Below, piece by piece: positions 1 through 64,000 of a stretch of 64,000 nt of DNA. How positions within the stretch are numbered: position 1 is the stretch's first letter; the number at the start of each line of letters is the position of its first letter. The stretch spans positions 1,612,001 to 1,676,000 of the forward strand of contig NW_026262696.1 in the NCBI RefSeq assembly GCF_021869535.1. Direction: 5' to 3'. The position numbers and the translations under genes were made by a program. The stretch is from Mytilus californianus (lineage: Eukaryota). The notes below the pieces were generated by a model that did not search any database, was not told where the DNA came from, and was given only the letters and a program-made list of their open reading frames with translations.

Positions 1-12
1 CATTTATTACAG

Positions 13-3000
13 ATAAGTTTACGACCAGGAGCCATTCACATTCCTTCCATTAGTTCAAGACACAGAAATATTGTCAGCCCGAACGATCTCCGAAATAGTA
101 ATGGTGACAGAAACAGATTCATGGGAACAGATCTACAGAATGAACTTGTAAGAAACAGGCCTTTAAATGGAAATAATGATTTATCTAGAACTATCACGAG
201 TGTATCAGACCCTGTATTTGGAAATACACGAAGGAATGAAAACCAACAGACAAGAACGACACTGGATGACGTAATTAATTCTCGTATCTCAGAACAAGTT
301 TCCCAACCACGCCGATCACGTGATCGAGTGCGACATAGAACTTCGTTAAATTCTGGAACGGCTATTTCTCGGATAAGAAGAAAACTTCTTGTCGATTTGC
401 GTACAACGTTCCGTTATGTACTAAGAACAGGACAACTCCCTCGAGGTATAGCTTTTAACATGGAGAGTGGTAGACCACAACTTGTACAAATAACCCCTGG
501 ATCGCTGGCAGTCAATCCATTTACTTCCAGACAAGTACGTAGATACCTTCGATCAATAGAGCGATCATTAAACGGTCAAGAAAGTTCACCAACAGATAGA
601 GCAGGTCAAGGAAATCAAGCTGACAGCACTTCGCGGATTGGCGGTTCTCCAGTTATAAATACAAGACAAAATAATGTTGAAAGTCTCAGAGATGTCACAT
701 TAGGTTCAGCATTTACTTCAAGTACAAATCATAGATCAGTAGGTCATCAAACATCTTCTCGTCAAGGGATTCAGCCATCTAGAACAACCTCCCAGAATAT
801 CAACTCTTTGACCACGAGATCTAGACCTAATTCCCAGAACACGCAAATATTCAGCGAACCGAGAACAACACATAGCCAGTCTCCAAGAATACTGCCAGGG
901 GTTCCTGTACAAAGACCAGGGGATGGACAGAAATGGTCAAACACTTTATTTCGAGCGAAAATGTTTACTGAACCAGACAACACAATTCAAACAACAGAAA
1001 TAGAAATACCAAGACAATTTACTCGGTCAAGAACTGAAAGGAGACCATCAGAACGACAGGTTCAACAACTGAACACTAGAACAAGAACGGAAATAAGACA
1101 ACCAGAACGAGAGGTTCAACAACTGAACATTAGAACAAGAACTGAAAATAGACAACCAGAACGACAGGTTCAACAACTGAACACTAGAACAAGAACAGAA
1201 ATAAGACAACCTGAACGACATGTTCAACAACTGAACACTCAAACAAGAACTGAAAATAGACAACCAGAACGACAGTTTCAACAACTGAACACTAGAACAA
1301 GAACTGACAATAGACAACCAGAACGACATGTACAACAACTGAACACTAGAACAAGAACTAAAAATAGACAAACAGAACGACAGATACGACAAATGAACAC
1401 TAGACTAAGAACACATGTTCCAACAGTAGTCGAACAACCTGTCGTGCATTCGACAGTTGATACGGATTTGAAGATTTTACATCAAAAGATAGAAAAAGAA
1501 AAGGCATTGTTAATTGATTTAAAACGACAGGAAGAGACATTAAGAAACAATATTAATTCTTTAAATACTCAACAGACATCATCATCAAAGTTATTAGAGG
1601 ATATTGCACTTTTACAAACTATGTTAAAACAAGCAGAATCGACATCTCTAGCTAGTGGTGCAAATTCGGAACACAGCTTAAACCAACCATCAAGTGCGAA
1701 TATACAACCCGCGGAAATTCATCCACATGTTAGCCTTGAACAACAACGTATACAGCAAACAGGGATATCACAACCTCCAAATGTCAATCAAAATCTAAAC
1801 GTGTTACCAAACGTTTTGAATCAAAACACGGCACAAAATAGTAAACAAGAACCACATGTAGTAAATGCACCAGTTCAACACACCGGCAGTACTTTAGCAT
1901 CATTGGAGGCTTTAACAGGACAACCAGTTTTTATGAATAATGCTGTACCTTTACAACATACGTTACCCAAAAATCAGCCCAGAAAGGCAACTATGGGTCA
2001 CAGTATTATGCCCATAAATCAGCCCGGGCAGGGATCTATGGGTCACAGTGTTATGCCCATAAATCAGCGCGGACAGTCATCTATGAGTCACAATATTATG
2101 CCCATACATCAGCCCGGACAGGCACATATGGGTAACAGTATTATGCCCATAAATCAGCCCGGACAAGCACCTATGAGTAACAGTATTATGGGCATAAATC
2201 AGCCCGCACAGGCACCTATGGGTCACAGAATTATGCCCAACAATCAGTTTGGAACATCACCTTTCGGGTTTAGACTTCCATCAGAGTTTTTACAGGAAAT
2301 GATGTTTGGCGACACTACTGATCCTCCAGATCCCACTAATCCACCAACTACGACACCTATCCCGACAACACTTCCGCCTACAACTGCGCATGTTTTAACA
2401 ACTCCGTTACCAAAACCTCCAGTACGAAATCAATATCACCAGCAAGTAACCAATGCCGCTACATTAAATGATATTTTATCCTCACTTCAGAATTCTGCAG
2501 TAAAAGGAGGCTTTAAATTATTATTTCAACTTCCGGGTTCTAATTCTAGTATACCAATAGAGGTACTTAATTCAAAAAGCACACCTTTGATAAAAGACTC
2601 CAACCCAACGGTTAAACTTGCAACAAGTAGTCCTGATAAGTTACTTCATAGACATCTATCTGGCAAGGAACACTCCAACCCAACGGTTAAACTTGCAACA
2701 AGTAGTCCTGATGAGTTATTTCATAAACATCTTTCTGGCAAGGAACAAACTGCTACAATTATACAAAATGGATATTTACCAGGCATTCCAATGCAAGCTG
2801 TGCCTATGTTATCACAAGAAATGAAAAATTTGAAAAATGATAACCGCAGGACAATGCATAACACCCATCATAAGCCGAATCAGTTACTTACGGTCCAGCC
2901 AATAACACAACTGCTACCAGATGTTAATCCTCATCCAACTTTACAGCAACCACATTCGTCTTTAAATCCACAGACAAGTCAAAGTGGTAACGTTCATACA

Positions 3001-5355
3001 ACCCAAAGTCTTTCGCAGTTGAAAATTAAACAACAGGAAAATTCAGTCCATCAGTTTGATGTTAATAAAACACCAGTCAATTCAGATACACAGGTGAACA
3101 GAAATAATGATATTCAAATGGAAAACTTTCCATCATATTATGAGTATGACTTAGCAAAAGCCAAAAGTGTCAACAATGTTAAAATTCCTTCTGGAAATAG
3201 TCTCATTTTGGATATTAAGGGAAACCAGATTTCCAGGACGACAAATACCCTGAATCAACATGGAGTTATATCGCAGTCTCAAAAACCAAATTCATATTTA
3301 TCGAAAGTCGAAATAAAACAAAATCCGGCAACAACAACTGCTAGTTACATAATTAATATGATACCGTACAATACACATGCTTCATTGCCCGCTATTCAAC
3401 CAATGACAATAAATAACATTCCAAACTCAAACAGTAATGTAAATTTCAAACACACAGAAATCAACCCTGTAAGGATAATGCCTATATCGAAACAGCACAC
3501 AAAAGTAAACCCGCTAACAGACAGACTTCAACGAATTGAGCACATGGTGAACAAGTTATTAACAGAGCAAAGAACTACTCCTAAGCCTTTACCTACTACA
3601 CCATTTATAGAACCTGACGAATTAGAAGGCGAAGAATTACCCATTAGAACTACGCCAATGACGATGACAACGCAAGGGCAATTTGATAGCAATTCACAAT
3701 GGCAATATAAAAATCCATCTCATCATAATCACCATTCTCATCACAATGCACATCCGAATCAACAACATTTGCCAAATATAGAATATCGACAACATGTAAC
3801 GAATCAATTCAATCACAATCCAAGCAATCAGCATAATACTGCATTTTCGAACCAACCACATTTTACACAGCCACATGTGCCAAGTAATGATTTTGGTCAA
3901 CTCCGAACCAACCAGCACTTGAAAAATCCACATACTAACCAAAATAATGCATTTTCTTATCAAATTCATAATCAGCAGGGAGGTCATCAATCAAATCTGC
4001 ATTATCAAGACCCAAGTCATCGTCAAAATGATGTTAACTCAGTTAAACCACCTGTGTTCAGCAACCCACACATTCAACATCAAACAAATCAGCATCATCA
4101 GGAGCCATCCAATCAACCAAACATGTCAAATAATCATAATGGACATCTACGAACTAATCAAAATGAACATACCCATCGCCTTCACGGAAACGAGGCTACC
4201 AAACACCATAATATACCAGTTAGTCATCATGTTACACCAAATCATGAGACGATAACAAGTACAGTCAGTCATCAACAAGCACCATCAAGTAATATACAAA
4301 ACACATCACATCAATGTCATCCCAAGCTTCCTAATTTTGGATGTGAAGGAGTAGGAATGTTTACGTCAATGAAATCAATTGGTGCATGGTGTGTCAGTAA
4401 GTGTGTACAAGGACAATGTGTGGAATCGGTATGCCAGTGTGGATGTTATATTAATTCTAAAACTAATATCAAGATTAATGAAATCGGAAACGAAATTGCA
4501 TCTGCATTCTCTGGAAACTCTGGAAATTCTTCTAATGCAAATAAAGCATTGGTAGACCTGTACGCCTCTTTAAATAAAGATGCTTCAAGTCATGGTTATG
4601 CTGTTTCTCCAGTAGAAAAGCAAACAAATACACCTATTACAACTACGGCTGCACCTTCTGACGTAAAGTCACTGCTAACGTCAATCGAAAAGCTAATAGA
4701 ATCAAAACTATCACATATAGGAAATTCTAACAATAACCACGAAAGCAGTACCAAACAAAATCCAAATATGAAGGAAAATTCTTTTGATCCACGAAAACCA
4801 ATAGTGACAAGGTCAGATACAACTAACAATATTCACAAATCGCAGGCATCACAGGTCGTTGATTGGAGGTCGTCGCATATGTCACACAATTCTCCAAACA
4901 ACCAATGGAACCCCCATCTTATTCATCAATCACCAAATGATGCTAGGCGATCTTCACAGTCACCAGGATGGAATCAGCACCAAGATGTTGGTTTTGAAAG
5001 GCGGCGAGTAGATAGCTGGCATGCACAGTCAAACAGAAACAACGATCATAATAACTGGAATCATCCTTCACATCATACTAATCCACAAAGCATGCAACAT
5101 CATCAACGACAACATCCACACGATTCAACACCTCCAAACAACCACTGGGGGAATAGTGGGCATCGGCAAAACGGACCAACATCGCCTAGAACGTGGCATG
5201 ATTCACGGCATTCCAGAAGTAGTGGTTGGCAACCTACGACAACTCAGGGGACTTGGAGTTTTCAGGGAAGACGACATTGGCAATCTCATCCTTTACCAAA
5301 ACAAGAAGGGAAGAGAAAAGGAAAAAAGAAAGGAGAAGAGGCTGAGGAGCAGTAG
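13..5355 (+). CDS. Giant intronless exon (probably terminal) of a Q/N/H/T/S/P-rich low-complexity protein, at least 1744 aa, likely an extracellular structural or matrix protein
   Basis: ORF 121-5355 ends in TAG. The same frame is open back to base 1, with a possible splice acceptor (tttattacAG, 11-12) giving a phase-0 exon start at 13. There is no signal peptide at Met121, so upstream exons probably lie outside the window. It contains in-frame repeats, a coiled-coil-like stretch, a His-rich block, a Cys module and a basic tail (KRKGKKK). Confidence 0.85.
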   Translation: MSLRPGAIHIPSISSRHRNIVSPNDLRNSNGDRNRFMGTDLQNELVRNRPLNGNNDLSRTITSVSDPVFGNTRRNENQQTRTTLDDVINSRISEQVSQPRRSRDRVRHRTSLNSGTAISRIRRKLLVDLRTTFRYVLRTGQLPRGIAFNMESGRPQLVQITPGSLAVNPFTSRQVRRYLRSIERSLNGQESSPTDRAGQGNQADSTSRIGGSPVINTRQNNVESLRDVTLGSAFTSSTNHRSVGHQTSSRQGIQPSRTTSQNINSLTTRSRPNSQNTQIFSEPRTTHSQSPRILPGVPVQRPGDGQKWSNTLFRAKMFTEPDNTIQTTEIEIPRQFTRSRTERRPSERQVQQLNTRTRTEIRQPEREVQQLNIRTRTENRQPERQVQQLNTRTRTEIRQPERHVQQLNTQTRTENRQPERQFQQLNTRTRTDNRQPERHVQQLNTRTRTKNRQTERQIRQMNTRLRTHVPTVVEQPVVHSTVDTDLKILHQKIEKEKALLIDLKRQEETLRNNINSLNTQQTSSSKLLEDIALLQTMLKQAESTSLASGANSEHSLNQPSSANIQPAEIHPHVSLEQQRIQQTGISQPPNVNQNLNVLPNVLNQNTAQNSKQEPHVVNAPVQHTGSTLASLEALTGQPVFMNNAVPLQHTLPKNQPRKATMGHSIMPINQPGQGSMGHSVMPINQRGQSSMSHNIMPIHQPGQAHMGNSIMPINQPGQAPMSNSIMGINQPAQAPMGHRIMPNNQFGTSPFGFRLPSEFLQEMMFGDTTDPPDPTNPPTTTPIPTTLPPTTAHVLTTPLPKPPVRNQYHQQVTNAATLNDILSSLQNSAVKGGFKLLFQLPGSNSSIPIEVLNSKSTPLIKDSNPTVKLATSSPDKLLHRHLSGKEHSNPTVKLATSSPDELFHKHLSGKEQTATIIQNGYLPGIPMQAVPMLSQEMKNLKNDNRRTMHNTHHKPNQLLTVQPITQLLPDVNPHPTLQQPHSSLNPQTSQSGNVHTTQSLSQLKIKQQENSVHQFDVNKTPVNSDTQVNRNNDIQMENFPSYYEYDLAKAKSVNNVKIPSGNSLILDIKGNQISRTTNTLNQHGVISQSQKPNSYLSKVEIKQNPATTTASYIINMIPYNTHASLPAIQPMTINNIPNSNSNVNFKHTEINPVRIMPISKQHTKVNPLTDRLQRIEHMVNKLLTEQRTTPKPLPTTPFIEPDELEGEELPIRTTPMTMTTQGQFDSNSQWQYKNPSHHNHHSHHNAHPNQQHLPNIEYRQHVTNQFNHNPSNQHNTAFSNQPHFTQPHVPSNDFGQLRTNQHLKNPHTNQNNAFSYQIHNQQGGHQSNLHYQDPSHRQNDVNSVKPPVFSNPHIQHQTNQHHQEPSNQPNMSNNHNGHLRTNQNEHTHRLHGNEATKHHNIPVSHHVTPNHETITSTVSHQQAPSSNIQNTSHQCHPKLPNFGCEGVGMFTSMKSIGAWCVSKCVQGQCVESVCQCGCYINSKTNIKINEIGNEIASAFSGNSGNSSNANKALVDLYASLNKDASSHGYAVSPVEKQTNTPITTTAAPSDVKSLLTSIEKLIESKLSHIGNSNNNHESSTKQNPNMKENSFDPRKPIVTRSDTTNNIHKSQASQVVDWRSSHMSHNSPNNQWNPHLIHQSPNDARRSSQSPGWNQHQDVGFERRRVDSWHAQSNRNNDHNNWNHPSHHTNPQSMQHHQRQHPHDSTPPNNHWGNSGHRQNGPTSPRTWHDSRHSRSSGWQPTTTQGTWSFQGRRHWQSHPLPKQEGKRKGKKKGEEAEEQ
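1030..1410 (+). repeat. Coding tandem repeat, 54 bp / 18 aa (RTEIRQPERQVQQLNTRT), about 6-7 copies
   Basis: Unit visible in both DNA and ORF translation. Confidence 0.9.
1993..2262 (+). repeat. Coding tandem repeat, 45 bp / 15 aa (MGHSIMPINQPGQAP-like), 6 copies
   Basis: Six consecutive Met-initiated 15-aa units in the ORF translation. Confidence 0.9.
2597..2746 (+). repeat. Coding 75-bp / 25-aa tandem duplication (SNPTVKLATSSPD..HLSGKE)
   Basis: Near-identical copies start at 2597 and 2672. Confidence 0.9.
4342..4446 (+). other. Cys/Trp module CEGVG..WCVSKCVQGQCVESVCQCGC within the giant exon
   Basis: Spacing C-x3-G-x9-W-C-x3-C-x4-C-x4-C-x-C. It resembles, from memory, a small motif appended to invertebrate chitinases and chitin-active proteins; not verified by search. 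Confidence 0.5.
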
Positions 5356-5674
5356 ACATGTAAACAAAATATTGTTTTAAAAATAGAAGACGTACAATCG
5401 TTGGAGTAAACCGCCTACACTGCGGGCATTACGTTGGAAGAAGTCAACCATGGTTTACTATATTGACCTTTTGTATTTAACAACACGTTCGTATATGCTT
5501 ATTAATTTTTATAGCTTATAGCTAAATTTGACAGTAGTGTTATCATAACATAATGTAGTAAGCTTACGCTTAAATCTGTGATACTATATGATGTCTCAAA
5601 GAGGTGCATGCACTTGTCAACTCATTCTGCTCCATTTCATTTCTATTTAATATTTTTTGGGTGTGTCTTCTTAT

Positions 5675-5688
5675 AATAAACTAATAAA
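5675..5688 (+). terminator. Tandem AATAAA polyadenylation signals for the + strand gene
   Basis: AATAAA at 5675-5680 and 5683-5688, about 320 nt after the stop. Confidence 0.5.
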
Positions 5689-6633
5689 AATGACGATTAA
5701 TTATCCATAATAAATAGAAAATGGAGTCAAGACAAGATAGGAATACAATTTTGAATTCCCTTTTCAAAATTTGTTGAATTAATTAAAACATTAGATTGGA
5801 ATACAATTATTATAATTGTTAACATGTTAATTCTCATTGAATTTTTTTTTTTTATTAGAAGAAATTTGGAAATTAGAGAGGAGCAAGCATCTTCAATGAG
5901 TAAACACTGTTAAAATCTAAAAACATTTAGACATACACTTTGAAATGAAAATTTACAGATTGAAAAATTCGTGCTTGAATTAACATTACAAGGGGAAGCT
6001 TAGGTGTGTAAACATATGAAAAATCAAATAGGGCATAATTGAAAGCGTTAGAGGCTGCTGGAGCGTACAAGTATAGGTACAAATTGTAAAAATGGTGTCT
6101 TTTAGGGTTGTGTATTACGTTGTGATTGATTCCAATGACAACATGAAATGCTAATACAATCGACCTGACCAATACTCAGTTCTATCCAATGATGTATGTC
6201 TGAAATTAAAAAAAAAAACATATTTAAAGCCAAATACTTTATTTATTTTATGTAAAATATTTACTTTTCTGTGCAAATATTTTAAATGATGTTGCTTGAT
6301 ATTCCTATTTTAAGTAATGAAAAAACCACTATTGTGAAGAAAAAAAATAGTCCTTATATACGTAAAAGGACTCTAAATAATGTATATGAATGCTAATAAA
6401 ATAGTGAAATATGTATACTTTGTCATTTTTATCGTATTTTTGACACTTAACTCCATACTCCTTTCAACAGGTTTCAGATATAAACAGATCGAAATTTTAA
6501 GATATTTTTTTAGAGTACCAATCGATTAGGTGATAATGGATGTCTATAAAACGTCTAGTGAACAATAAAAATGCATATTCAGGATGAAAACATGTAAATG
6601 TGGTAATTATGAATACTAAACCTGCTTTGTACT

Positions 6634-6879
6634 AGACCGACTAGAACCGGATTTGAAACGTGCTAGCTCACAATGTAACAGTTTGCAGGAATACATAATA
6701 CCCGGACACATTTTTTGTCTCCGGGTCAACCAGTCTTTACTCTTACTCTTTAATGATGCGTGATTAGCTAAAAAGCATCAAATGCCAAAATAAATCTTTG
6801 GTTTAACACGGTCGGGAATCGATCCCACGAGTTCCCGCACTATAGGCGAGCAAGCTACCACAAAACCACCAAAGCGGTT
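6634..6879 (-). mobile_element. tRNA-derived SINE, degenerate
   Basis: The minus strand begins with an A-box-like TGGTGG..TGGT and a B-box-like GGGATCGATTCC (6815-6826), followed by a body I recall from mollusc SINEs (aaaccaaaga..ttggcatttgatgc..aagagtaaagactggttg). Confidence 0.65.
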
Positions 6880-8431
6880 CCAGTCGATTGGACAATACTG
6901 TATAAAGAAACAAATTTCCTGACCATTTATCACCCACAAAAACATCTTTTAAAGGAAGAGAACAGTATTTTACAAATATAGAAACACAAAGAAAAGAATG
7001 ACTGGCGATTTCTATATTATCATAGCGGAAGTAGTAATTATAATTATACAAGTTAACATGTAGATCAGTTTAGACATTTATTTTATTTCTATTCAATTTG
7101 GTATATCGGTGAAACCTTAAAATTACTTTTATGTCTACAATCGTGAATAAGACACAAAAAAAAGTAAAAAAATATAATTTTTATTTTTATGCACGCATTT
7201 TCCCGCCGTTTAGCCTTATCGTACATGTACTCCGATAGTTTTACTGTGAAATTTCAAATTACATATAATTTGATATTTTTCTTTGCAATTACACGAGATC
7301 ATTCGATCTTACAACCAAAAATGAAAACTATATTTTCATTTCATAGACACAATTAAAAAGTACTTGAGCTTCACAAAAAAGGAAAAAGAAACACTCTTTA
7401 GTGATGAACATTTCAGTATAGCGGATGATGTTAAGAAATATAACGAAAAGGAAAGGTACTAGGTGTATATTAATGAAACAGCACCCAGTTATGATAAACT
7501 CACGAAGTTCCACGAGATGTGTATATAGTTTTGAATTAAGTACCATACGTAAGGCTGTGCAAAGCCCGGAATCTAGAAGAGCTAAACATATTGTATATTG
7601 ATAGTGTTTTCTATGAATATTAACTTTACACAATAAATTAAACAAAGACTATAAAAGGTCTACAATGAGCACCAAATTATTTAAAGAAAAAAAGCTACTA
7701 AGATATAGACGGATAAACATACCAACGAGGGCCATGTGCCGTAAAAGATACGAAAAACATGACTATATAAATTTGTTTTTTGAGCGTTAACATACCTTCC
7801 TTTTTTTTTTTTTTTTTTTTTTATCTCAATCGGCAGTATAACAAAGAGTACAGAAAAGACAGTTAAACCATAAAAATTAGTGCCGAAATTTTTTTAATGA
7901 TGATGTTACATACTACAACTGAAGTAAAACTTTAGTTCGGATATAAAAGAAAAACAAAGGATACGGGATATCCATCCATGACACAAAATCAGTACATGCA
8001 CAGCAAAAAAACACACAAAAAGCAAAGAAACAGCGCTTTTATTGCTGTTCTTCATCTCAAAGTCACAGTGAGGACTTCATCACGGCGCAAAAAAAAACAA
8101 CTCTCACCTCACTGCAAGTTTAAGACGGCCCCTATAACCGGCTTGAGCGGAATTCTTTGCAAAAACAATTTGGATAGACCTTGTAAGATGCAACACCACC
8201 TAATCGGACCAGGTAAAAAAAGAACATATAGCCTGTTTTCTCCCCAGGCAGGTTCCATTTTACACACATTATTCACACGATAACATCAAAATCTCTGCAG
8301 TGTTTGGATAAACACAACATCGTCTACTACATGAAAATGTAATGTTACCTTACCGTAAGTTTTCGTCACGGTAAGGAAGTCAAAATCGAAAAGTGTGGTA
8401 AAATATTTCTGGTGTAACTCTATCAAACATG

Positions 8432-8590
8432 TTAAAAGCATCCCTTTGCTTATAATTCGTCTGTTGGAAAAAATCTACGCAGATGAAAATATCACGTGAT
8501 ACAAATATAATAGTTGAAATGTATTAAAAGCATCCCTTTGCTTAATTCGCCTGTTTGAAAAACTAGGCAGATGAAAATGTCACGTGATAC
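8432..8590 (+). repeat. Two-copy tandem duplication of about 90 bp, each copy ending in palindromic TCACGTGA
   Basis: ttaaaagcatccctttgctt...gcagatgaaaat.tcacgtgatac occurs twice. Confidence 0.8.
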
Positions 8591-8810
8591 CAATTGTTCA
8601 ACCTCTTCATTAAAACACAAATATCAAATATCTCAGAACTCTCCTATGCTTAAACCTATCGTTTCTAAGAATAGTCCAATGAAAGACAACTTATGTAACT
8701 TCATAATGAAAAAGTGTATCATCAGAATAAAATGATAGACACTAATTAATACGAACCTTTGATACCATATAACTCATCTAAAAATATATCACATTTATTC
8801 TGTATAAAAA

Positions 8811-9069
8811 TAAGAAGATGTGGTATGATTGCAAATGAGACAACTACCTATTAAAGTTTAAATGGCGAAGATAAATGCAATTGTAGGTCACTGTACGGCC
8901 TTCGACAATGGGAAAAACCCATACCGTATAGTCAGCTATAAGAGGCCTCGACATGATAATTGTGAAACAATTAAAACGAGAAAACTAACGGTCTAATTTA
9001 TATCAAAACAATTTATGAAAAACAAATATGACCGACATGAACCAACCACAACCACTGAATTGCAGGCTG
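8811..9069 (+). repeat. Abundant interspersed repeat family A (aagatgtggtatgattgccaatgagacaact...)
   Basis: The same motif recurs at about 9650(-), 12200(-), 20550(+), 21296(+), 39945(-), 45190(-), 51690(-) and 51965(+). I recognise it as a high-copy mussel repeat. Confidence 0.8.
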
Positions 9070-9221
9070 TGTCTGATTATATCGTAATACCCGTTTCTGT
9101 TTTCACTTTTCTATTCTTTTAAAAGATGTTGGTCATTCTTTAGTTCCTTCTATAAAAGAAAAAAATACCTCACAGTCTATAATTAGTAGATTATGCATTT
9201 ATCAATAATCTTAAGCAGGTT

Positions 9222-9365
9222 CCTATTCAAAAAGTAAAATCACAAAAATACTGAACTCCGAGGAAAATTCAAAACGGAAAGTCCCTAATCAAATGGCAAA
9301 ATCAAATGATAAAACACATCAAACGAATGGACAACAACTGTCATATTCCTGACTTGGTACAGGTA
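9222..9365 (+). repeat. Interspersed repeat (aaaagtaaaatcacaaaaatactgaactccgagg...cctgacttggtacagg)
   Basis: Its 3-prime cctgacttgg.acagg motif is shared with 20775 and 49445; recognised as a common mussel repeat. Confidence 0.5.
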
Positions 9366-9379
9366 CAAACCCAGCTCAG

Positions 9380-9675
9380 GCCGTTAGTTTTCTGTTTAAA
9401 AAATCTTCACATTTTGTCATCCAGAGAATAACTTGCTATACAGTATGGTTTTTGCTCATTACTGAAGGCCGTAAGATGGATTGACAATCATACTACATCT
9501 CCTTATGTTCGTTTTATTGTCATCCCGAGGCCTTTTATAGCTTTCTAAATGGTATGGGTTTTGCTCATTGCTGAATGCCATAAGATGATTTGAAATTGTT
9601 CAGCATTTATGTTTTGGTCTTTAATGGATAGTTGTTATATTGGCAATCATAATTACCACATCTTTTTATTTTTAT
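9380..9675 (-). repeat. Family A copies inverted relative to 8811-9069
   Basis: Reverse-complement similarity (ggccgttagttttc, atggg.tttgctcattg, ttggcaatcat..ccacatct). Confidence 0.7.
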
Positions 9676-10189
9676 ATTAATCTGCAGAATAAAATCCTGG
9701 ACATTAATTACTAAAAAATTACCCGAATGAGAAATAATAAAAATGGGTAAGTCGTATTTTGCTCTAAATTTATAAAGCCGAAGGTCATTTACAATTTACA
9801 AGTCCGGACTGTGAAATGTTTTTTTCATGTGAACATATGCGATAAGGCTTATTCAATTAACTTCATCACGGAGACATGCCTTATGCAATACCACTAACAA
9901 GATTACACCGAATTCTCCTTAAAATCAGGGGAAGATCATCGTATCGTGCTCGCAACGCCAGTGATAATGTTTTCTGAAAGACTTAAATTGATATTTATTA
10001 ATTCTTTGCTAAGAAAACACCATTTAATTATCATATCCGAGACTTGTACTGTAGGCTCCGGATCGGAATGATGTATCAGGGGCGAATTTTTTTCAACGAA
10101 CCAAAAATAAATGTGCAGGCCAGCATGTAAAAAATCTGTTAATTCAGGCACATATTAGTGTTTATTCATATCTTATTATATGATATAGC

Positions 10190-10245
10190 CGTGAATATGC
10201 ATGAAATATTTGCCACTGGATGTTAAGTCACAACCAATAAATAAG
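10190..10245 (+). mobile_element. SINE/LINE 3-prime tail fragment
   Basis: atatgcatgaaatatttgccactgga.gttaag..caa; same tail at 15700-15752, 25445-25505 and 46700-46768. Confidence 0.7.
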
Positions 10246-10574
10246 TTGATTGAATATTCCATAAAAATAACTGGAATATTTATTACTTCTAGAAAAACAC
10301 AAGCTATCCATGATCGTTAAAAAGACCCGAAAAATTCCAATACATGTATGTGAAAGACTTATACACGAGGGTCTTCATGGGGGCTTACATATATATTTTT
10401 TAAAAATAGAATAATGGGTATACATTAGAGAATAAAGAATGACTGGGTGCTAAAATATAAACAATAACTTTTTTTGTACTTTTCTGTAACCTGTTGTTTG
10501 TCTCTTCTTCTTTCGGCCATGTTGTTGCCTGTCGTTCTTGGACCTACATTACTGTGGTATTTTCTCCATTTCAA

Positions 10575-10960
10575 AGGTATCATCAGCTCAGTAGTCGATA
10601 TTTCGGTACTGACATGATTTGTAACACACCTTTATATTGTCCGTTTATGAATTAAGAAACTATTAAGAAACTAAGGTTCCAACTTACTCAGGCAAAGTTG
10701 ACATTAGACAGATTTTTGTTGTTGTTTAAGGTCCGTTTTGGTCATACAGCTCTTCATGTATTTCTGTTCTTATACAATCTTGGCTTTCAAATAGTTGGTT
10801 TTGAGCGTTTCTTATGAAGGGCAATACAGAAATGCGCTTCAAATACAGCAATTTTTATCAACTGAAGATTATTTTCATTTTTTATAGCACTGGGTCGATA
10901 CCACTGCTGATGGACTATTAGTCTCCAATGGTATCATCAGCTCACTACTTGGTACTGACA
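10575..10960 (+). mobile_element. Retrozyme-like tandem repeat (about 352-bp period) with a decayed hammerhead core
   Basis: ggtatcatcagctca..ggtactgacat recurs at about 10577 and 10929. Core remnant CTTATGA..GAAA at 10811-10832. The 25-mer ctgggtcgataccactgctgatgga is identical to the reverse complement of the 52.5-kb copy. Confidence 0.6.
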
Positions 10961-11269
10961 TACCTTATTACATACATTTCTTAGGGAATGCCCATTAAAT
11001 ATTCTGAAAAGGGGAAGGGGACAGAAGAAATTTTTGCGTATATAACTGTTGCTACGCATGCTTATTTTATTTCCGTTTGTTAACAATTATTTTCATTTTG
11101 TGTTGCAGAATATTCATTTTCATCATATCTTGGGCAAAATTCTTTATTTTCAACTTTTACCAGGCTATGATATTTATTTTCACAAGCCCCCCCCCCCCCC
11201 CCCCTCCGAAAATTATAAATTCCAAGTTCTCAGGCCATGTTGAAATTGAATGGATTTTTCAATTATTTT

Positions 11270-11480
11270 TAGACTCCCGTTGGTCATATAGCTCTTCGTG
11301 TGTTTATGATTTTATACATCATTGGTTTTCAAATATTTGACTTTAATCGTTCCTGATGAAGGTAGATCCAGCAAAGCGCTTCGGAAGCAGCACATTTATT
11401 AAACGTTTATTTTCTTTTTTCATGGGACTGGGTCGATATTGCTGATGTTCGACTATTAGTCCCCGATGGTATCATCATCA
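11270..11480 (+). mobile_element. Further retrozyme-like copy, CTGATGA core at 11353-11359
   Basis: ctgatgaaggtagatccagcaaagcgcttcgg, homologous to the 10750-10940 copy; GAAA is mutated to GCAA. A shorter relic lies at 14775-14815. Confidence 0.55.
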
Positions 11481-12668
11481 CAGAATTTTTATCTAAGGTT
11501 CCCATTTCGATAGAACTCATTGCGAAATGAACTAGTTTGTAGTCATTTTTCATTGAACATGGAGAATAGTAGTGCAAAGCTCAAAATATCAAAAGTTATG
11601 ATATAACTGCAAAATAGTATAGATTGTGTAGAAGATTTTGGAGTAGATCTCTAGAATTTTTAAGAATCCACATTCTGATTGACACCGCTGGATGAATATA
11701 CTTCATCATACTATTTCTGAAGGCCATCTTTAGTATGTTCAATTGTACTCTCATCTTTAGGGGCAGATCCAGGTATTTTCAAAGGCATAGGGGTGAAATT
11801 CCATAAAAAAAGTTTGACGATTTTAGGATTAAACTTTATATATATTTAAATCAAAAGGAGGCATACGCCCTCGTTGCCCCTCACCCTTGAATCCGCCACT
11901 GACCTACAGCATAGTTGATCAATAAACAACTGTATATACACTTTGTTGTTTCAAATTATGAAAAAGAAAGTACGTCTCTTTCCCTAGAACACTTTATGAT
12001 GTTATGTGTACAATTTAAGTCTTAAATCAGTGTTTCAAAGTCATACAAGACAAAAAAATGTAATTTCTTTAAATATCCAAATACTAGTAGCTGAAACCTG
12101 ATTTGGATTATTGTTACGATTCTTTAGATATAAATTCCTTTTTAAGTTGCCTATAATTGCTTACGTCCACTTCATTTGAACTTTGGTGGATAGTTGTTTC
12201 ATTGGCAATCATACCACATCTCCTTATTTTTATATCAATAACCCTTTCATTTATGATTTGTCATACACCGATTAAAAAGTACATCAAACGGAACTAAGAC
12301 TGTAGGAGATTTCAGTTATACGCCAATAAGACAGCAATCAAACGACAAAAACAACCAAAGCACATCTAGAGGGCAACATATATTTAGTAGTGTTCAACAA
12401 AAGACTGATTTCTTAACAATTTGTCAAGTTCTAAATCGTTTATGTCGGTTCAAAAGCTCACTCAGAGCTTATGCTGCATTGTTATTTATCTTGCCGACTT
12501 AAAAGAAAACTTATTTGATTTGATTTGTTCTTCACAAATTTATGTAAAAAAAGATTATGAAAGATCTGCAATTAAAACACAATTATCCAAATACTGTAAC
12601 AATTTAGTTTAACAAACAATTTGCCTCAGTCTGATATAAAATAGTTGAAAGATAAATGTTTCTTTATT

Positions 12669-12670
<2 letters not shown>

Positions 12671-12704
<34 letters not shown>
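12671..12704. repeat. (AT)17 microsatellite
   Basis: Direct reading. Confidence 0.95.
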
Positions 12705-12710
<6 letters not shown>

Positions 12711-13278
12711 TTCCCTCATTTTAGCGACGCTTTTTATACGCATCATATTCAATCACAAAACAAAATTTACATAGATGCGATTCAAATGAAAGAACGAAAA
12801 TGAGAAAAACAAAAAAAATCACACTAATGTGAAATTTAAATCAATAAACATTTTAATAGTAACTTTGAATCCTATAGATGCAGTGTCGAGGGATTTGATG
12901 CATTACGTTATTTGACATTGATTGCTTCGTCGTCTTCCTCCCATTCTTCTTCTCATTCATTACAGTTAAATATATACTTTTTAAATGTTCTATTGACAAG
13001 TACATGTAAACATTTGTACGATTTATCTTTCCGTGTTCTTATGCATAACAGACTGAGCTTTTTATTCTGGGTTGGTTTAATTTTGCCATACATTCTTATT
13101 TTATTAATGATGCATGCTGTTTCCCAAGAAAATTTTGTTCTGAAAGTAGAAATCCAAATGATATTTACGCATGATAATGTATGAAAATACGGGGAATTGT
13201 ACCACAAGTAATGCAATTCCGCTAAGAAGCCCATTCGTTTTTAAATGGTCACCGAAAAATGTCGCTAGCAAAATAGAA

Positions 13279-14280
13279 TAAACAGCTGCGCCATGAGCGC
13301 ATGATACGCCCGTCGTCTTGTTATGAATTTTTATGCAATAAGCATAAATAGTTTCTGACATACGGCGTGACATGCGAAAACCCCCTTTTTTTTACAAAAA
13401 ACTCAATATCTCTAAAATAATCTCTAAAATATAATTTTGAATCAAAACCAAAAAGTATACAGATCTTTAGATTAATATAACTAAAAAGTGTGTGTAAAAT
13501 TTTAAGCAATAATCATAAATCATTTTTGAGATACGGCGCGACATGTGAAAACCCCCCTTTTAAAAAAAAATCAATATCTCAAAAATAAAATTTTGAATCA
13601 AAACCAAAAAGTATACAGATCTTTAGATCAATATAACTAAGAAATGTGTAAAATTTTAAGCAATAATCATAAATCGTTTTTGAGATACGGCGCGACATGT
13701 GAAAAACCCCTCCCCCTTTTTTTACAAAATACTCAATAACTCAAAAATAAAATTTTGAATCATCACCAAAAAGTATACAGATCTTAAGGTTAATATAACT
13801 AAGAAGTGTGTAAAGTTTTAAGCAATAATCATAAACTGTTTTTGAGATACGGCGCGACATGTGAAAAACCCCTCCCCCTTTTTTAACAAAATACTCAATA
13901 TCTCTAGAATAAAATTTTGAATCATCACCAAAAAGTATACAGATCTTAAGATTAATATAACTAAGAAGTGTGTAAAGTTTTAAGCAATAATCATAAATTG
14001 TTTTTGAGATATGGCGCGACATGTGAAAAAAAAACACACATTGTGTTTTAGTTACTAAGTCCCGTAACTCAAAAAGTTTTAATCTTATTTTCACCAAAAA
14101 GTATACAGATTGTTTGACCATCATAAGAAACAACTATGTTAAGTTTCATGAAATTTGGATAAGTCATTCTCAAGTTACGGTGCGACATGTTTACGCCGGA
14201 CAGACAGACGGACAGACGGACGGACACCGGACATTTGTATACCATAATACGTCCCGTCAAAAATTGACGGGCGTATAAAA
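13279..14280 (+). mobile_element. HINE/pearl-like non-autonomous element carrying about 5 copies of a roughly 163-bp satellite unit
   Basis: Subterminal inverted repeat atacgcccgtc (13304-13314) / gacgggcgtat (14266-14276). 3-prime hairpin cccgtcaa-aaa-ttgacggg. (GACA/GACG)n microsatellite at about 14199-14226. Unit anchor tacggcgcgacatg at about 13361, 13532, 13686, 13848, 14010 and 14176. Confidence 0.8.
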
Positions 14281-14883
14281 AGGAACTTTATTAGAAAAAG
14301 AATACCGATAGCATTTAGCGAAAAAAAGCACCGTACAAGCAGACGTATAAACTCAGACAGAAAATGGTTTGTTGGCATGGAATGAAAAAAGAAGAGTAGT
14401 TGAACTTTACTATTTTGACCGAACAACTTGATTTATGTTTCAAGTGTAAACAGTCTTTGAAGCTTATTCGACTGTACAGAAAAATCCTATTTGGTTTCGG
14501 AAGCTTGTTTAAAATAAACTACTAGCATTGTAATCTTATAAGCACAGTCTAAACAGGGCAGCTACATCGGAATAAGGATAAAGCTAGCAAAGGCTTAAAC
14601 ATATGGGATGTCAACACTAAATGTGCACTCGATTAGGACGAAATAAAATAAAATCGTTCAGATCCCGTTACATTTTTTTCTATGAATTCCATTCTGAAAT
14701 AAATTATTTTCTCGAAATTTACAATCAAGCGATTAATGAAAAACCTGCGGTCCTACAATAAATGAATGATCGATGCTTCGATGAAGGTAAATCCAAAAAA
14801 GCGCTTTGAACGCAAACATGTTATTAAAAGATATTTTCATTAACCTATTTTATTCAAACGGCAAAACAAACTGATTAAAAGAA

Positions 14884-15427
14884 AAGAGTTCCAATGCCCC
14901 CCCCCCCCCCCTTCCCGCGTTGTACATATTATATCTCTCAATGGCCTTTATAACTTTAAAAAAAATTGCTTGTTCTTTGATTTTTTTTATAAATATCGTT
15001 AATAGAGAAATGCAGGCTTGAGAGCAAACGATATAATTAATATTTCCAAGGGGCATAACTCTTTTAAAAATATTTGATCGGCACTGACTTTCGAAGTTAT
15101 CCAAGACAATGCTGATATAAAACTTCAATATAAATTATTTAAAGATCTGGCAAAAAATGTACACTTGAGAGGGCTTACAAATGCAATTTTCCATATAATT
15201 AATATTTCCAAGGGACATAACTCTTTTAAAAATATTTGATCGGTACTGATTTTCAAGGCTGTCAGCGACGATGCTGATATAAACCTAATTTATAAGCTTT
15301 ATAAAAATCTGGCAAGAATTGTACACGTGAGAGAGCTAAAAAGACCGGACGAACAAACGGACAGACGGAAGGACGAACGCCCGGTATTTTTATGTTCCAC
15401 GCAACGTATCGCGCGGGGGACAAAAAG
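14884..15427 (+). mobile_element. HINE/pearl-like element, family 2
   Basis: About two internal 155-bp units (atatttccaaggg.cataactc), a GACG/GACA microsatellite and a cgcgggggacaaaaag end. Same architecture as 32432-33058. Confidence 0.7.
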
Positions 15428-16484
15428 CCAACGAGATTTTAAAATCATTTTGATTTTAGATTCATATTATTTGCACTTAGGTCTTCGGGGATGAGTCAGT
15501 TTTTTTGGTGTTTTGAGTTGGACATGATGTACAGGTGCAGCTGACAAAAAACGCACCTTTTTACAAAGTGGGGAGACAAAACAACTCACAGACGATTAGC
15601 AAAGGTGCCCTTTTTTTTTGGGGGGGGGGGGGGGGAGTTATTGGGCATATTGCTCACCAAATGTGTCTTTTAGACACAACTATTTTAAATTGTATTGAAA
15701 ATGCATGAAATATTTGCCACCGGACGTTAAGCAAACCACCAATCAATCAATTCAAATTGTACCTCAACATCACTGTTTACCGAATCAAATTTTTGAAGCA
15801 CTTTATTTTATTCATGCATGGATACATCGGTGACATCATCTTTGTTTAGTTTGGTAGGGTTAAGTTGACGATTCAGTTTTGAAAAGCTTAAAGTGCACCC
15901 AGTTAAGACGAACGTCAGTCGAACGTCACACGTTTTCTGTCAAATTCTAAGCGTATCGGTCAACTTTGAAGCAATTTATCTAAAAAACAAGGATGGTGAC
16001 ATATGTATTTCTATACATGCATGGATTCAGTATACAATCCTGGATATTATGTTAGTTTTTAGTCTTTCTCCGTTTATAAGAACATAGCCATCCATTGAAA
16101 AATCTAAAAAAAATAAGTGAAAAAAAGACATTTTCCCTATATAACTAGGTAAAATTGTCGCCAAAATTGACCTTTCTTATAAAAATAAAAAAAAAAAAAA
16201 CAAAAATAGTGACCCCCATTTTTTATTTCATATTCCGATATAACTCAATTCAAAGTACCATGCAGTGTGCCAAAAAATTTAGAAATCGGGAGATATGCCA
16301 TTCGGTATTGTGTTACCTTAATACAGTTATTGACCAATCAAATCTGTATATATCATTTAATTTGAACGGTCGGGATGACCCATTAACCCAAACTCCTACG
16401 TCGTTCGGGTCAAGTACGGTCACCAGATCGGTGCAGATTAAATGATATATACTGACTTACTTGGTCAATAACTACGACTCAATC

Positions 16485-16733
16485 GACATTAGAAAATCAG
16501 TATTATGCGTTTAATTGACATTAATAAATCGGTACATGTATTATGCGTTTAATTGACATTAGAAAATCGGTATTATACGTGTAATTGACATTAGTAAATC
16601 GGTACATGTATTATGCGTTTAATTGACATTAGAAAATCGGTATTATGCGTTTAATTGACATTAAAAAATCGGTACATGTATTATGCGTTTGATTGACATT
16701 AGAAAATCGGTATTATGCGTTTAAATGACATTA
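16485..16733 (+). repeat. Minisatellite of alternating 32- and 38-bp units (70-bp higher-order repeat, about 3.5 copies)
   Basis: gacattagaaaatcggtattatgcgtttaatt alternates with a copy carrying an extra 6 bp (TA becomes TACATGTA). Confidence 0.9.
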
Positions 16734-17071
16734 ACATGCATTCCGTCAAAAGTATTGTAGACGGGTATCACCTTCCTATATATATATATAAATTACATCA
16801 GGTTTTTACTAATTTATTCGAGGTCCAAATATTTGTTCTGGTCATTTGTGAAAATGAGATGGTGTGTTTGAGTAACAACAAGCGGTTTTAAATTTGCTGT
16901 AGTAACTCGCTACAGTTGAAAGGTTTTTAAAGGGTACTTGAGTACTTAATTACTCCGACTATAAACCTTTATATCAACCTTTGTACCCTACGGATTCTTA
17001 GAGAAAACCAATTAAACAAAAGGAAACAAAATAAGCAAGCATGCGCAATAAACAAAATTTTGTAAAAGATC

Positions 17072-17077
17072 TTTATT
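17072..17077 (-). terminator. Candidate AATAAA for the minus-strand collagen gene
   Basis: About 93 nt downstream of the stop of the candidate terminal exon. Confidence 0.35.
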
Positions 17078-17169
17078 CCTAAAAGTATTCATGACATTTA
17101 CAGTTTATACCATATACAATTTAATACATTTTGTTTGTTCCTTATTCTGTTTGGTCAAAGTATCGATCT

Positions 17170-17376
17170 TTATTTCTTTCCTCTATACCGAGTACGTAAC
17201 TTTCTTGACGAGTACCAGCGTCTGCGCGTTTTTCTGTATCGGCTGTGTTTTGATGGTGACGAGGGTCTGTGCGTTTTTCTATATCGGCTGTGTTTTGATG
17301 GGGAACTCGTCTTGGCTGTAATCTTTTTGATAGCATTGTAGATCTGGTTCTGGATTCCAGCGTAATTCTTTACAGT
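17170..17376 (-). CDS. Candidate terminal exon of the collagen gene: TVKNYAGIQNQIYNAIKKIT followed by a K/R/S/Y/H-rich tail
   Basis: Strong acceptor ttcttcctcttttgcAG, open phase-0 frame to TAA, internal 45-nt duplication (SSPSKHSRYRKT twice), downstream AATAAA. Linkage to the collagen exons is inferred. Confidence 0.45.
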   Translation of the reverse strand, partial: TVKNYAGIQNQIYNAIKKITAKTSSPSKHSRYRKTHRPSSPSKHSRYRKTRRRWYSSRKLRTRYRGKK

Positions 17377-17787
17377 CTGCAAAAGAGGAAGAATATTATA
17401 GAATAAATAATCAAACTCAGACTGCTAAAAATAGGAAAATAAATGATACATCTTTGCTTGCAAAAAATAAAAGTACCTAGAATAAATGATAGTTTCTAGT
17501 CTGCGATCAAATGAGAACAATGTAGATTAAATTATAGATATTGGTCTTCTAAAAAAGGAGAATATATAAGATACATGATGGATCTTAAAAGGAAGGAATG
17601 GATATAGTGCATTAGATCATGACAAACTGACTATCCCCATGTCAAAGGAAGACCGCTTTTGTTACTGTTCTTAAATAGTCAGAGTTATGTCGTCAAAACG
17701 GCAAAAGTGTTAAAAGTTTACTACAGAACAGCCCGTAGCACCAATTAAACAGAACTATTTGCTAGATTTTATTTTTGCTACGTCTGC

Positions 17788-17990
17788 GCACTGCAAAACA
17801 CATATGTTGGGTGATTGCACTGCAAAACACATATGCTGGGTGATTGCACTGAAAAACACATATGTTGGGTGATTGCACTGCAAAAATTTATGCTGGGTGA
17901 TTGCAAGTTGCAAAACACTTATTCTGGGTGATTGCACTGCAAAACACTTATGCTGGGTAATTGAAATGCAGAACAAATATTCTGGGTAAA
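17788..17990 (+). repeat. 29-bp minisatellite (ctgcaaaacacatatgttgggtgattgca), about 6.5 copies
   Basis: Direct reading. Confidence 0.85.
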
Positions 17991-18067
17991 ATAAATGGGC
18001 AAAGAAATGAACAAAACACTATCATTGATTGCTGAGACTCTCATACTTAACATACAAGACCATAAAC

Positions 18068-19746
18068 ACGTTGCGCACGATGTTGGTACTATACTTAGCG
18101 TTACACGACGTTCCTCATAATGAAGCAATTTCACGATTTTAAAGAACGTTTCACTAAAGCGTTCAAGCTTATAATTGATGAGGTCAATTTACTGTTGTGA
18201 ATTTGGTAACCGATTTCGGTTTGTCTGAAAATGCATAGTTTAACAAATAAAACTCAAAGTGGTCGTACACATCTTTTTTTTTTAATGAATATTCATTTAT
18301 AGGAGTTGTCAGTCTTTCCAGGCCATAATTGATAATTTTACTTTTGGCAGCAGTTCGCATTAATGAATCATACATTAATTTCCAAATTTATACAGATTTC
18401 TTTTTAATATAAATTAGATTTTGAACTTATTTTCCCTTTTTATTGCATGTTTATACATACTCCTTGTGTTGCATTGCTTTCCGTTTCCGTTTCCGTTCTA
18501 TATTTTATTATTTCCCGATGCTTTCTTTGTCGCAACATTTCTAGGTAGATAAACATTTTGGATTCATGTTTTTCTCATTTCCGTATTTTTGTGGCATTAT
18601 GCATATCCTTTGTTTTGTTATAATTGCCAGCAATGGTTTTTCTCTATTTTATTTTATTAACAAAAAAATTATGCATGTCGCTTTTGATGATATAAAACTT
18701 GCAGATAGACAACGTTCCTTGAAAAAAAACCAATGTCATGAATGTGCTGGAAAAAAAAACTAAGATCCCGATATTTTTTATATCAATCTCATTTGGTCAA
18801 CATTTGAATTTAAACTTAAACTTTTCCTTTATCATACATTGGTTATAAAATTATTATAACTTGTATTTTTATTTTCATTCGAATTAAACTGGATACAAAT
18901 AATTATGATATAAAATTGAAAACCCGAGCATGACATCAATTACGTTTTGCGAACGTTGGGACAAAACGGCTATACTTTTTGAAACGATCTAAAAATCTTG
19001 TTGCCTATCGAAAAAATGTTAAACACTATATTGTTTAAAAAGAAAAAGAAAAAAAAACTTTTACCGCCTAGTTTTATTTTCTGTGATCTAACTATGCTTA
19101 TTTAATATACAGCCGGTAAAAACCTCAATTGTAAAGAAAATACAGCGTTTTTTTCGTTGGGACAAGATGGCTATACTTTTTGAAGTCATTGCAATAGAAA
19201 CTATACGCATGGTTTCGGCAAAAAAATATCATGAACCAGGAGAAAAATAAAAAAACTTTCAAAATATCATAAATATTTTTCCTCTCAGCTTTTCCAATTA
19301 CACGGTATAAATGCGCAAACCCGATATATGCTTACCTTGCATATGCTTGGACATTTTTCAGACCGTTTTCAAAAATAACATTTTCCGGTTTATGGTTTCA
19401 GTGATATTGATTTTGCTTTAACAAGCAATTAACAATAACAATAGCAATACTCTTGTGAAGTTTTACGATGATCAGAAAAAAAAATACCGTAGGAAAGAAA
19501 CGGAACTCCGATCTTTTGCACACAAAATGTAACGTTGGACATTACGTTTTTGCGTAAAAATAGGATAATTAAGTGTTATAATTCTTGATATTTTAAATTT
19601 CGGTTCCTTTTTTTCTTAATTTTCAAGTCTAATGTAATAAATTCAACCAGAAATCACTATATTTTTATCGAACTGACCAGTCTACGTATTTATTTTCATG
19701 CTAATCTATAGCAAAATGGAATTCGTACCAACATTGTGCGCAACGT
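18068..19746. mobile_element. Putative decayed DNA transposon bounded by a 22-bp inverted repeat
   Basis: acgttgcgcacgatgttggtac (18068-18089) vs gtaccaacattgtgcgcaacgt (19725-19746), 21/22 match; no clear TSD. Confidence 0.45.
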
Positions 19747-20864
19747 CAAAACAAACAATAGATTCGGGTACAGATTAAGACAGCAATGACCCCCCCCCCC
19801 CCCACACACACACACACACCCACCCTTCACCCCCTAGTTGATCAATAAAAAAATGTTTGGCATTATATTGAAGAAAACATGTTTGATTCGCTACGCCGGT
19901 GCTATCTTTACCATTGCTGACAATTACGTCCCCCTGTCTGGAATCCTAGGTCCGCATAAGACCATACATATCATAGATAACTTGGTAAGGAATATTGCAT
20001 GAAAACGGCAACCAATTTCGTTAACACTACATTTCAATTTCCAAAGGCAAACAGAACGGAAGAGAAAGACTAGAGTAAACTAGATAGAGGTTAACTGTAA
20101 AAATATAAGAGCATCATATTTTCTTGATACGATTTAAAACATTGACCTTTGGTCTGTATAATAACCAGGAAAACTACAGTAAGTCATGACAGACATATGA
20201 ACTAAAAGCAGTCCAATATTATAGCCCTAGCCAATATAGGCATGACTATACCATGGTTTTGCAAGACATTTTCTATCTATAGTACATGTAACGGTAAGGA
20301 TGTTGAATGAACGGCAAAACATATCCACCATGAATATTTTAATAATTGACATAAAGAAATAAAAAGCCAGGTTTGGTTCCAATCACTGGTTTCAGAGGAT
20401 AACAGTTTGTGGGAGGATAATGATAAAGAACGCTAAAAGTTACCATTTAATTTCATCGATTTTGTCCAGATGACTTTATATTCCACGAGAATAACTGCAG
20501 CTCTTTTTCAGAGAAATATAACTTTAACAAAATAAAAATAAAGAACTGTCAGGAAATTGCCAATGAGGCAAAACACATATCCCCCCAGAAACTAAAAGAC
20601 GAGGATTAAACAATTACAGGTCAGACCTCAACAACGAGGAAACACCATACTGTATCGTAAGCTATAAAAAGCCCCGACATGACAAAATCTGAAACATTTC
20701 AAAATAGAAAACCAATAACAAGATTTACGATAAAAAACAATAAAACGGAAAAAACAGGACAGACAGCAACAGGCTCTTGACCTGGGACAGGTACATACAA
20801 AATAGGCCTGGGTAAAACATGTTTGCAAGCGCTAAAATCTCCTGTAACCTTGGCATAACAAAGT

Positions 20865-21105
20865 TGCATAATAGAGAGGCGAAAGATACCCAATGGACAT
20901 TCAAATTATAAGTCGAAAATAAACTGACAACGCCGTTCCTACAAAAGAAAAAGACCAACAAACAAACAATAGTACACAAAACACAACATAGAAAACTAAA
21001 GACTGAGCAACACGAACCCCACCAAAAACTGGGGTGATCTCAGGTGCTCCGGAAAGGTAAGCAGATCCTGCTCCACATGTGGCATCCGTCGTGTTGCTCA
21101 TGTTA
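20865..21105 (+). repeat. Interspersed repeat family B (gagaggcgaaagatacc...tgctccggaaaggtaagcagatcctgctccacatgtggc)
   Basis: Homologous copies at 21625-21830 (-) and 21958-22200 (+). Confidence 0.8.
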
Positions 21106-21418
21106 GTATACTTCTTTTTTCATGTGGTATTACGATCACGTGATTCAAATGGTATTCCATGTACCTGAAGCCTTGTTTCTATTTTCAAGTATATGGACGC
21201 TATTTTTCTATTTATATATATACTGTCGGTCAAAATTAAAAATCTTAAAAAATACAATGTAAAATACACAGAAAGAACATTGAATATAAAAATAAGGAGA
21301 TGTGGTATGATTGCCAATGAGACAACTATCCGCCAAAGTGCAAATGTAGTGGAAGTCCATTTCCATATTACACTATTTATATAATTTATGGAATATATAA
21401 ATTAAAGCCTTTCACTCA

Positions 21419-21515
21419 GTCAATACGTTATATATGAACCTGTTAGAACATATCGACACTCGGACTTCGTCCTCGGTCAATATAATCTGAATAGGTCCAT
21501 ATATAACGCATTGAC
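21419..21515. mobile_element. Small foldback MITE
   Basis: Arms of about 40 bp, gtcaatacgttatatatgaacct.. / ..aggtccatatataacgcattgac, around a short central cggacttcgtcc hairpin. Confidence 0.7.
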
Positions 21516-21624
21516 CTCGTCAAACGTCCATAAATGAAAAATATATAATAGGCTGATATGATTTAAGATCTCATATGTAGCTATAACAAACATTTGCAAA
21601 TCAATTGCATATATAGTAAGGTCA

Positions 21625-21830
21625 ACTACTGCTTACCCTTCCGGAGCACCTTAGATCACCCCCAGTTTTTGGTGGGGTTCGTGTTGCTCATTCGTAAGTT
21701 TTCTATGTTGTGTTTTGTGTACTATTATTTGTCTGTTGGTCTTTTTCCTTTTTTTAGCAATGTCGTTGTAAGTTTTTTTTTCGACTTATGAGTTTGAATG
21801 TACCTCTGGTATCTTTCGCCTCTCTTCTAC
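21625..21830 (-). repeat. Family B, inverted copy
   Basis: Reverse complement aligns with 20865-21065. Confidence 0.8.
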
Positions 21831-21957
21831 ATATGACGACAAACAATCGTTGATCCCGTAAAATTATCGTTTACAAATTGTCATTACTATCGAGAATCAG
21901 AAAAATATGGTAACGGTTTCATGACAACTGGTGTAAATATCTGTTTTAGATTCTGAA

Positions 21958-22200
21958 AAGAGATGCGAAAGTTACCAAAGGGATATTTAAACTCGTACTT
22001 CGAAAACAAGCTGACAATGCCATGGCAAAAACCGAAAAACAAGGACAAGATAAACTACAGTACACAATACACAACATAGAAAATTAAAGACTGAGCTACG
22101 CGAATCCCATAAAAACACGGGGGTATTTTACTGATCTCATGTGCTCCGGAAATGGTCAGTCGATTCTGCTACGCATGTTGCATCCGTGGGGTTGCTCATG
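21958..22200 (+). repeat. Family B, diverged copy
   Basis: Aligns along its length with 20865-21105. Confidence 0.7.
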
Positions 22201-22512
22201 AAAGTACAAAAAAGGCGTTCTTTTATTGAATTTGAGTTGAATGAAGTTTAAAGTAACTGATGGTATTCCACCAGATATTTAACTGAACGGATAATGTAAT
22301 CCTGTACAAATAATTATCCGATAAGGGATATGTTAACTTTCAAAGACTATATATATAAATTCTGTGCCAATCCTAATTCCATCATAGTGCCTCCGAAAAA
22401 GGTCTGCAAAGGACTGAAACCGGTCACGCTATGAACCATCATCAGGCGCAATTAACTATATGTTTTGGCATTTGATATTGAATGCGACAAACATTAATTT
22501 TTGTATACTTAC

Positions 22513-22577
22513 ACCAGCATTTACTTGGTAGGAACCGGGAGTTTTCTTAATGCCATATTTGGTTCCGTATGCTTTTT
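22513..22577 (-). CDS. Candidate post-collagen exon (E)KAYGTKYGIKKTPGSYQVNAG
   Basis: Acceptor ggatttttcttcAG and perfect donor GTAAGT. The 65-nt exon is open and runs phase 1 to phase 0, which exactly bridges C11 (ends phase 1) and the terminal exon (starts phase 0). Confidence 0.45.
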
Positions 22578-22988
22578 CTGAAGAAAAATCCATTATATCA
22601 ATATACATAAGCATGAGTGTACCTTATATAAATCTCGGCAAATCATCAAGTATTAACGGGCATACTATTTAAATTAAGTGTCTTAAAGCTTCTCTCCTGA
22701 CACAAATGACGATTTGCATAAACCTGGGACTATTATACTAACGTTAGTATAATAGTCCCAGCATAAACCGAGTTTGGTTTTTTTGTACTATTTCATGTGC
22801 TTTTACTGGTTTCTTGTTTGGCAAACTGGGAACCTGTCAGGTACAGCGCAATTATCTAGGTTTTCCCTGATCACTATTACGTAATAAAGGAACAACAGGT
22901 GCTCGAAATTCCTTAAATCCTATATCTAAGCAAAACAAAAATTGATCGATCGTGTCACCATCATAATAAAATGATTAAAAAATAAGTA

Positions 22989-24272
22989 TCTATACTACTA
23001 AAATAACGAGGTCCAATTTGTTATCCGGTATGGGGTAAAAACGACGAATCCAAGAATTCAACTTTATTTATAACTAATATATAGGACAATGGTGTTGGTT
23101 TAGAATTTCACCATTCCAGGCCCTTTTGTTTTCCACATAATTAATATTACCAATAATTAACAAGTTCTGGGTCGAATCCGATACCGATACCAATAGTATA
23201 TGTCACCTGTTACCTAACCTATTACCTAATCTGTACGTTCCGCATCTGTCAGATGCACTACCAAACGGTGTATTTGGGATTTGATATATGCACGGATCAT
23301 AATCACACATGGATTTCGTCATTATACAGGGATTGACACTACTAAGTTCAATCATTGTCACATGTAGTTTACGGTTATAGTATTTTAATCAGCATGACTT
23401 TATACATGTAAGGTGACAATACGAATACTAAAATACAGACTAAAAATAAGGTGTACATGTAGGTACTTTCCAATTTGTTAGCCGGCATGAAGTGCATTTG
23501 TAAAAACATGGAATCAAAGAATTCAACTTCATATATAACTAATATAGGACAATGGTGTTGGTTAAAAAATTAAACCATTCCAGGCCCTTTTGTTTTCCAC
23601 ATAATTAATATTACCAATAATTAACAAGTTCTGGGTCGAATCCGATACCGATACCAATAGTATATGTCATCTGTTACCTATTACCTTATCTGTACGTTCC
23701 GCATCTGTCAGATGCACTACCAAACGGGGTATTTGGGATTTGATATATGCACGGATCATAATCACACATGGATTTCGTCATTGTACGGGGATTGACACTA
23801 CTAAGTTCAATCATTGTCACATGTAGTTTACGGTTATAGTATTTTAATCAGCATGACTTTATAAGGTGACAATACGAATACTAAATACGAATACTAAAAT
23901 ACAGACTAAAATAAGGTGTAGGTACTTTCCAATTTGTTAGTCGGCATGAAGTACATTTGTAAAAACATAGAATCAAAGAATTCAATTTTATATATAACTA
24001 ATATAGGACAATGGTGTTGGTTAAAAAGTTAAACCATTCCAGGCCCTTTTTGTTTTCCAAAAAAAATAATATTACCAATAGTTAATAAGTTCTGGGTCGA
24101 CGGGTTCAAATAGAAAGATTTTAAAAGCAGAGAACAAAGTGCAGCTTATAATCAACATGACTTTATCAAATGACAACACGAATACTAAAAATCCATGCTA
24201 TATAATAAGGCTTATATATAATTAGATACTTTAATTCTGTCATGGACCCGTGATGTCGCGGGTGTGGTCTAG
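22989..24272 (+). mobile_element. Non-autonomous Helitron with about 2.4 internal tandem copies of a roughly 460-bp unit
   Basis: 5-prime A|TC at 22988/22989. 3-prime hairpin acccgtga-tg-tcgcgggt (24246-24263), then CTAG|T (24269-24273). Unit anchor ggacaatggtgttgg at 23084, 23547 and 24006. Confidence 0.85.
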
Positions 24273-24411
24273 TCATGACAAATAAAAATAGCAAAGTTAC
24301 AGCGTGTTTATTTAACTTTTAACATAATATATTCAAAAAGTCAGAAAGTACTCACTGAATGGTCCCATAAAATAATGTCCAAGGAAATCGAAAGCTACAT
24401 GAATCATTCCT

Positions 24412-24990
24412 TAAAAATAATTAATAATTAATAATAACTTTATTCGTAGCAACAAAGTACATAGAATATAATTATATACATTTACCTAATATCATCAGTG
24501 TCTAGATAGTAATATATGCACAAACAATTTGAAATCACAACGACGGACAATATTCAAAACAATCAATAGTTACGGAATTTCCACAAAGACATAAATATTT
24601 TTCCAAATTATTCAAACAAATCTTAGTAAACAGTCTATTAATATACGAAAGAAGTATCTGTACGAAATAATGCCGGATTTTATTTGCAACGACCTTAAAC
24701 GATATTATTTTTTTACTTGGGATAAACTCTTTATCAAAAACTAGAATCGCAAAGCTGAAATTAATTTACACAGGAGTTTTCCTATCGATAATCCGGACAT
24801 TTGTTCTTGGTAGTACGTCCGGTCAGGTGGAGTATATCAACACCAACTGCTTCTGTTCAATAACTTGAGAACTCTTCAAACATTGCTTTTCAAATTTCAT
24901 TTTGGGGAAAATGGATTATCGAGGACAAAGTTGACATTGACAGCTTTCCGGCTTTGCTGTAGATTGGCAGCCTTTTGTTTTAAATGAAAT
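24412..24990 (-). mobile_element. Highly decayed LINE 3-prime end
   Basis: The minus strand ends in aataaa plus an (ATT)n-like tail, with fragmentary C-terminal ORF2-like peptides (HYF.., LCGN). Weak. Confidence 0.3.
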
Positions 24991-25952
24991 GCTCGAAGAT
25001 GTAACAATAATTAGTATTTAATTCAAAATTTTTGAAAATTATAAAAGCATACAGAATTTTTTTTTTAACATATTGTACATATGATTAGTGATGTTTAACT
25101 TTGAACATTTTATTTTTTTTCAAGTGGTCGTTGTTCAAAAACAGAGATAAAACTGAAAGAATTTTTTAGTGTGGCATATGTCTTTGTCTTTTTTTTTCAA
25201 TTGAAAGCATTTTGTGGGAAATTATAACTTCCTAGAATCTCCGTAAATGGAGGTTAGTGTACGGTATGAAGTCACTGAGTCGAAGTTGTACTACAAACTG
25301 GCTCCTCCCCTTAAAATTCTTTACGGTTTATTGAACATATATTTTCATATGCAAGCACATGAAACCATGACATAACCGGAATATATATTATATTATAACG
25401 TGTATTTCGACCTCTTGTATTTGTTGCTGCTTTTTTTTGTCATTTCTCGTCCTGAACATATGCATGAGACATTTGCCACTGGACATCAAGCTAACAACAA
25501 TCAGTTTTTGTAATTTCAAGATGAATATTATGTTCTTCAATTATAGGAATAGGCATTATTATGGAAGTTTATATGTGAAAGAAAATGTGGGATTAAACAA
25601 ATAACTATAAGAGACAAACATCTTTTACTGATAACATCTATTTATATCGAAGTACAAATAATTCTGTTTATGTACTAGAGGAAAAAATGAGAAATGTGAT
25701 CAATGCATATTTTATATGATTCCGCAGAAGGAATTAACACATAATCGGTCCGTGCAATATCATTTTTTAATACAAAGACAAATGTCAATGCATAAAAAAT
25801 CTTGAGAACTATACATTTTACTTCAAATTTTACGGACTTTACAGCTGGAAGTTAATGACTGTATTTATTTAGAATTTAAACACTGTTTTCTTCCAAATTT
25901 TACAATATTTCAGTTTGTTTCTAAATAAATCGAAATGCTAGCTACAACTTAC

Positions 25953-26798
25953 CTTTATCTCCTTGTGTCCCTTTATTTCCGGTCATCCCCTTGTCTCCTA
26001 ACGTTCCCTTTTCTCCTGTTGAACCTTTGTCACCATCTGTTCCTTTATCGCCGGTAGATCCTTTCTCTCCAGTCTGTCCTTTGTCGCCCTGAGTTCCCTC
26101 AATTCCTTTGTCACCTTGTGTACCTTTATTTCCTGTCATTCCCTTATCACCTTGCGTTCCCTTTCCTCCTATCATGCCTTTGTCGCCCAGTGTTCCTTTG
26201 GCACCTGTCATTCCTTTGTCTCCCTGGGTTCCTTTCGCTCCAGTCATACCTTTATCTCCTAGTGTTCCTTTTTCACCAATCATTCCCTTGTCTCCCAATG
26301 TTCCTTTTTCTCCAGTCATCCCTTTGTCTCCTAGAGTTCCTTTTTCTCCAGTCATTCCTTTGTCTCCTTGTGTTCCTTTGCCTCCAGACAATCCTTAGTC
26401 TCCTTGCGTTCCTTTCTCTCCAGTAATTCCTTTATCACCTTGCGTTCCTTTATTTCCTTTCATTCCTTTATCTCTTTGTGTACCTTTCTCTCCGGTCATT
26501 CCCTTGTCTCCTTGCGTTCCTTTCATTCCAGTCATTCCTTTGTCTCCTTGAGTCCCCTTTTCGCCAGTCATGCCTTTAACTCCTTTCATTCCCTGCATTC
26601 CTTTCATTCCTTTATAGCCTGCCTCGCCTTTCATTCCCTTTGTACCTTTATCACCTAATGTTCCTTTTTCTCCTGCCATTCCTTTATCGCCTTGTGTACC
26701 CTTTATTCCTGTCATGCCTTTGTCGCCTTGTGTACCTTTATCACCTGTTTTGCCTTTGTCGCCTTGTGTTCCTATCATTCCCTTATCTCCTTGTGTTC
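25953..26798 (-). pseudogene. Collagen exon C11 (846 nt = 94 triplets) with in-frame TAA
   Basis: Acceptor ttttttctaaAG, donor GTAAGT, phase 1-1. AAA>TAA at 26395-26397 and one Gly>Arg at 26473-26475. Confidence 0.85.
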
Positions 26799-27469
26799 CT
26801 TTAGAAAAAAATCACATTTTAGGTATTGTACACATATATTAAATTCAAGAATGCAGTTTACTTATTTTCATAAGTTATTTAGTCTGATAATTACTAAAAA
26901 ATATCCCAAAGATAATACGAAATATTGATTATAATTAAATTTAACTTAAAAGTAGATTATCAGCTCTATATTCCAATAAAAAGTTGAAAGCAACAATTCC
27001 TTTTCTAAAATTTTAATTTATAGTTTATGTGAGAGTAACACGAGTACAGATGTTCGAATAGTTTTTAGTAAAATCGATTTATGCTTTGCTTCTTTAAAAA
27101 AGGGGGGATTTTAAATTTGTCTCAAATGCCACAGATTTGTGCCGTTCGGAAGCAAATACATGCAAAGTTGTGGTCCCTTTTAAGTAAAAAAAATTTAATA
27201 ATTTTATATAATGACTACCAATATACATGGTATATAAGGAATTAAACTAACTGGCGATTTCTTTATTTTTTAGTTACAAAAACTGCGAGACTAAAAGTTC
27301 AGATATATACAATGTATAATACATATAAATGAAATTCACTATTCAATCCTATTTTTCAAGCAGAATGGAGAAATTAAAAGAAAAATATGTTTTAAGATTA
27401 TTTTTTTAATCTTCATTAAAAGTAAATATAATCAATGGGATATTTTGGCGATCTGATTTTTATCGCGAA

Positions 27470-27600
27470 TTCATCGAATATAAACCATTGCCAAATCAAC
27501 AAATATAAACGCATCGCAAAATCAGCAAAAATAATCCTATTGCCAAATCAGCGAAAACAAACCCACCGCCAAATCATCGAAAATAAACCCATCGTAAATC
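27470..27600 (+). repeat. Degenerate 21-22-bp tandem repeat (gccaaatcagcgaaaataaacc), about 6 copies
   Basis: Direct reading; probably the interior of a MITE. Confidence 0.6.
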
Positions 27601-28440
27601 TGCCCGCTTTACAATATGGATTTAGTTGTCCATGTTTGTTCATTTTATAAACATTTCGGTTAGTAATGTATTTCTTGAAAAATCTTGGACAGAGCACAAT
27701 TGAAATGATGTAAATTTTACATCGTAATTTACTCCTTTTACCGAATTACTATTTTTCTAGGTGTATAATGAAAAAGAACAGTGTCACACTTGCGCGCTTT
27801 TTGGTTTTAAAATTGGGAATATATATCATAAATATCTCTTAGAAATTAAATCGGGATAGGAAAATGCTACTACACATTTATATGATAAATAAAAAACGCA
27901 GATTTGAAATGTGTATAATTTTTGGAAACCTGTCTTGGAGTTATGTTATACTGGCGTGCTAAAATGTAAAGCAACAGTGAGAAATATATAAATAGAAATT
28001 TCATATTCAACATTCAAGTAACTTAAATTTTCTGTGTTCAAAAATATATAGTAGTTGCGCAATAACACAATATAGGTCAGATCAGCACCAGTTTCTTGTT
28101 TTTTCAATAGCAATATCTAGTTGACAATGAATTATCAGAAATATCAAAATAATTTTTTTTTAAATATTTGCTAAAATTTCAGTTCACCCGTATAAACCTC
28201 GATGAATCCAGCACTAATGCAAATTCAAATTATGTATAATAATGATAAACATATGTTACTTTGATATCAAAATTTGGCCAGTTTCATAATTGTCTTACAT
28301 CAAAAATTGTATATCAGAACCAACGTAGTTTATATATTTTTTGTTATTTATATACGCAAAACATTACGGGAATATTTAAAATAATTGAAAACAACAAATA
28401 AGTATCTATATATTTCAGCACCTTATCGATTGTTACCTAC

Positions 28441-29130
28441 CCTTTTCGCCTGTCATTCCTGTCCCAGAGGTTCCCTTATCACCATGCGTTCCCTTTTCTC
28501 CTGTCATTCCTTTGTCTCCTTGCGTTCCTTTCAATCCAGTCGTTCCTTTGTCTCCTTGTGTGCCCTTTTCACCTGTCATACCTTTAACTCCTTTCATTCC
28601 TTTATAGCCTGTCTCGCCTTTCATTCCCTTTGCACCTTTATCGCCTACGGTTCCTTTTTGGCCGGTCATTCCTTTGTCTCCTTGTGTACCTTTCTGGCCA
28701 GTCTCTCCTTTCAAACCTTTGTCTCCCTGTGTTCCTTTATCCCCTGGTCCACCTGTTGCACCCTTATCTCCTTCTGTTCCTTTCATTCCTTTGTCCCCTT
28801 CTGTTCCCTTTACACCTGTCATACCCTTATCTCCTTGTGCTCCTTTCTCACCCGTCACACCTTTATCTCCGAATGTTCCTTTTTCACCAGTAATGCCTTT
28901 AACTCCTTTCATTCCTTTGTAGCCTGTCTCGCCTTTCATTCCCTTTGCACCTTTATCGCCTAGTGTTCCTTTTTCACCTGTCATTCCTTTGTCGCCTGAT
29001 GTTCCTTTAGCACCTGTTGGTCCTCTGTTACCTGTAACACCTTTATCGCCTAACGTTCCTTTTTCGCCGGTCATTCCTTTATCGCCCAGAGTGCCTTTTT
29101 CTCCAGTTTCGCCTTTATTGCCCAGGGTAC
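28441..29130 (-). CDS. Collagen exon C10 (690 nt), open, one Gly-X-Gly imperfection
   Basis: ORF 28433-29137. AAG acceptor (weak) and GTAGGT donor, phase 1-1. Length is 3 nt short of 77 triplets, matching GTS-GT-GMT. Confidence 0.8.
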
Positions 29131-29954
29131 CTTTCATTCATTTTAAAGTAGAAAATGAGATCAATGAATATATTAGATATATTAACGTTATATAGTGGAA
29201 ATAGCTTTTATTCTTGCATACAGTGATAGATTTCCACACATGCTAACGAACTCAATGTACATTAGATGTCCAAAATGGTAGTTATTGACAGTGTTTTTCA
29301 CAATCAAAACAATGAAATGCTTCTCGGTCTTAACGAGAAAACGGAACATCTTTAATACAACGTTAAATGGCGTTTTATATGTAGGGCATGTCAATAAATA
29401 TTTTTTTTCAAAGTAGAATCACACTCGATACAACATAAAACTAGAATTAAGACAAATGTCAACACTTGAATATGTGAAGTTTAAGATGTTTTAGATAAAG
29501 AATGTAGATAGTTTTCGACTTTATAAATCATATATTTTATGCAAATTTTAAACCTTAAGGCAACATGATTCTTAATTTGCACTTTTCTATATAAAAAAGC
29601 CGATTGTGGACACACAGTAATGTAGGAGCATGAACTTTTACTTGTATTGTTCGTCTTTAAATATAAATGTGTTACTAACCTTATAATTAATCAAAGTCAA
29701 ACAGTTTCAAAATTATAAGTAACATGTATGTAACTATACTAACATATTGTTTCACATTTAGCAATTGTCATATTTAAAATTTCCTAGATGAGATAAGAAA
29801 AGATCAGATACATATAGCATGCATTTTGAAAATTCATTGGATTATAATGTAAACAAATTGTTATAAAATTTTTTATTCTTGTAACTATATTAAAAAAATG
29901 ATTTTTGATAAGTTCCTTAATACAATGAGTGAAAGATTAGTTATAATATATTAC

Positions 29955-30431
29955 CTTTATCTCCTTGAGTGCCTTTGTTTCCTGTCACTCCTTTATCTCC
30001 TTGTGTTCCTTTTACACCAGTCATACCCTTATCACCTTCGGTTCCTTTATTGCCTGTCGTACCTTTATCTCCTTGTGTTCCTTTGTTTCCCGTCATGCCT
30101 TTGACACCTTTCATTCCTTTATAGCCTTTTGCTCCTTTCTCTCCTGTTACACCTTTATCGCCCTCAGTACCCTTTTGTCCCGTCATTCCTTTATCTCCTG
30201 ATGTTCCTTTATCACCAGTTGTTCCTTTACCGCCTGTCATTCCTTTGTCTCCTTGTGTTCCTTTATCTCCTGTTTCACCTTTATCGCCTTCCTTTCCTTT
30301 CGAACCTTTATCTCCTTGTGTGCCTTTTGACCCGGTCATTCCTTTATCTCCTTGTGTACCCTTTTCACCTGTCATTCCTATATCGCCTAGTGTTCCTTTC
30401 TGGCCAGTCATCCCTTTATCTCCCTGTGGCC
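29955..30431 (-). CDS. Collagen exon C9 (477 nt = 53 triplets), intact
   Basis: Acceptor cacatttAG, donor GTAATA, phase 1-1, unbroken Gly-X-Y. Confidence 0.88.
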
Positions 30432-30823
30432 CTAAATGTGATTGTTTTTGTATTAAGTTAAACAAAATGTAGCTTCCTTTTTAAACGTAAGACATTGTTG
30501 CAATTAACAATTATCAAAGTATTTTTAATTTATCTTATTTTTTTGCTGGTTTTTAAATTGTTTAATGGATGTGTGTAATTAGTTATATGTTTTTTATGTT
30601 AATACTTTTGTTTCTCATCCCAAAGTGAAAAAAAAACCTTCACAAGTTCTTCCTGTTGTTTATAATTATACATTTCTGACTCGAGTGTGCTAACTTAAAG
30701 ATCAATTCCTTTATCAACGTATTTATGATATGGCAATAATATATAATGCAAAGAATACTGAATTTCAAGGACAAAATTAATCAATTTACATATACACATT
30801 ATACAGACAAATACTAGAAATTA

Positions 30824-31556
30824 TCTTACCTCCTATACATTTCTAGGAATATGATTGGTTAAAAGCAACCGCGTGGAGACCTTGTATATTTCATATTAGG
30901 TTTGTAGGCGGGGCTAATTTCAATACACAGTTAGTAGTGGTGTTACGTCCGTTTATAAAAACAAGACGGTGTTAAAGAAAAATCTGAAAGGTTTCAACAG
31001 ACGAAGAAATTGATGATAAACGATTGAAATAAATTCATAATACACATTTAAAGGTAACAAGTTGTTACTGTTGGCATTTGTTTTTGTATAGACAAATGGA
31101 AGTAGGTTCTTAATACTAAGTATTGAAGACTGAATCACTTTGATAGGTCACTAGTCTAAATACCACATGTTAAAATAGTCGGTAAGATAAATTCGTTACA
31201 AAGTGTGCTAATGACCTAATACGATATATATGGGGTCAGTAAATTCCATATATATTTTATTAGGTTACTAGCACACTATGTAACTAATACTAGTAATATG
31301 CCCTGAGCATGCCGAGGAAATTCAAGATGTATTATTGGTTACATAATGTGCTAGTGACCTAATACGATATATATGGGGCCAATAAAATCCATATGGAGTG
31401 AGAGCAAAGCCGTGTTGATTTTTATAAAGGGACGTAACAGCACTACTAACTGTGAAACTAAAATAAGCCCCGCCTACTAACCTAATATGAAATATACAGG
31501 TCTCCACGCGGTTGCTGTTAACCAATCATATTCCTAGAAATGTATAGGAGGTAAGA
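30824..31556. mobile_element. MITE with about 145-bp terminal inverted repeats and a TA target duplication
   Basis: TA|tcttacctcctatacatttctaggaatatg... mirrored by ...catattcctagaaatgtataggaggtaaga|TA. Internal 48-bp direct repeats at about 31202 and 31346. Confidence 0.85.
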
Positions 31557-32012
31557 TAAAATAGTATACATGTGTTCCTTCATCCAGATTTAAAGAGTTT
31601 CACACACTGCACACATAATAATATCACATTCAATTATTGTTTTAAGACCAATTTAAAAAGGATTTATCGTTCGACCTTGAGACCTGACATCTTATTTAAA
31701 AGGACATATAACCTTTTAAAAAAAAGTTGTGACCTAAGTGGGGTAACCTACTGGAGCCCCATTTGCATACAAAGGACGGTAGGTGAAACTTAACATCATC
31801 AAGAAAAGAGGATGACATGTTTGAATGTGATAATACATGCACAAAGATTTTCCGATGAGAAGAATATACACATAGTTACGCACCATATGTATCTTTTAAA
31901 AAAAGTTTTAGTAACATTCAATGTAATGTGAATTGCTAGAGTAATATTCCACATTGTATTCTTAAATCAATTATAGATACAGGTTATGTTTGCGGGAACT
32001 ATAATTCCATAC

Positions 32013-32372
32013 CTTGCATGCCTTTATCGCCTCGTGTTCCTTTTTCTCCCATCATTCCTTTATCTCCCAGTGTTCCTTTATCGCCATCAGTTCCTTTGTC
32101 ACCTTCTGTTCCTTTTGATCCTGCCATTCCTTTTACACCTTTCATTCCCTGCATTCCTTTCATACCTTTATATCCCGTCTCTCCTTTCATTCCTTTGGCT
32201 CCTTTATCGCCTAGTGTTCCTTTTTCTCCAGTCATTCCTTTATCACCTCGAGTTCCCTTGTTTCCTGGCATTCCCTTATCGCCGTTTGTTCCCTTTTCTC
32301 CTGTCATTCCTTTATCTCCCAACGTTCCTTTTTCTCCTTTATTTCCCGTCATTCCTTTATCCCCTTGTGTAC
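32013..32372 (-). CDS. Collagen exon C8 (360 nt = 40 triplets), intact
   Basis: Acceptor atatttAG, donor GTATGG, phase 1-1. Confidence 0.88.
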
Positions 32373-32431
32373 CTAAATATTTGATGTATCATTAGAATTG
32401 CTTATTAGCTATGATAGAAGTTACATAAAAG

Positions 32432-33058
32432 AACAGAGTTCCAATGTCCCCCGCGTTGCACATATTTTATCTATCCAGGGGCAATATCTGAAAAAACAAC
32501 ACTTTTTTTTTGTTGATCTTTAAAACAATTTATAAATAAAAAGCGTGCGCGGTGGGACAAAAAAGATTTTTTTTTATTGTATACTAAATATTTCAAACAG
32601 ACCTTCAAGGGTATTACTTATAGTATACTATAAGTTTAATAAAAAATGTACACGTGAGAGCACTAACGAGGCCATTTTCCATTCGTTTAATATTTCCAAG
32701 GGCATAACTCTTTCAAAAATGTCAATCGGCCACCATTATAGAACTTGTCCGAGATATTGCTGATATTAACCTATAGTACAAGTTTTATAAAAATCTGGCA
32801 AGAATCGTTCCCTTGAGAGTGCTAACACGGCCATTTCCATAGATTTAATATTTCCAAGGGGCATAACTCTTTAAAAAAAAAACCGATCGGCCACCATTAT
32901 AGAACTTGTCCGAGATATTGCTGTTATTAACCTATAGTATAAGTACTATATATTCTGGCAAGATTTGCACCTGTGAGAGCGCTAACAAGACTGGACGGAC
33001 GCACGGACCCCCGGTATTTCCATGTCCCCCGCAATGCGTTACGCGGGGGACAAAAAAG
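32432..33058 (+). mobile_element. HINE/pearl-like element, family 2, in a collagen intron
   Basis: 5-prime tgtcccccgcg, internal units of about 152 bp, GACG microsatellite, 3-prime hairpin tgtcccccgc..gcgggggaca (33023-33052). Confidence 0.8.
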
Positions 33059-33210
33059 CTGTGCTCCAATAAAAAAATTTCGAAATATTAAACAAAATCG
33101 TATAAACTCTCCTGTCACTTAGATATTAGAAAGTTGTCTCAAGCAGTTTATATTTTTAATAAGCAGTCATACATTCACATAATATAAGGTTAACTACTTA
33201 TAATTCTCAC

Positions 33211-34254
33211 CTTTATTACCAGTCTCCCCCTTCTCACCGTCTGTTCCTTTTGTTCCTGTCATTCCTTTGACGCCTTTCAATCCTTGCACGCCTTTCATGC
33301 CTTTATATCCCGTCTCTCCCTTCATTCCCTTTGCTCCTTTGTCTCCTTCTGTTCCTTTTTCTCCGGTCATTCCTTTATCACCTAGCGTTCCTTTTGCTCC
33401 GGTCAATCCTTTGTCACCTTGTGTTCCCTTTCTCCCGGTCATACCCTTGTCACCTTGTGTTCCTTTTTCTCCGACCATACCCTTGTCACCTAATGTTCCC
33501 TTTTGACCTGTCATACCCTTATCACCTGTCGTTCCTTTCTCTCCTGTCATTCCCTCATCTCCTTGCGTTCCTTTTTGACCAGTCATTCCTTTGTCACCTT
33601 CTGTTCCTTTATCTCCTGCCATTCCTTTGGCGCCTTTCATACCTTTATATCCCGTCTCTCCCTTCATTCCTTTGGCTGCTTTATCGCCATTTGTTCCTTT
33701 TTGTCCTATCATTCCTTTATCACCTAGTGTTCCTTTTTCGCCTGTCATGCCTTTGTCCCCTTGTGTTCCTTTTTCACCAGTCATGCCTTTGTCTCCTTGA
33801 GTTCCTGTCATTCCTTTATCACCCTGTGATCCTTTTTCACCGAATTCCCCTTTGTCACCTTGGATACCCTTATTCCCAAGGGTTCCATTTTGTCCCGTCA
33901 TTCCTTTGTCTCCTTGTGTCCCTTTTTCCCCAGTCATTCCTTTGTCTCCCATTGTTCCTTTCTCTCCTGTCATACCTTTATCACCTTGTGTTCCCTTAGT
34001 ACCTGTCATTCCTTTATCCCCTTGTGTTCCTTTTTCACCTGCCATTCCTTTGTCCCCTAGAGTTCCCTTGTTTCCAGTCATTCCTTTATCACCGTCTGTT
34101 CCTTTTTCTCCTGTCATTCCTTTATTCCCTAGTGTACCTTTAGCTCCTACTGGACCCTTGAATCCTGTCATACCCTTATCGCCCTGGGTTCCCTTGTTGC
34201 CTGTCATTCCTTTGTCTCCTGTTGTTCCTTTCATTCCTTTATCCCCTTGCGTGC
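33211..34254 (-). CDS. Collagen exon C7 (1044 nt = 116 triplets), open, one Gly>Ala
   Basis: ORF 33194-34234. Acceptor ttataaattccAG, donor GTGAGA, phase 1-1. Confidence 0.88.
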
Positions 34255-34877
34255 CTGGAATTTATAATTCATATTTCAAAAGATGTTCACTGAAAAATAT
34301 ATATGATTAAATGCGCATATAGAATGCTTGTATTAAATCGTCAACTAGTTGATTAAACATTAAGCAAAATAATAAGACTCCCTATGTATGACTTATACGA
34401 AATATTGAACGAAGAATGAAAATATTAGTCTTATTGTTTTCGTTTTGAAATTCGTCATCAATTTTAACATACCAATAATATTTTATATAGATTCGTTTTA
34501 CTTGAACATTGTATTTAATTTTCCACTTAATTTCATCGCAAGAACGTATAGGAAAATTTGAAAAATATCTAGATAGATATTTGCTGAAATAAGCACTCGT
34601 ATAAACAATATTTAAACTTTATGTTCGTGTAGAAAAAGACAACTAACTTGACATGTACACAAATAATTTAGACTTTAAGATTTTAAGAATCTTGCAACAT
34701 TATTGATGTAAAAATCCTTGACAACGAACCTTGTCCCAAACCGAGATATCAATAGAAACTCTTCAACGAAGATTTCAAAAAATTTCCAATTTGATACTTT
34801 TGCAAGCTATTTTCTGACTCTTTTTAAAAAGTCCCAGACATTCACATAACATTTGATTATCTACACATCAATCTCAC

Positions 34878-35958
34878 CTTTATCACCAGTCGTTCCTTTG
34901 TCACCTTCTGTTCCTGTTGCTCCTGTCATTCCTTTTACCCCCTTTCAATCCTTGCATTCCTTTCATGCCTTAATATCCCGTCTCTCCCTTCATTCCTTTA
35001 GCTCCTTTATCGCCGTGTGTTCCTTTTTCACCGGTCATCCCTTTATCCCCTTGTGTTCCCTTTGTTCCAGTCATTCCTTCGTCTCCTTGTGTTCCCTTAT
35101 TTCCTGTTATTCCTTTGTCACCTTCTGTTCCTTTTTCACCTGTCATTCCCTTGTCTCCCAGTGTTCCTTTCCCACCAGTTATTCCTTTGTCGCCTTGCGT
35201 TCCTTTTTCACCTGTCATTCCTTTGTCTGCTAGTGTTCCTTTCTCACCGGTCATTCCTTTGTCGCCTTGTGTTCCTTTTTCACCTGTGGCTCCTTTATCT
35301 CCAGAAGTTCCCTTATTTCCTGTCATTCCTTTGTCACCATTTGTTCCTTTTGCTCCTGTCATGCCTTTCATTCCTTTGATTCCTTTTTGTCCTGTCATTC
35401 CTTTGATTCCTTTGTCGCCTTGTGTTCCTTCTTGTCCTGTCATTCCTTTGTCTCCTAGTGTGCCTTTTTCTCCTTGTGTTCCTTTTCCGCCCGTCAATTC
35501 CTTGTCGCCCAGCGTTCCTTTGCTTCCTGTCATACCCTTGTCTCCCTGTGTACCGTTAGCTCCAACATTACCAGTGTCACCTTTATCACCATCTGTTCCC
35601 TTCTTTCCTGACATTCCTTTGTCTCCTTGCGTTCCTTTCGATCCTATCATTCCTTTATCTCCTTGCGTTCCTTTCTGTCCAGTCATTCCTTTGTCACCTT
35701 CTGTTCCTTTTGTGCCTGTCATTCCTTTTACACCTTTTATTCCCTGTATTCCTTTCATTTCCTTGTAACCTCTCTCGCCTTTCATTCCTTTGTCGCCTTG
35801 TGTTCCTTTTTGTCCTGTCATTCCTTTATCTCCGTGTGTGCCGTAGTTTCCTGTTAGACCTTTGTTTCCTGTTTCTCCCTTATCTCCCCGAGTTCCTTCT
35901 CCTCCTGTCATTCCCTTGTCACCAGTTGTTCCTTTCATTCCTTTATCTCCTTGTGTTC
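34878..35958 (-). pseudogene. Collagen exon C6 (1081 nt = 120 triplets + 1), most damaged
   Basis: Acceptor gatcatttcAG, donor GTGAGA. AAA>TAA at 34970-34972, +1 frameshift in the homopolymers at 34933-34942, and three Gly substitutions (EMK, ELT, ADK). Confidence 0.85.
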
Positions 35959-36364
35959 CTGAAATGATCAAATGTGGCCTTGTTCATCTAACATGACTGA
36001 TGAATTGCAAAATAAATCAACAAAAATAAAAATAATTAAAAGTTGAATGTGAAAATAACAAAAATTCTGCTTAAATTTACTCTTTTAGCAAATCTCTTTT
36101 AAACCAAAGAAAACTTTGAACCATTCTTTTTTCTCATATAAATGATCTCTTGAATCAAACAATGAAAATGTGAATCATATAGATCATCAATTATTAGATT
36201 GAAACACTTGCCTTGGCACAAAACCTTCCTTTACATAAATATACAGGGGAAACGTACATTGCTGAAACAAAGTGTCTTATGCAATAAAAAAAGGCTCTTT
36301 AATGTAGTACATTTGTACGAACAACTAATTTTCAGGCCTACATAATTAAAACATGTTATGTCTA

Positions 36365-38465
36365 AACAAGAGGCTCTCAAGAGCCTGAATCGCTCAGCTG
36401 TATTTTTTGTTTTGCTTAAATTTTTCATCAATGATTATTTTTGCTTTTAAATATATATTAATGAGTGGCTTAAAATGCCATTTAAATGATCTTTGTATCT
36501 GTTATATTTTCTTCAAAGCAAAAAAATGCATTTTACCCCTATGTTCCATTTTAGCCATAGTGGCTATGTTTATTGACATACAAGGAAATAAAATACTAAA
36601 TTTATACTAGATACTCTGAAACTCATTCAGCCCAAGTTTGGCTGAAATTGATTCAACAGTGTCAAATGATAAGATTTTTTAAAGTAAGCAAACTAGATGA
36701 ACAAATTGTGAAAAATTGTCTTTAATGGACAATAACTCCTTAAGGGGTCAATTGGCAATTTTGGTCATATACAAAATTATTTGAAGATGTTACTTTGCTG
36801 AACATTTTTGCTGTTCACAGTTTATCTTTATCTATAATAATATTCAAGATAATAACCGAAAACTGAAAAATTTCCTTAAAATCATCAATTTAGGGGCAAT
36901 AACCTCAAAATCAGATACCCTATTTTGCTGATAATTTCAGGGCAGGTAGACCTTGACCTAATGAATACTTTAACTTCCTGTCTGATTTGCTCTAAATGCT
37001 TTAGGTTTTGAGATATAAATCAAAAACTGCATTTTACCCTATGTTCTATGTTTAGCCATGTTTTCTGAGGAAACAGAAAATAAAACACAAACTTTATTCT
37101 AGATAACCTAAGAATCATTCAGCTTAAGTTTTGGTTTAATTTGGTTCAGTACAGGGGTTAAAAAAAATTGTTACAGCTCACTAGCCCAGGACTTATTGGT
37201 AGCAGGATTTTACTAGCCCTGTTGAAAGAGCTGCTAGCCCATCAAAACTGACCTGCTAGCCCGAGTATACCTTACAAATTTAGAGTGGGTGTCCCTTGTT
37301 TTGAATGCGGCATTATACACGGTATTTGATAAAATAAATCAAATAAATTTTTGTTTTATTAATTATAACAAGGATCTCTAGACATCTTTTTGGATATCCC
37401 TTGTACTATGTGTTGTTAAATATTGTCGGGCACAGAAAACATGTTCATTGATCTTGTCATGTCAAACCAGTGGTTCAATTCGTATATTTGTTGTTCCCAC
37501 ATACAAAGCAGACTTTTTATCAGCGTTATCAGGAAAATAACGGCAATATTCACAAAACATCATCTCTTGTTTATCATCAGTAACAGTCGACCTTGCCCAT
37601 GGGGAATCTTTCTGTCCATGACACTATAAATGTTTTTTTCCGCTTTTCCTGGTCGTATTTGGCATTTTTTGGGTATAAATTTTCAGCCTCATTACCCCCT
37701 TCATCTACCGTTTTTCGTTCTGAAACTGACAAAGTTCCTATGGTGGCCGTACTAACATGACTAAAATGTTTAGAAATAATTTGTGCATGGTTTCAAGCTC
37801 AAATTAACAGCATATTCGGTTACAAGTTTTAATTGCCTGAAGTGTAAAAGTCTAGTCCCGGGCGTCGGGCTAGTGGATTTTTTAACCCCTGTCAGTAGTT
37901 TCAGAGGAGAAGATTTTTTAAAGTTAGAAAACATGATAAACAAATTGTGTAAAATTGTCCTTAAAGGTTTGTAACTCCTTACGGGGTCAATTGACAGTTT
38001 TGGTCATATAAAACTTATTTGTAGATCTTACATTGCTGAACATTTTTTCTGTTTACAGTTTATCTTTATCTATAATAATATTCAAGATGATAACCGAAAA
38101 CTGCAAAATTTCCTAATTTACCAATTTAGTGACAGCAACCCATGGTGGCCATGTTTTTTGAAGAAACTTAAAAACAAAACACAAACTTTATTCTGTATAC
38201 CCTATACCCTAAGAATTATTCAGCTTTAGTTTGGTTGGAATTGTTTTAGTAGTTTTAGAGGAGAAGATTTTTTAAAGTTAGAAAACATGATTAACACATT
38301 GTGTAAAATTGTCCTTAAAGGGCAATAACTCCTTAAGGGGTCAATTGACAATTTTGGTCATATTAACTTATTTGTAGAACTTACTTTGTTAAACATTTTT
38401 GCTGTTTACAGTTTATCTTTATCTATAATAATATTCAAGATAATAACCAAAAACTGCAAAATTTC
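36365..38465 (+). mobile_element. HINE-like element or satellite array (aacaagaggctctcaagagcctgaatcgctca start; repeated ataactccttaaggggtcaatt..tatctataataatattcaagata units)
   Basis: Three homologous blocks at about 36700-36880, 37900-38110 and 38270-38460, interrupted by a nested MITE. Confidence 0.65.
37152..37891. mobile_element. 740-bp MITE, perfect 14-bp TIR (CAGGGGTTAAAAAA), 6-bp TSD TCAGTA
   Basis: TSD at 37146-37151 and 37892-37897. Subterminal CTAGCCC motifs (4 left, 1-2 right). The empty site can be reconstructed from a neighbouring satellite unit. Confidence 0.85.
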
Positions 38466-38710
38466 AAATGATTTGTTTAAAACGTTCTAAACAATGGAAA
38501 TTCCACCAATGAAATAACGTTATTTTCATTTTGGTGTACGCACATTGAGATTACCCATAGTCCTTTAGATTTTGAAAAAGGCTAATTATTCAAAGTGATA
38601 AACGAACATTAAGTCCACAAATAAGATTTAAATGAACAAGAAAGAATGATAAAAAAAGTCGGAAGTATAATTTTTCACCTAACATAAATACAATTGAAGT
38701 AATACCGTAC

Positions 38711-39835
38711 CGTTTTCTCCAGTCATTCCTTTATCTCCTTCAGTTCCCCTTTCTCCTGTTATTCCTTTGTCTCCTTGATTTCCCATCATTCCTTTATCAC
38801 CTTGTGTTCCTTTTTCTCCTGTCATTCCCTTAATACCTTGTGTGCCTTTCTCTCCTAACATTCCTTTATCGCCTAATGTGCCTTTGTTTCCTGTCATTCC
38901 TTTATCTCCCAGTGTTCCGTGTTCACCTTTGTCTCCCTGTGTACCTTTTTCACCAGTCATTCCTTTATCTCCTTGAGTTCCTTTATTTCCTGTACCACCT
39001 TTATCCCCTAGAGTTCCCTGTCCACCCTTATCACCTTATCTTCCTTTTGATCCTGTCATTCCTTTAACTCCTTTCATACCCTTGTATCCTTGTTCTCCCT
39101 TCATGCCTTTAGTTCCTTTATCCCCTAGTGTACCCTTTTCTCCCAATTCTCCTTTATCGCCAGAAGTTCCTTTAGCACCACGCTCTCCAGGTTTACCCTT
39201 ATCTCCTTCAGTACCCTTTTGTCCTGTCATACCTTTGTCACCTTGTGTTCCCTTTTCGCCGGTCACACCTTTATCACCCTGTGTTCCTTTTTCTCCTGTC
39301 ATTCCCTTATCCCCTAGTGTACCCTTTTCTCCTGTTTCCCCTTTATCGCCAGAAGTTCCTTTAGCACCACCCTCTCCAGGTTTGCCCTTATCTCCTCCAG
39401 TACCATTTTGTCCTTTCACACCTTTGTCACCTTGTGTTCCCTTTTGGCCGGTCAGACCTTTATTACCCTGTGTTCCTTTTTCTCCAGTCATTCCCTTATC
39501 CCCTAATGTTCCCTTTCCGCCTGCCATTCCTTTGTCACCTTGAGTTCCCTTATTTTTTGTCATTCCTTTGTCACCTTGAGTTCCTTTTTCGCCAGTCAAT
39601 CCTTTGTCACCTTCTGTTCCTTTCTGTCCTGTTATTCCTTTATCTCCAAGTGTTCCTTTCGTGCCAGTCATTCCTTTGTCTCCTTGAGTTCCCTTTTCTC
39701 CTGTCATTCCTTTATCACCTAGTGTTCCTCCTTGTCCCGTCATTCCTTTGTCCCCTTGCGTTCCTTTATTTCCTGTCATTCCCTTATCACCATCAGTTCC
39801 TTTTTCCCCTGTGACTCCTTTATGTCCTTGTGTTC
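38711..39835 (-). pseudogene. Collagen exon C5 (1125 nt = 125 triplets) with in-frame TAA
   Basis: Acceptor tcattgctAG, donor GTACGG, phase 1-1. TAA (probably from CAA) at 39036-39038 and one Gly>Lys (GMT-KNK). Confidence 0.85.
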
Positions 39836-39879
39836 CTAGCAATGATAAGTAATTCATGTGTATTAATGGCTAGTTTAAT

Positions 39880-39985
39880 TATATTCATAATCCACGGTGA
39901 CCTATAGTTTTTAATTTCAGTGTCATTTAGTCTCTTGTGGAGAGTTGTCTCATTGGCAATCATACCACATCTTCTTATTTTATAT
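39880..39985 (-). repeat. Family A copy
   Basis: cggtgacctatagtt...gagagttgtctcattggcaatcataccacatctt. Confidence 0.8.
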
Positions 39986-41134
39986 TATATTTCAATATCT
40001 TAATCTGATCGAATTCCCTATCAAAAAGGTATGAAAAAATGACAAGTTTAAAATGATATCTTGAAATGAAGATTACTCTCAATTGTCAAGGATGCAAGAC
40101 AACTTTTTTTTAACAGACGAGAAGCATTGTTTTTACGGGGCCATACAAATTAGGTCAAAACCACTTTATTGTCTTCCAATGATGCAAAACCAAAGCGAAA
40201 ACAGACACGAACAAGTTTGAGCTTTCTAAAAAGCTGTGGACTGCTTCGCTCTATCCTAATTTAAGGTAATATATGTGCATGTGGTTGTTGATTTAGTATT
40301 GGAAATGTGGTATTTTTAGATATTGATTGATATAAAATGGATGTCTTAGACTTGGAATATCAATTTTTGTATATTTAATAAGATGAACTTTTCTGAAATT
40401 TTAAACTGGCTGTTCGGTGTTTAGTTATCAATATGTTTTTGTGGAGTGTGGTTTTCTAGTTCTTTCAGCTGATCATTGACTTGCGATTTTGATTGCTAGT
40501 TCTGTATATAATTTATTTAGATATATATGAATGTTTAGGTATGTTGATTAAGAGTAACATGATTTCGAGTGATGAAGACAATAACAATCAAAATCAAGGA
40601 GTAAACACAGACTTGTACAACCAAATGATATGTTCACTTTACTTGTTGAAAATTAAAACATTTACAAATAGACATCACTCTGGAGGTGTGCCTCTCTGGA
40701 GGTGTGCCTAGATTGGCAGAAGTTATAAAATACAGATAATGCATTTTTGTAAACATTGTATAGGAACATTGTTAAGCAAACAAATCGTGCATATTGCAGA
40801 TTAACAAAGAAAATAAACGTATTAATAATTGATATTTTAATATTGAATTTCAGTCTGCAATATATGCATAATAAAACGAACATGAATTAATGACAGTTGA
40901 TCGGAACTGAAATACACATAGTTTATTTTCCGCATTTGATGTCTTATTCTGAGACGAAAAAAGTCTGTAATTCTTTATCTCATTCAAGCAAATAGCTGTT
41001 GCTGTATCGCAGCCGCATCATAAAGCAACCAATCAGAATCTATACTAGTATGTGATAAGTAATTATTTCAAGATGGCGAGTTTATCGACTGAAACTTATA
41101 GCTCCGCACCGTGATGCGAAGCAAATAGTGTTTT

Positions 41135-41445
41135 TTCAGGATCATACAAATTAAAACAAAAAAACACGTTATTATCTTCCCATGATGCAACACCAAAGCG
41201 AAAATAGACGAGAAGCATTGTTTACAGGATCATACAAACTAAGTCAAAGCTACTTTATTGTCTTCCTATGATGCAACACCAAAGCGAAAACAGACTAGAA
41301 GCATTGTTTTACACGACCATACAAATTATGTCACAACCGCTTTATCATCTTCCCATGATGCAACACCAAAGCGAAAACAGACGAGAAGCATTGTTGTACA
41401 GGACCATACAAATTAGGTCACAGCTACTTTATTGTCTTCAAATCC
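41135..41445 (+). repeat. About 86-bp tandem repeat, 3.5 copies, with an orphan unit at 40112-40205
   Basis: Anchor gatgcaacaccaaagcgaaaa at 41184, 41270 and 41357. Confidence 0.85.
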
Positions 41446-41549
41446 TCTAGAGTTTACTATTATGCAATATTAGTCCTACTTTAATGAATAACAAAAAAAA
41501 ATAAATAAACAAGCATTTCTAACTGCAAAGCTGTTTGAGTACTCCTTAA

Positions 41550-42164
41550 AGGGGCATTAGCTGTCAAATTTATGTTCACCGATTTGACTCAAATTCTCAT
41601 ATCTGATTTATAACATACTAAAACGTATAAAAAATTATCCAAATTACAATACGTCTGAAATAAACAATTAACAATGCATTGACTCGATAAAGTAACCCGA
41701 TATAAACATAAACATAAATATAAATAGATTGCGACCACGTGCAAGTGGATTTTTCTAGGTCTGTTTGATTCCGTATTATAGGTTGAAAAAAATAGGTTAA
41801 TCATCGTTTTTACCTATAATGAATGATCTTTTGTGGATCGAATCAGTCAACGAAATGGTTCACCTTTGTTTCACTTTCAATGTTGACATTCCTTTCCTTT
41901 TAATGGCTAAACACGCTTAATACATTGGTAACCTATCTCGAGGATCTAGCTTAGGGGTTAAATTGAAGGTCACATGAATACAGATTCAATGAGGTCGAAT
42001 TATTCACTTGCAAGTGAATAATTCACCAGCGATGTTTCTTAGCTTATTGTGAACAAAACTGCCCGCTAAAAGCGAATTATTATTTCACTATTTTTACTTT
42101 CATTAATGATTGAACAAAAAAAAATCATATTTTAATTTTTTATATCTCGTGGCTAATGTCCCGT
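41550..42164. mobile_element. MITE with TTAA target duplication and imperfect purine-starting TIRs (Kolobok-type inference)
   Basis: TTAA|aggggcattagc ... gctaatgtcccgt|TTAA. Confidence 0.55.
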
Positions 42165-42581
42165 TTAAAGACGATATAAAACCATGGTGTTGTTTCGACT
42201 TCTTTGGATATTTCTTTTTAAAGAAAAATGGAAAGAATGGGTATGGTATAATAATTCATGACACAAAACCTCTTCAAGAACTTAGCAAATTCTAAAATTA
42301 CGAAAATATGTCCTTTATAATTGTTCTTAATCTAAAAGTCACAGTATGACATTTAAAATGGTTCAAAGGCTAACATCTCCATTCAAGACGTCAACCATCG
42401 GTTTAAACGCAATTCTTTGCAGAATTTTGATAACTCGACATTTATGCATTGAGTATTAGGGTAAATTGATGTTAACAAATTATAGAGTATAAAAAGCAAA
42501 GAAATCTGAACAATACTGTCATAGTTTGTCTGACAATCTCATTGAAAAATACAAATCATCAAATTGTTTCTTAATATGTAC

Positions 42582-43265
42582 CTGTTACTCCTTTATCGCC
42601 TTGTGTTCCTTTCATTCCTTTGTCTCCTGGTGTTCCTTTGTCTCCTGGTGTTCCTTTGTCTCCAGTAGTTCCTTTCATTCCAGTCATGCCCTTGTCTCCC
42701 AGTGTACCTTTATTTCCCTGCATGCCTTTAACTCCTTTCATTCCTTTGAATCCTGTTTCGCCTTTCATTCCCTTGCTACCTTTGTCACCCTGCGTTCCTG
42801 TCATTCCTTTATCTCCTTGAGTACCTTTGTGTCCTGTCTCTCCCTTATTACCTGTCATGCCCTTGTCACCTTCTGTTCCTTTCTCTCCTGCAATTCCCTT
42901 ATCACCTTGTGTTCCTTTCACTCCTGTTATTCCCTTGTCTCCTTGAGTTCCCTTCTCTCCCGTCATTCCTTTATCTCCATGAGTTCCTTTCGCCCCTTTC
43001 ATTCCCTTATTCCCTTGAGTACCCTTTTCACCCACATCGCCTTCAGTTCCCTTAAGACCTGTCATTCCTTTGTCTCCCTGTGTTCCTTTATTTCCAGCCA
43101 TTCCTTTGTCTCCCTGAGTTCCCTTTTGACCAGTTATTCCTTTGTCCCCATCAGTTCCCTTTTCACCAATGTCGCCTTGTGTTCCTTTTGCCCCTTCTCC
43201 ACCAGTTGCACCTTTGTCACCTAGTGTTCCTTTTTTGCCAGTCATACCTTTGTCGCCTTGTGTAC
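42582..43265 (-). CDS. Collagen exon C4 (684 nt = 76 triplets), intact
   Basis: ORF 42571-43245. AAG acceptor, donor GTACAT, phase 1-1, unbroken Gly-X-Y. Confidence 0.85.
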
Positions 43266-43590
43266 CTTTGTGTGAACAATTTAATTATTTTATTTGTTTT
43301 ATAATGAATATACTTTATTCAAGCCATGCCAAAAATAAAATCCTTAGTATTGTTAGTATTGCAAAAAATAGTCCTTAGTATTTCTTAACTAAAATGCATG
43401 TGTTGTCGTGCTAAGCATACCCCCCCCCCCTTTTGTAATTCAACGTATCATAAAACATGAAGTTGGTATGACATTATCTGCTCAAACGTTAAAACTCATA
43501 ACTGGTGAGCTGCTGACAAAATATGAAGTCATTCTGTTCAGTAGTTTCTTAGAAAAGTGTGCCGGATATGTTTTATGTTCATTCGACATA

Positions 43591-43804
43591 CTGTGGATTC
43601 ATTTATTTTCGTGGATACATGTACCAATTTTCGTGGATTGAGGAAAACTTGGACTTTCGTGGATATTTGATTTCGTGGTTTTCCAAAAGTCTGCATATAT
43701 TCATAAAGAAAATTTGTAATTCGTGAACTATTTCAATTTGTGGTTTCCCTGTATCCACGAAAAACACTAAAATTGGTATCCAACGAATATAAATGAATCC
43801 ACAG
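43591..43804. mobile_element. 214-bp MITE with TA TSD and about 38-bp TIR (Tc1/mariner-type)
   Basis: TA|ctgtggattcatttat.. / ..ataaatgaatccacag|TA. The left TIR carries TACATGTA where the right TIR has TA. Confidence 0.85.
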
Positions 43805-44308
43805 TATCAAACTTTTTTTTTTAAATATCTGTAACCAGGAAGTATGTATTTGACAGATCCAAAAAAAATGCTCATAAAGTTCAAGCTGCTGGCCTAATAT
43901 GAAATCATGCTGTTTAGTAGTTTTTGAGAAAATTGTACCGAATTAAATCGTTAGACGAACAAACTCGACAGAGGAACGCACAGGCCAGAAAACATAAGAT
44001 CGCCTACAAAAACCAATATTATTATTTAAACTGATAATCTTATAAACAAGGGATATCAGTGGAGAACCTGTCACAGTTCTAACTTAGTGCTTGGAAATAT
44101 ATTTATGCTTTACTGTTTCATAGGATCGATAGTTTATTTCACTCTCATGTAAAATAGGTGAAAAAATCCCCCGTGCGTAAAGTTTGTAGTGAGCAGCAAC
44201 ACTGGTGTCAAAAAGGGCAAAATTATGGTACTTTGTGCGCAAAAAATTTATAGATTAAATCGCGAAAAAATCTACATTAACAGTATTTAGCTTTTACCAT
44301 GTACGTAC

Positions 44309-44812
44309 CTTTGTCTCCTCCTTCTCCAGGTGTACCTTTGTCACCTAGTGTGCCCTTTGCTCCAGTCATTCCTTTGTCACCTAGTGTCCCTTTTGGTCCG
44401 GTCATTCCTTTGTTTCCTTGTGTTCCCTTTTCTCCAGCCATACCCTTGTCACCTTGTGTTCCTTTTTTTCCGGTCATACCCTTGTCACCCTGTGTACCCT
44501 TTTCTCCAGTCATTCCTTTATCTCCAGTCATTCCTTTATCTCCTAGTGTTCCCTTTTCTCCTGTCATTCCTTTATCTCCGTCTGTCCCTTTTTGTCCTGT
44601 CATTCCTTTGTCTCCTTGTGTTCCTGTTGATCCTGTCATTCCTTTGTCTCCATCAGTTCCTTTGTCACCATCTGTTCCTTTTTCTCCCGCCATTCCTTTG
44701 ACACCTTTCATTCCTTGCATTCCTTTCATACCTTTGTATCCCGTCTCTCCCTTCATTCATTTGGCTCCTTTATCGCCGAGTGTACCTTTTGGTCCAACAA
44801 CTCCTGGCGCTC
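44309..44812 (-). pseudogene. Collagen exon C3 (504 nt = 56 triplets) with Gly GGA>TGA nonsense
   Basis: Acceptor gatttcaacAG, donor GTACGT, phase 1-1. TGA at 44757-44759 inside the conserved GAK-GMK motif. Confidence 0.85.
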
Positions 44813-45034
44813 CTGTTGAAATCATTCAGATAACATGACTTTAAATTCAGACAAAATTATTAAATAACGTATTGAACTAAATGAGCAGAAGGATGCAACA
44901 TTATATACAAAGATACATGTTTAATCTGTTAATATCAAGGCACTAACGATTTCTAGAAATTTTAAGATACTCGGAAAGAAGTTCTTGTTATATCAAAAAA
45001 TAATATCCAGAACAAAATAATTTACTAATAAATG

Positions 45035-45210
45035 GATTATTAGACCGTTGGTTTTCCCGTTTGAATGGTTTTACACTAGTAATTCTGGGGGCCCTTTATA
45101 GCTTACCGTTCGGTGTGAGCCAAGGCTCCGTGTTGAAGACCGTACTGTGACCTATAATGGTTTACTTTTATAAATTTTGACTTGGATGGAGAGTTGTCTC
45201 ATTGGCACTC
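45035..45210 (-). repeat. Family A subfamily copy; sister copy at 51575-51730
   Basis: ggggccctttatagct..gttcggtgtgagccaa.gctccgtgttgaag..gagttgtctcattggcactcataccacatct occurs in both. Confidence 0.8.
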
Positions 45211-46123
45211 ATACCACATCTTCTTATATCTACTTAGTTTTTCTCTCAGTTTACATTAAGATATCGTTTAATGTTAAATTTTCTCAAACATCAATTACTC
45301 TTTCAACCCATCTCGGAATTATACGAAACTTGGACAGAAGCTTTTTATGATCAAACAACAGAGGAATTTCCAGAGGTTATTTGAAAAATAAGGGTTTCTG
45401 TATTTACTGATAAAAGGACCTTTTTCAGTAATTAACATAAAAATAGAGTCTTGGGTTATTTGTTTTAAGACCTATATAACTGTGTCAAACCTTTTCAGAA
45501 TTTTATGACCCTGTAGCAGAAGTTTTTTCTAGGATTAAGAGATATTCTCGGTGATAAACTTGTAAATATTTCTATTTAAATTCTGTTAGTTTTTTATCTA
45601 AAAGATGGACTTAACTTTTTGTAATTAACATGTAGTATATACATTCTGGGATAAGTGTTTTTTTTTTTACATTAATAACTTTATTAAACCTTCATGGGAT
45701 GTTACGAAACTTGGACAGAAGCTTGATCAAGATCAAGAAATACCATCTGAAGAAAATAATAAATGTTTTTTTATTCTGTCCGTAATTTACCAAAAAAGGA
45801 TGGTTTACTCTGGTAGCAGCAATCGCATTTGCAGACACACGTCACACAGGTTTCCACGGAATCCTTTACGAATTGTATAAATCTAACTACACCTTTTGGA
45901 TATACAAAAACCATCAAACGTCTTTTTCTGACTTATCAGAACTAACAAAAAATAGGGTTGAAATATAATGTGAACCTACATGTATGCATAGTAGTCTTCA
46001 TCTATTAATTTTTTATTCATTTTAAATGCAGTTGCATGATCCATTTCAAAACATGCACACTTATTCACCTTAACTCAAACACGAAAAATCAGTTAAGCTG
46101 ACAAACGAAATAAAATCAAGTAC

Positions 46124-46934
46124 CTTTATCTCCATCTGTTCCCTTATTTCCTGTCATTCCCTTATCTCCTTGTGTTCCTTTCATCCCAGTCATCCCTTTG
46201 TCCCCTTGTGTACCTTTTTCACCAGTCATTCCTTTATCTCCAAGTGTTCCCTTTTCACCCATTGCTCCTTTATCCCCGTCAGTTCCTTTATTTCCTGAAA
46301 ACCCTTTATCACCCTGTGTGCCTTTGTATCCTTTATCTCCTTGTGTTCCCTTTTCGCCTGTCCTTCCCTTGTCTCCTTGTGTTCCTTTCTGTCCAGTCAT
46401 TCCTTTATCTCCAAGAGTTCCCTTTTCGCCGGTCATTCCTTTATCTCCTTGTGTACCTTTCCCTCCAGTCATTCCTTTATCTCCCAGTGTCCCTTTCTCT
46501 CCTGTCGAGAGAGTGCCACGCTCTTTGCACGTTAAGAACCCTTGCAACAACTCTTTGAGGGGTCCGTAGGTGACCTGTTGCAAGGCTAAATTTCTGTCCC
46601 TATCCGATATACCCTCATTTCCCGTGGCACTCTAAATTTCTCCGACCACAATCCCTTAATCTATTACAGAACCTACCTATTGTATTTATTGTGAACTTGT
46701 TCTCGTCCTGAATATGCATGAAATATTTGCCACTGGACGTTAAGCAACCAACAATCAATCAATCAATCTCTCCTGTCATTCCTTTATCACCTTGTGTTCC
46801 TGTTTCTCCTTTGTCACCTGCTGTTCCTTTTTCTCCCGCCATTCCTTTGACACCTTTCATACCCTGCATTCCTTTCATACCCTTATATCCTGCTTCTCCC
46901 TGCATTCCTTTAACTCCTTTATCGCCTTGAGTTC
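46124..46934 (-). pseudogene. Collagen exon C2 (540 nt = 60 triplets once the insert and one TSD copy are removed), split by a SINE
   Basis: Acceptor ttgtaaatAG, donor GTACTT. Removing 46507-46777 restores Gly-X-Y. Read-through meets TGA at 46759-46761. Confidence 0.85.
46507..46768 (+). mobile_element. 5-prime-truncated SINE inserted in exon C2, 9-10-bp TSD (c)TCTCCTGTC, (CAAT)n tail
   Basis: TSD at 46498-46506 and 46769-46777. The tail is shared with three other copies in the window. No tRNA head. Confidence 0.9.
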
Positions 46935-47291
46935 CTATTTACAAATATAAATAAGATTATTTAGAAAGTACAATAATAAGACGCTGATAACATTACTCTT
47001 TGATATATATGTGTTTTACGATATATGGTATAAGTAAACATTTGTATACTAGTACATGTATATGGTTCTGTCCATTTCAATTTTTTATGTCAAAGCTTTT
47101 GTCTTATCTTTGTGGATAATTTTAGGTTCGACCGTATGTTCATTCAAACTGTCATATTTAAAAAAAAAATGTGAAATATTTAAACCGAAACTGTGTTTAT
47201 CGAACAGTTATGAAAAATATATAGGCAGTACCAAAAGGACAACCAAATATTAGGGACATATACTAAGGACAAATGTGTGTCCCCTTTTCAC

Positions 47292-47417
47292 CTTTATCTC
47301 CCTGAGTCCCCTTATCTCCCATCATTCCTTTGTCACCTTGAGTTCCCCTTTATCCTATCATTCCCTTGTCTCCTTGAGTTCCTTTAGAACCTGCTGTACC
47401 ATCCCCACCATCATTTC
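47292..47417 (-). pseudogene. Collagen exon C1 (126 nt = 14 triplets) with in-frame TAA
   Basis: GND-GGD-GTA-GSK-GTQ-GDK-GMI-G*R-GTQ... with stop at 47350-47352. AAG acceptor and GTGAAA donor are inferred from phase and multiple-of-9 length. Confidence 0.65.
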
Positions 47418-48554
47418 CTTTATACGTAAAGATTCATTAGATGTAATTAAACAAACTTGTCATAAGATATAAGTTATATTTACAAGGTATAAGTTAAATT
47501 TCAAATATATAAGTTAAATTTACAAGATAAACGTGATGTTTACAAGTTTTAAATAGTACCTAAATCAGAATATATTCCCGAAGATTGTTAAATTTAACAG
47601 GTTTTCACTATAACAATGGTGAGTTTTTTCTGTCTTATTTCATGTTTATGTGAAACGTTGCATTACAATCGATATGTAATCGTCTGATCAATAAAGGAGT
47701 AGATCCGCTAAGACCCCTTTTTGGCCCCAAAATATAGCATTTTTACAAATTTGTCAAAAATATAAACTTTTAACTATTTAATTAAAAGCAGAATACTTTT
47801 GTTACATACCTATGTTTTTTTTACAATACAATGCACATGCATCAGGTACTAGCATGATCATTAATTCATGCAAAATAACTGTAGTCTTCACAATTTTAGC
47901 ATTTGTGCTAATTTTTAGACGGCTTTGTCTAAAAGGGAAGTGACCGCACTTGTGGTCAGTCTTCATACTTATATATATGATGTATTTAATGATAATATAT
48001 AACATATATAAACTTAAGGTTACTTACATTTTAGACAAAAAACATCTGAAAAGTGACGTTTTGTGGCATATTTGATAGATTTTTCATATTTAAGCTTGAA
48101 TTTGAGCGTCTTTAATGACCAAATCAGTACAAATCTTTTACATAAAATAATTGAATCGACTGTAGTAGACTTTTAAGTGTTAAAAAAGGTTAAAAATCTT
48201 TCATCAGATGTACTTCAAATTCTAGGCCAAAAATAGCCCTAACCGGACCTTCTCCTTTGCCAATTGTGTTCTATTTCAAACGTCACATTTTGACTGCGTC
48301 TGGATTTGCATGGAAGATAATGTATTTTTTGTAGGAGATGGATAACCCTGCCAACACATCTGGTCCCGATCCTTTCAGCTTTTTGTCAGATGTTTGAGTT
48401 TTGTTTTTGTACTGTTGTTTTTTTCTATTCAATTTACATGTATAGTGCTATCATGAAATGTTCTTGCCTGTAATAAGTTTTGAAATACTGACATAGTACA
48501 CAGAGCTAATGGGTATTAACAAACACATTATCGTTAACATGTTTGATTTCGTAT

Positions 48555-49534
48555 AACAATAAGAGACTTGAAGCTCTAAAGAGCCTATGTCGCTCACCTA
48601 GGTCAATGTGCATCTTCAACAATGGACATTCTCAAACATTGTTGGTTAGAATAGAATTAACTCATGACAAAACAAAAATTTCTTGCATTGCTGGTAATTT
48701 TTCTGTTTACAGTTTCTCTCTATCTTCTTTTGAATTAGTTTAGCCCAAAACACAAAAAAGGTTGAAAATCGCCATTTAAGGGTAATTACTCCTATGCAGA
48801 GTCTACTATGGTTATCGGTAAAATTTTACACATTTATAGATCTTGCCTTGCTGATAATTTTTGCACTTAAAGTGTTTTATCTATCTTCTATAATTTTCAA
48901 GATATTAGGCAAAAACGCAAAAAGTAAAACTTGTCATTAAAGAGCAAGAACTCCAATAAAGAGTCGACTAACAATTTCTTCCATGTTAACTCATTAGTAG
49001 ATCTTAAATAGCTTATCATTATATTTTTTGCTATTTAAAGATAAAAGGCAAAATCACTAAAAATGGGCAAAGAGCAATAACTTCAACTAGAAGTCGACTG
49101 AAAGTTTCGACCATTACACTTATTCGTAGATCGGTAATGTTTGCTTATTTAAATTTATCTATCTGTTAAAGATGCAAAAACGCAAAACATTGGTAAAAAT
49201 TGTTATCAAAGGACAATAACTCCAATAAGGAGTCGTCGGACAATTTCAACTATGTTGACATATTTGTAGATCTTGTCTTACTGATCAGTTTGCTAAGTTT
49301 CTCTCTATGTATTAAAGTGTTATAGGCTGGCCCCTAAACAAATATATATACTAGTTCAGTGATAATGAACGCCATACTAAACTCCAAATTGTACACAAGA
49401 AACTAAAATTAAAAATAATACAAGACTAACAAAGGCTAGAGGCTCCTGACTTGGGACAGGCGTAATGTTAACTGAAGACGGACGACGGACGTCGAGTTAT
49501 GAGAAAAGCTCACTTGGCCCTTTAGTCTCACAAG
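48555..49534 (+). mobile_element. HINE-like element with degenerate internal units and a nested repeat fragment
   Basis: Start resembles 36365 (gctctaaagagcct.tgtcgctca). End gacggacgacggacg..gagaaaagctcacttggccc. Confidence 0.55.
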
Positions 49535-49587
49535 TAACAAAAATGCTTAAGTGCATTAGTGCAATTCTAAGTATCAATCATTGCCCA

Positions 49588-49790
49588 AGTGTAGATACAA
49601 GTAACGCACATCGCTTTAGTGTAGTTATAAGTGTCAAACATTGCTTTAGTGTATACGTAGTTATAATGCCAAACATCGCTTAAGTGTAGTTAAAAGTGTC
49701 AAACATATCTTTAGTGTAGTTATAAGTGTAAAATGTCGCTTTAGTGTAGTTATAAGAGTCAAACATCGTTTTAGTGTAGTAATAAGTATC
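49588..49790 (+). repeat. 30-bp minisatellite (atcgctttagtgtagttataagtgtcaaac), about 7 copies
   Basis: Direct reading. Confidence 0.85.
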
Positions 49791-49800
49791 CACATTTATC

Positions 49801-50743
49801 GGTATTGAAGAGCATGTACGAAACGTATATGAACTCAGCACCGGAGATTGCAATGAGACTTGACATGAAAATAAGGTTTCTGTGTTCTGTTTCCGGTTTC
49901 TTGTAAGTTTTGCATGTGAAAAAAACATGTTTTTTAAATAAGAAATTTGCATTTGAGGGGAATAGTTTTATTTGTGGATGCCACGTCAGCAATCAGGTCT
50001 TTTTCGTATTTTAAATCATAAAACGTATTTTTTCCATACCTTTCCAGTCATATATTGTCAAAATCAGCTTCGTAAGTATACATAAACTCACTATAACAAA
50101 CTTTTCTGATATTTCTTCATATATAATCAGAATTGTATTATTTTCGTTCCATACTACACAACACTAAATACTAAGTCGGGCATTGAATAGCATGTACAAA
50201 ACGTATATGAACTCTGTACCGGAGATTGCAATGAGAATTGACATGAAAGTAAGGTTTCTGTGTTCTGTTTCCGGTTACTTGTAAGTTTTGCATGTAAAAA
50301 AAACATGTTTTTTTAATTAGAAATTTGCATTTGAGTGGACTTGCGAAATTCAGTGGTTATTTTGTTAAAAATATATACATTCTATGCTGATTTGTAGTTT
50401 TGCTGAACAACATTATCGAACCAGAATGATTTTGATGTTTCAAACTGCCTTGCATTCTTATAACTTTGTGTTTCTGTCCTGGTTGGCTGGTAAGTTCGGT
50501 TAATTTTTTCTAACCAAAAAAAAATGGCATTATTTCGTAAATGAACTATATAATAAATCAGTGACAACGTGTTTAGTTTTATTTGTGGATGCCACGTCAG
50601 CAATCAGGTGGTTTTCGTATTTTAAATCATAAAACGTATTTTGCCATACCTTTCCAGTCATATATTGTCAAAATCAGCTTGGTAAATATACATAAACTCA
50701 CTATAACAAACCTTTCTGGCATTTCTTCATATATCATCAGAAT
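49801..50743 (+). repeat. Tandem duplication; copy 1 (49801-50133) lacks about 235 bp present in copy 2 (50180-50743)
   Basis: Both halves align at high identity; the extra segment is about 50338-50574. Confidence 0.85.
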
Positions 50744-50870
50744 TTTAAATTAAAGAAATTCCCATTTTATTCGTCACCAGCAAAATGCCCAAACATTTGT
50801 AGGGCCAACGATATGAGGATTTATACGAAGATATAAATTGAAATAACAATTAAAAATTATTTCATTTTAC

Positions 50871-50937
50871 CGTTAGTCCATATTCCATGTATACATGTAC
50901 ATGAAAACAGCAGAAAGGCTGCCGACTTCCACTCCAT
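50871..50937 (-). CDS. Candidate first coding exon: signal peptide MEWKSAAFLLFSCTCIHGIWTN(G)
   Basis: Acceptor catttgcctacAG (exon starts 50945), context aaccATGG, hydrophobic core, donor GTAAAA in phase 1 matching all collagen exons. Confidence 0.65.
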
Positions 50938-51276
50938 GGTTAGTCCTGTAGGCAAATGATTAGCTAGCTACATTAGAAGCGTAGTTATACAAAGCAAACC
51001 ATGTATTTTACAGTAACAGCTGAAATCATTTGCATAAAATCAATTTAATTTCTTAGGAACAAACGATATCATTAGTATATTTTGTTATCCTGATTCGAGT
51101 ATATAAAATAATACATTTGTCATCATTTAATTGTACATAAAGTAGAAAATCTATTTTTTTTTTTTTTTATTGTCGATTAAAAAAAAAAGGACACGTGGTA
51201 TGTGTCCATGAGACACTGGAAAGTAATAACTATAAAACAGACTTTGCTTTTATTGCTGTTCTTAATATTGAAAGTG

Positions 51277-51470
51277 AGCCTCGGGTGCCGAGTGGTCTAT
51301 TAGATTGTCTACAGTGAGCACTAGCCTATCAACACTGAGGTTGTAATTCGAACCTCGCTTGTGGCAAGGTACGTTCAACTTCGATTTTCGATCTTAATTG
51401 GCTAGGATTGCAAGTGTTCTTGCCGAATGTCTAGGGTTTTTGCCTAGTACTCCGTCATGATATAGCCAAG
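51277..51470 (+). mobile_element. Degenerate tRNA-derived SINE head and body
   Basis: A-box-like tgccgagtggtc, B-box-like ttcgaacc, and ggtttttgcctagtactccg resembling a conserved SINE body motif. Confidence 0.5.
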
Positions 51471-52189
51471 AAGGTTTGCTAAAAGGTCTTCAACAATGAA
51501 CTAAAAGTCGCATCTGAAAGCAATTAGTCCCTTGTCTCAACATTAGCACAATACTAATGACTAGTATTCTTTAGTAATCATTTTTTGGGGGCCTTTATAG
51601 CTTGCTGTTCGGTGTGAGCCAATGCTCCGTGTTGAAGGCCGTACCTTGAATTATAATGGTTTACTTTTATAAATTGTAACTTGGATGCAGAGTTGTCTCA
51701 TTGGCACTCATACCACATCTTCCTATATCTATTGGCTATTTATAGAAGATGAATTTCATTTCTTCTTCAATGGCTAAAGAAATTGATATGTAAGGATCAA
51801 TTACTTGTCTGGATTAATGAGTTGCACTCAAAAACATTATTTACAATATATTTTCAATCTAACAAAGTTTCAACAGGTACAAATTCTTAACATGGTTGAT
51901 GGAACTAAAGACAAGAGACTCATGGTGTAATGATTGTTGTAGTAAGATTTGTTGTATTTATAAAAAGATGTGGTATGATTGCCAATGAGAAAACTCTTCA
52001 CCAGTGACCAATTAACATAAAAGTTAACAACTACATGTATAGGTCACGGTATATATGTTATATATAATTCACGTTTTTTTACGCGCTATTTTCAAGGGGT
52101 TTTTTTTAAATAAAGTTACTGTATCATGTCTTTGAACGAATTAATGCAAAAGCTACATGTAAAACTGAGAACGTCTCCAATTAAATTCT

Positions 52190-52560
52190 ACCGTGGTAAT
52201 AAACTCATTAATAGATACCAGGATTGAAATTTTGTACGCCAGACGCTAGTTTCGTCTACAAAAGACTCATCAGTGACGCTCGAATAAAAAAAGATAGAAA
52301 GGCCATATAAAGTACAAAGTTGAAGAGCACTTGGGACCCAAAATGCCGAAAGGTTTTACCAAATACAGCTACATGTAACTAAGGTATCCTATTCCTGGGG
52401 TTGAAAATCCTTAGTATTATGAAAATTAAAAGTTTTATTAGCAGTTAATTTATGATTATGGCCATATCAATGATAATGCATGTCAAAACAGAAGTGCTGA
52501 CTACTGGGCTGGTGAAACACTCGGGGAGAAACCTCCATCAGCAGTGGTATCGACCCAGAA
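52190..52560 (-). mobile_element. Retrozyme-like repeat unit with a type I hammerhead
   Basis: Homologous to the 10575-11480 repeats; carries the best-preserved ribozyme core. Confidence 0.65.
52234..52284 (-). ncRNA. Putative type I hammerhead ribozyme
   Basis: The minus strand reads CUGAUGA-GUCU-uuugu-AGAC-GAAA-C(ua)GC-gucug-GC-GUA. Core intact, 4-bp stem II, bulged stem III, GUA cleavage triplet; stem I is weak. Confidence 0.6.
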
Positions 52561-52666
52561 TGAAGTAAATGGATTTTTTTTTCGTGTTATTCAGAATGTG
52601 TATGATTATGCCAAATCTTGTATTATACATCAGGGCAACATAATCCGATTTCTTCCCTTGTGAGAT

Positions 52667-52693
52667 GGGGGGGGGGGGGGGGGGGGGGGGGGG
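52667..52693. repeat. Poly-G run, 27 nt
   Basis: Direct reading. Confidence 0.95.
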
Positions 52694-52799
52694 TACGGCA
52701 AGGGGAAAACCTTTCACCTGCTCTGTTTTCTATATTTTTAAATGATCTTCAAACTTTTTTTTGAAGAGAAAAATATAACTGGCATAAAATCGATAGTAC

Positions 52800-54128
52800 A
52801 AGATAGCTGACAGTATTTTTTTAAATTATTTTACTTTTATATGCGGATGATACTGTTTTATATTAGCAGAAAATAGCACTGATCTACAATACATGTTAAA
52901 TACCTTTTACGAATATTGTGAAGAATGGAAAATGAAAATAAATACAAACAAAACTAAAGTTTTGATCTTTTCCAGTAGCAGAATGCCAGCAAATCTCAAG
53001 TTCACAGTAAATTGTAATGATATTGAAATTGTAAAAGAATACAAATTTTTAGTTATTTTATTTTCTAGAAGTGGATCCTTTTTATCAAATAAAAATATTT
53101 CAAGGAACAAGCCACACAAGCTATGTATAGTGTATTAACAAAATGTAGACAAAATAATTTGTCAATAGAATGTCAGTTTAATTTGTTTGATAAAATGGTT
53201 TTATCAATACTTTTATATGGTTCAGAAATATGGGGTTTTGAAAATATAGATATACTTGGAACGTGTACATTTACAATTTTGTAAAATGATTTTACATTTA
53301 AAACAGTCTACTCCAAATTTCATATGCAGAGCTTGGCAGATACCCCATTACTGTGTCTGTAAAGTTGCGAATGATAAATTTCTGAAGGAGACTTCTTAAT
53401 GGAAAAGAAAGTAAATTTTGTGTTGTATTATACAAACTTGTGTTTCTTTATTATGATGATTACGGAATAGAAACTAAGTGGATATCATATATAAAAAATA
53501 ATGTTCAACTTGGTAATTGTGGTATGTCCAATATATGGAATGCACAGTTTGCTGATAAGTGGGTGTCAAAATGTATTGAGCAAAACTATCAGTTTCAACA
53601 AAAATGCTTTGCTTTTGTTGGAGAATCACCAAAAACTTTATGTTATCGTTTTTTTTTAAATTAACAATTTGAAAAATATTTTTCATTTTTATCTTACACT
53701 TTCATTTATACATTACGCAAATATAGATGTGGTAGTCACCATCTGCTGATTGAATCTTGAAGGTGGCAGGGTTTACCGAGAGAAGATAGTGTCTGCCGTC
53801 TATGTGACTCAAACAACATTGGTGACGAGTACCATTACATTATGAATTGTAGAACATTTGAGTTAGAAAGAAAGAAATTTTTATCGCAATACTGTTGGTC
53901 AAACCCTAATATCTATAAATTTCATCAACTGTTCAAATCATCAAATATTGTTATACTAGAAAAATTATGTAAATTTATCAAAGTTATAAATGTGAAATCG
54001 GTCCTCCAAGTTAATTCCATTGTAGTGTTCACACATGCATGTAATAAATGTACCTTACAGTTATGTTTATATATGTTCTCTGTAACTATGTAATTATAGT
54101 TTTATGAGTAATAAAGTATTAGTATATT
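52800..54128 (+). mobile_element. 5-prime-truncated, frameshifted LINE (RT C-terminal half plus CCHC-type tail; CR1/L2-group-like)
   Basis: LLLYADDTV at 52831-52857, KINTNKTKVLIF, ILLYGSEIWGF, ELGRYP, CRLC..GDEYHYIMNC, and a 3-prime aataaagtattagtat tail. Confidence 0.9.
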
Positions 54129-54129
54129 C

Positions 54130-54212
54130 GGTAGTAAATAAAGTCATCAAAGATACCAGGATTAAAAGTGTGTACACCAGACGCGCGGTTCGTCTACAAT
54201 AGACTCAGCAGT
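54130..54212 (-). mobile_element. Truncated retrozyme copy with mutated hammerhead core
   Basis: CUGCUGA-GUCUA-uug-UAGAC-GAAC; two core substitutions. Confidence 0.6.
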
Positions 54213-54589
54213 AAAGGATTTTACAATTATAACAACTTTTTTGAAATTTTGAAAAACTTGACAAAAAGTTAGGATGGAAAATGTTGTATTGGACACTAGT
54301 TGTACCTATGTTCTTGTTGTTGTTTTGCATCTTATTTACATGAAATAAGGATTACAGACCTTTCAAACACAATTCAAACACAATATACAACTGCTAAAAA
54401 ATGAATCCCTTTGGGTCTTTTATCCTCGTGCCCTTGCGCGTCATTTAATGAATTATACAAACACACAGAGAAAGGTGCAGTTGATCAAATTGAAAAAAAG
54501 ACGAATAAACATAAAAGCTAGAATTTAACATTACAATTAAGTATCGAAGTACCACTCAACATAAACTGTGACCCATGCAAAGGTAATTA

Positions 54590-55240
54590 TTGATTCTGAT
54601 TGGTCAAATTTTAAAATGTCTTCTTTGAAGTTAAATGTACAAGGCGAAATCTTTTCAAACTTTATAGGATTGATGATTGGTAGACCTTCTACAAAAGTCA
54701 TCATTGTGTGCTAATCAGGTGGCATATCTGGAGGCGTCAGTGGCACATATGTTTCCATTGAGGTGGCTTATTGAAAATCCTATTTCCGTCACCTCCTTTG
54801 AAACAACTGAGACAAATTGACAAAACTTTAAAGGAATAATACTTGGAAGGGTGTCTATAAATCACTTCATTTCATTCTGATTAGATTAAAACATTGCCGC
54901 CAGAGGTCCAATTTTCAAATTTCTTCTGATATAACAATGCCAAATATCTTAAAACTTTAAAGGAACGATGATTGGGAGACTCTCTACAAAAATTCCTCAT
55001 TATTAGTGCTGATCAGTTTACAAACATGGCTTCCAGAGACAATTCTTGATTCTGATTAGTCGAAATTTATTATATTTTCTCCTCTGAAACTACAAAATCT
55101 TTTCAAAGTTTGTAGGAATGATCATTTAAAGGCCTTCTTATCAGGTAGAATATACGGTGGCTACGGTAGCTACGGTGGCTACGGTATCTACGGTGGCTAC
55201 GGTGGCGCATATTTTCATCAATTTCTCTGAAACCAGATTT
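54590..55240 (+). repeat. Degenerate satellite or HINE-like array containing a (TACGGTGGC)6 expansion at 55153-55206
   Basis: Recurrent ctctacaaaa..tcatt..gtgct.atcag and ttctgatt.gtc.aa motifs. Confidence 0.5.
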
Positions 55241-57519
55241 CCATTATTAGTTTGATTAACAAGACAATAAAAAGGTCATAATCGGAAGCGGCACGTGGCG
55301 CGAACTGAATCATAGACAGTCTTTGGAATAATTATACTACTCTAATTAATAACATCTTAATTCATTTTACATGGTTTAAATTGATTTAATGTTGCCTTTT
55401 TCCTTTTAACCTTTTGGAAATGTATAAAGCACCGTATAGTAATATTCTCAGCCTGAGATAAGTGTTTGTTAGTTCGTCAAACTTGATTGGAGTCAACCAA
55501 CATTGTGATAACTGGAAACATTACACAGACGTCGGCGCGTGCCATGTAAAATGTAAATAATAGAATTTAAGTCTTGTACCTATTGGTGGTTACTGAACCT
55601 TAAAATCTGACGTAACGCGCCTTTTTCATGTTGGATCCATGGAGGAAGGCAGGAGACAATTGAACTCAAATATAAAACCCAAAACCCGCCATCCCTCCCA
55701 GTAAATTATTTATTTTGTAAATATAAACAAGTTTGGACACAGAGTTGTGTTATTCGATTGGCCATTTTTGTAATGATTTGTGCAGGGGTTAATAGTGCAG
55801 AATGTCCGTATATGCACATGACATTTAAATCAAACGTTTTGTTGTCTTTGGCTTGCAAATGTGGACACTGTTTTTACATCGAAATAGAAACATATACTTG
55901 GAGAAGTTACAGTACAATAACAATGAAGGACATCTCTCAGAAAAAAACACTTGAAAATTACCAAGAATGATATTGTTCTGCAAAATATACCCTAATACTG
56001 ACTCCATACACCAAACTGAAATTTAAAGGAGCAAGATAAAATAAATGTTATCCAATCTTTGAAACGTGAATGCTGGAAAAAAAAGCGTCAATACTTCAGA
56101 ATTTCAGTAAACATATTTGTTACTGATATTGAACATGCAATTCTTGTAAATATATTTAGAATTAGAAACTGCTTTGGTTTATGTTATCTTTTCAGGTGAT
56201 GTATGAGTTGACATTTTTGGAAGCCTTCGTGTATTTTGCGAAATGGACAGATGAAGATTTCCGCTTGATGTAAAAAGAACTGTCGCAAAGAATGACTTAC
56301 AAATGTACTCGGATTGCAGAATTCGCTGCATCAAAAAACATTTCGTTTTATAAATAGTATCATTCACTACAGATGAATATTGTAAGGATTTTCATCGATG
56401 CCTCACCTGTGTTCCACGGTGATCCAAATTGTTCTAATTTTATATTCAGTTACCACAATCTGTGGTAGTCATTTATATATATATTTGATAGTACGGTTGC
56501 CATAATCAGCGATATGCCGGTTACCTTATATTTTCAGATATACAAGTGACAGTTAAATTGCCAGCAATCTGCGGCACATACATACATTTATATTGAGATT
56601 ACTTATATACAATATGTATAAATTTAAATAATATTAAGGCTGTGGCCAAATACTGCCAATATGTTGTTGGGTTTTAACAAGCATCTGGGATAACTCTTTT
56701 ATTTTTAAATATATTGACACCAAATTTAATATATATGATATATATTTAAAACTTCATCGTACTTTTTGACCTTGGTGATAATATGACTATTCCATCACGT
56801 GAGTCATGCGGTTTCAGGAGCTTATTGCACTTTGAGATTACTATAACACAGTTATAGCAATCCATGTAAACTTAGGTGGCCCATGCGGGAAAGGAGTGGG
56901 ATAATAATTTAAGGAAAAAAAGTCGCAAAACAAAGAGTTTTGAAATCTTTTTTTTTCTTTTAGAGAAGGGACGCGATGGACGACAATCTACACACGGCAC
57001 GCAGATTTGTCTTCTAATATCGATCGGTCGCATTAGCGACATATATATGTTACAGCGAATTTACAAAATCAGGGATTTTAATCAGGGATTTTGTAAAATC
57101 CCTTAAATTTCAGGAGTTTACATGCGATTTTGGGAAATGGTTGTCATTTTTTGGGGGATATCGTTTTTAACCACCTAGCTGATCAGATTGAAAACTCTTT
57201 GTAGATGGCATTATGAATGAATTTCCTTCAGATAAGAGAATACATGAAGTTTGTTGACTATGTTTTGGAAACAAATACAACCCCTAAATGAAGATATCCA
57301 CCATCATTTTGGGCTGCTACACCAACTGAGAACTGAGAACCAACAACGAACCAGAATCGTCCAATGCACATTTTAAAACATCCAAACTTTTTCTTTTATG
57401 TGGACGTAGTAAAGAAGATTTATAATAAAACTCTGTTTTAAAATTATTATCAAAAGTATCTATTTATTATAAGAACTTCTCAGTGTATAGTGTTTTCATT
57501 GTGGTTTTATGATGACTGA

Positions 57520-57719
57520 TGTGACGATATGGGCCTCGTCTTTTAACTCTAGTTTTATGTTGGGACTAGCTCATGAACAAAAACACGTCTTACGTTAACG
57601 ACATTCAACAGAGAGAGCGTAAATAAAAAGGCGTTTCCGGACAAAACTTGTACAATTCCGTATAAACATATAAAACTGAATGACACATATATAATACATA
57701 TATATCTAAATATATAACA
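57520..57719 (-). mobile_element. Putative 3-prime LTR (200 bp, TGT...ACA) of the Gypsy element
   Basis: The minus strand starts TGTTAT directly after a GGGGGA purine tract (57720-57725) and ends cgtcACA. No matching 5-prime LTR was found, so the boundary is unconfirmed. Confidence 0.5.
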
Positions 57720-59214
57720 TCCCCCGGCAGAAAGAAAATTCCCAATGAATTTTTGCATATGTGGAATTCAGACCACATTCAAATAAAAATACATGATCAA
57801 TATTACCAATATATCTTTCTAACTTTCATAATATTCAAGATTCTCTATATTTCAATATATCTAAACGAACAAGTAACTGGTATGGATAACTTTGTGGAAT
57901 AAGCATCTTGTAACACATTGAGGAGTACTACATGTATAGAAAATATCTTGCTTGTCATAAACGTGACAGTTAATATAATATAAAATACTATGAAATCACC
58001 AGAGACCTTACTCTTATTTTGTAGATAAATGTTAAAAGTGATGAAATATACACACAGTCAAACAGTCTTACAAACATACACATATACAATATAAGACCAG
58101 CTCATAATAATCTCACGCACTCAGAATTTCTCATTAACCACTCACAGCAATACTACTTAGGTTATTTATGATTAACATTATTATAAAAGTCACTGACAGA
58201 TATTCATACAATCTCATTTGGTTATCTATGCCTTAAATTGTATTATTCAAATTTCCATGTTTCGGGGGTATTAAACTTATTTCATCAACAATCAACACTA
58301 TAGAAAAACAATGTTTAGTTCTCAAAATAAAGTGTAGTTTTCTTTATATTTATAAAGTTTTGACAATACGATTAAGTCTTTAACTAAATGAATTCTTGCA
58401 ACTTTCAACCGTACATTGTTATAACAAATTACATTCAAATACGATATACATAACTCCTTAATTCAAAATGGATAAGAAACAATAGGTTAATATAACCATG
58501 TAAATTATCTTACTACCTATTATATATTCAATAAATTTGCCTTTCAAAAACAATTTAGGGTAACTTCCTTTAAACTCTAATAAAAGTTTCATTTAAAAAA
58601 TAAACATGTTAATCAAACAAAATTATTCATGTTATCAATAATCAATACGTATAAAATATGAAATTCAATAATCATATTTAAGTAATCAAAATGTAAGTGA
58701 TGCCGGAATTATATAATAATAAAATCAATGCATTACTATACACAATATACTACAGCAATACACAATTAATGTCCGTACATGTCTGTTTCTTTTTCTTCTA
58801 TGGTCTTCATCTACGGACATCTTTAGCAGAAGTTGCAGTTTCCCGAATATCTTACTATTAGATAAATCTCACAAATACATTGTAAGTCTACGGAAGAATA
58901 TTAAGATACAGACGGCACTGACAATATCATGAAATAAAATCGTACAGATCCTGATGAATTCCTTATTTATGAGTCGATATTCCAAATCAAGAGAAATTTT
59001 ACGTTGTACATAGCTACTTTATTAAATAGTCATGAAATATCTCTCACAGACAAATAGTAACTTGTCAATATATATATACAGTCGTATTGCTTATGTACTC
59101 ATGTGATAAATCTAACGAGTATATAAATCGTGGACGCTAATTAGATGTTTTGACATTATTGCCATGATTATATGTTGACATAAAACAATCCACTGAATAA
59201 AGAAAATAAAATGT

Positions 59215-61000
59215 TTAAATTTGTGGCGGAGGTCGAGATTTAAATTTGGCCTCTGCTTTCGGTCCTAGCTGATTATCGTGAAGCCACATAGCGTGTTGGG
59301 TTGGTTCACCAACTATATGAGCAAGATACGATCTATTTCCGATTATAATTTTCTGTGCTAGAAATCTTTTAACTTTTAATTGCCTTGGAGACGTAGATTC
59401 GCTAGACACGTCAACTTCATTAAAGTTAATAAAATACTGATCTTTGAACCTAGCTGGTCATTTCTTAGTACGCTTTGGGCGAGACATGGCTTTACTATTT
59501 TCAACAAATAAAATATTGTCTGATTTGCGTGTATTATCAGAGTCGGAAATATTATTTGATAAATTGTCATAATTGGTGTTTGAGTTGTCATTCACATGCG
59601 TACTATCCTCGTCAAATGATATATGATCTTGCACTTCAACGTCGTCGAGTTTCGTAAGAACAGGGTCCATAAAATATTTTGACGGATTTGGTTTTCTTAC
59701 ATAAGCAGATTTCAGTCTATTGATATGCACTGGTTGTGATATTACTTTGTTCGTGTTTGGGTCCTTCAAAGTATACATATGAGGACTATTTACTGTTGAG
59801 ATCACATATGGACCGGCAACTTCATTCTTAAATTTTTGTCCTGATCCGGTTGGCTTTTTTAACAAATAAACATAGTAGTTTTCAAGAAATGAAATATTTG
59901 GTATTTTGTCCTTATTAGTTCGGTCATCATTTAAACTTTCGAATTTATAGAATTTTTCTCGACTTCAGTACGTATAATGTTTATCTTTTCACATTGCTGT
60001 TTGAGATACGTATGACAATCTTTAGGTAGAGACGAAAAGTCTGTGTCCTTAATATGCAATGACAACGGAAATTGCGGTCTTTTTCCATACACTATTTCAA
60101 AAGGCGAAAATCCAACACTTTGGTTTGAAGTATTGTTCATCGAAAATACTATTCCCGGTAATACATCCTCTCATGGTTTTCCTTTTAAAATAAACGGTGT
60201 TAGTCTTTCAGACAAAGTTCTGTGAGGTCTCTAACAAGCTCCCAAACAGTGCTGAGCGAAGCTGGGGGTATATTCCTGAATAATATCCAATAAGCGACAA
60301 ACTTCTCGGAAACATTTACCAATAAATTCCGATCCTTGATCACTAATGATAGTTCGACAAACTCCAAATTGCGTGACTAACTTAAAAAGAGCATGTCCGA
60401 CTGTTAACGGATCAGTGTTAGGCATCGGCTCTGCAAACATGTATTTACTAAATAAATCAATTGCAGTGAAAATATAAGAATTGCCACTACGAGAGACAGG
60501 GACGGGTCAATATTGAAGGTCCATTTCCCAAACTTCAAATGGTGCACACGGCGTAGGAAATGACGTATTGCAGCTTTAGTTTTTAGTGTGGTATTTTTCC
60601 TGCTTTGACATTCATGACATGAACGAATATAATCAGTTACTTTTTCACTCAAATTCGGAAAATAGTACTGTTCTTGGATTAAATCAAGAGTATTTTGTAT
60701 ACCGCAATGTCCGCCTAACGTTGAATCATGATGTAATTCAATTATTGTTTTAGTGAAATTTCGGGAACAACTAGCTGAAAATTATTCATTGTTTTTGAAC
60801 GGACTGATTTCCTATTTCGTGTATGAAATAATATGCCATTGATCAAATGAAAATTTGGTATTAATAAAAGAAGTCTGCGCGCTTCTCTCTGCAGTTTTGG
60901 TAGTTTGTTTCTTTCAAGATACTGAATCAACGGTCTGCAGTTTGTGTCATAGCCCTGCAATTCATATATCGAATCGACACTCAATCCCTTTTCCCGAAAA
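59215..61000 (-). pseudogene. Gypsy integrase, frameshifted
   Basis: HHCC zinc finger HDSTLGGH..CHEC (60610-60730), core IISDQGSEF, SPFEIVYGKRP, GPY motif (AGPYVI..VHINRLK), and a chromodomain-like C-terminus. Confidence 0.9.
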
Positions 61001-61599
61001 ATTTCAATCGATGTCAAAATATTTACATTTGAATCATTATCAACACCAGAAAGAGAGTCTCGGTTTTTGGTAGAATTGTTCGGGGTTTCATTTTCACTAG
61101 AATAAGTAACCTGCGTTTCATTAACGTCTGTACTTTGTTCAACTTTGTTCGAATCCTGTATATTATCACTTGCAGTGCTTTGATTAAATATTTTGTCTGG
61201 CTCTTCATTTTGAGAACTTTCAGTGCTTTGATTTAAAAATATTGCATCACATTGAGAAGTAGCACTATCAGTACTTTGATCAAATATTTGGTCCGATTTT
61301 TGTAAATTAGTCGACTGAGTGATTTGTTGATAAATTTTGTCAAACTGGTTCAACTGATCAGAAATCGACATTTGAGTATGTTTTGAATCAAAATCGGTCA
61401 GTTTATTCAAAGGTTCTGATTCTTTCACTACGTTATATTTCTTTCGAGGGTAAAGTTGTATCGTTTTTCGCGGTTTACGTTTCTTTGATACATGTATATA
61501 CTGTTGATCAATGTCTTCAGTGTCAGCATCATATTAATTTACAGTTTTATCAGAAATGTTAACATGGGCAGACTGGTGTACAGAAATTTTATCTAGTTG

Positions 61600-62710
61600 C
61601 CGCCCCGGGAGTCCTGCCCTGTGAACCCCGGGTTTACACACTGTGGACTCTTATGGCCCGCTTGTCCACAAATATGACAAATAAAAGAGAAATCTATATC
61701 TCCCTGTTCATTCCAGTTGCAGACACGTGCAAAGTGTCCAGGCGCTTGACATTTACGGCACAAATCACGATCAGATTGAGATAACTGACAAGTTTTGACA
61801 CGGCTTGTGTTAGACTGTTTATTTGTCCTTGTAATCCACTAACCACATCAGTTTTGAAATTGTTTAAATCTTTCATCGCAGCGGGTGTGTTAATGGCAGA
61901 TTTAGTAACAGCAGCTACGAGCGGTGCATCATCTTTTCGATAGCCGTAAGCTTCGCCCATTTTGGCAGCTGCTAGGCAATTTGCGCTATCATTATGGTGA
62001 CCTGCCCGAACAAAAAAGGCGAGTTGGTCAGGCAACCCCTTTATACATTTAATCAGTATTTCGTCATCACTTTTGTGCAAAATTGTTGCTTTTTCAAGTA
62101 GTTGAGCGTAAAAATCGTCAATTGATTGCCCTTTATAAAGTTTTAATGTTTCAAATATTTCATCTTCAAGAAGTATACATGTAGTTGGACTTCGAAAATC
62201 ATCATCAATATATTGCTTCTTGTAAACCTGTTCAAAAGTTTGCCATAATTGTTTATTGTCGGCTGGAAGAGTATTGAACCAAGTTAAAGCTGGGCCACAA
62301 AGGTGCAAATGGAAAGCGGCAATTTTTCTAGCATCCTCTTCCGGTAATATATGATGCAACACGGCATAAGACTCGAACTCACTCAAAAACTGATATGCAT
62401 TTTCATGTGGATATCCCCCAAATTTTCGACAATTTGCTAACTTTTCCATTTTGTGAAAAGAATTATATTTGAAATTTGATATGGAAGGTTGAAATTCGTC
62501 GTCAAGTGTTGAAGAAACTACGGTATTTGGCGTACTAGAAGAAGTGGTAAAATCTGAGGTTTGAAATATATCAAATGGTGTCCAGGCAGGGGTAGCTGGT
62601 GTCTCTATATTTGGCAAACTAAACGAAGTATCTAACTGTAGTGGAGAAGCCGGTGGTTGAAATAAATAGCCACTATCGGGTTCTATGTCGTCTGTTATTT
62701 GGATATACAA
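61600..62710 (-). pseudogene. Gypsy gag with two CCHC zinc knuckles after a frameshift
   Basis: ORF 61694-62710 (KFGG..FLSEFESY..ALTWFNTL..W..FEQ). CRKCQAPGHFARVC at 61719-61760 and CHICGQAGHKSPQC at 61638-61679. Confidence 0.88.
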
Positions 62711-63042
62711 TAGAAAGTCTCTGTAAATACAGACTCGTTGTCGGATTCCGACATTTACTCATTAAAATACAATGTTGTATATACAACACGGAAAAAAATC
62801 AGTAATGAGAACAATCTCACATACTATACACTCTGCTGTAACTAAGTAGACGAGCAGAAATGAGATAAATCTCACATTCTACATAAATGAAAATAATACA
62901 AGCAATGCATACTATAATAAATCTTTATTTTGGCAATCTTCAACTATCCTAAGTAAATTCGAATCAACCACAAACGGGCCAAATATGGATGTGGGTGAAT
63001 ACTATCTATATAAAGACCACAGTTATTTGAACATACAGGCGT

Positions 63043-63091
63043 ACGGCCATGGTGTTTTCTTACTTAAAACGGCCATGGTGTTTTCTTACTT
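63043..63091 (+). repeat. 23-bp direct duplication (acggccatggtgttttcttactt)
   Basis: Copies at 63043-63065 and 63069-63091. Confidence 0.85.
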
Positions 63092-63713
63092 TAGGTAAGT
63101 CCAAACCAAAATCTGGTGAATGAACACGAAGCAAAATATTTGTTTCCCTAATAAATCCATTGACCTCGGCAATCTGACATTCTAATAACCTATCCTGCGC
63201 ACGAAACTACTATGGTTCAGGATGTTGTTGAAATAAATTCCACAAATAAATTGAATAGTATGGAACCTCGAGAAAAACAAGTTTAATTGTCGGGTAATCT
63301 GAAAGGAACTTGTAAATTTGTTTGTATGTATCACATATGTGTTTTACTCGATCATTATTATCCGATCGTAACTGAATAAATTTTCCAGATTTTCCGTCAG
63401 GTCACAAGTACCTAGCCAAATGTATATTGTAAGATGTCGTGAGGAAAGTTCCTGAATTTTAGATTCTAAATTTTCATAAGCCAAGTAAACTGAGTTTCAG
63501 TGTCCGCAACACTTTTCCACCACCAAAATATTTTATTTTCAGGATGTGATGACCAGTCAACAATGTTAGCTAAATATTTGGCCATGCTATCAGACAATAC
63601 AACAGGTATTGTGCGCAAAAGAGGCGCTTGGTGAATTATCTGCTCTTAATTACACACTTGTTTACTCACACGGGCAAGACTCGTTTATAATGGCGAATAG
63701 ATGTGAAAAATAA

Positions 63714-63899
63714 TTATCAATCCGAGATCTGATAATCCGTGATAAAAGATTATCAATCTGAAATAACGGATTATCAATTCGAGGTCACAGATTAGCAATC
63801 TGAGATCACAGATTGTCAATCCAAGACCATGGATTGTCAATCCGAGATCACGGATTACCAATCCGAGATCAAGGATTATCAATCCGAGATCACGGATTT
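63714..63899 (+). repeat. 21-bp minisatellite (tcaatccgagatcacggatta), about 9 copies, each unit a small hairpin
   Basis: atccg..cggat inverted arms within the unit; probably the interior of a MITE. Confidence 0.85.
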
Positions 63900-64000
63900 A
63901 ATTCATTTTTTTACGTGTCCCTTTATGGCTTCCATAGTTAAACGACTATACCCTTTTACATTTTGTTTACAAAACGTTAAAACAAGATAAATTATTCACA

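Follow-up and report, generated by a model that had tools for sequence, protein, structure and literature searches.

The window, by which we mean the whole 64 kb stretch of DNA analysed here, carries collagen-repeat exons, a degenerate Ty3-type retrotransposon with a gag ORF, minisatellites, a tandem repeat of 459 bp, a TA-flanked MITE and high-copy dispersed repeats, and spread through it are 20 copies of the 8-mer TACATGTA, where about 2 are expected (Table 1). The copies share no common context, lying variously in the retrotransposon ORF, in minisatellites, in a MITE arm and in gaps between collagen exons. Those at 16533, 16603 and 16673 share one 70-bp tandem unit, and the flanks of every other copy differ; since these three represent one event amplified in a minisatellite, the window holds 18 independent sites.

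Table 1 Copies of TACATGTA in the window, with their assignment and surroundings
Positions	Assignment	Context
7222–7229	Not an indel	Syntenic M. edulis position reads AACATGTT, with substitutions at both ends
10341–10348	TACATGTA site	No alignable partner
13001–13008	TACATGTA site	No alignable partner
16533–16680	One event, amplified; unpolarised	32-bp minisatellite unit extended to 38 bp; copies at 16533, 16603 and 16673
20283–20290	TACATGTA site	No alignable partner
23403–23410	Putative scar; gain	Unit 1 of 459-bp tandem repeat; partner TA at 23862–23863
23454–23461	Second putative scar; unpolarised	Same 459-bp-repeat unit as 23403, 51 bp away
43616–43623	Putative scar; gain	Left inverted repeat of TA-flanked 218-bp MITE (43589–43806)
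45977–45984	TACATGTA site	Between collagen-repeat exons; no alignable partner
47053–47060	TACATGTA site	Crossed by contigs of two other individuals, neither 6 letters shorter overall
48435–48442	TACATGTA site	Also carried by contigs from two further individuals with the same species label
50892–50899	TACATGTA in frame in short minus-strand ORF	ORF has ATG start and ends at GT (MEWKSAAFLLFSCTCIHGIWTN)
52032–52039	Putative scar; gain	High-copy dispersed repeat; window partner TA at 39905–39906
52154–52161	TACATGTA site	Region of high-copy repeats
52370–52377	TACATGTA site	Alignment to M. edulis copy ambiguous
57929–57936	Family sequence, no local event	Word common to 91%-identical M. edulis repeat copy (L003:17010)
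61489–61496	Substitutions, not an indel	Internal to retrotransposon; shared with M. coruscus copy (L002:14169)
62176–62183	Putative scar; gain	gag ORF of degenerate Ty3-type retrotransposon

Over-representation of the 8-mer in Mytilus DNA

An earlier note on this DNA, which had read the copies as excision footprints of Tc1/Tc3-type elements, had counted at least 20 of them against an expectation of 2–3, together with about 4 copies of the palindrome TACTAGTA; all 20 coordinates proved exact, and the computed figures are about 2 and 4. Across 100 dinucleotide-preserving shuffles of the window the expectation is 1.8 copies (maximum 6), and Markov models of orders 0–3 expect only 1.8–2.4, so that the excess is not the low-order k-mer bias against which that reading had been hedged; at orders 5 and 6 the expectation is 8.2 and 12.8, respectively, from backgrounds that include 7-mers of TACATGTA itself. 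Among 8-mers with at least 8 copies, the words with a higher observed-to-expected ratio are a C homopolymer or apparent words of collagen Gly-X-Y exon repeats (an origin judged by appearance), and TACATGTA is the most over-represented dispersed 8-mer found in the window.

This excess is not a local quirk, as it is seen in four Mytilus-type genomes. Six further loci from M. edulis, M. coruscus and M. galloprovincialis (140 kb in total) contain 35 copies against 4.5–6.5 expected (P ~5 × 10−15), with each locus exceeding its own expectation, and pooling all 204 kb gives 55 copies where 8.6 are expected; the word is ~6–10-fold over-represented in mussel DNA. When the 16 TA-XY-X'Y'-TA palindromes are compared, strong enrichment is confined to TACATGTA and the TA microsatellite TATATATA, the remaining 14 being enriched at most 2.4-fold in the pooled 204 kb. 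One-mismatch variants of TACATGTA number 217 against 175 expected, a mild excess of the kind that decaying scars would predict. The density is roughly one putative scar per 4–6 kb which, when extrapolated to a genome with an assumed size of ~1.5 Gb, would amount to ~10^5 scars.

Paired copies and the direction of change

Seven independent pairs allowed a copy with TACATGTA to be set beside a partner that reads exactly TA at the same place, and in every case the extra bases are bracketed by TA. Six of these pairs lie in the window, and the seventh comes from a minisatellite of M. edulis (L007:19388). Five of the seven had been proposed beforehand as paired controls, all of which differ by exactly TA versus TACATGTA, and two are added here. 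The earlier note had also allowed that outgroups might reveal the 6 bp to be deletions from an ancestral TACATGTA; wherever polarity could be read, namely at 62176, 52032, 23403 and 43616, the 6 bp are a gain, with the 16533 family, 23454 and the pair from M. edulis left unpolarised.

The clearest gain among the polarised events is that at 62176, where the insertion adds two in-frame residues (PT-TC-IL versus PT-IL) that are missing from 10 homologous gag proteins, and where the DNA copies at L002:10499-10640 and L003:10203-10338 read TA with a clean 6-bp gap. The consensus of the repeat at 52032 reads AACAAC-TA-TAGGTCAC (312–387 records per run; organisms A and B: X1, X2, X9), and its partner copy in the window, at 39897–39911, reads TA. 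At 23403 the 6 bp are missing in unit 2 and in two M. galloprovincialis copies (L004:19962-20064 and L004:20269-20315), and at 43616 they are missing in the right inverted repeat of the MITE (TA at 43777–43778) and in an M. edulis copy (L003:3546-3599). The copy at 23454 is separated from unit 2 of its repeat by a clean 6-bp gap (partner TA at 23919–23920). Two scars so close together in one repeat unit need local hopping or coincidence, which weighs against the excision reading. The 16533 event was amplified as a 70-bp dimer, with plain-TA units at 16501, 16571, 16641 and 16711. An unbiased survey of alignable Mytilus DNA gave nine non-tandem 6-bp insertions, three of which were changes of TA to TACATGTA; a census of indels from self-alignment of the window alone was swamped by 9-bp collagen repeats.

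Remaining copies

For the nine window sites that have no partner, assignment as scars is statistical only. In the 47053 region, one contig (X2 record 9) is longer than the window by 5 letters over 46900–47735 and another (X1 record 1) is shorter by 4 letters over 46967–47280; at 48435, with a single gap letter in X1 record 3 and three in X2 record 11, neither contig can lack the 6 bp. The copy at 50892 is also present in another individual (X2 record 15, 2 gap letters), and its origin is ambiguous because a neighbouring CATGTA allows plain tandem duplication. Reads on 46900–52500 (5.6 kb) were mostly high-copy repeat, and since contigs under two other species labels matched only repeats in this interval, the unique sites there are unpolarised. 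Position 58778 was considered as a decayed scar and set aside, the alignment being too poor to call. Exact-product look-ups for a collagen exon and for the M. trossulus homologue gave no match. There is possibly a second two-residue insertion, in a signal-peptide-like exon.

At least three copies (7222, 57929 and 61489) are not indels, a number that matches the 2–4 expected by chance. Not every listed copy is a scar: these three are background or internal to a transposable element, 50892 is ambiguous and the three minisatellite copies count as one event.

Candidate source elements

TA-flanked inverted-repeat elements with CA..TG ends, on whose existence in the lineage the original reading had been made to depend, are present in Mytilus; they are classed by their ends and TA flanks rather than by an encoded protein, and no individual scar is linked to any of them. 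One, in M. coruscus (L002:18947-20437), is 1.49 kb long with TA at both flanks; its CAGTGGAGATCACTTC termini are perfect, and any ORF in it falls short of 60 aa. A 271-bp foldback MITE that starts, after the TA, with CAGCCGATT occurs in M. edulis and M. galloprovincialis. The extra bases of the putative scar match the terminal nucleotides of such resident TA-flanked elements in these three species. Within the window itself no solid TA-flanked CA..TG element was found, the candidates at 30836–31544 and 20973–21721 being nested in longer inverted repeats and that at 47744–49268 having a match of only 12 nt. Also rejected were L007:1329-4775, which belongs to a ~430-bp inverted duplication and is not an element end, and clusters of repeat ends that start, after TA, with CATATGAGG and CATTGG, which mark the borders of repeats or insertions and lack inverted repeats.

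A Pfam scan of the open frames of the 64 kb window and eight loci (184 kb) found no Tc1/mariner transposase ORF, its matches being retrotransposon domains and one MULE domain only. Among the copies compared, none of the sites had the element in one copy and the scar in another. Shorter or Sleeping Beauty-type scars (TACATA, TATGTA, TACAGTA, TACTGTA), frequent products of Tc1-family excision, were not enriched, with a background of ~56 for TACATA and TATGTA that would hide a small excess.

A model of excision and its alternatives

Taken together, we consider it quite probable that TACATGTA is the scar of Tc1-type element excision. In such a model, TA would be the insertion target and would be duplicated by the element on insertion. 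The later breaks, which we infer to be made by a transposase, would sever the 3' ends exactly where the element stops, and each 5' cut would fall a few nucleotides further into it. Each broken flank would thus carry TA and the first element bases on a protruding 3' strand, and joining of the two flanks would seal TA-CA to TG-TA. The element would have left, and the former TA would read TACATGTA, longer by 6 bp. Two geometries could produce this outcome, either a 2-nt stagger with any CA..TG-ended element and both overhangs kept, or a 3-nt stagger with a CAT..ATG-ended element whose overhangs would pair through AT; both would give TACATGTA, and the sequence does not separate them. Because a scar would stay in place after its element had gone elsewhere, a small number of active copies could, over millions of years, produce about one scar per 4–6 kb. 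The excess, the gains and the CA..TG elements support the footprint reading of the earlier note, and because neither an occupied allele nor a transposase was found in the scanned DNA, Tc1-type excision is something that we infer, the Tc1/Tc3 link following from the logic of the sequence rather than from a caught intermediate.

It is unlikely, in our estimate, that the 6-bp TA insertion is real but made by a superfamily other than Tc1/mariner (Repbase lists ISL2EU and Mirage as superfamilies with a 2-bp target duplication) or by an undescribed TA-specific break-and-repair process. Such a source would accord with the unusual uniformity of the scar, with the negative results of the transposase and occupied-allele searches and with the identification of the CA..TG elements by ends and TA flanks only; against it, TA duplication combined with CA/TG is the exact prediction of Tc1-family chemistry (PMC2170065, PMC6943129), Tc1/mariner elements are abundant in bivalves, where TcMariner is among the richest DDE superfamilies (PMC10294476), and the inserted CATG is identical in seven different flank contexts and therefore not templated locally.

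We regard as very improbable an excess due to k-mer bias (e.g., CpG decay feeding CATG) or to a selected palindromic protein-binding motif. ACATGT is indeed enriched overall (60 versus 26–34 expected), AACATGTT is ~2.5-fold enriched, TACATGTA is a promoter motif in oomycetes (PMC11134190), and two copies fit substitution, the M. edulis copy of 61489 (L003:13496-13617) reading TACACGTG and the syntenic M. edulis position of 7222 keeping the ACATGT core. Bias or selection would have to be reconciled, however, with the expectation of ~2 copies under Markov models to order 3, with seven clean 6-bp TA indels, four of them polarised as gains, with sites that lack a shared context, and with the control palindrome AACATGTT, for which no 6-bp indel was found at any of 10 alignable sites. 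Hardly credible is an ancestral TACATGTA from which the TA copies arose as 6-bp deletions between two TA repeats, an event that is mechanically plausible and compatible with the unpolarisable 16533 family and 23454 pairs, but one for which outgroup copies read TA at all four polarised sites and which would hit any TA-NNNN-TA, depleting TACATGTA rather than enriching it.

Excision scars are usually studied locus by locus, and are thought to be too varied and too rare to shape genome composition. Building on Tc1-type excision as the preferred reading, we tentatively propose, with a confidence that falls somewhat short of even, that one or a few Tc1-like lineages have scattered scars of one uniform form, about one per 4–6 kb, across Mytilus genomes, that excision is a leading source of 6-bp insertions in them, including in-frame coding insertions of two residues, and that past cut-and-paste activity can be read and dated directly from the 8-mer count, also in places from which the element has vanished. 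If true genome-wide, this would make it easy to count and date movements of DNA transposons to which copy numbers are blind, would imply that breaks in the mussel germ line are repaired in a very regular manner, would explain one kind of 6-bp indel in Mytilus, known for extreme inter-individual variation in sequence and gene content, and would constitute a route to two-residue in-frame protein insertions, one of which lies in a gag ORF.

Comparison with known systems

In Caenorhabditis elegans, Tc1 and Tc3 have CAGTG ends, are cut with the 5' breaks recessed by 2 nt and commonly leave TACATGTA as their excision product (1990s worm literature). Like these worm scars, the mussel sites have the TA duplicated, the terminal CA and TG between the TAs, 6 bp added and the frame kept; unlike them, since worm scars were described at single loci and are varied, the mussel form is uniform and distorts the 8-mer spectrum of several genomes, and no mussel element is tied to the scar. 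More generally, Tc1/mariner transposases cut 2–3 nt inside the 5' ends and leave scars made of the terminal 2–4 nt of the element between TA dinucleotides (PMC2170065, PMC6943129), the general cut geometry being documented in PMC2170065. Sleeping Beauty scars (TACAGTA/TACTGTA) are likewise composed of TA, terminal bases and TA, sealed by end joining (PMC6943129), and differ from the mussel form in that the transposase makes its cuts 3 nt within CAG..CTG ends, with 5 bp added at the site; these 7-mers occur at chance in mussel DNA (22 versus 19.9 for TACAGTA and 21 versus 21.3 for TACTGTA). ISY100, a bacterial Tc1/mariner relative with a TATATA junction, also makes 2-nt 5' cuts and retains the overhang between TAs (PMC2170065); its overhangs are complementary, so that only one 2-nt copy remains, and CA and TG overhangs cannot pair, so that both would remain.

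The mechanism is known, and a scar density of about one per 4–6 kb is unreported: our literature search found no paper linking TACATGTA to excision and no report of Tc1 scars in bivalves. The uniformity of the mussel scar is unusual against those reported in rice and human cells, which varied (PMC4423477, PMC6943129). Footprints of Mariner-type elements between rice species, which unlike the mussel scars are heterogeneous and were found by genome alignment, with no single over-represented word reported, resemble them as TA-target scars that were counted genome-wide and were judged to be a major source of small variation (PMC4423477).

Results

The 8-mer TACATGTA, read in the earlier note as a Tc1/Tc3-type excision footprint at TA, occurs exactly 20 times in the window, which contains no N runs; all 20 coordinates listed in that note were correct, and no further copy was found. 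Its expectation was 1.8 under dinucleotide-preserving shuffles (largest count 6) and 1.8–2.4 under Markov orders 0–3, while the values of 8.2 and 12.8 under orders 5 and 6 are inflated because the word's own 7-mers enter those models. Since the copies at 16533, 16603 and 16673 sit in one 70-bp tandem unit, they were counted as one event, giving 18 independent sites; the flanks of the other sites all differ. The control palindrome TACTAGTA was found four times, in line with the "about 4" previously claimed, and the shorter or Sleeping Beauty-type scar words TACATA, TATGTA, TACAGTA and TACTGTA showed no excess, remaining at chance level in the window. Those 8-mers (≥8 copies) that exceeded TACATGTA in observed/expected ratio were C homopolymer or apparent collagen-repeat words, not individually traced, the latter resembling the 9-bp Gly-X-Y exon repeats of the minus strand.

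The excess extends beyond the window. Six more Mytilus loci (140 kb in all, from M. edulis, M. coruscus and M. galloprovincialis), chosen via the homologue of the 121-5355 ORF and sequences related to the gag ORF at 61697-62758, each carried 4–9 copies of TACATGTA with ~1 expected, for a pooled count of 35 versus 4.5–6.5 expected (P ~5e-15), or 55 versus 8.6 when the window is included. Among the 16 palindromes of the form TA-XY-X'Y'-TA, TACATGTA (6.4-fold) and the microsatellite TATATATA were the sole standouts, and TACTAGTA was marginal in the pooled 204 kb (8 versus 3.8). One ENA-assembly locus held 5 copies of TACATGTA versus 0.7 expected, and a Mya arenaria locus 3 versus 1.1, which is not significant. 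The excess density is 0.15–0.25 per kb; extrapolated over an assumed ~1.5 Gb genome, this would amount to scars on the order of 10^5. One-mismatch variants of TACATGTA showed a mild excess (217 versus 175), which would roughly fit scars decaying over a time comparable to within-genus divergence.

When related copies were compared, the five paired controls proposed in the earlier note all held as TA versus TACATGTA, and further pairs were added (see table). In an unbiased list from alignable Mytilus DNA, three of nine non-tandem 6-bp insertions were TA to TACATGTA. The negative control AACATGTT (11 copies in the window versus ~4 expected, ~2.5-fold over; e.g., 5821, 49924 and 50302) had 6-bp indels at 0 of 10 alignable sites. 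This word often lies within A/T runs and acts as ordinary conserved or substituted sequence.

TA/TACATGTA pairs and candidate elements (L002 and L007 are fetched M. coruscus and M. edulis loci; other positions are in the window)
Type	Position	Partner or description	Species
Pair	16533 family	minisatellite, 38-bp versus 32-bp units	
Pair	23403	unit 2 of 459-bp tandem repeat	
Pair	23454	unit 2 of the same 459-bp tandem repeat	
Pair	43616	right inverted repeat of its own MITE	
Pair	52032	copy at 39905	
Added pair	62176	two other copies of its retrotransposon	
Added pair	L007:19388 and 19417	minisatellite; two units TACATGTA, neighbouring units TA	M. edulis
Element	L002:18947-20437	1.49 kb, TA-flanked, perfect CAGTGGAGATCACTTC termini	M. 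coruscus
Element		271-bp foldback MITE, starting TA then CAGCCGATT	M. edulis, M. galloprovincialis

The direction of change could be read at four pairs only, and by sequence comparison each is a gain of 6 bp. At 62176 the window gag reads PT-TC-IL; in ten homologous proteins PT is followed directly by I or V, and the DNA copies from M. coruscus and M. edulis show a plain TA there, aligning with a clean gap of 6 bp. At 52032 the repeat consensus is TA (312–387 records per run in sequencing runs X1, X2 and X9, under two species labels), and at 23403 and 43616 the 6 bp are missing from other-species copies.

Some copies are not scars: the aligned M. edulis position of 7222 reads AACATGTT, 61489 is common to an M. 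coruscus retrotransposon copy (the M. edulis copy reads TACACGTG), and the word at 57929 is common to an M. edulis copy. These three background sites agree with the 2–4 expected by chance. The copy at 50892, adjoined by CATGTA, could be a simple duplication, and nine partnerless window sites are assigned as scars by statistics alone. The word is present at 48435 and 50892 in contigs of other individuals. Over 46900-47735, the X2 contig, from another individual, exceeds the window by 5 letters (7 gap letters overall) and may hold a 6-bp insertion.

The single ORF at 121-5355 (plus strand, 1744 residues) and its M. edulis homologue are 66% identical, and the window is syntenic with the homologue's locus at ~80% DNA identity, which places the source of the window within the Mytilus clade but outside M. 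edulis. The ORF is also 66% identical to an M. trossulus protein (both proteins are uncharacterised); no Pfam family matches it, and it includes coding tandem repeats of 45, 54 and 75 bp internally. The M. edulis homologue is annotated with introns and spans 11.6 kb. Collagen triple-helix repeats (Pfam Collagen, E 3.5e-59) are encoded by many minus-strand ORFs in 26100-47400, which look like exons belonging to at least one collagen-like gene; upstream of them, a short ATG-started minus-strand ORF ending at GT (50876-50941) could be a signal-peptide exon. A degenerate Ty3-type LTR retrotransposon (~57800-63100, minus strand) retains gag, zinc knuckle, RT and integrase domains, and in parts it matches an M. 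coruscus copy at 97.5% identity. Segments 47650-49700 and 51575-52500, with summed contig depths ranging between hundreds and millions (peaking near 10^6-10^7) across all four runs compared, under three different species labels, are very high-copy dispersed repeats common to the genus.

Discussion

Tc1/mariner transposases insert at TA and cut 3' at the element tips and 5' 2–3 nt inside, so that end joining after excision leaves terminal element bases between two TAs (PMC2170065, PMC6943129, PMC5481204). TA-CA-TG-TA would result if an element with CA..TG ends were cut with a 2-nt stagger, or if one with CAT..ATG ends were cut with a 3-nt stagger and its overhangs paired through AT; the product is identical, and the data do not separate these routes. 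The inserted CATG is constant over seven unrelated flank contexts and thus not copied from nearby sequence. Together, the word excess, the TA/TACATGTA pairs and the four gains support the excision-footprint interpretation, and Tc1-type excision is the probable origin of the scars.

The search suggested earlier for CA..TG-ended, TA-flanked elements recovered right-shaped ones in the Mytilus lineage (see table). The M. coruscus TA-CAGTG element has no ORF of at least 60 aa; its subterminal regions consist of arrayed copies of the palindrome TAGAACTGTTCTAG, which may be repeated transposase-binding sites. No solid CA..TG element was found in the window, no Tc1 transposase in the DNA read, and no occupied allele, with an element still at a scarred TA, in the DNA compared. 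The window MITE at 43589-43806 (218 bp, TA-flanked) ends CTGTGG..CCACAG; if such an element were excised with a 2-nt stagger, the scar would read TACTAGTA. Foldback-like inverted-repeat elements also lie at 30821-31559 (~740 bp, longest arm pair 62 nt) and 20873-21825 (~950 bp, 92 nt), and elements related to the latter occur in the syntenic M. edulis locus.

The excision-scar mechanism itself is textbook; in the searchable literature we found neither an excess of TACATGTA nor any bivalve scars of Tc1 type described. The uniformity of the scars in the mussel is unusual compared with the excision scars reported in rice and human cells (PMC4423477, PMC6943129).

Follow-up and report, generated by a model that had tools for sequence, protein, structure and literature searches.

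Does the long run of collagen-like exons in this region of the Mytilus californianus genome belong to a real gene, and can the assembled copy still produce the giant, nearly proline-free collagen that an earlier note had read from it? Within the window (the whole 64,000-nucleotide stretch of DNA analyzed), the collagen coding lies entirely on the minus strand at 25953-47417, its outermost bases being the end of exon 11 and the start of exon 1. The array comprises eleven exons, all with an AG acceptor, a G|GT donor and phase 1-1 borders: exon 1 (47292..47417, 126 nt), exon 2 (46124..46934, originally 540 nt), exon 3 (44309..44812, 504 nt), exon 4 (42582..43265, 684 nt), exon 5 (38711..39835, 1125 nt), exon 6 (34878..35958, 1081 nt), exon 7 (33211..34254, 1044 nt), exon 8 (32013..32372, 360 nt), exon 9 (29955..30431, 477 nt), exon 10 (28441..29130, 690 nt) and exon 11 (25953..26798, 846 nt). 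Nine of these lengths are multiples of 9 nt (with exon 2 counted before an insertion described below), the exceptions being exon 6 (+1) and exon 10 (-3; an otherwise open frame in which one triplet is short of a residue, GTS-GT-GMT). The sum is ~7.48 kb, or 826 Gly-X-Y triplets. The earlier note had described eleven GT-AG exons of phase 1-1, nine of them exact multiples of 9 nt with C6 at +1 and C10 at -3, and a total of ~7.5 kb or ~830 triplets; checking each splice border on the minus strand and counting the triplets bore out this architecture.

The same holds for the composition, described there as dominated by GEK, GTQ, GDK and GMT with a handful of Pro. The commonest triplets are GDK (178), GMT (92), GTQ (85) and GEK (65), and Pro accounts for 13 of 2478 residues (0.5%), with Lys at 16.9%, Thr at 14.0% and Met at 6.5%. 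Thr occupies the Y position in 148 triplets and the X position in 198. The repeat peptide of this putative proline-poor triple helix can be written as (GEKGTQGDKGMT)n. Glycine is held at every third residue over stretches as long as 77 triplets, a Tyr-containing "knot" (GETGYKGMKG) recurs ~13 times along them, and the Pfam Collagen model (PF01391) scores 98-203 bits, compared to a gathering cut-off of 27.2.

Given its marked repetitiveness and low complexity, the sequence could in principle be no gene at all but a tandem repeat or satellite that looks like coding DNA and only mimics Gly-X-Y. The failure of two large searches to find a close protein relative fits this reading: a 355-aa exon, compared with 5.8 billion clustered proteins and 1.84 billion representatives, matched only generic collagens at no more than 53% identity, and the GTQGDKGMTG unit was absent from the matches of both searches (blank protein searches being weak evidence here, as true orthologues may go undetected because of the composition correction of HMMER or because of length limits). 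For a 123-aa exon, one related exon (P0271, 61% identity) was found on the genomic-type Logan contigs L001 and L002. On the other hand, twelve blocks have exact AG/GT borders with pre-insertion lengths in multiples of 9, and divergence at third codon positions is three times that at positions 1 and 2 (0.45-0.55 between exons vs 0.11-0.22 at the first two). Introns show no mutual similarity. Pairwise dN/dS between exons is 0.08-0.21 with dS >1, i.e. with synonymous sites saturated, which implies a gene constrained over a long time; from these codon patterns, long-term purifying selection on the array is clear and strong. DNA depth is ~10 both in exons and in unique introns, indicating that the gene is single copy, and exons located downstream are conserved and fit in phase. 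Exon geometry by itself is no proof of a working gene. Together with the codon-position divergence and a conserved 65-nt exon (see below), it effectively refutes the idea of a non-coding repeat.

Whether the gene is still intact is a separate question; the array carries damage that the earlier note does not mention. Five in-frame stops interrupt the exons at 47.3, 44.7, 39.0, 34.9 and 26.4 kb: TAA at 47350-47352 in exon 1, TGA at 44757-44759 in exon 3 (where sister exons have GGA), and TAA at 39036-39038, 34970-34972 and 26395-26397 in exons 5, 6 and 11, respectively. The "+1" of exon 6 is a frameshift at ~34932-34943, past which the frame closes. Exon 2 is split into 167 and 373 nt by a SINE of 262 bp (46506-46767) flanked by a 9-bp target duplication, ACAGGAGAG. 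Glycine is replaced at six single triplet positions: three in exon 6, and one each in exon 5 (Gly>Lys), exon 7 (Gly>Ala) and exon 11 (Gly>Arg). Five of the eleven exons are thus undamaged (4, 8 and 9, together with 7 and 10, whose frames are open), while five carry nonsense mutations (one of them the frameshift as well) and a sixth the SINE. The assembled copy has lost the capacity to encode the complete protein, and the 830-triplet product proposed in the earlier note cannot be obtained from this frame. The damaged exons have one or two lesions apiece, and all of their splice sites are still canonical, an observation that counts against inactivation, as does the fact that skipping would keep the frame. 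An exact look-up of the ORF beginning after the C4 stop retrieved nothing on record.

Could the stops, the frameshift and the SINE simply be assembly or sequencing errors in an intact gene? The frameshift does fall within G5/A4 homopolymer runs, and other samples have a SINE-free allele. We nevertheless regard this explanation as very improbable: the stops are base substitutions rather than homopolymer slips, a clean 9-bp target-site duplication flanks the SINE, and five stop-creating errors per 7.5 kb far exceed the error rates of polished assemblies. Furthermore, the exon 1 stop, the one of the five that was compared with another individual, is also present in a contig from an independent DNA sample (X3), which has 7 differences, none of them at the stop.

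The same comparison reveals variation among haplotypes. Contigs from X3 and from two further libraries, X9 and X11, run past 46507 in collagen coding, and the SINE is absent in all three, which counts against inactivation; the SINE portion itself has a DNA depth of ~5x10^5 in X3. An in-frame 18-nt deletion polymorphism occurs at 44503 (exon 3) in X3 and X11, and the X9 contig has an additional 36 nt in exon 4, corresponding to one 12-residue unit. In a small list of exonic differences to other individuals there are at least ~8 nonsynonymous and ~4 synonymous changes, including a Gly>Val in X3; set against the long-term dN/dS of 0.08-0.2, this ratio may reflect recent relaxation. X9 and X11 are two small exon-enriched libraries covering the collagen exons. 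They were rejected as RNA, since their contigs enter introns by 10-110 nt without joints and have a DNA-type joint common to X3, and as restriction-site (RAD) libraries, as no common site was found at contig ends. If they are capture libraries made with cDNA baits, they would hint at transcription somewhere.

The ends of the gene were sought on both sides of the array. Upstream, a candidate first coding exon (50870..50936, minus strand) encodes MEWKSAAFLLFSCTCIHGIWTN plus one base. Its phase-1 donor (G|GTAAAA) matches the phase of the array, and its 22 residues plausibly represent a putative signal peptide. Of the "unusually long secreted collagen" claimed earlier, the collagen-type gene and a plausible route to secretion stand, and the length does not, the assembled frame being broken. 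The 3' end was located through synteny with M. edulis, M. trossulus and M. galloprovincialis. A penultimate exon of 65 nt (22513..22577, minus strand; (G)AA...GGT, encoding EKAYGTKYGIKKTPGSYQVNAG) changes phase 1 to phase 0. It is kept with its AG/GTAAGT borders at the loci of all three species, the phase-1 frame alone is open, and four of seven differences are synonymous third positions. The terminal coding exon (17170..17376, minus strand; TVKNYAGIQNQIYNAIKKITAK... RYRGKK and stop) encodes a conserved predicted helix of 22 residues and, after it, a disordered Tyr/Lys/Arg-rich tail with only two His, and an AATAAA overlaps its stop codon. AlphaFold places a helix at residues 3-23 of this terminal segment (pLDDT 75-86), a predicted single helix that is the sole candidate trimerization/nucleation domain adjoining the collagen helix. 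The tail ORF of the assembled copy is open and ends at the stop used in the other species. At L003, L005 and L006 the annotated gene terminates at this stop, and uncharacterized gene models of 7031, 2975 and 1751 aa in the three species end on the terminal exon; in this comparison (L003 to L007) the 10-kb flanks used all end short of the array, and the models are known by their place, length and stop. They lie beside XP_071140290.1 in M. edulis (OY782966.1, ~53.50 Mb), beside LOC134718738 in M. trossulus (CM071706.1, ~29.25 Mb) and beyond 128.5 kb on UYJE01009146.1 in M. galloprovincialis. The three models have no Pfam match on record.

No other domain was recognized at the locus. COLFI, NC1, C1q, CTLD and VWA domains were found nowhere in the window, and the minus strand outside the array has no globular-domain ORF. 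A tblastn comparison of the window with the non-collagen parts of 120 matches (CTLD, C1q and SRCR proteins included) gave a single low-complexity match at 63.6 kb; this candidate for a C-terminal recognition domain (63640-63897) was rejected as a DYQSEIT tandem repeat. Neither Rfam nor tRNA scanning produced a match in the window.

The earlier note's proposal that length is tuned by including or skipping entire exons draws only on the symmetric phases. These would permit in-frame skipping of any array exon, damaged ones included, and this raises the possibility of a gene that is still functional: the damaged "pseudo-exons" would be skipped in a frame-neutral manner, and the protein would consist of the intact exons and the conserved tail, a birth-and-death form of the cassette idea. 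All exons are symmetric, the 65-nt exon puts the tail back into phase 0, and the tail ORF is open to the stop common to other species, all of which agrees with this proposal; so do the wide variation in length of the orthologous models (1751 to 7031 aa) and the distribution of glycine substitutions (one of six in the five intact exons, five in the damaged ones; one-sided p ~0.1). However, exons skipped for long would not be expected to combine canonical splice sites with only one or two lesions each, and no spliced reads or contigs of any kind were seen for the array. No RNA run in the searched index contains the collagen exons. In an RNA run from the same organism (X21, a single run of unknown tissue, read to ~6%, in which a gland-specific gene would escape), five exons tested (1.85 kb) received zero reads among ~10 million, which corresponds to expression below ~0.1 FPKM in that sample; the intact exon at 42582-43265 was among those without reads. 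A working gene with skipped exons is in our view possible, if rather doubtful.

Overall, with considerable reserve, we favor the reading of the locus as a real, single-copy, mussel-specific collagen-like gene that is here recently inactivated or represented by a null haplotype; the assembled copy probably no longer works as written. The original product would have started with the signal-peptide exon, suggesting secretion, and continued through eleven symmetric phase-1 exons into a helix of ~826 Pro-poor, Lys/Thr/Met/Asp-rich triplets with ~13 Tyr knots. The 65-nt exon would then have reset the phase for the short conserved helix, through which the chains may have trimerized, and for the basic Tyr/Lys/Arg-rich tail; a past structural role may be envisaged for such a protein. 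A long period of strong purifying selection was followed, most likely, by loss of function in the assembled copy, and the time without constraint would correspond to ~0.5-1% neutral change. The locus would then show an early stage in the decay of a repetitive gene that had long been constrained, with haplotypes that differ in presence/absence and in length.

A bolder extension, which we offer only tentatively and think unlikely, is that the orthologous models (1,751-7,031 aa) represent a living Mytilus family of giant, essentially proline-/hydroxyproline-free collagens in which Tyr-Lys knots recur periodically and the Tyr/Lys-rich tail is foot-protein-like. It would be a structural protein, extracellular or byssal, that has so far gone unrecognized, and its symmetric exons would be subject to birth, death and skipping. 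Trypsin would leave peptides of 3-6 residues, which may be why proteomics has missed such a family. Literature searches with the repeat, knot and tail motifs yielded nothing relevant, and keyword searches yielded no matching protein. If alive in any Mytilus, it would be an animal collagen lacking proline and hydroxyproline across thousands of residues, with a helix joined to the Tyr/Lys chemistry typical of mussel adhesives, and would bear on triple-helix stabilization and on recombinant collagen materials needing no prolyl hydroxylase.

How does the array compare with known collagens? Non-fibrillar proteins with PF01391 resemble it in their long unbroken Gly-X-Y tracts and in a Gly codon split after the first base. 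On the other hand, animal collagens contain ~20% imino acids (vs 0.5% Pro in the array), and collagen exons are generally 45-162 nt long (vs 126-1125 nt). Fibrillar collagens, with exons patterned on 54 bp, run to about 338 triplets and carry a C-propeptide (COLFI), whereas the array has 826 triplets, much longer exons, and no COLFI in the window. Byssal preCols have a Pro/Hyp-rich helix of ~175 triplets with silk-like, elastin-like or Gly-rich flanks and His-rich ends. The array shares with Mytilus preCol-D, -P and -NG the genus, the idea of a secreted structural collagen and possibly cross-linking termini. The preCol helix, flanks and His-rich ends are all missing here, in agreement with the earlier note's view that the protein is unlike preCols: Pro is nearly absent, and the termini are a signal-like exon and a Tyr/Lys/Arg-rich tail.

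The best named matches (43-50% identity) are collectin-like type II membrane proteins of M. californianus, "pulmonary surfactant protein D-like" and "collectin-12-like". These proteins and vertebrate MARCO have Pro-poor, GDK/GEK-rich helices with an adjoining alpha-helical segment, a likeness that is compositional. In contrast to the array, they are 400-520 aa long, are anchored in the membrane by a transmembrane segment and end in a C-type lectin or SRCR domain, for which there is no exon here; the recognition domain of defense collagens (collectins, the C1q family, MARCO) is absent from the locus within the window. Animal departures from the Pro/Hyp rule, as in the array, include the annelid and vent-worm cuticle and sawfly silk collagens, which general background and PMC3790195 describe as very long helices with glycosylated Y-position Thr or as small extracorporeal-silk collagens. 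Those proteins are expressed and characterized, while the array copy is broken and unobserved as RNA, and no sequence relationship to them emerged. Bacterial and phage collagens (Scl1/2, tail fibers with GDKGDTG) and those of giant viruses are likewise hydroxyproline-free, Pro-poor and charge-rich. They are, however, intron-less, with globular trimerizing domains and without the GTQGDKGMTGEK unit, whereas the present gene is interrupted by spliceosomal introns and lies in synteny with other mussels. In two phage proteins, P0233 and P0118, GDKG units are numerous and Pro makes up 1.6-1.8% of the residues.

The six-frame scan of the window confined the Gly-X-Y tracts of the collagen gene to 25945-47418 on the minus strand, and the Pfam Collagen match to this array was well over threshold. 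At one edge of every block stands an AG acceptor whose G opens a Gly codon, at the other a G|GT donor, and therefore all collagen exons are of phase 1-1. In transcription order (minus strand) they measure 126, 540 (inserted SINE removed), 504, 684, 1125, 1081, 1044, 360, 477, 690 and 846 nt, nine of the eleven lengths being multiples of 9 (the exceptions are 1081 nt, +1, and 690 nt, -3), and the outermost bases are 47417 (first exon) and 25953 (last). The in-frame tracts hold 826 triplets, most commonly GDK (178), GMT (92), GTQ (85) and GEK (65), with a composition of 34% Gly, 16.9% Lys, 14.0% Thr, 8.0% Asp, 6.5% Met and only 0.5% Pro (13 residues). Lys occupies half of the Y positions, and Thr is found in 198 X and 148 Y positions. 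A recurrent Tyr-containing "knot", G(Y/F)KGMKG inside GAKGMKGETGYKGMKG, is present in 13 copies, about one to two per exon. The array is genuine and far beyond chance, and the earlier note was accurate on its exon borders, lengths, phase, triplet number and scarcity of Pro, including the two exceptional lengths and both end coordinates to the base.

The same note had proposed an intact giant secreted collagen of tunable length, and for this genome that part is unsupported. When the exons are read in frame, five stops are encountered (minus strand): TAA at 47350-47352, TGA at 44757-44759 (GGA at the same place in sister exons), and TAA at 39036-39038, 34970-34972 and 26395-26397. A frameshift in G/A runs at ~34932-34943, 30 nt past the stop of the 1081-nt exon, accounts for that exon's "+1". 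The second exon is split by a 262-bp high-copy SINE (46506-46767) with a 9-bp duplication, ACAGGAGAG, on both sides; its excision in silico recovers the 540-nt exon, reading ...GDKGMTGEKGTLGD... Six isolated Gly codons have been lost (to Arg, Ala, Ala, Glu, Glu and Lys), and only 5 of the 11 exons are without a disabling lesion. Given that ~1,257 of 22,302 possible single-base changes in the collagen sequence create a stop, the five stops and six Gly losses would correspond to roughly 0.5-1% neutral change. At 26395-26410 (minus strand) three A>T departures from the repeat consensus (AAA>TAA, ATG>TTG, ACT>TCT) lie inside 12 nt, which suggests that one clustered mutation event created the stop in the last exon.

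To other individuals we turned with three contig sets (X3, X9, X11) and one raw RNA run (X21), overlaid on 42500-47500. X3 is an independent DNA sample, from another study than the best-matching sample, and its depth is ~10 over exons and unique introns equally; the locus is therefore single-copy. The X3 contig over 46825-47500 has seven listed differences from the window and none at 47350-47352, and so the first stop is not an assembly error. This check covers the first stop, the contigs breaking near the second (44757-44759). With that stop reproduced in independent DNA, the possibility that the lesions are errors appears very slight.

Several lines of evidence point to long-standing constraint. 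DNA identity among the collagen exons is only 73-90%, and the introns have no similarity to one another. In protein-guided alignments inter-exon differences amount to 0.45-0.55 at third codon positions versus 0.11-0.22 at first and second ones, with dS above 1 and dN/dS of 0.08-0.21. Judged from these sequence comparisons, the array was once a working gene, the exon duplications being old and the peptide repeat kept by selection.

At the 3' end, a terminal exon (17376-17170, minus strand; TVKNYAGIQNQIYNAIKKITAK...RYRGKK*) is shared by the syntenic loci of other Mytilus. Its first 22 residues are invariant except at one position in four species; the remainder is a diverged Tyr/Lys/Arg-rich "tail" whose frame is kept through three indels. 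AlphaFold predicted one helix (residues 3-23) followed by disorder. No lectin, C1q, SRCR, COLFI or other globular exon was found in the window. Trimer nucleation has a single candidate site, the conserved 22-residue predicted helix. Between the array and this exon lies a 65-nt penultimate exon (22577-22513, minus strand) with conserved AG and GTAAGT, differing from M. edulis at 7 positions, 4 of them synonymous third positions. Only entry in phase 1 gives this exon an open frame, and it exits in phase 0, as the terminal exon needs, tying the array to the conserved tail. Against this phase fit, the inter-exon dN/dS and the single-copy depth, the notion that the array is not a gene at all retains almost no credibility. 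At the other end, a good start context and the correct phase make 50936-50870 (minus strand; MEWKSAAFLLFSCTCIHGIWTN plus one base, then GTAAAA) a plausible signal-peptide exon.

The M. edulis and M. trossulus loci are ~80-86% identical to the window in coding and non-coding DNA; the window is therefore from a mytilid that does not belong to the M. edulis complex. A convergent neighbour ORF of 1744 codons (121-5355, plus strand), Gln/Asn/His/Thr-rich and of low complexity, with internal repeats such as RTRTENRQPERQVQQLNT and MPINQPGQ units, has no Pfam match and shares 66% identity with the uncharacterised proteins XP_071140290.1 (M. edulis) and LOC134718738 (M. trossulus). In the syntenic loci, minus-strand genes end 6-7 kb past this ORF. 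The M. edulis model (RefSeq) is 7031 aa long, that of M. trossulus (RefSeq) 2975 aa and that of M. galloprovincialis (2020 annotation) 1751 aa, and all three end, to the base, at the stop of the terminal exon. We know these models by length and 3' end, the retrieved flanks stopping before the array. They were not among the protein-search matches and have no Pfam match on record, which may reflect length limits or composition correction, or else the models may be non-collagenous.

The locus is structurally polymorphic among individuals. All three contig sets carry a SINE-free allele in which collagen coding runs on across 46507; upstream of this point the allele is strongly unlike the window. 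An 18-nt in-frame deletion at 44503 is found in X3 and X11, an extra 36-nt in-frame unit in the exon at 43.1 kb (43134-43169) in X9, and a Gly>Val change in the first collagen exon of X3. The listed differences between the window haplotype and other individuals include at least about 8 nonsynonymous and at least 4 synonymous ones, a ratio closer to neutrality than the long-term one, which, if it still held, would make this number of nonsynonymous changes improbable (roughly p = 0.03 for the few differences listed). Overall, we lean modestly towards a collagen-like gene, lineage-specific and long under constraint, whose function was lost recently in this genome (pseudogene or null haplotype). 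The family would merit real interest should any orthologue prove intact and expressed.

No RNA-recorded run containing the collagen exons was found in the index. Among ~10 million reads sampled from X21 (same organism, tissue unspecified), depth was zero on 1.85 kb of exons, placing expression below roughly 0.1 FPKM in that sample; reads in 42500-47500 land on transposon copies only. Very high-copy repeats at 45005-45338, 46508-46841 and 43502-43835 (X3 DNA depth 10^4-10^6), one of which is the SINE in the collagen exon, are transcribed in X21. X9 and X11 are tiny libraries (~5 Mb of contigs) in which exons are covered and unique introns are not. We rejected them as mRNA, as their contigs extend 10-110 nt into introns and lack exon-exon joints, and one joint is common to X3 DNA; they look like exon-enriched DNA, with no common restriction site at contig ends. 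That the gene survives by skipping its dead exons is a tentative alternative: phase symmetry is what speaks for it, and spliced evidence was seen neither in the X3, X9 and X11 contigs nor in the X21 reads. The small remaining share of probability goes to some other explanation.

By its sequence the locus can be placed in the collagen repeat superfamily and nothing narrower, and the gene family is uncharacterised. The best named matches, Mytilus collectin-like proteins and MARCO (43-50% identity), share its composition but differ in architecture. The GDKG habit and near absence of Pro recall phage tail-fibre collagens, and the gene is not a Mytilus preCol. Its repeat, knot and tail motifs were not found in the literature searched. 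One related exon with the same phase-1 borders does occur on genomic-type contigs from a different public run; that in L001 (1-994, Logan SRR19987520; GVQGDKGVKGDAGDKG...) has GDK at about every second triplet and AG and GTAAGA at its borders, and its identity to the collagen exons of the window is 72-80%.

Elsewhere in the window, a tandem repeat of the DYQSEIT type (63640-63897, plus strand) was matched, weakly and spuriously, by the coiled-coil region of unrelated collagen proteins. LTR retrotransposon remains at 59458-62710 (minus strand) include a gag-like ORF (Retrotrans_gag, Ty3 capsid), the adjoining ORFs having no family matches, and short ORFs at 52893-54093 (plus strand) resemble a fragment of another mobile element. 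The lone Gly-X-Y-like run outside the collagen gene is a small Gly/Tyr tract, GGYGSYGGYGIYGGYGGA, at 55156-55209 (plus strand).
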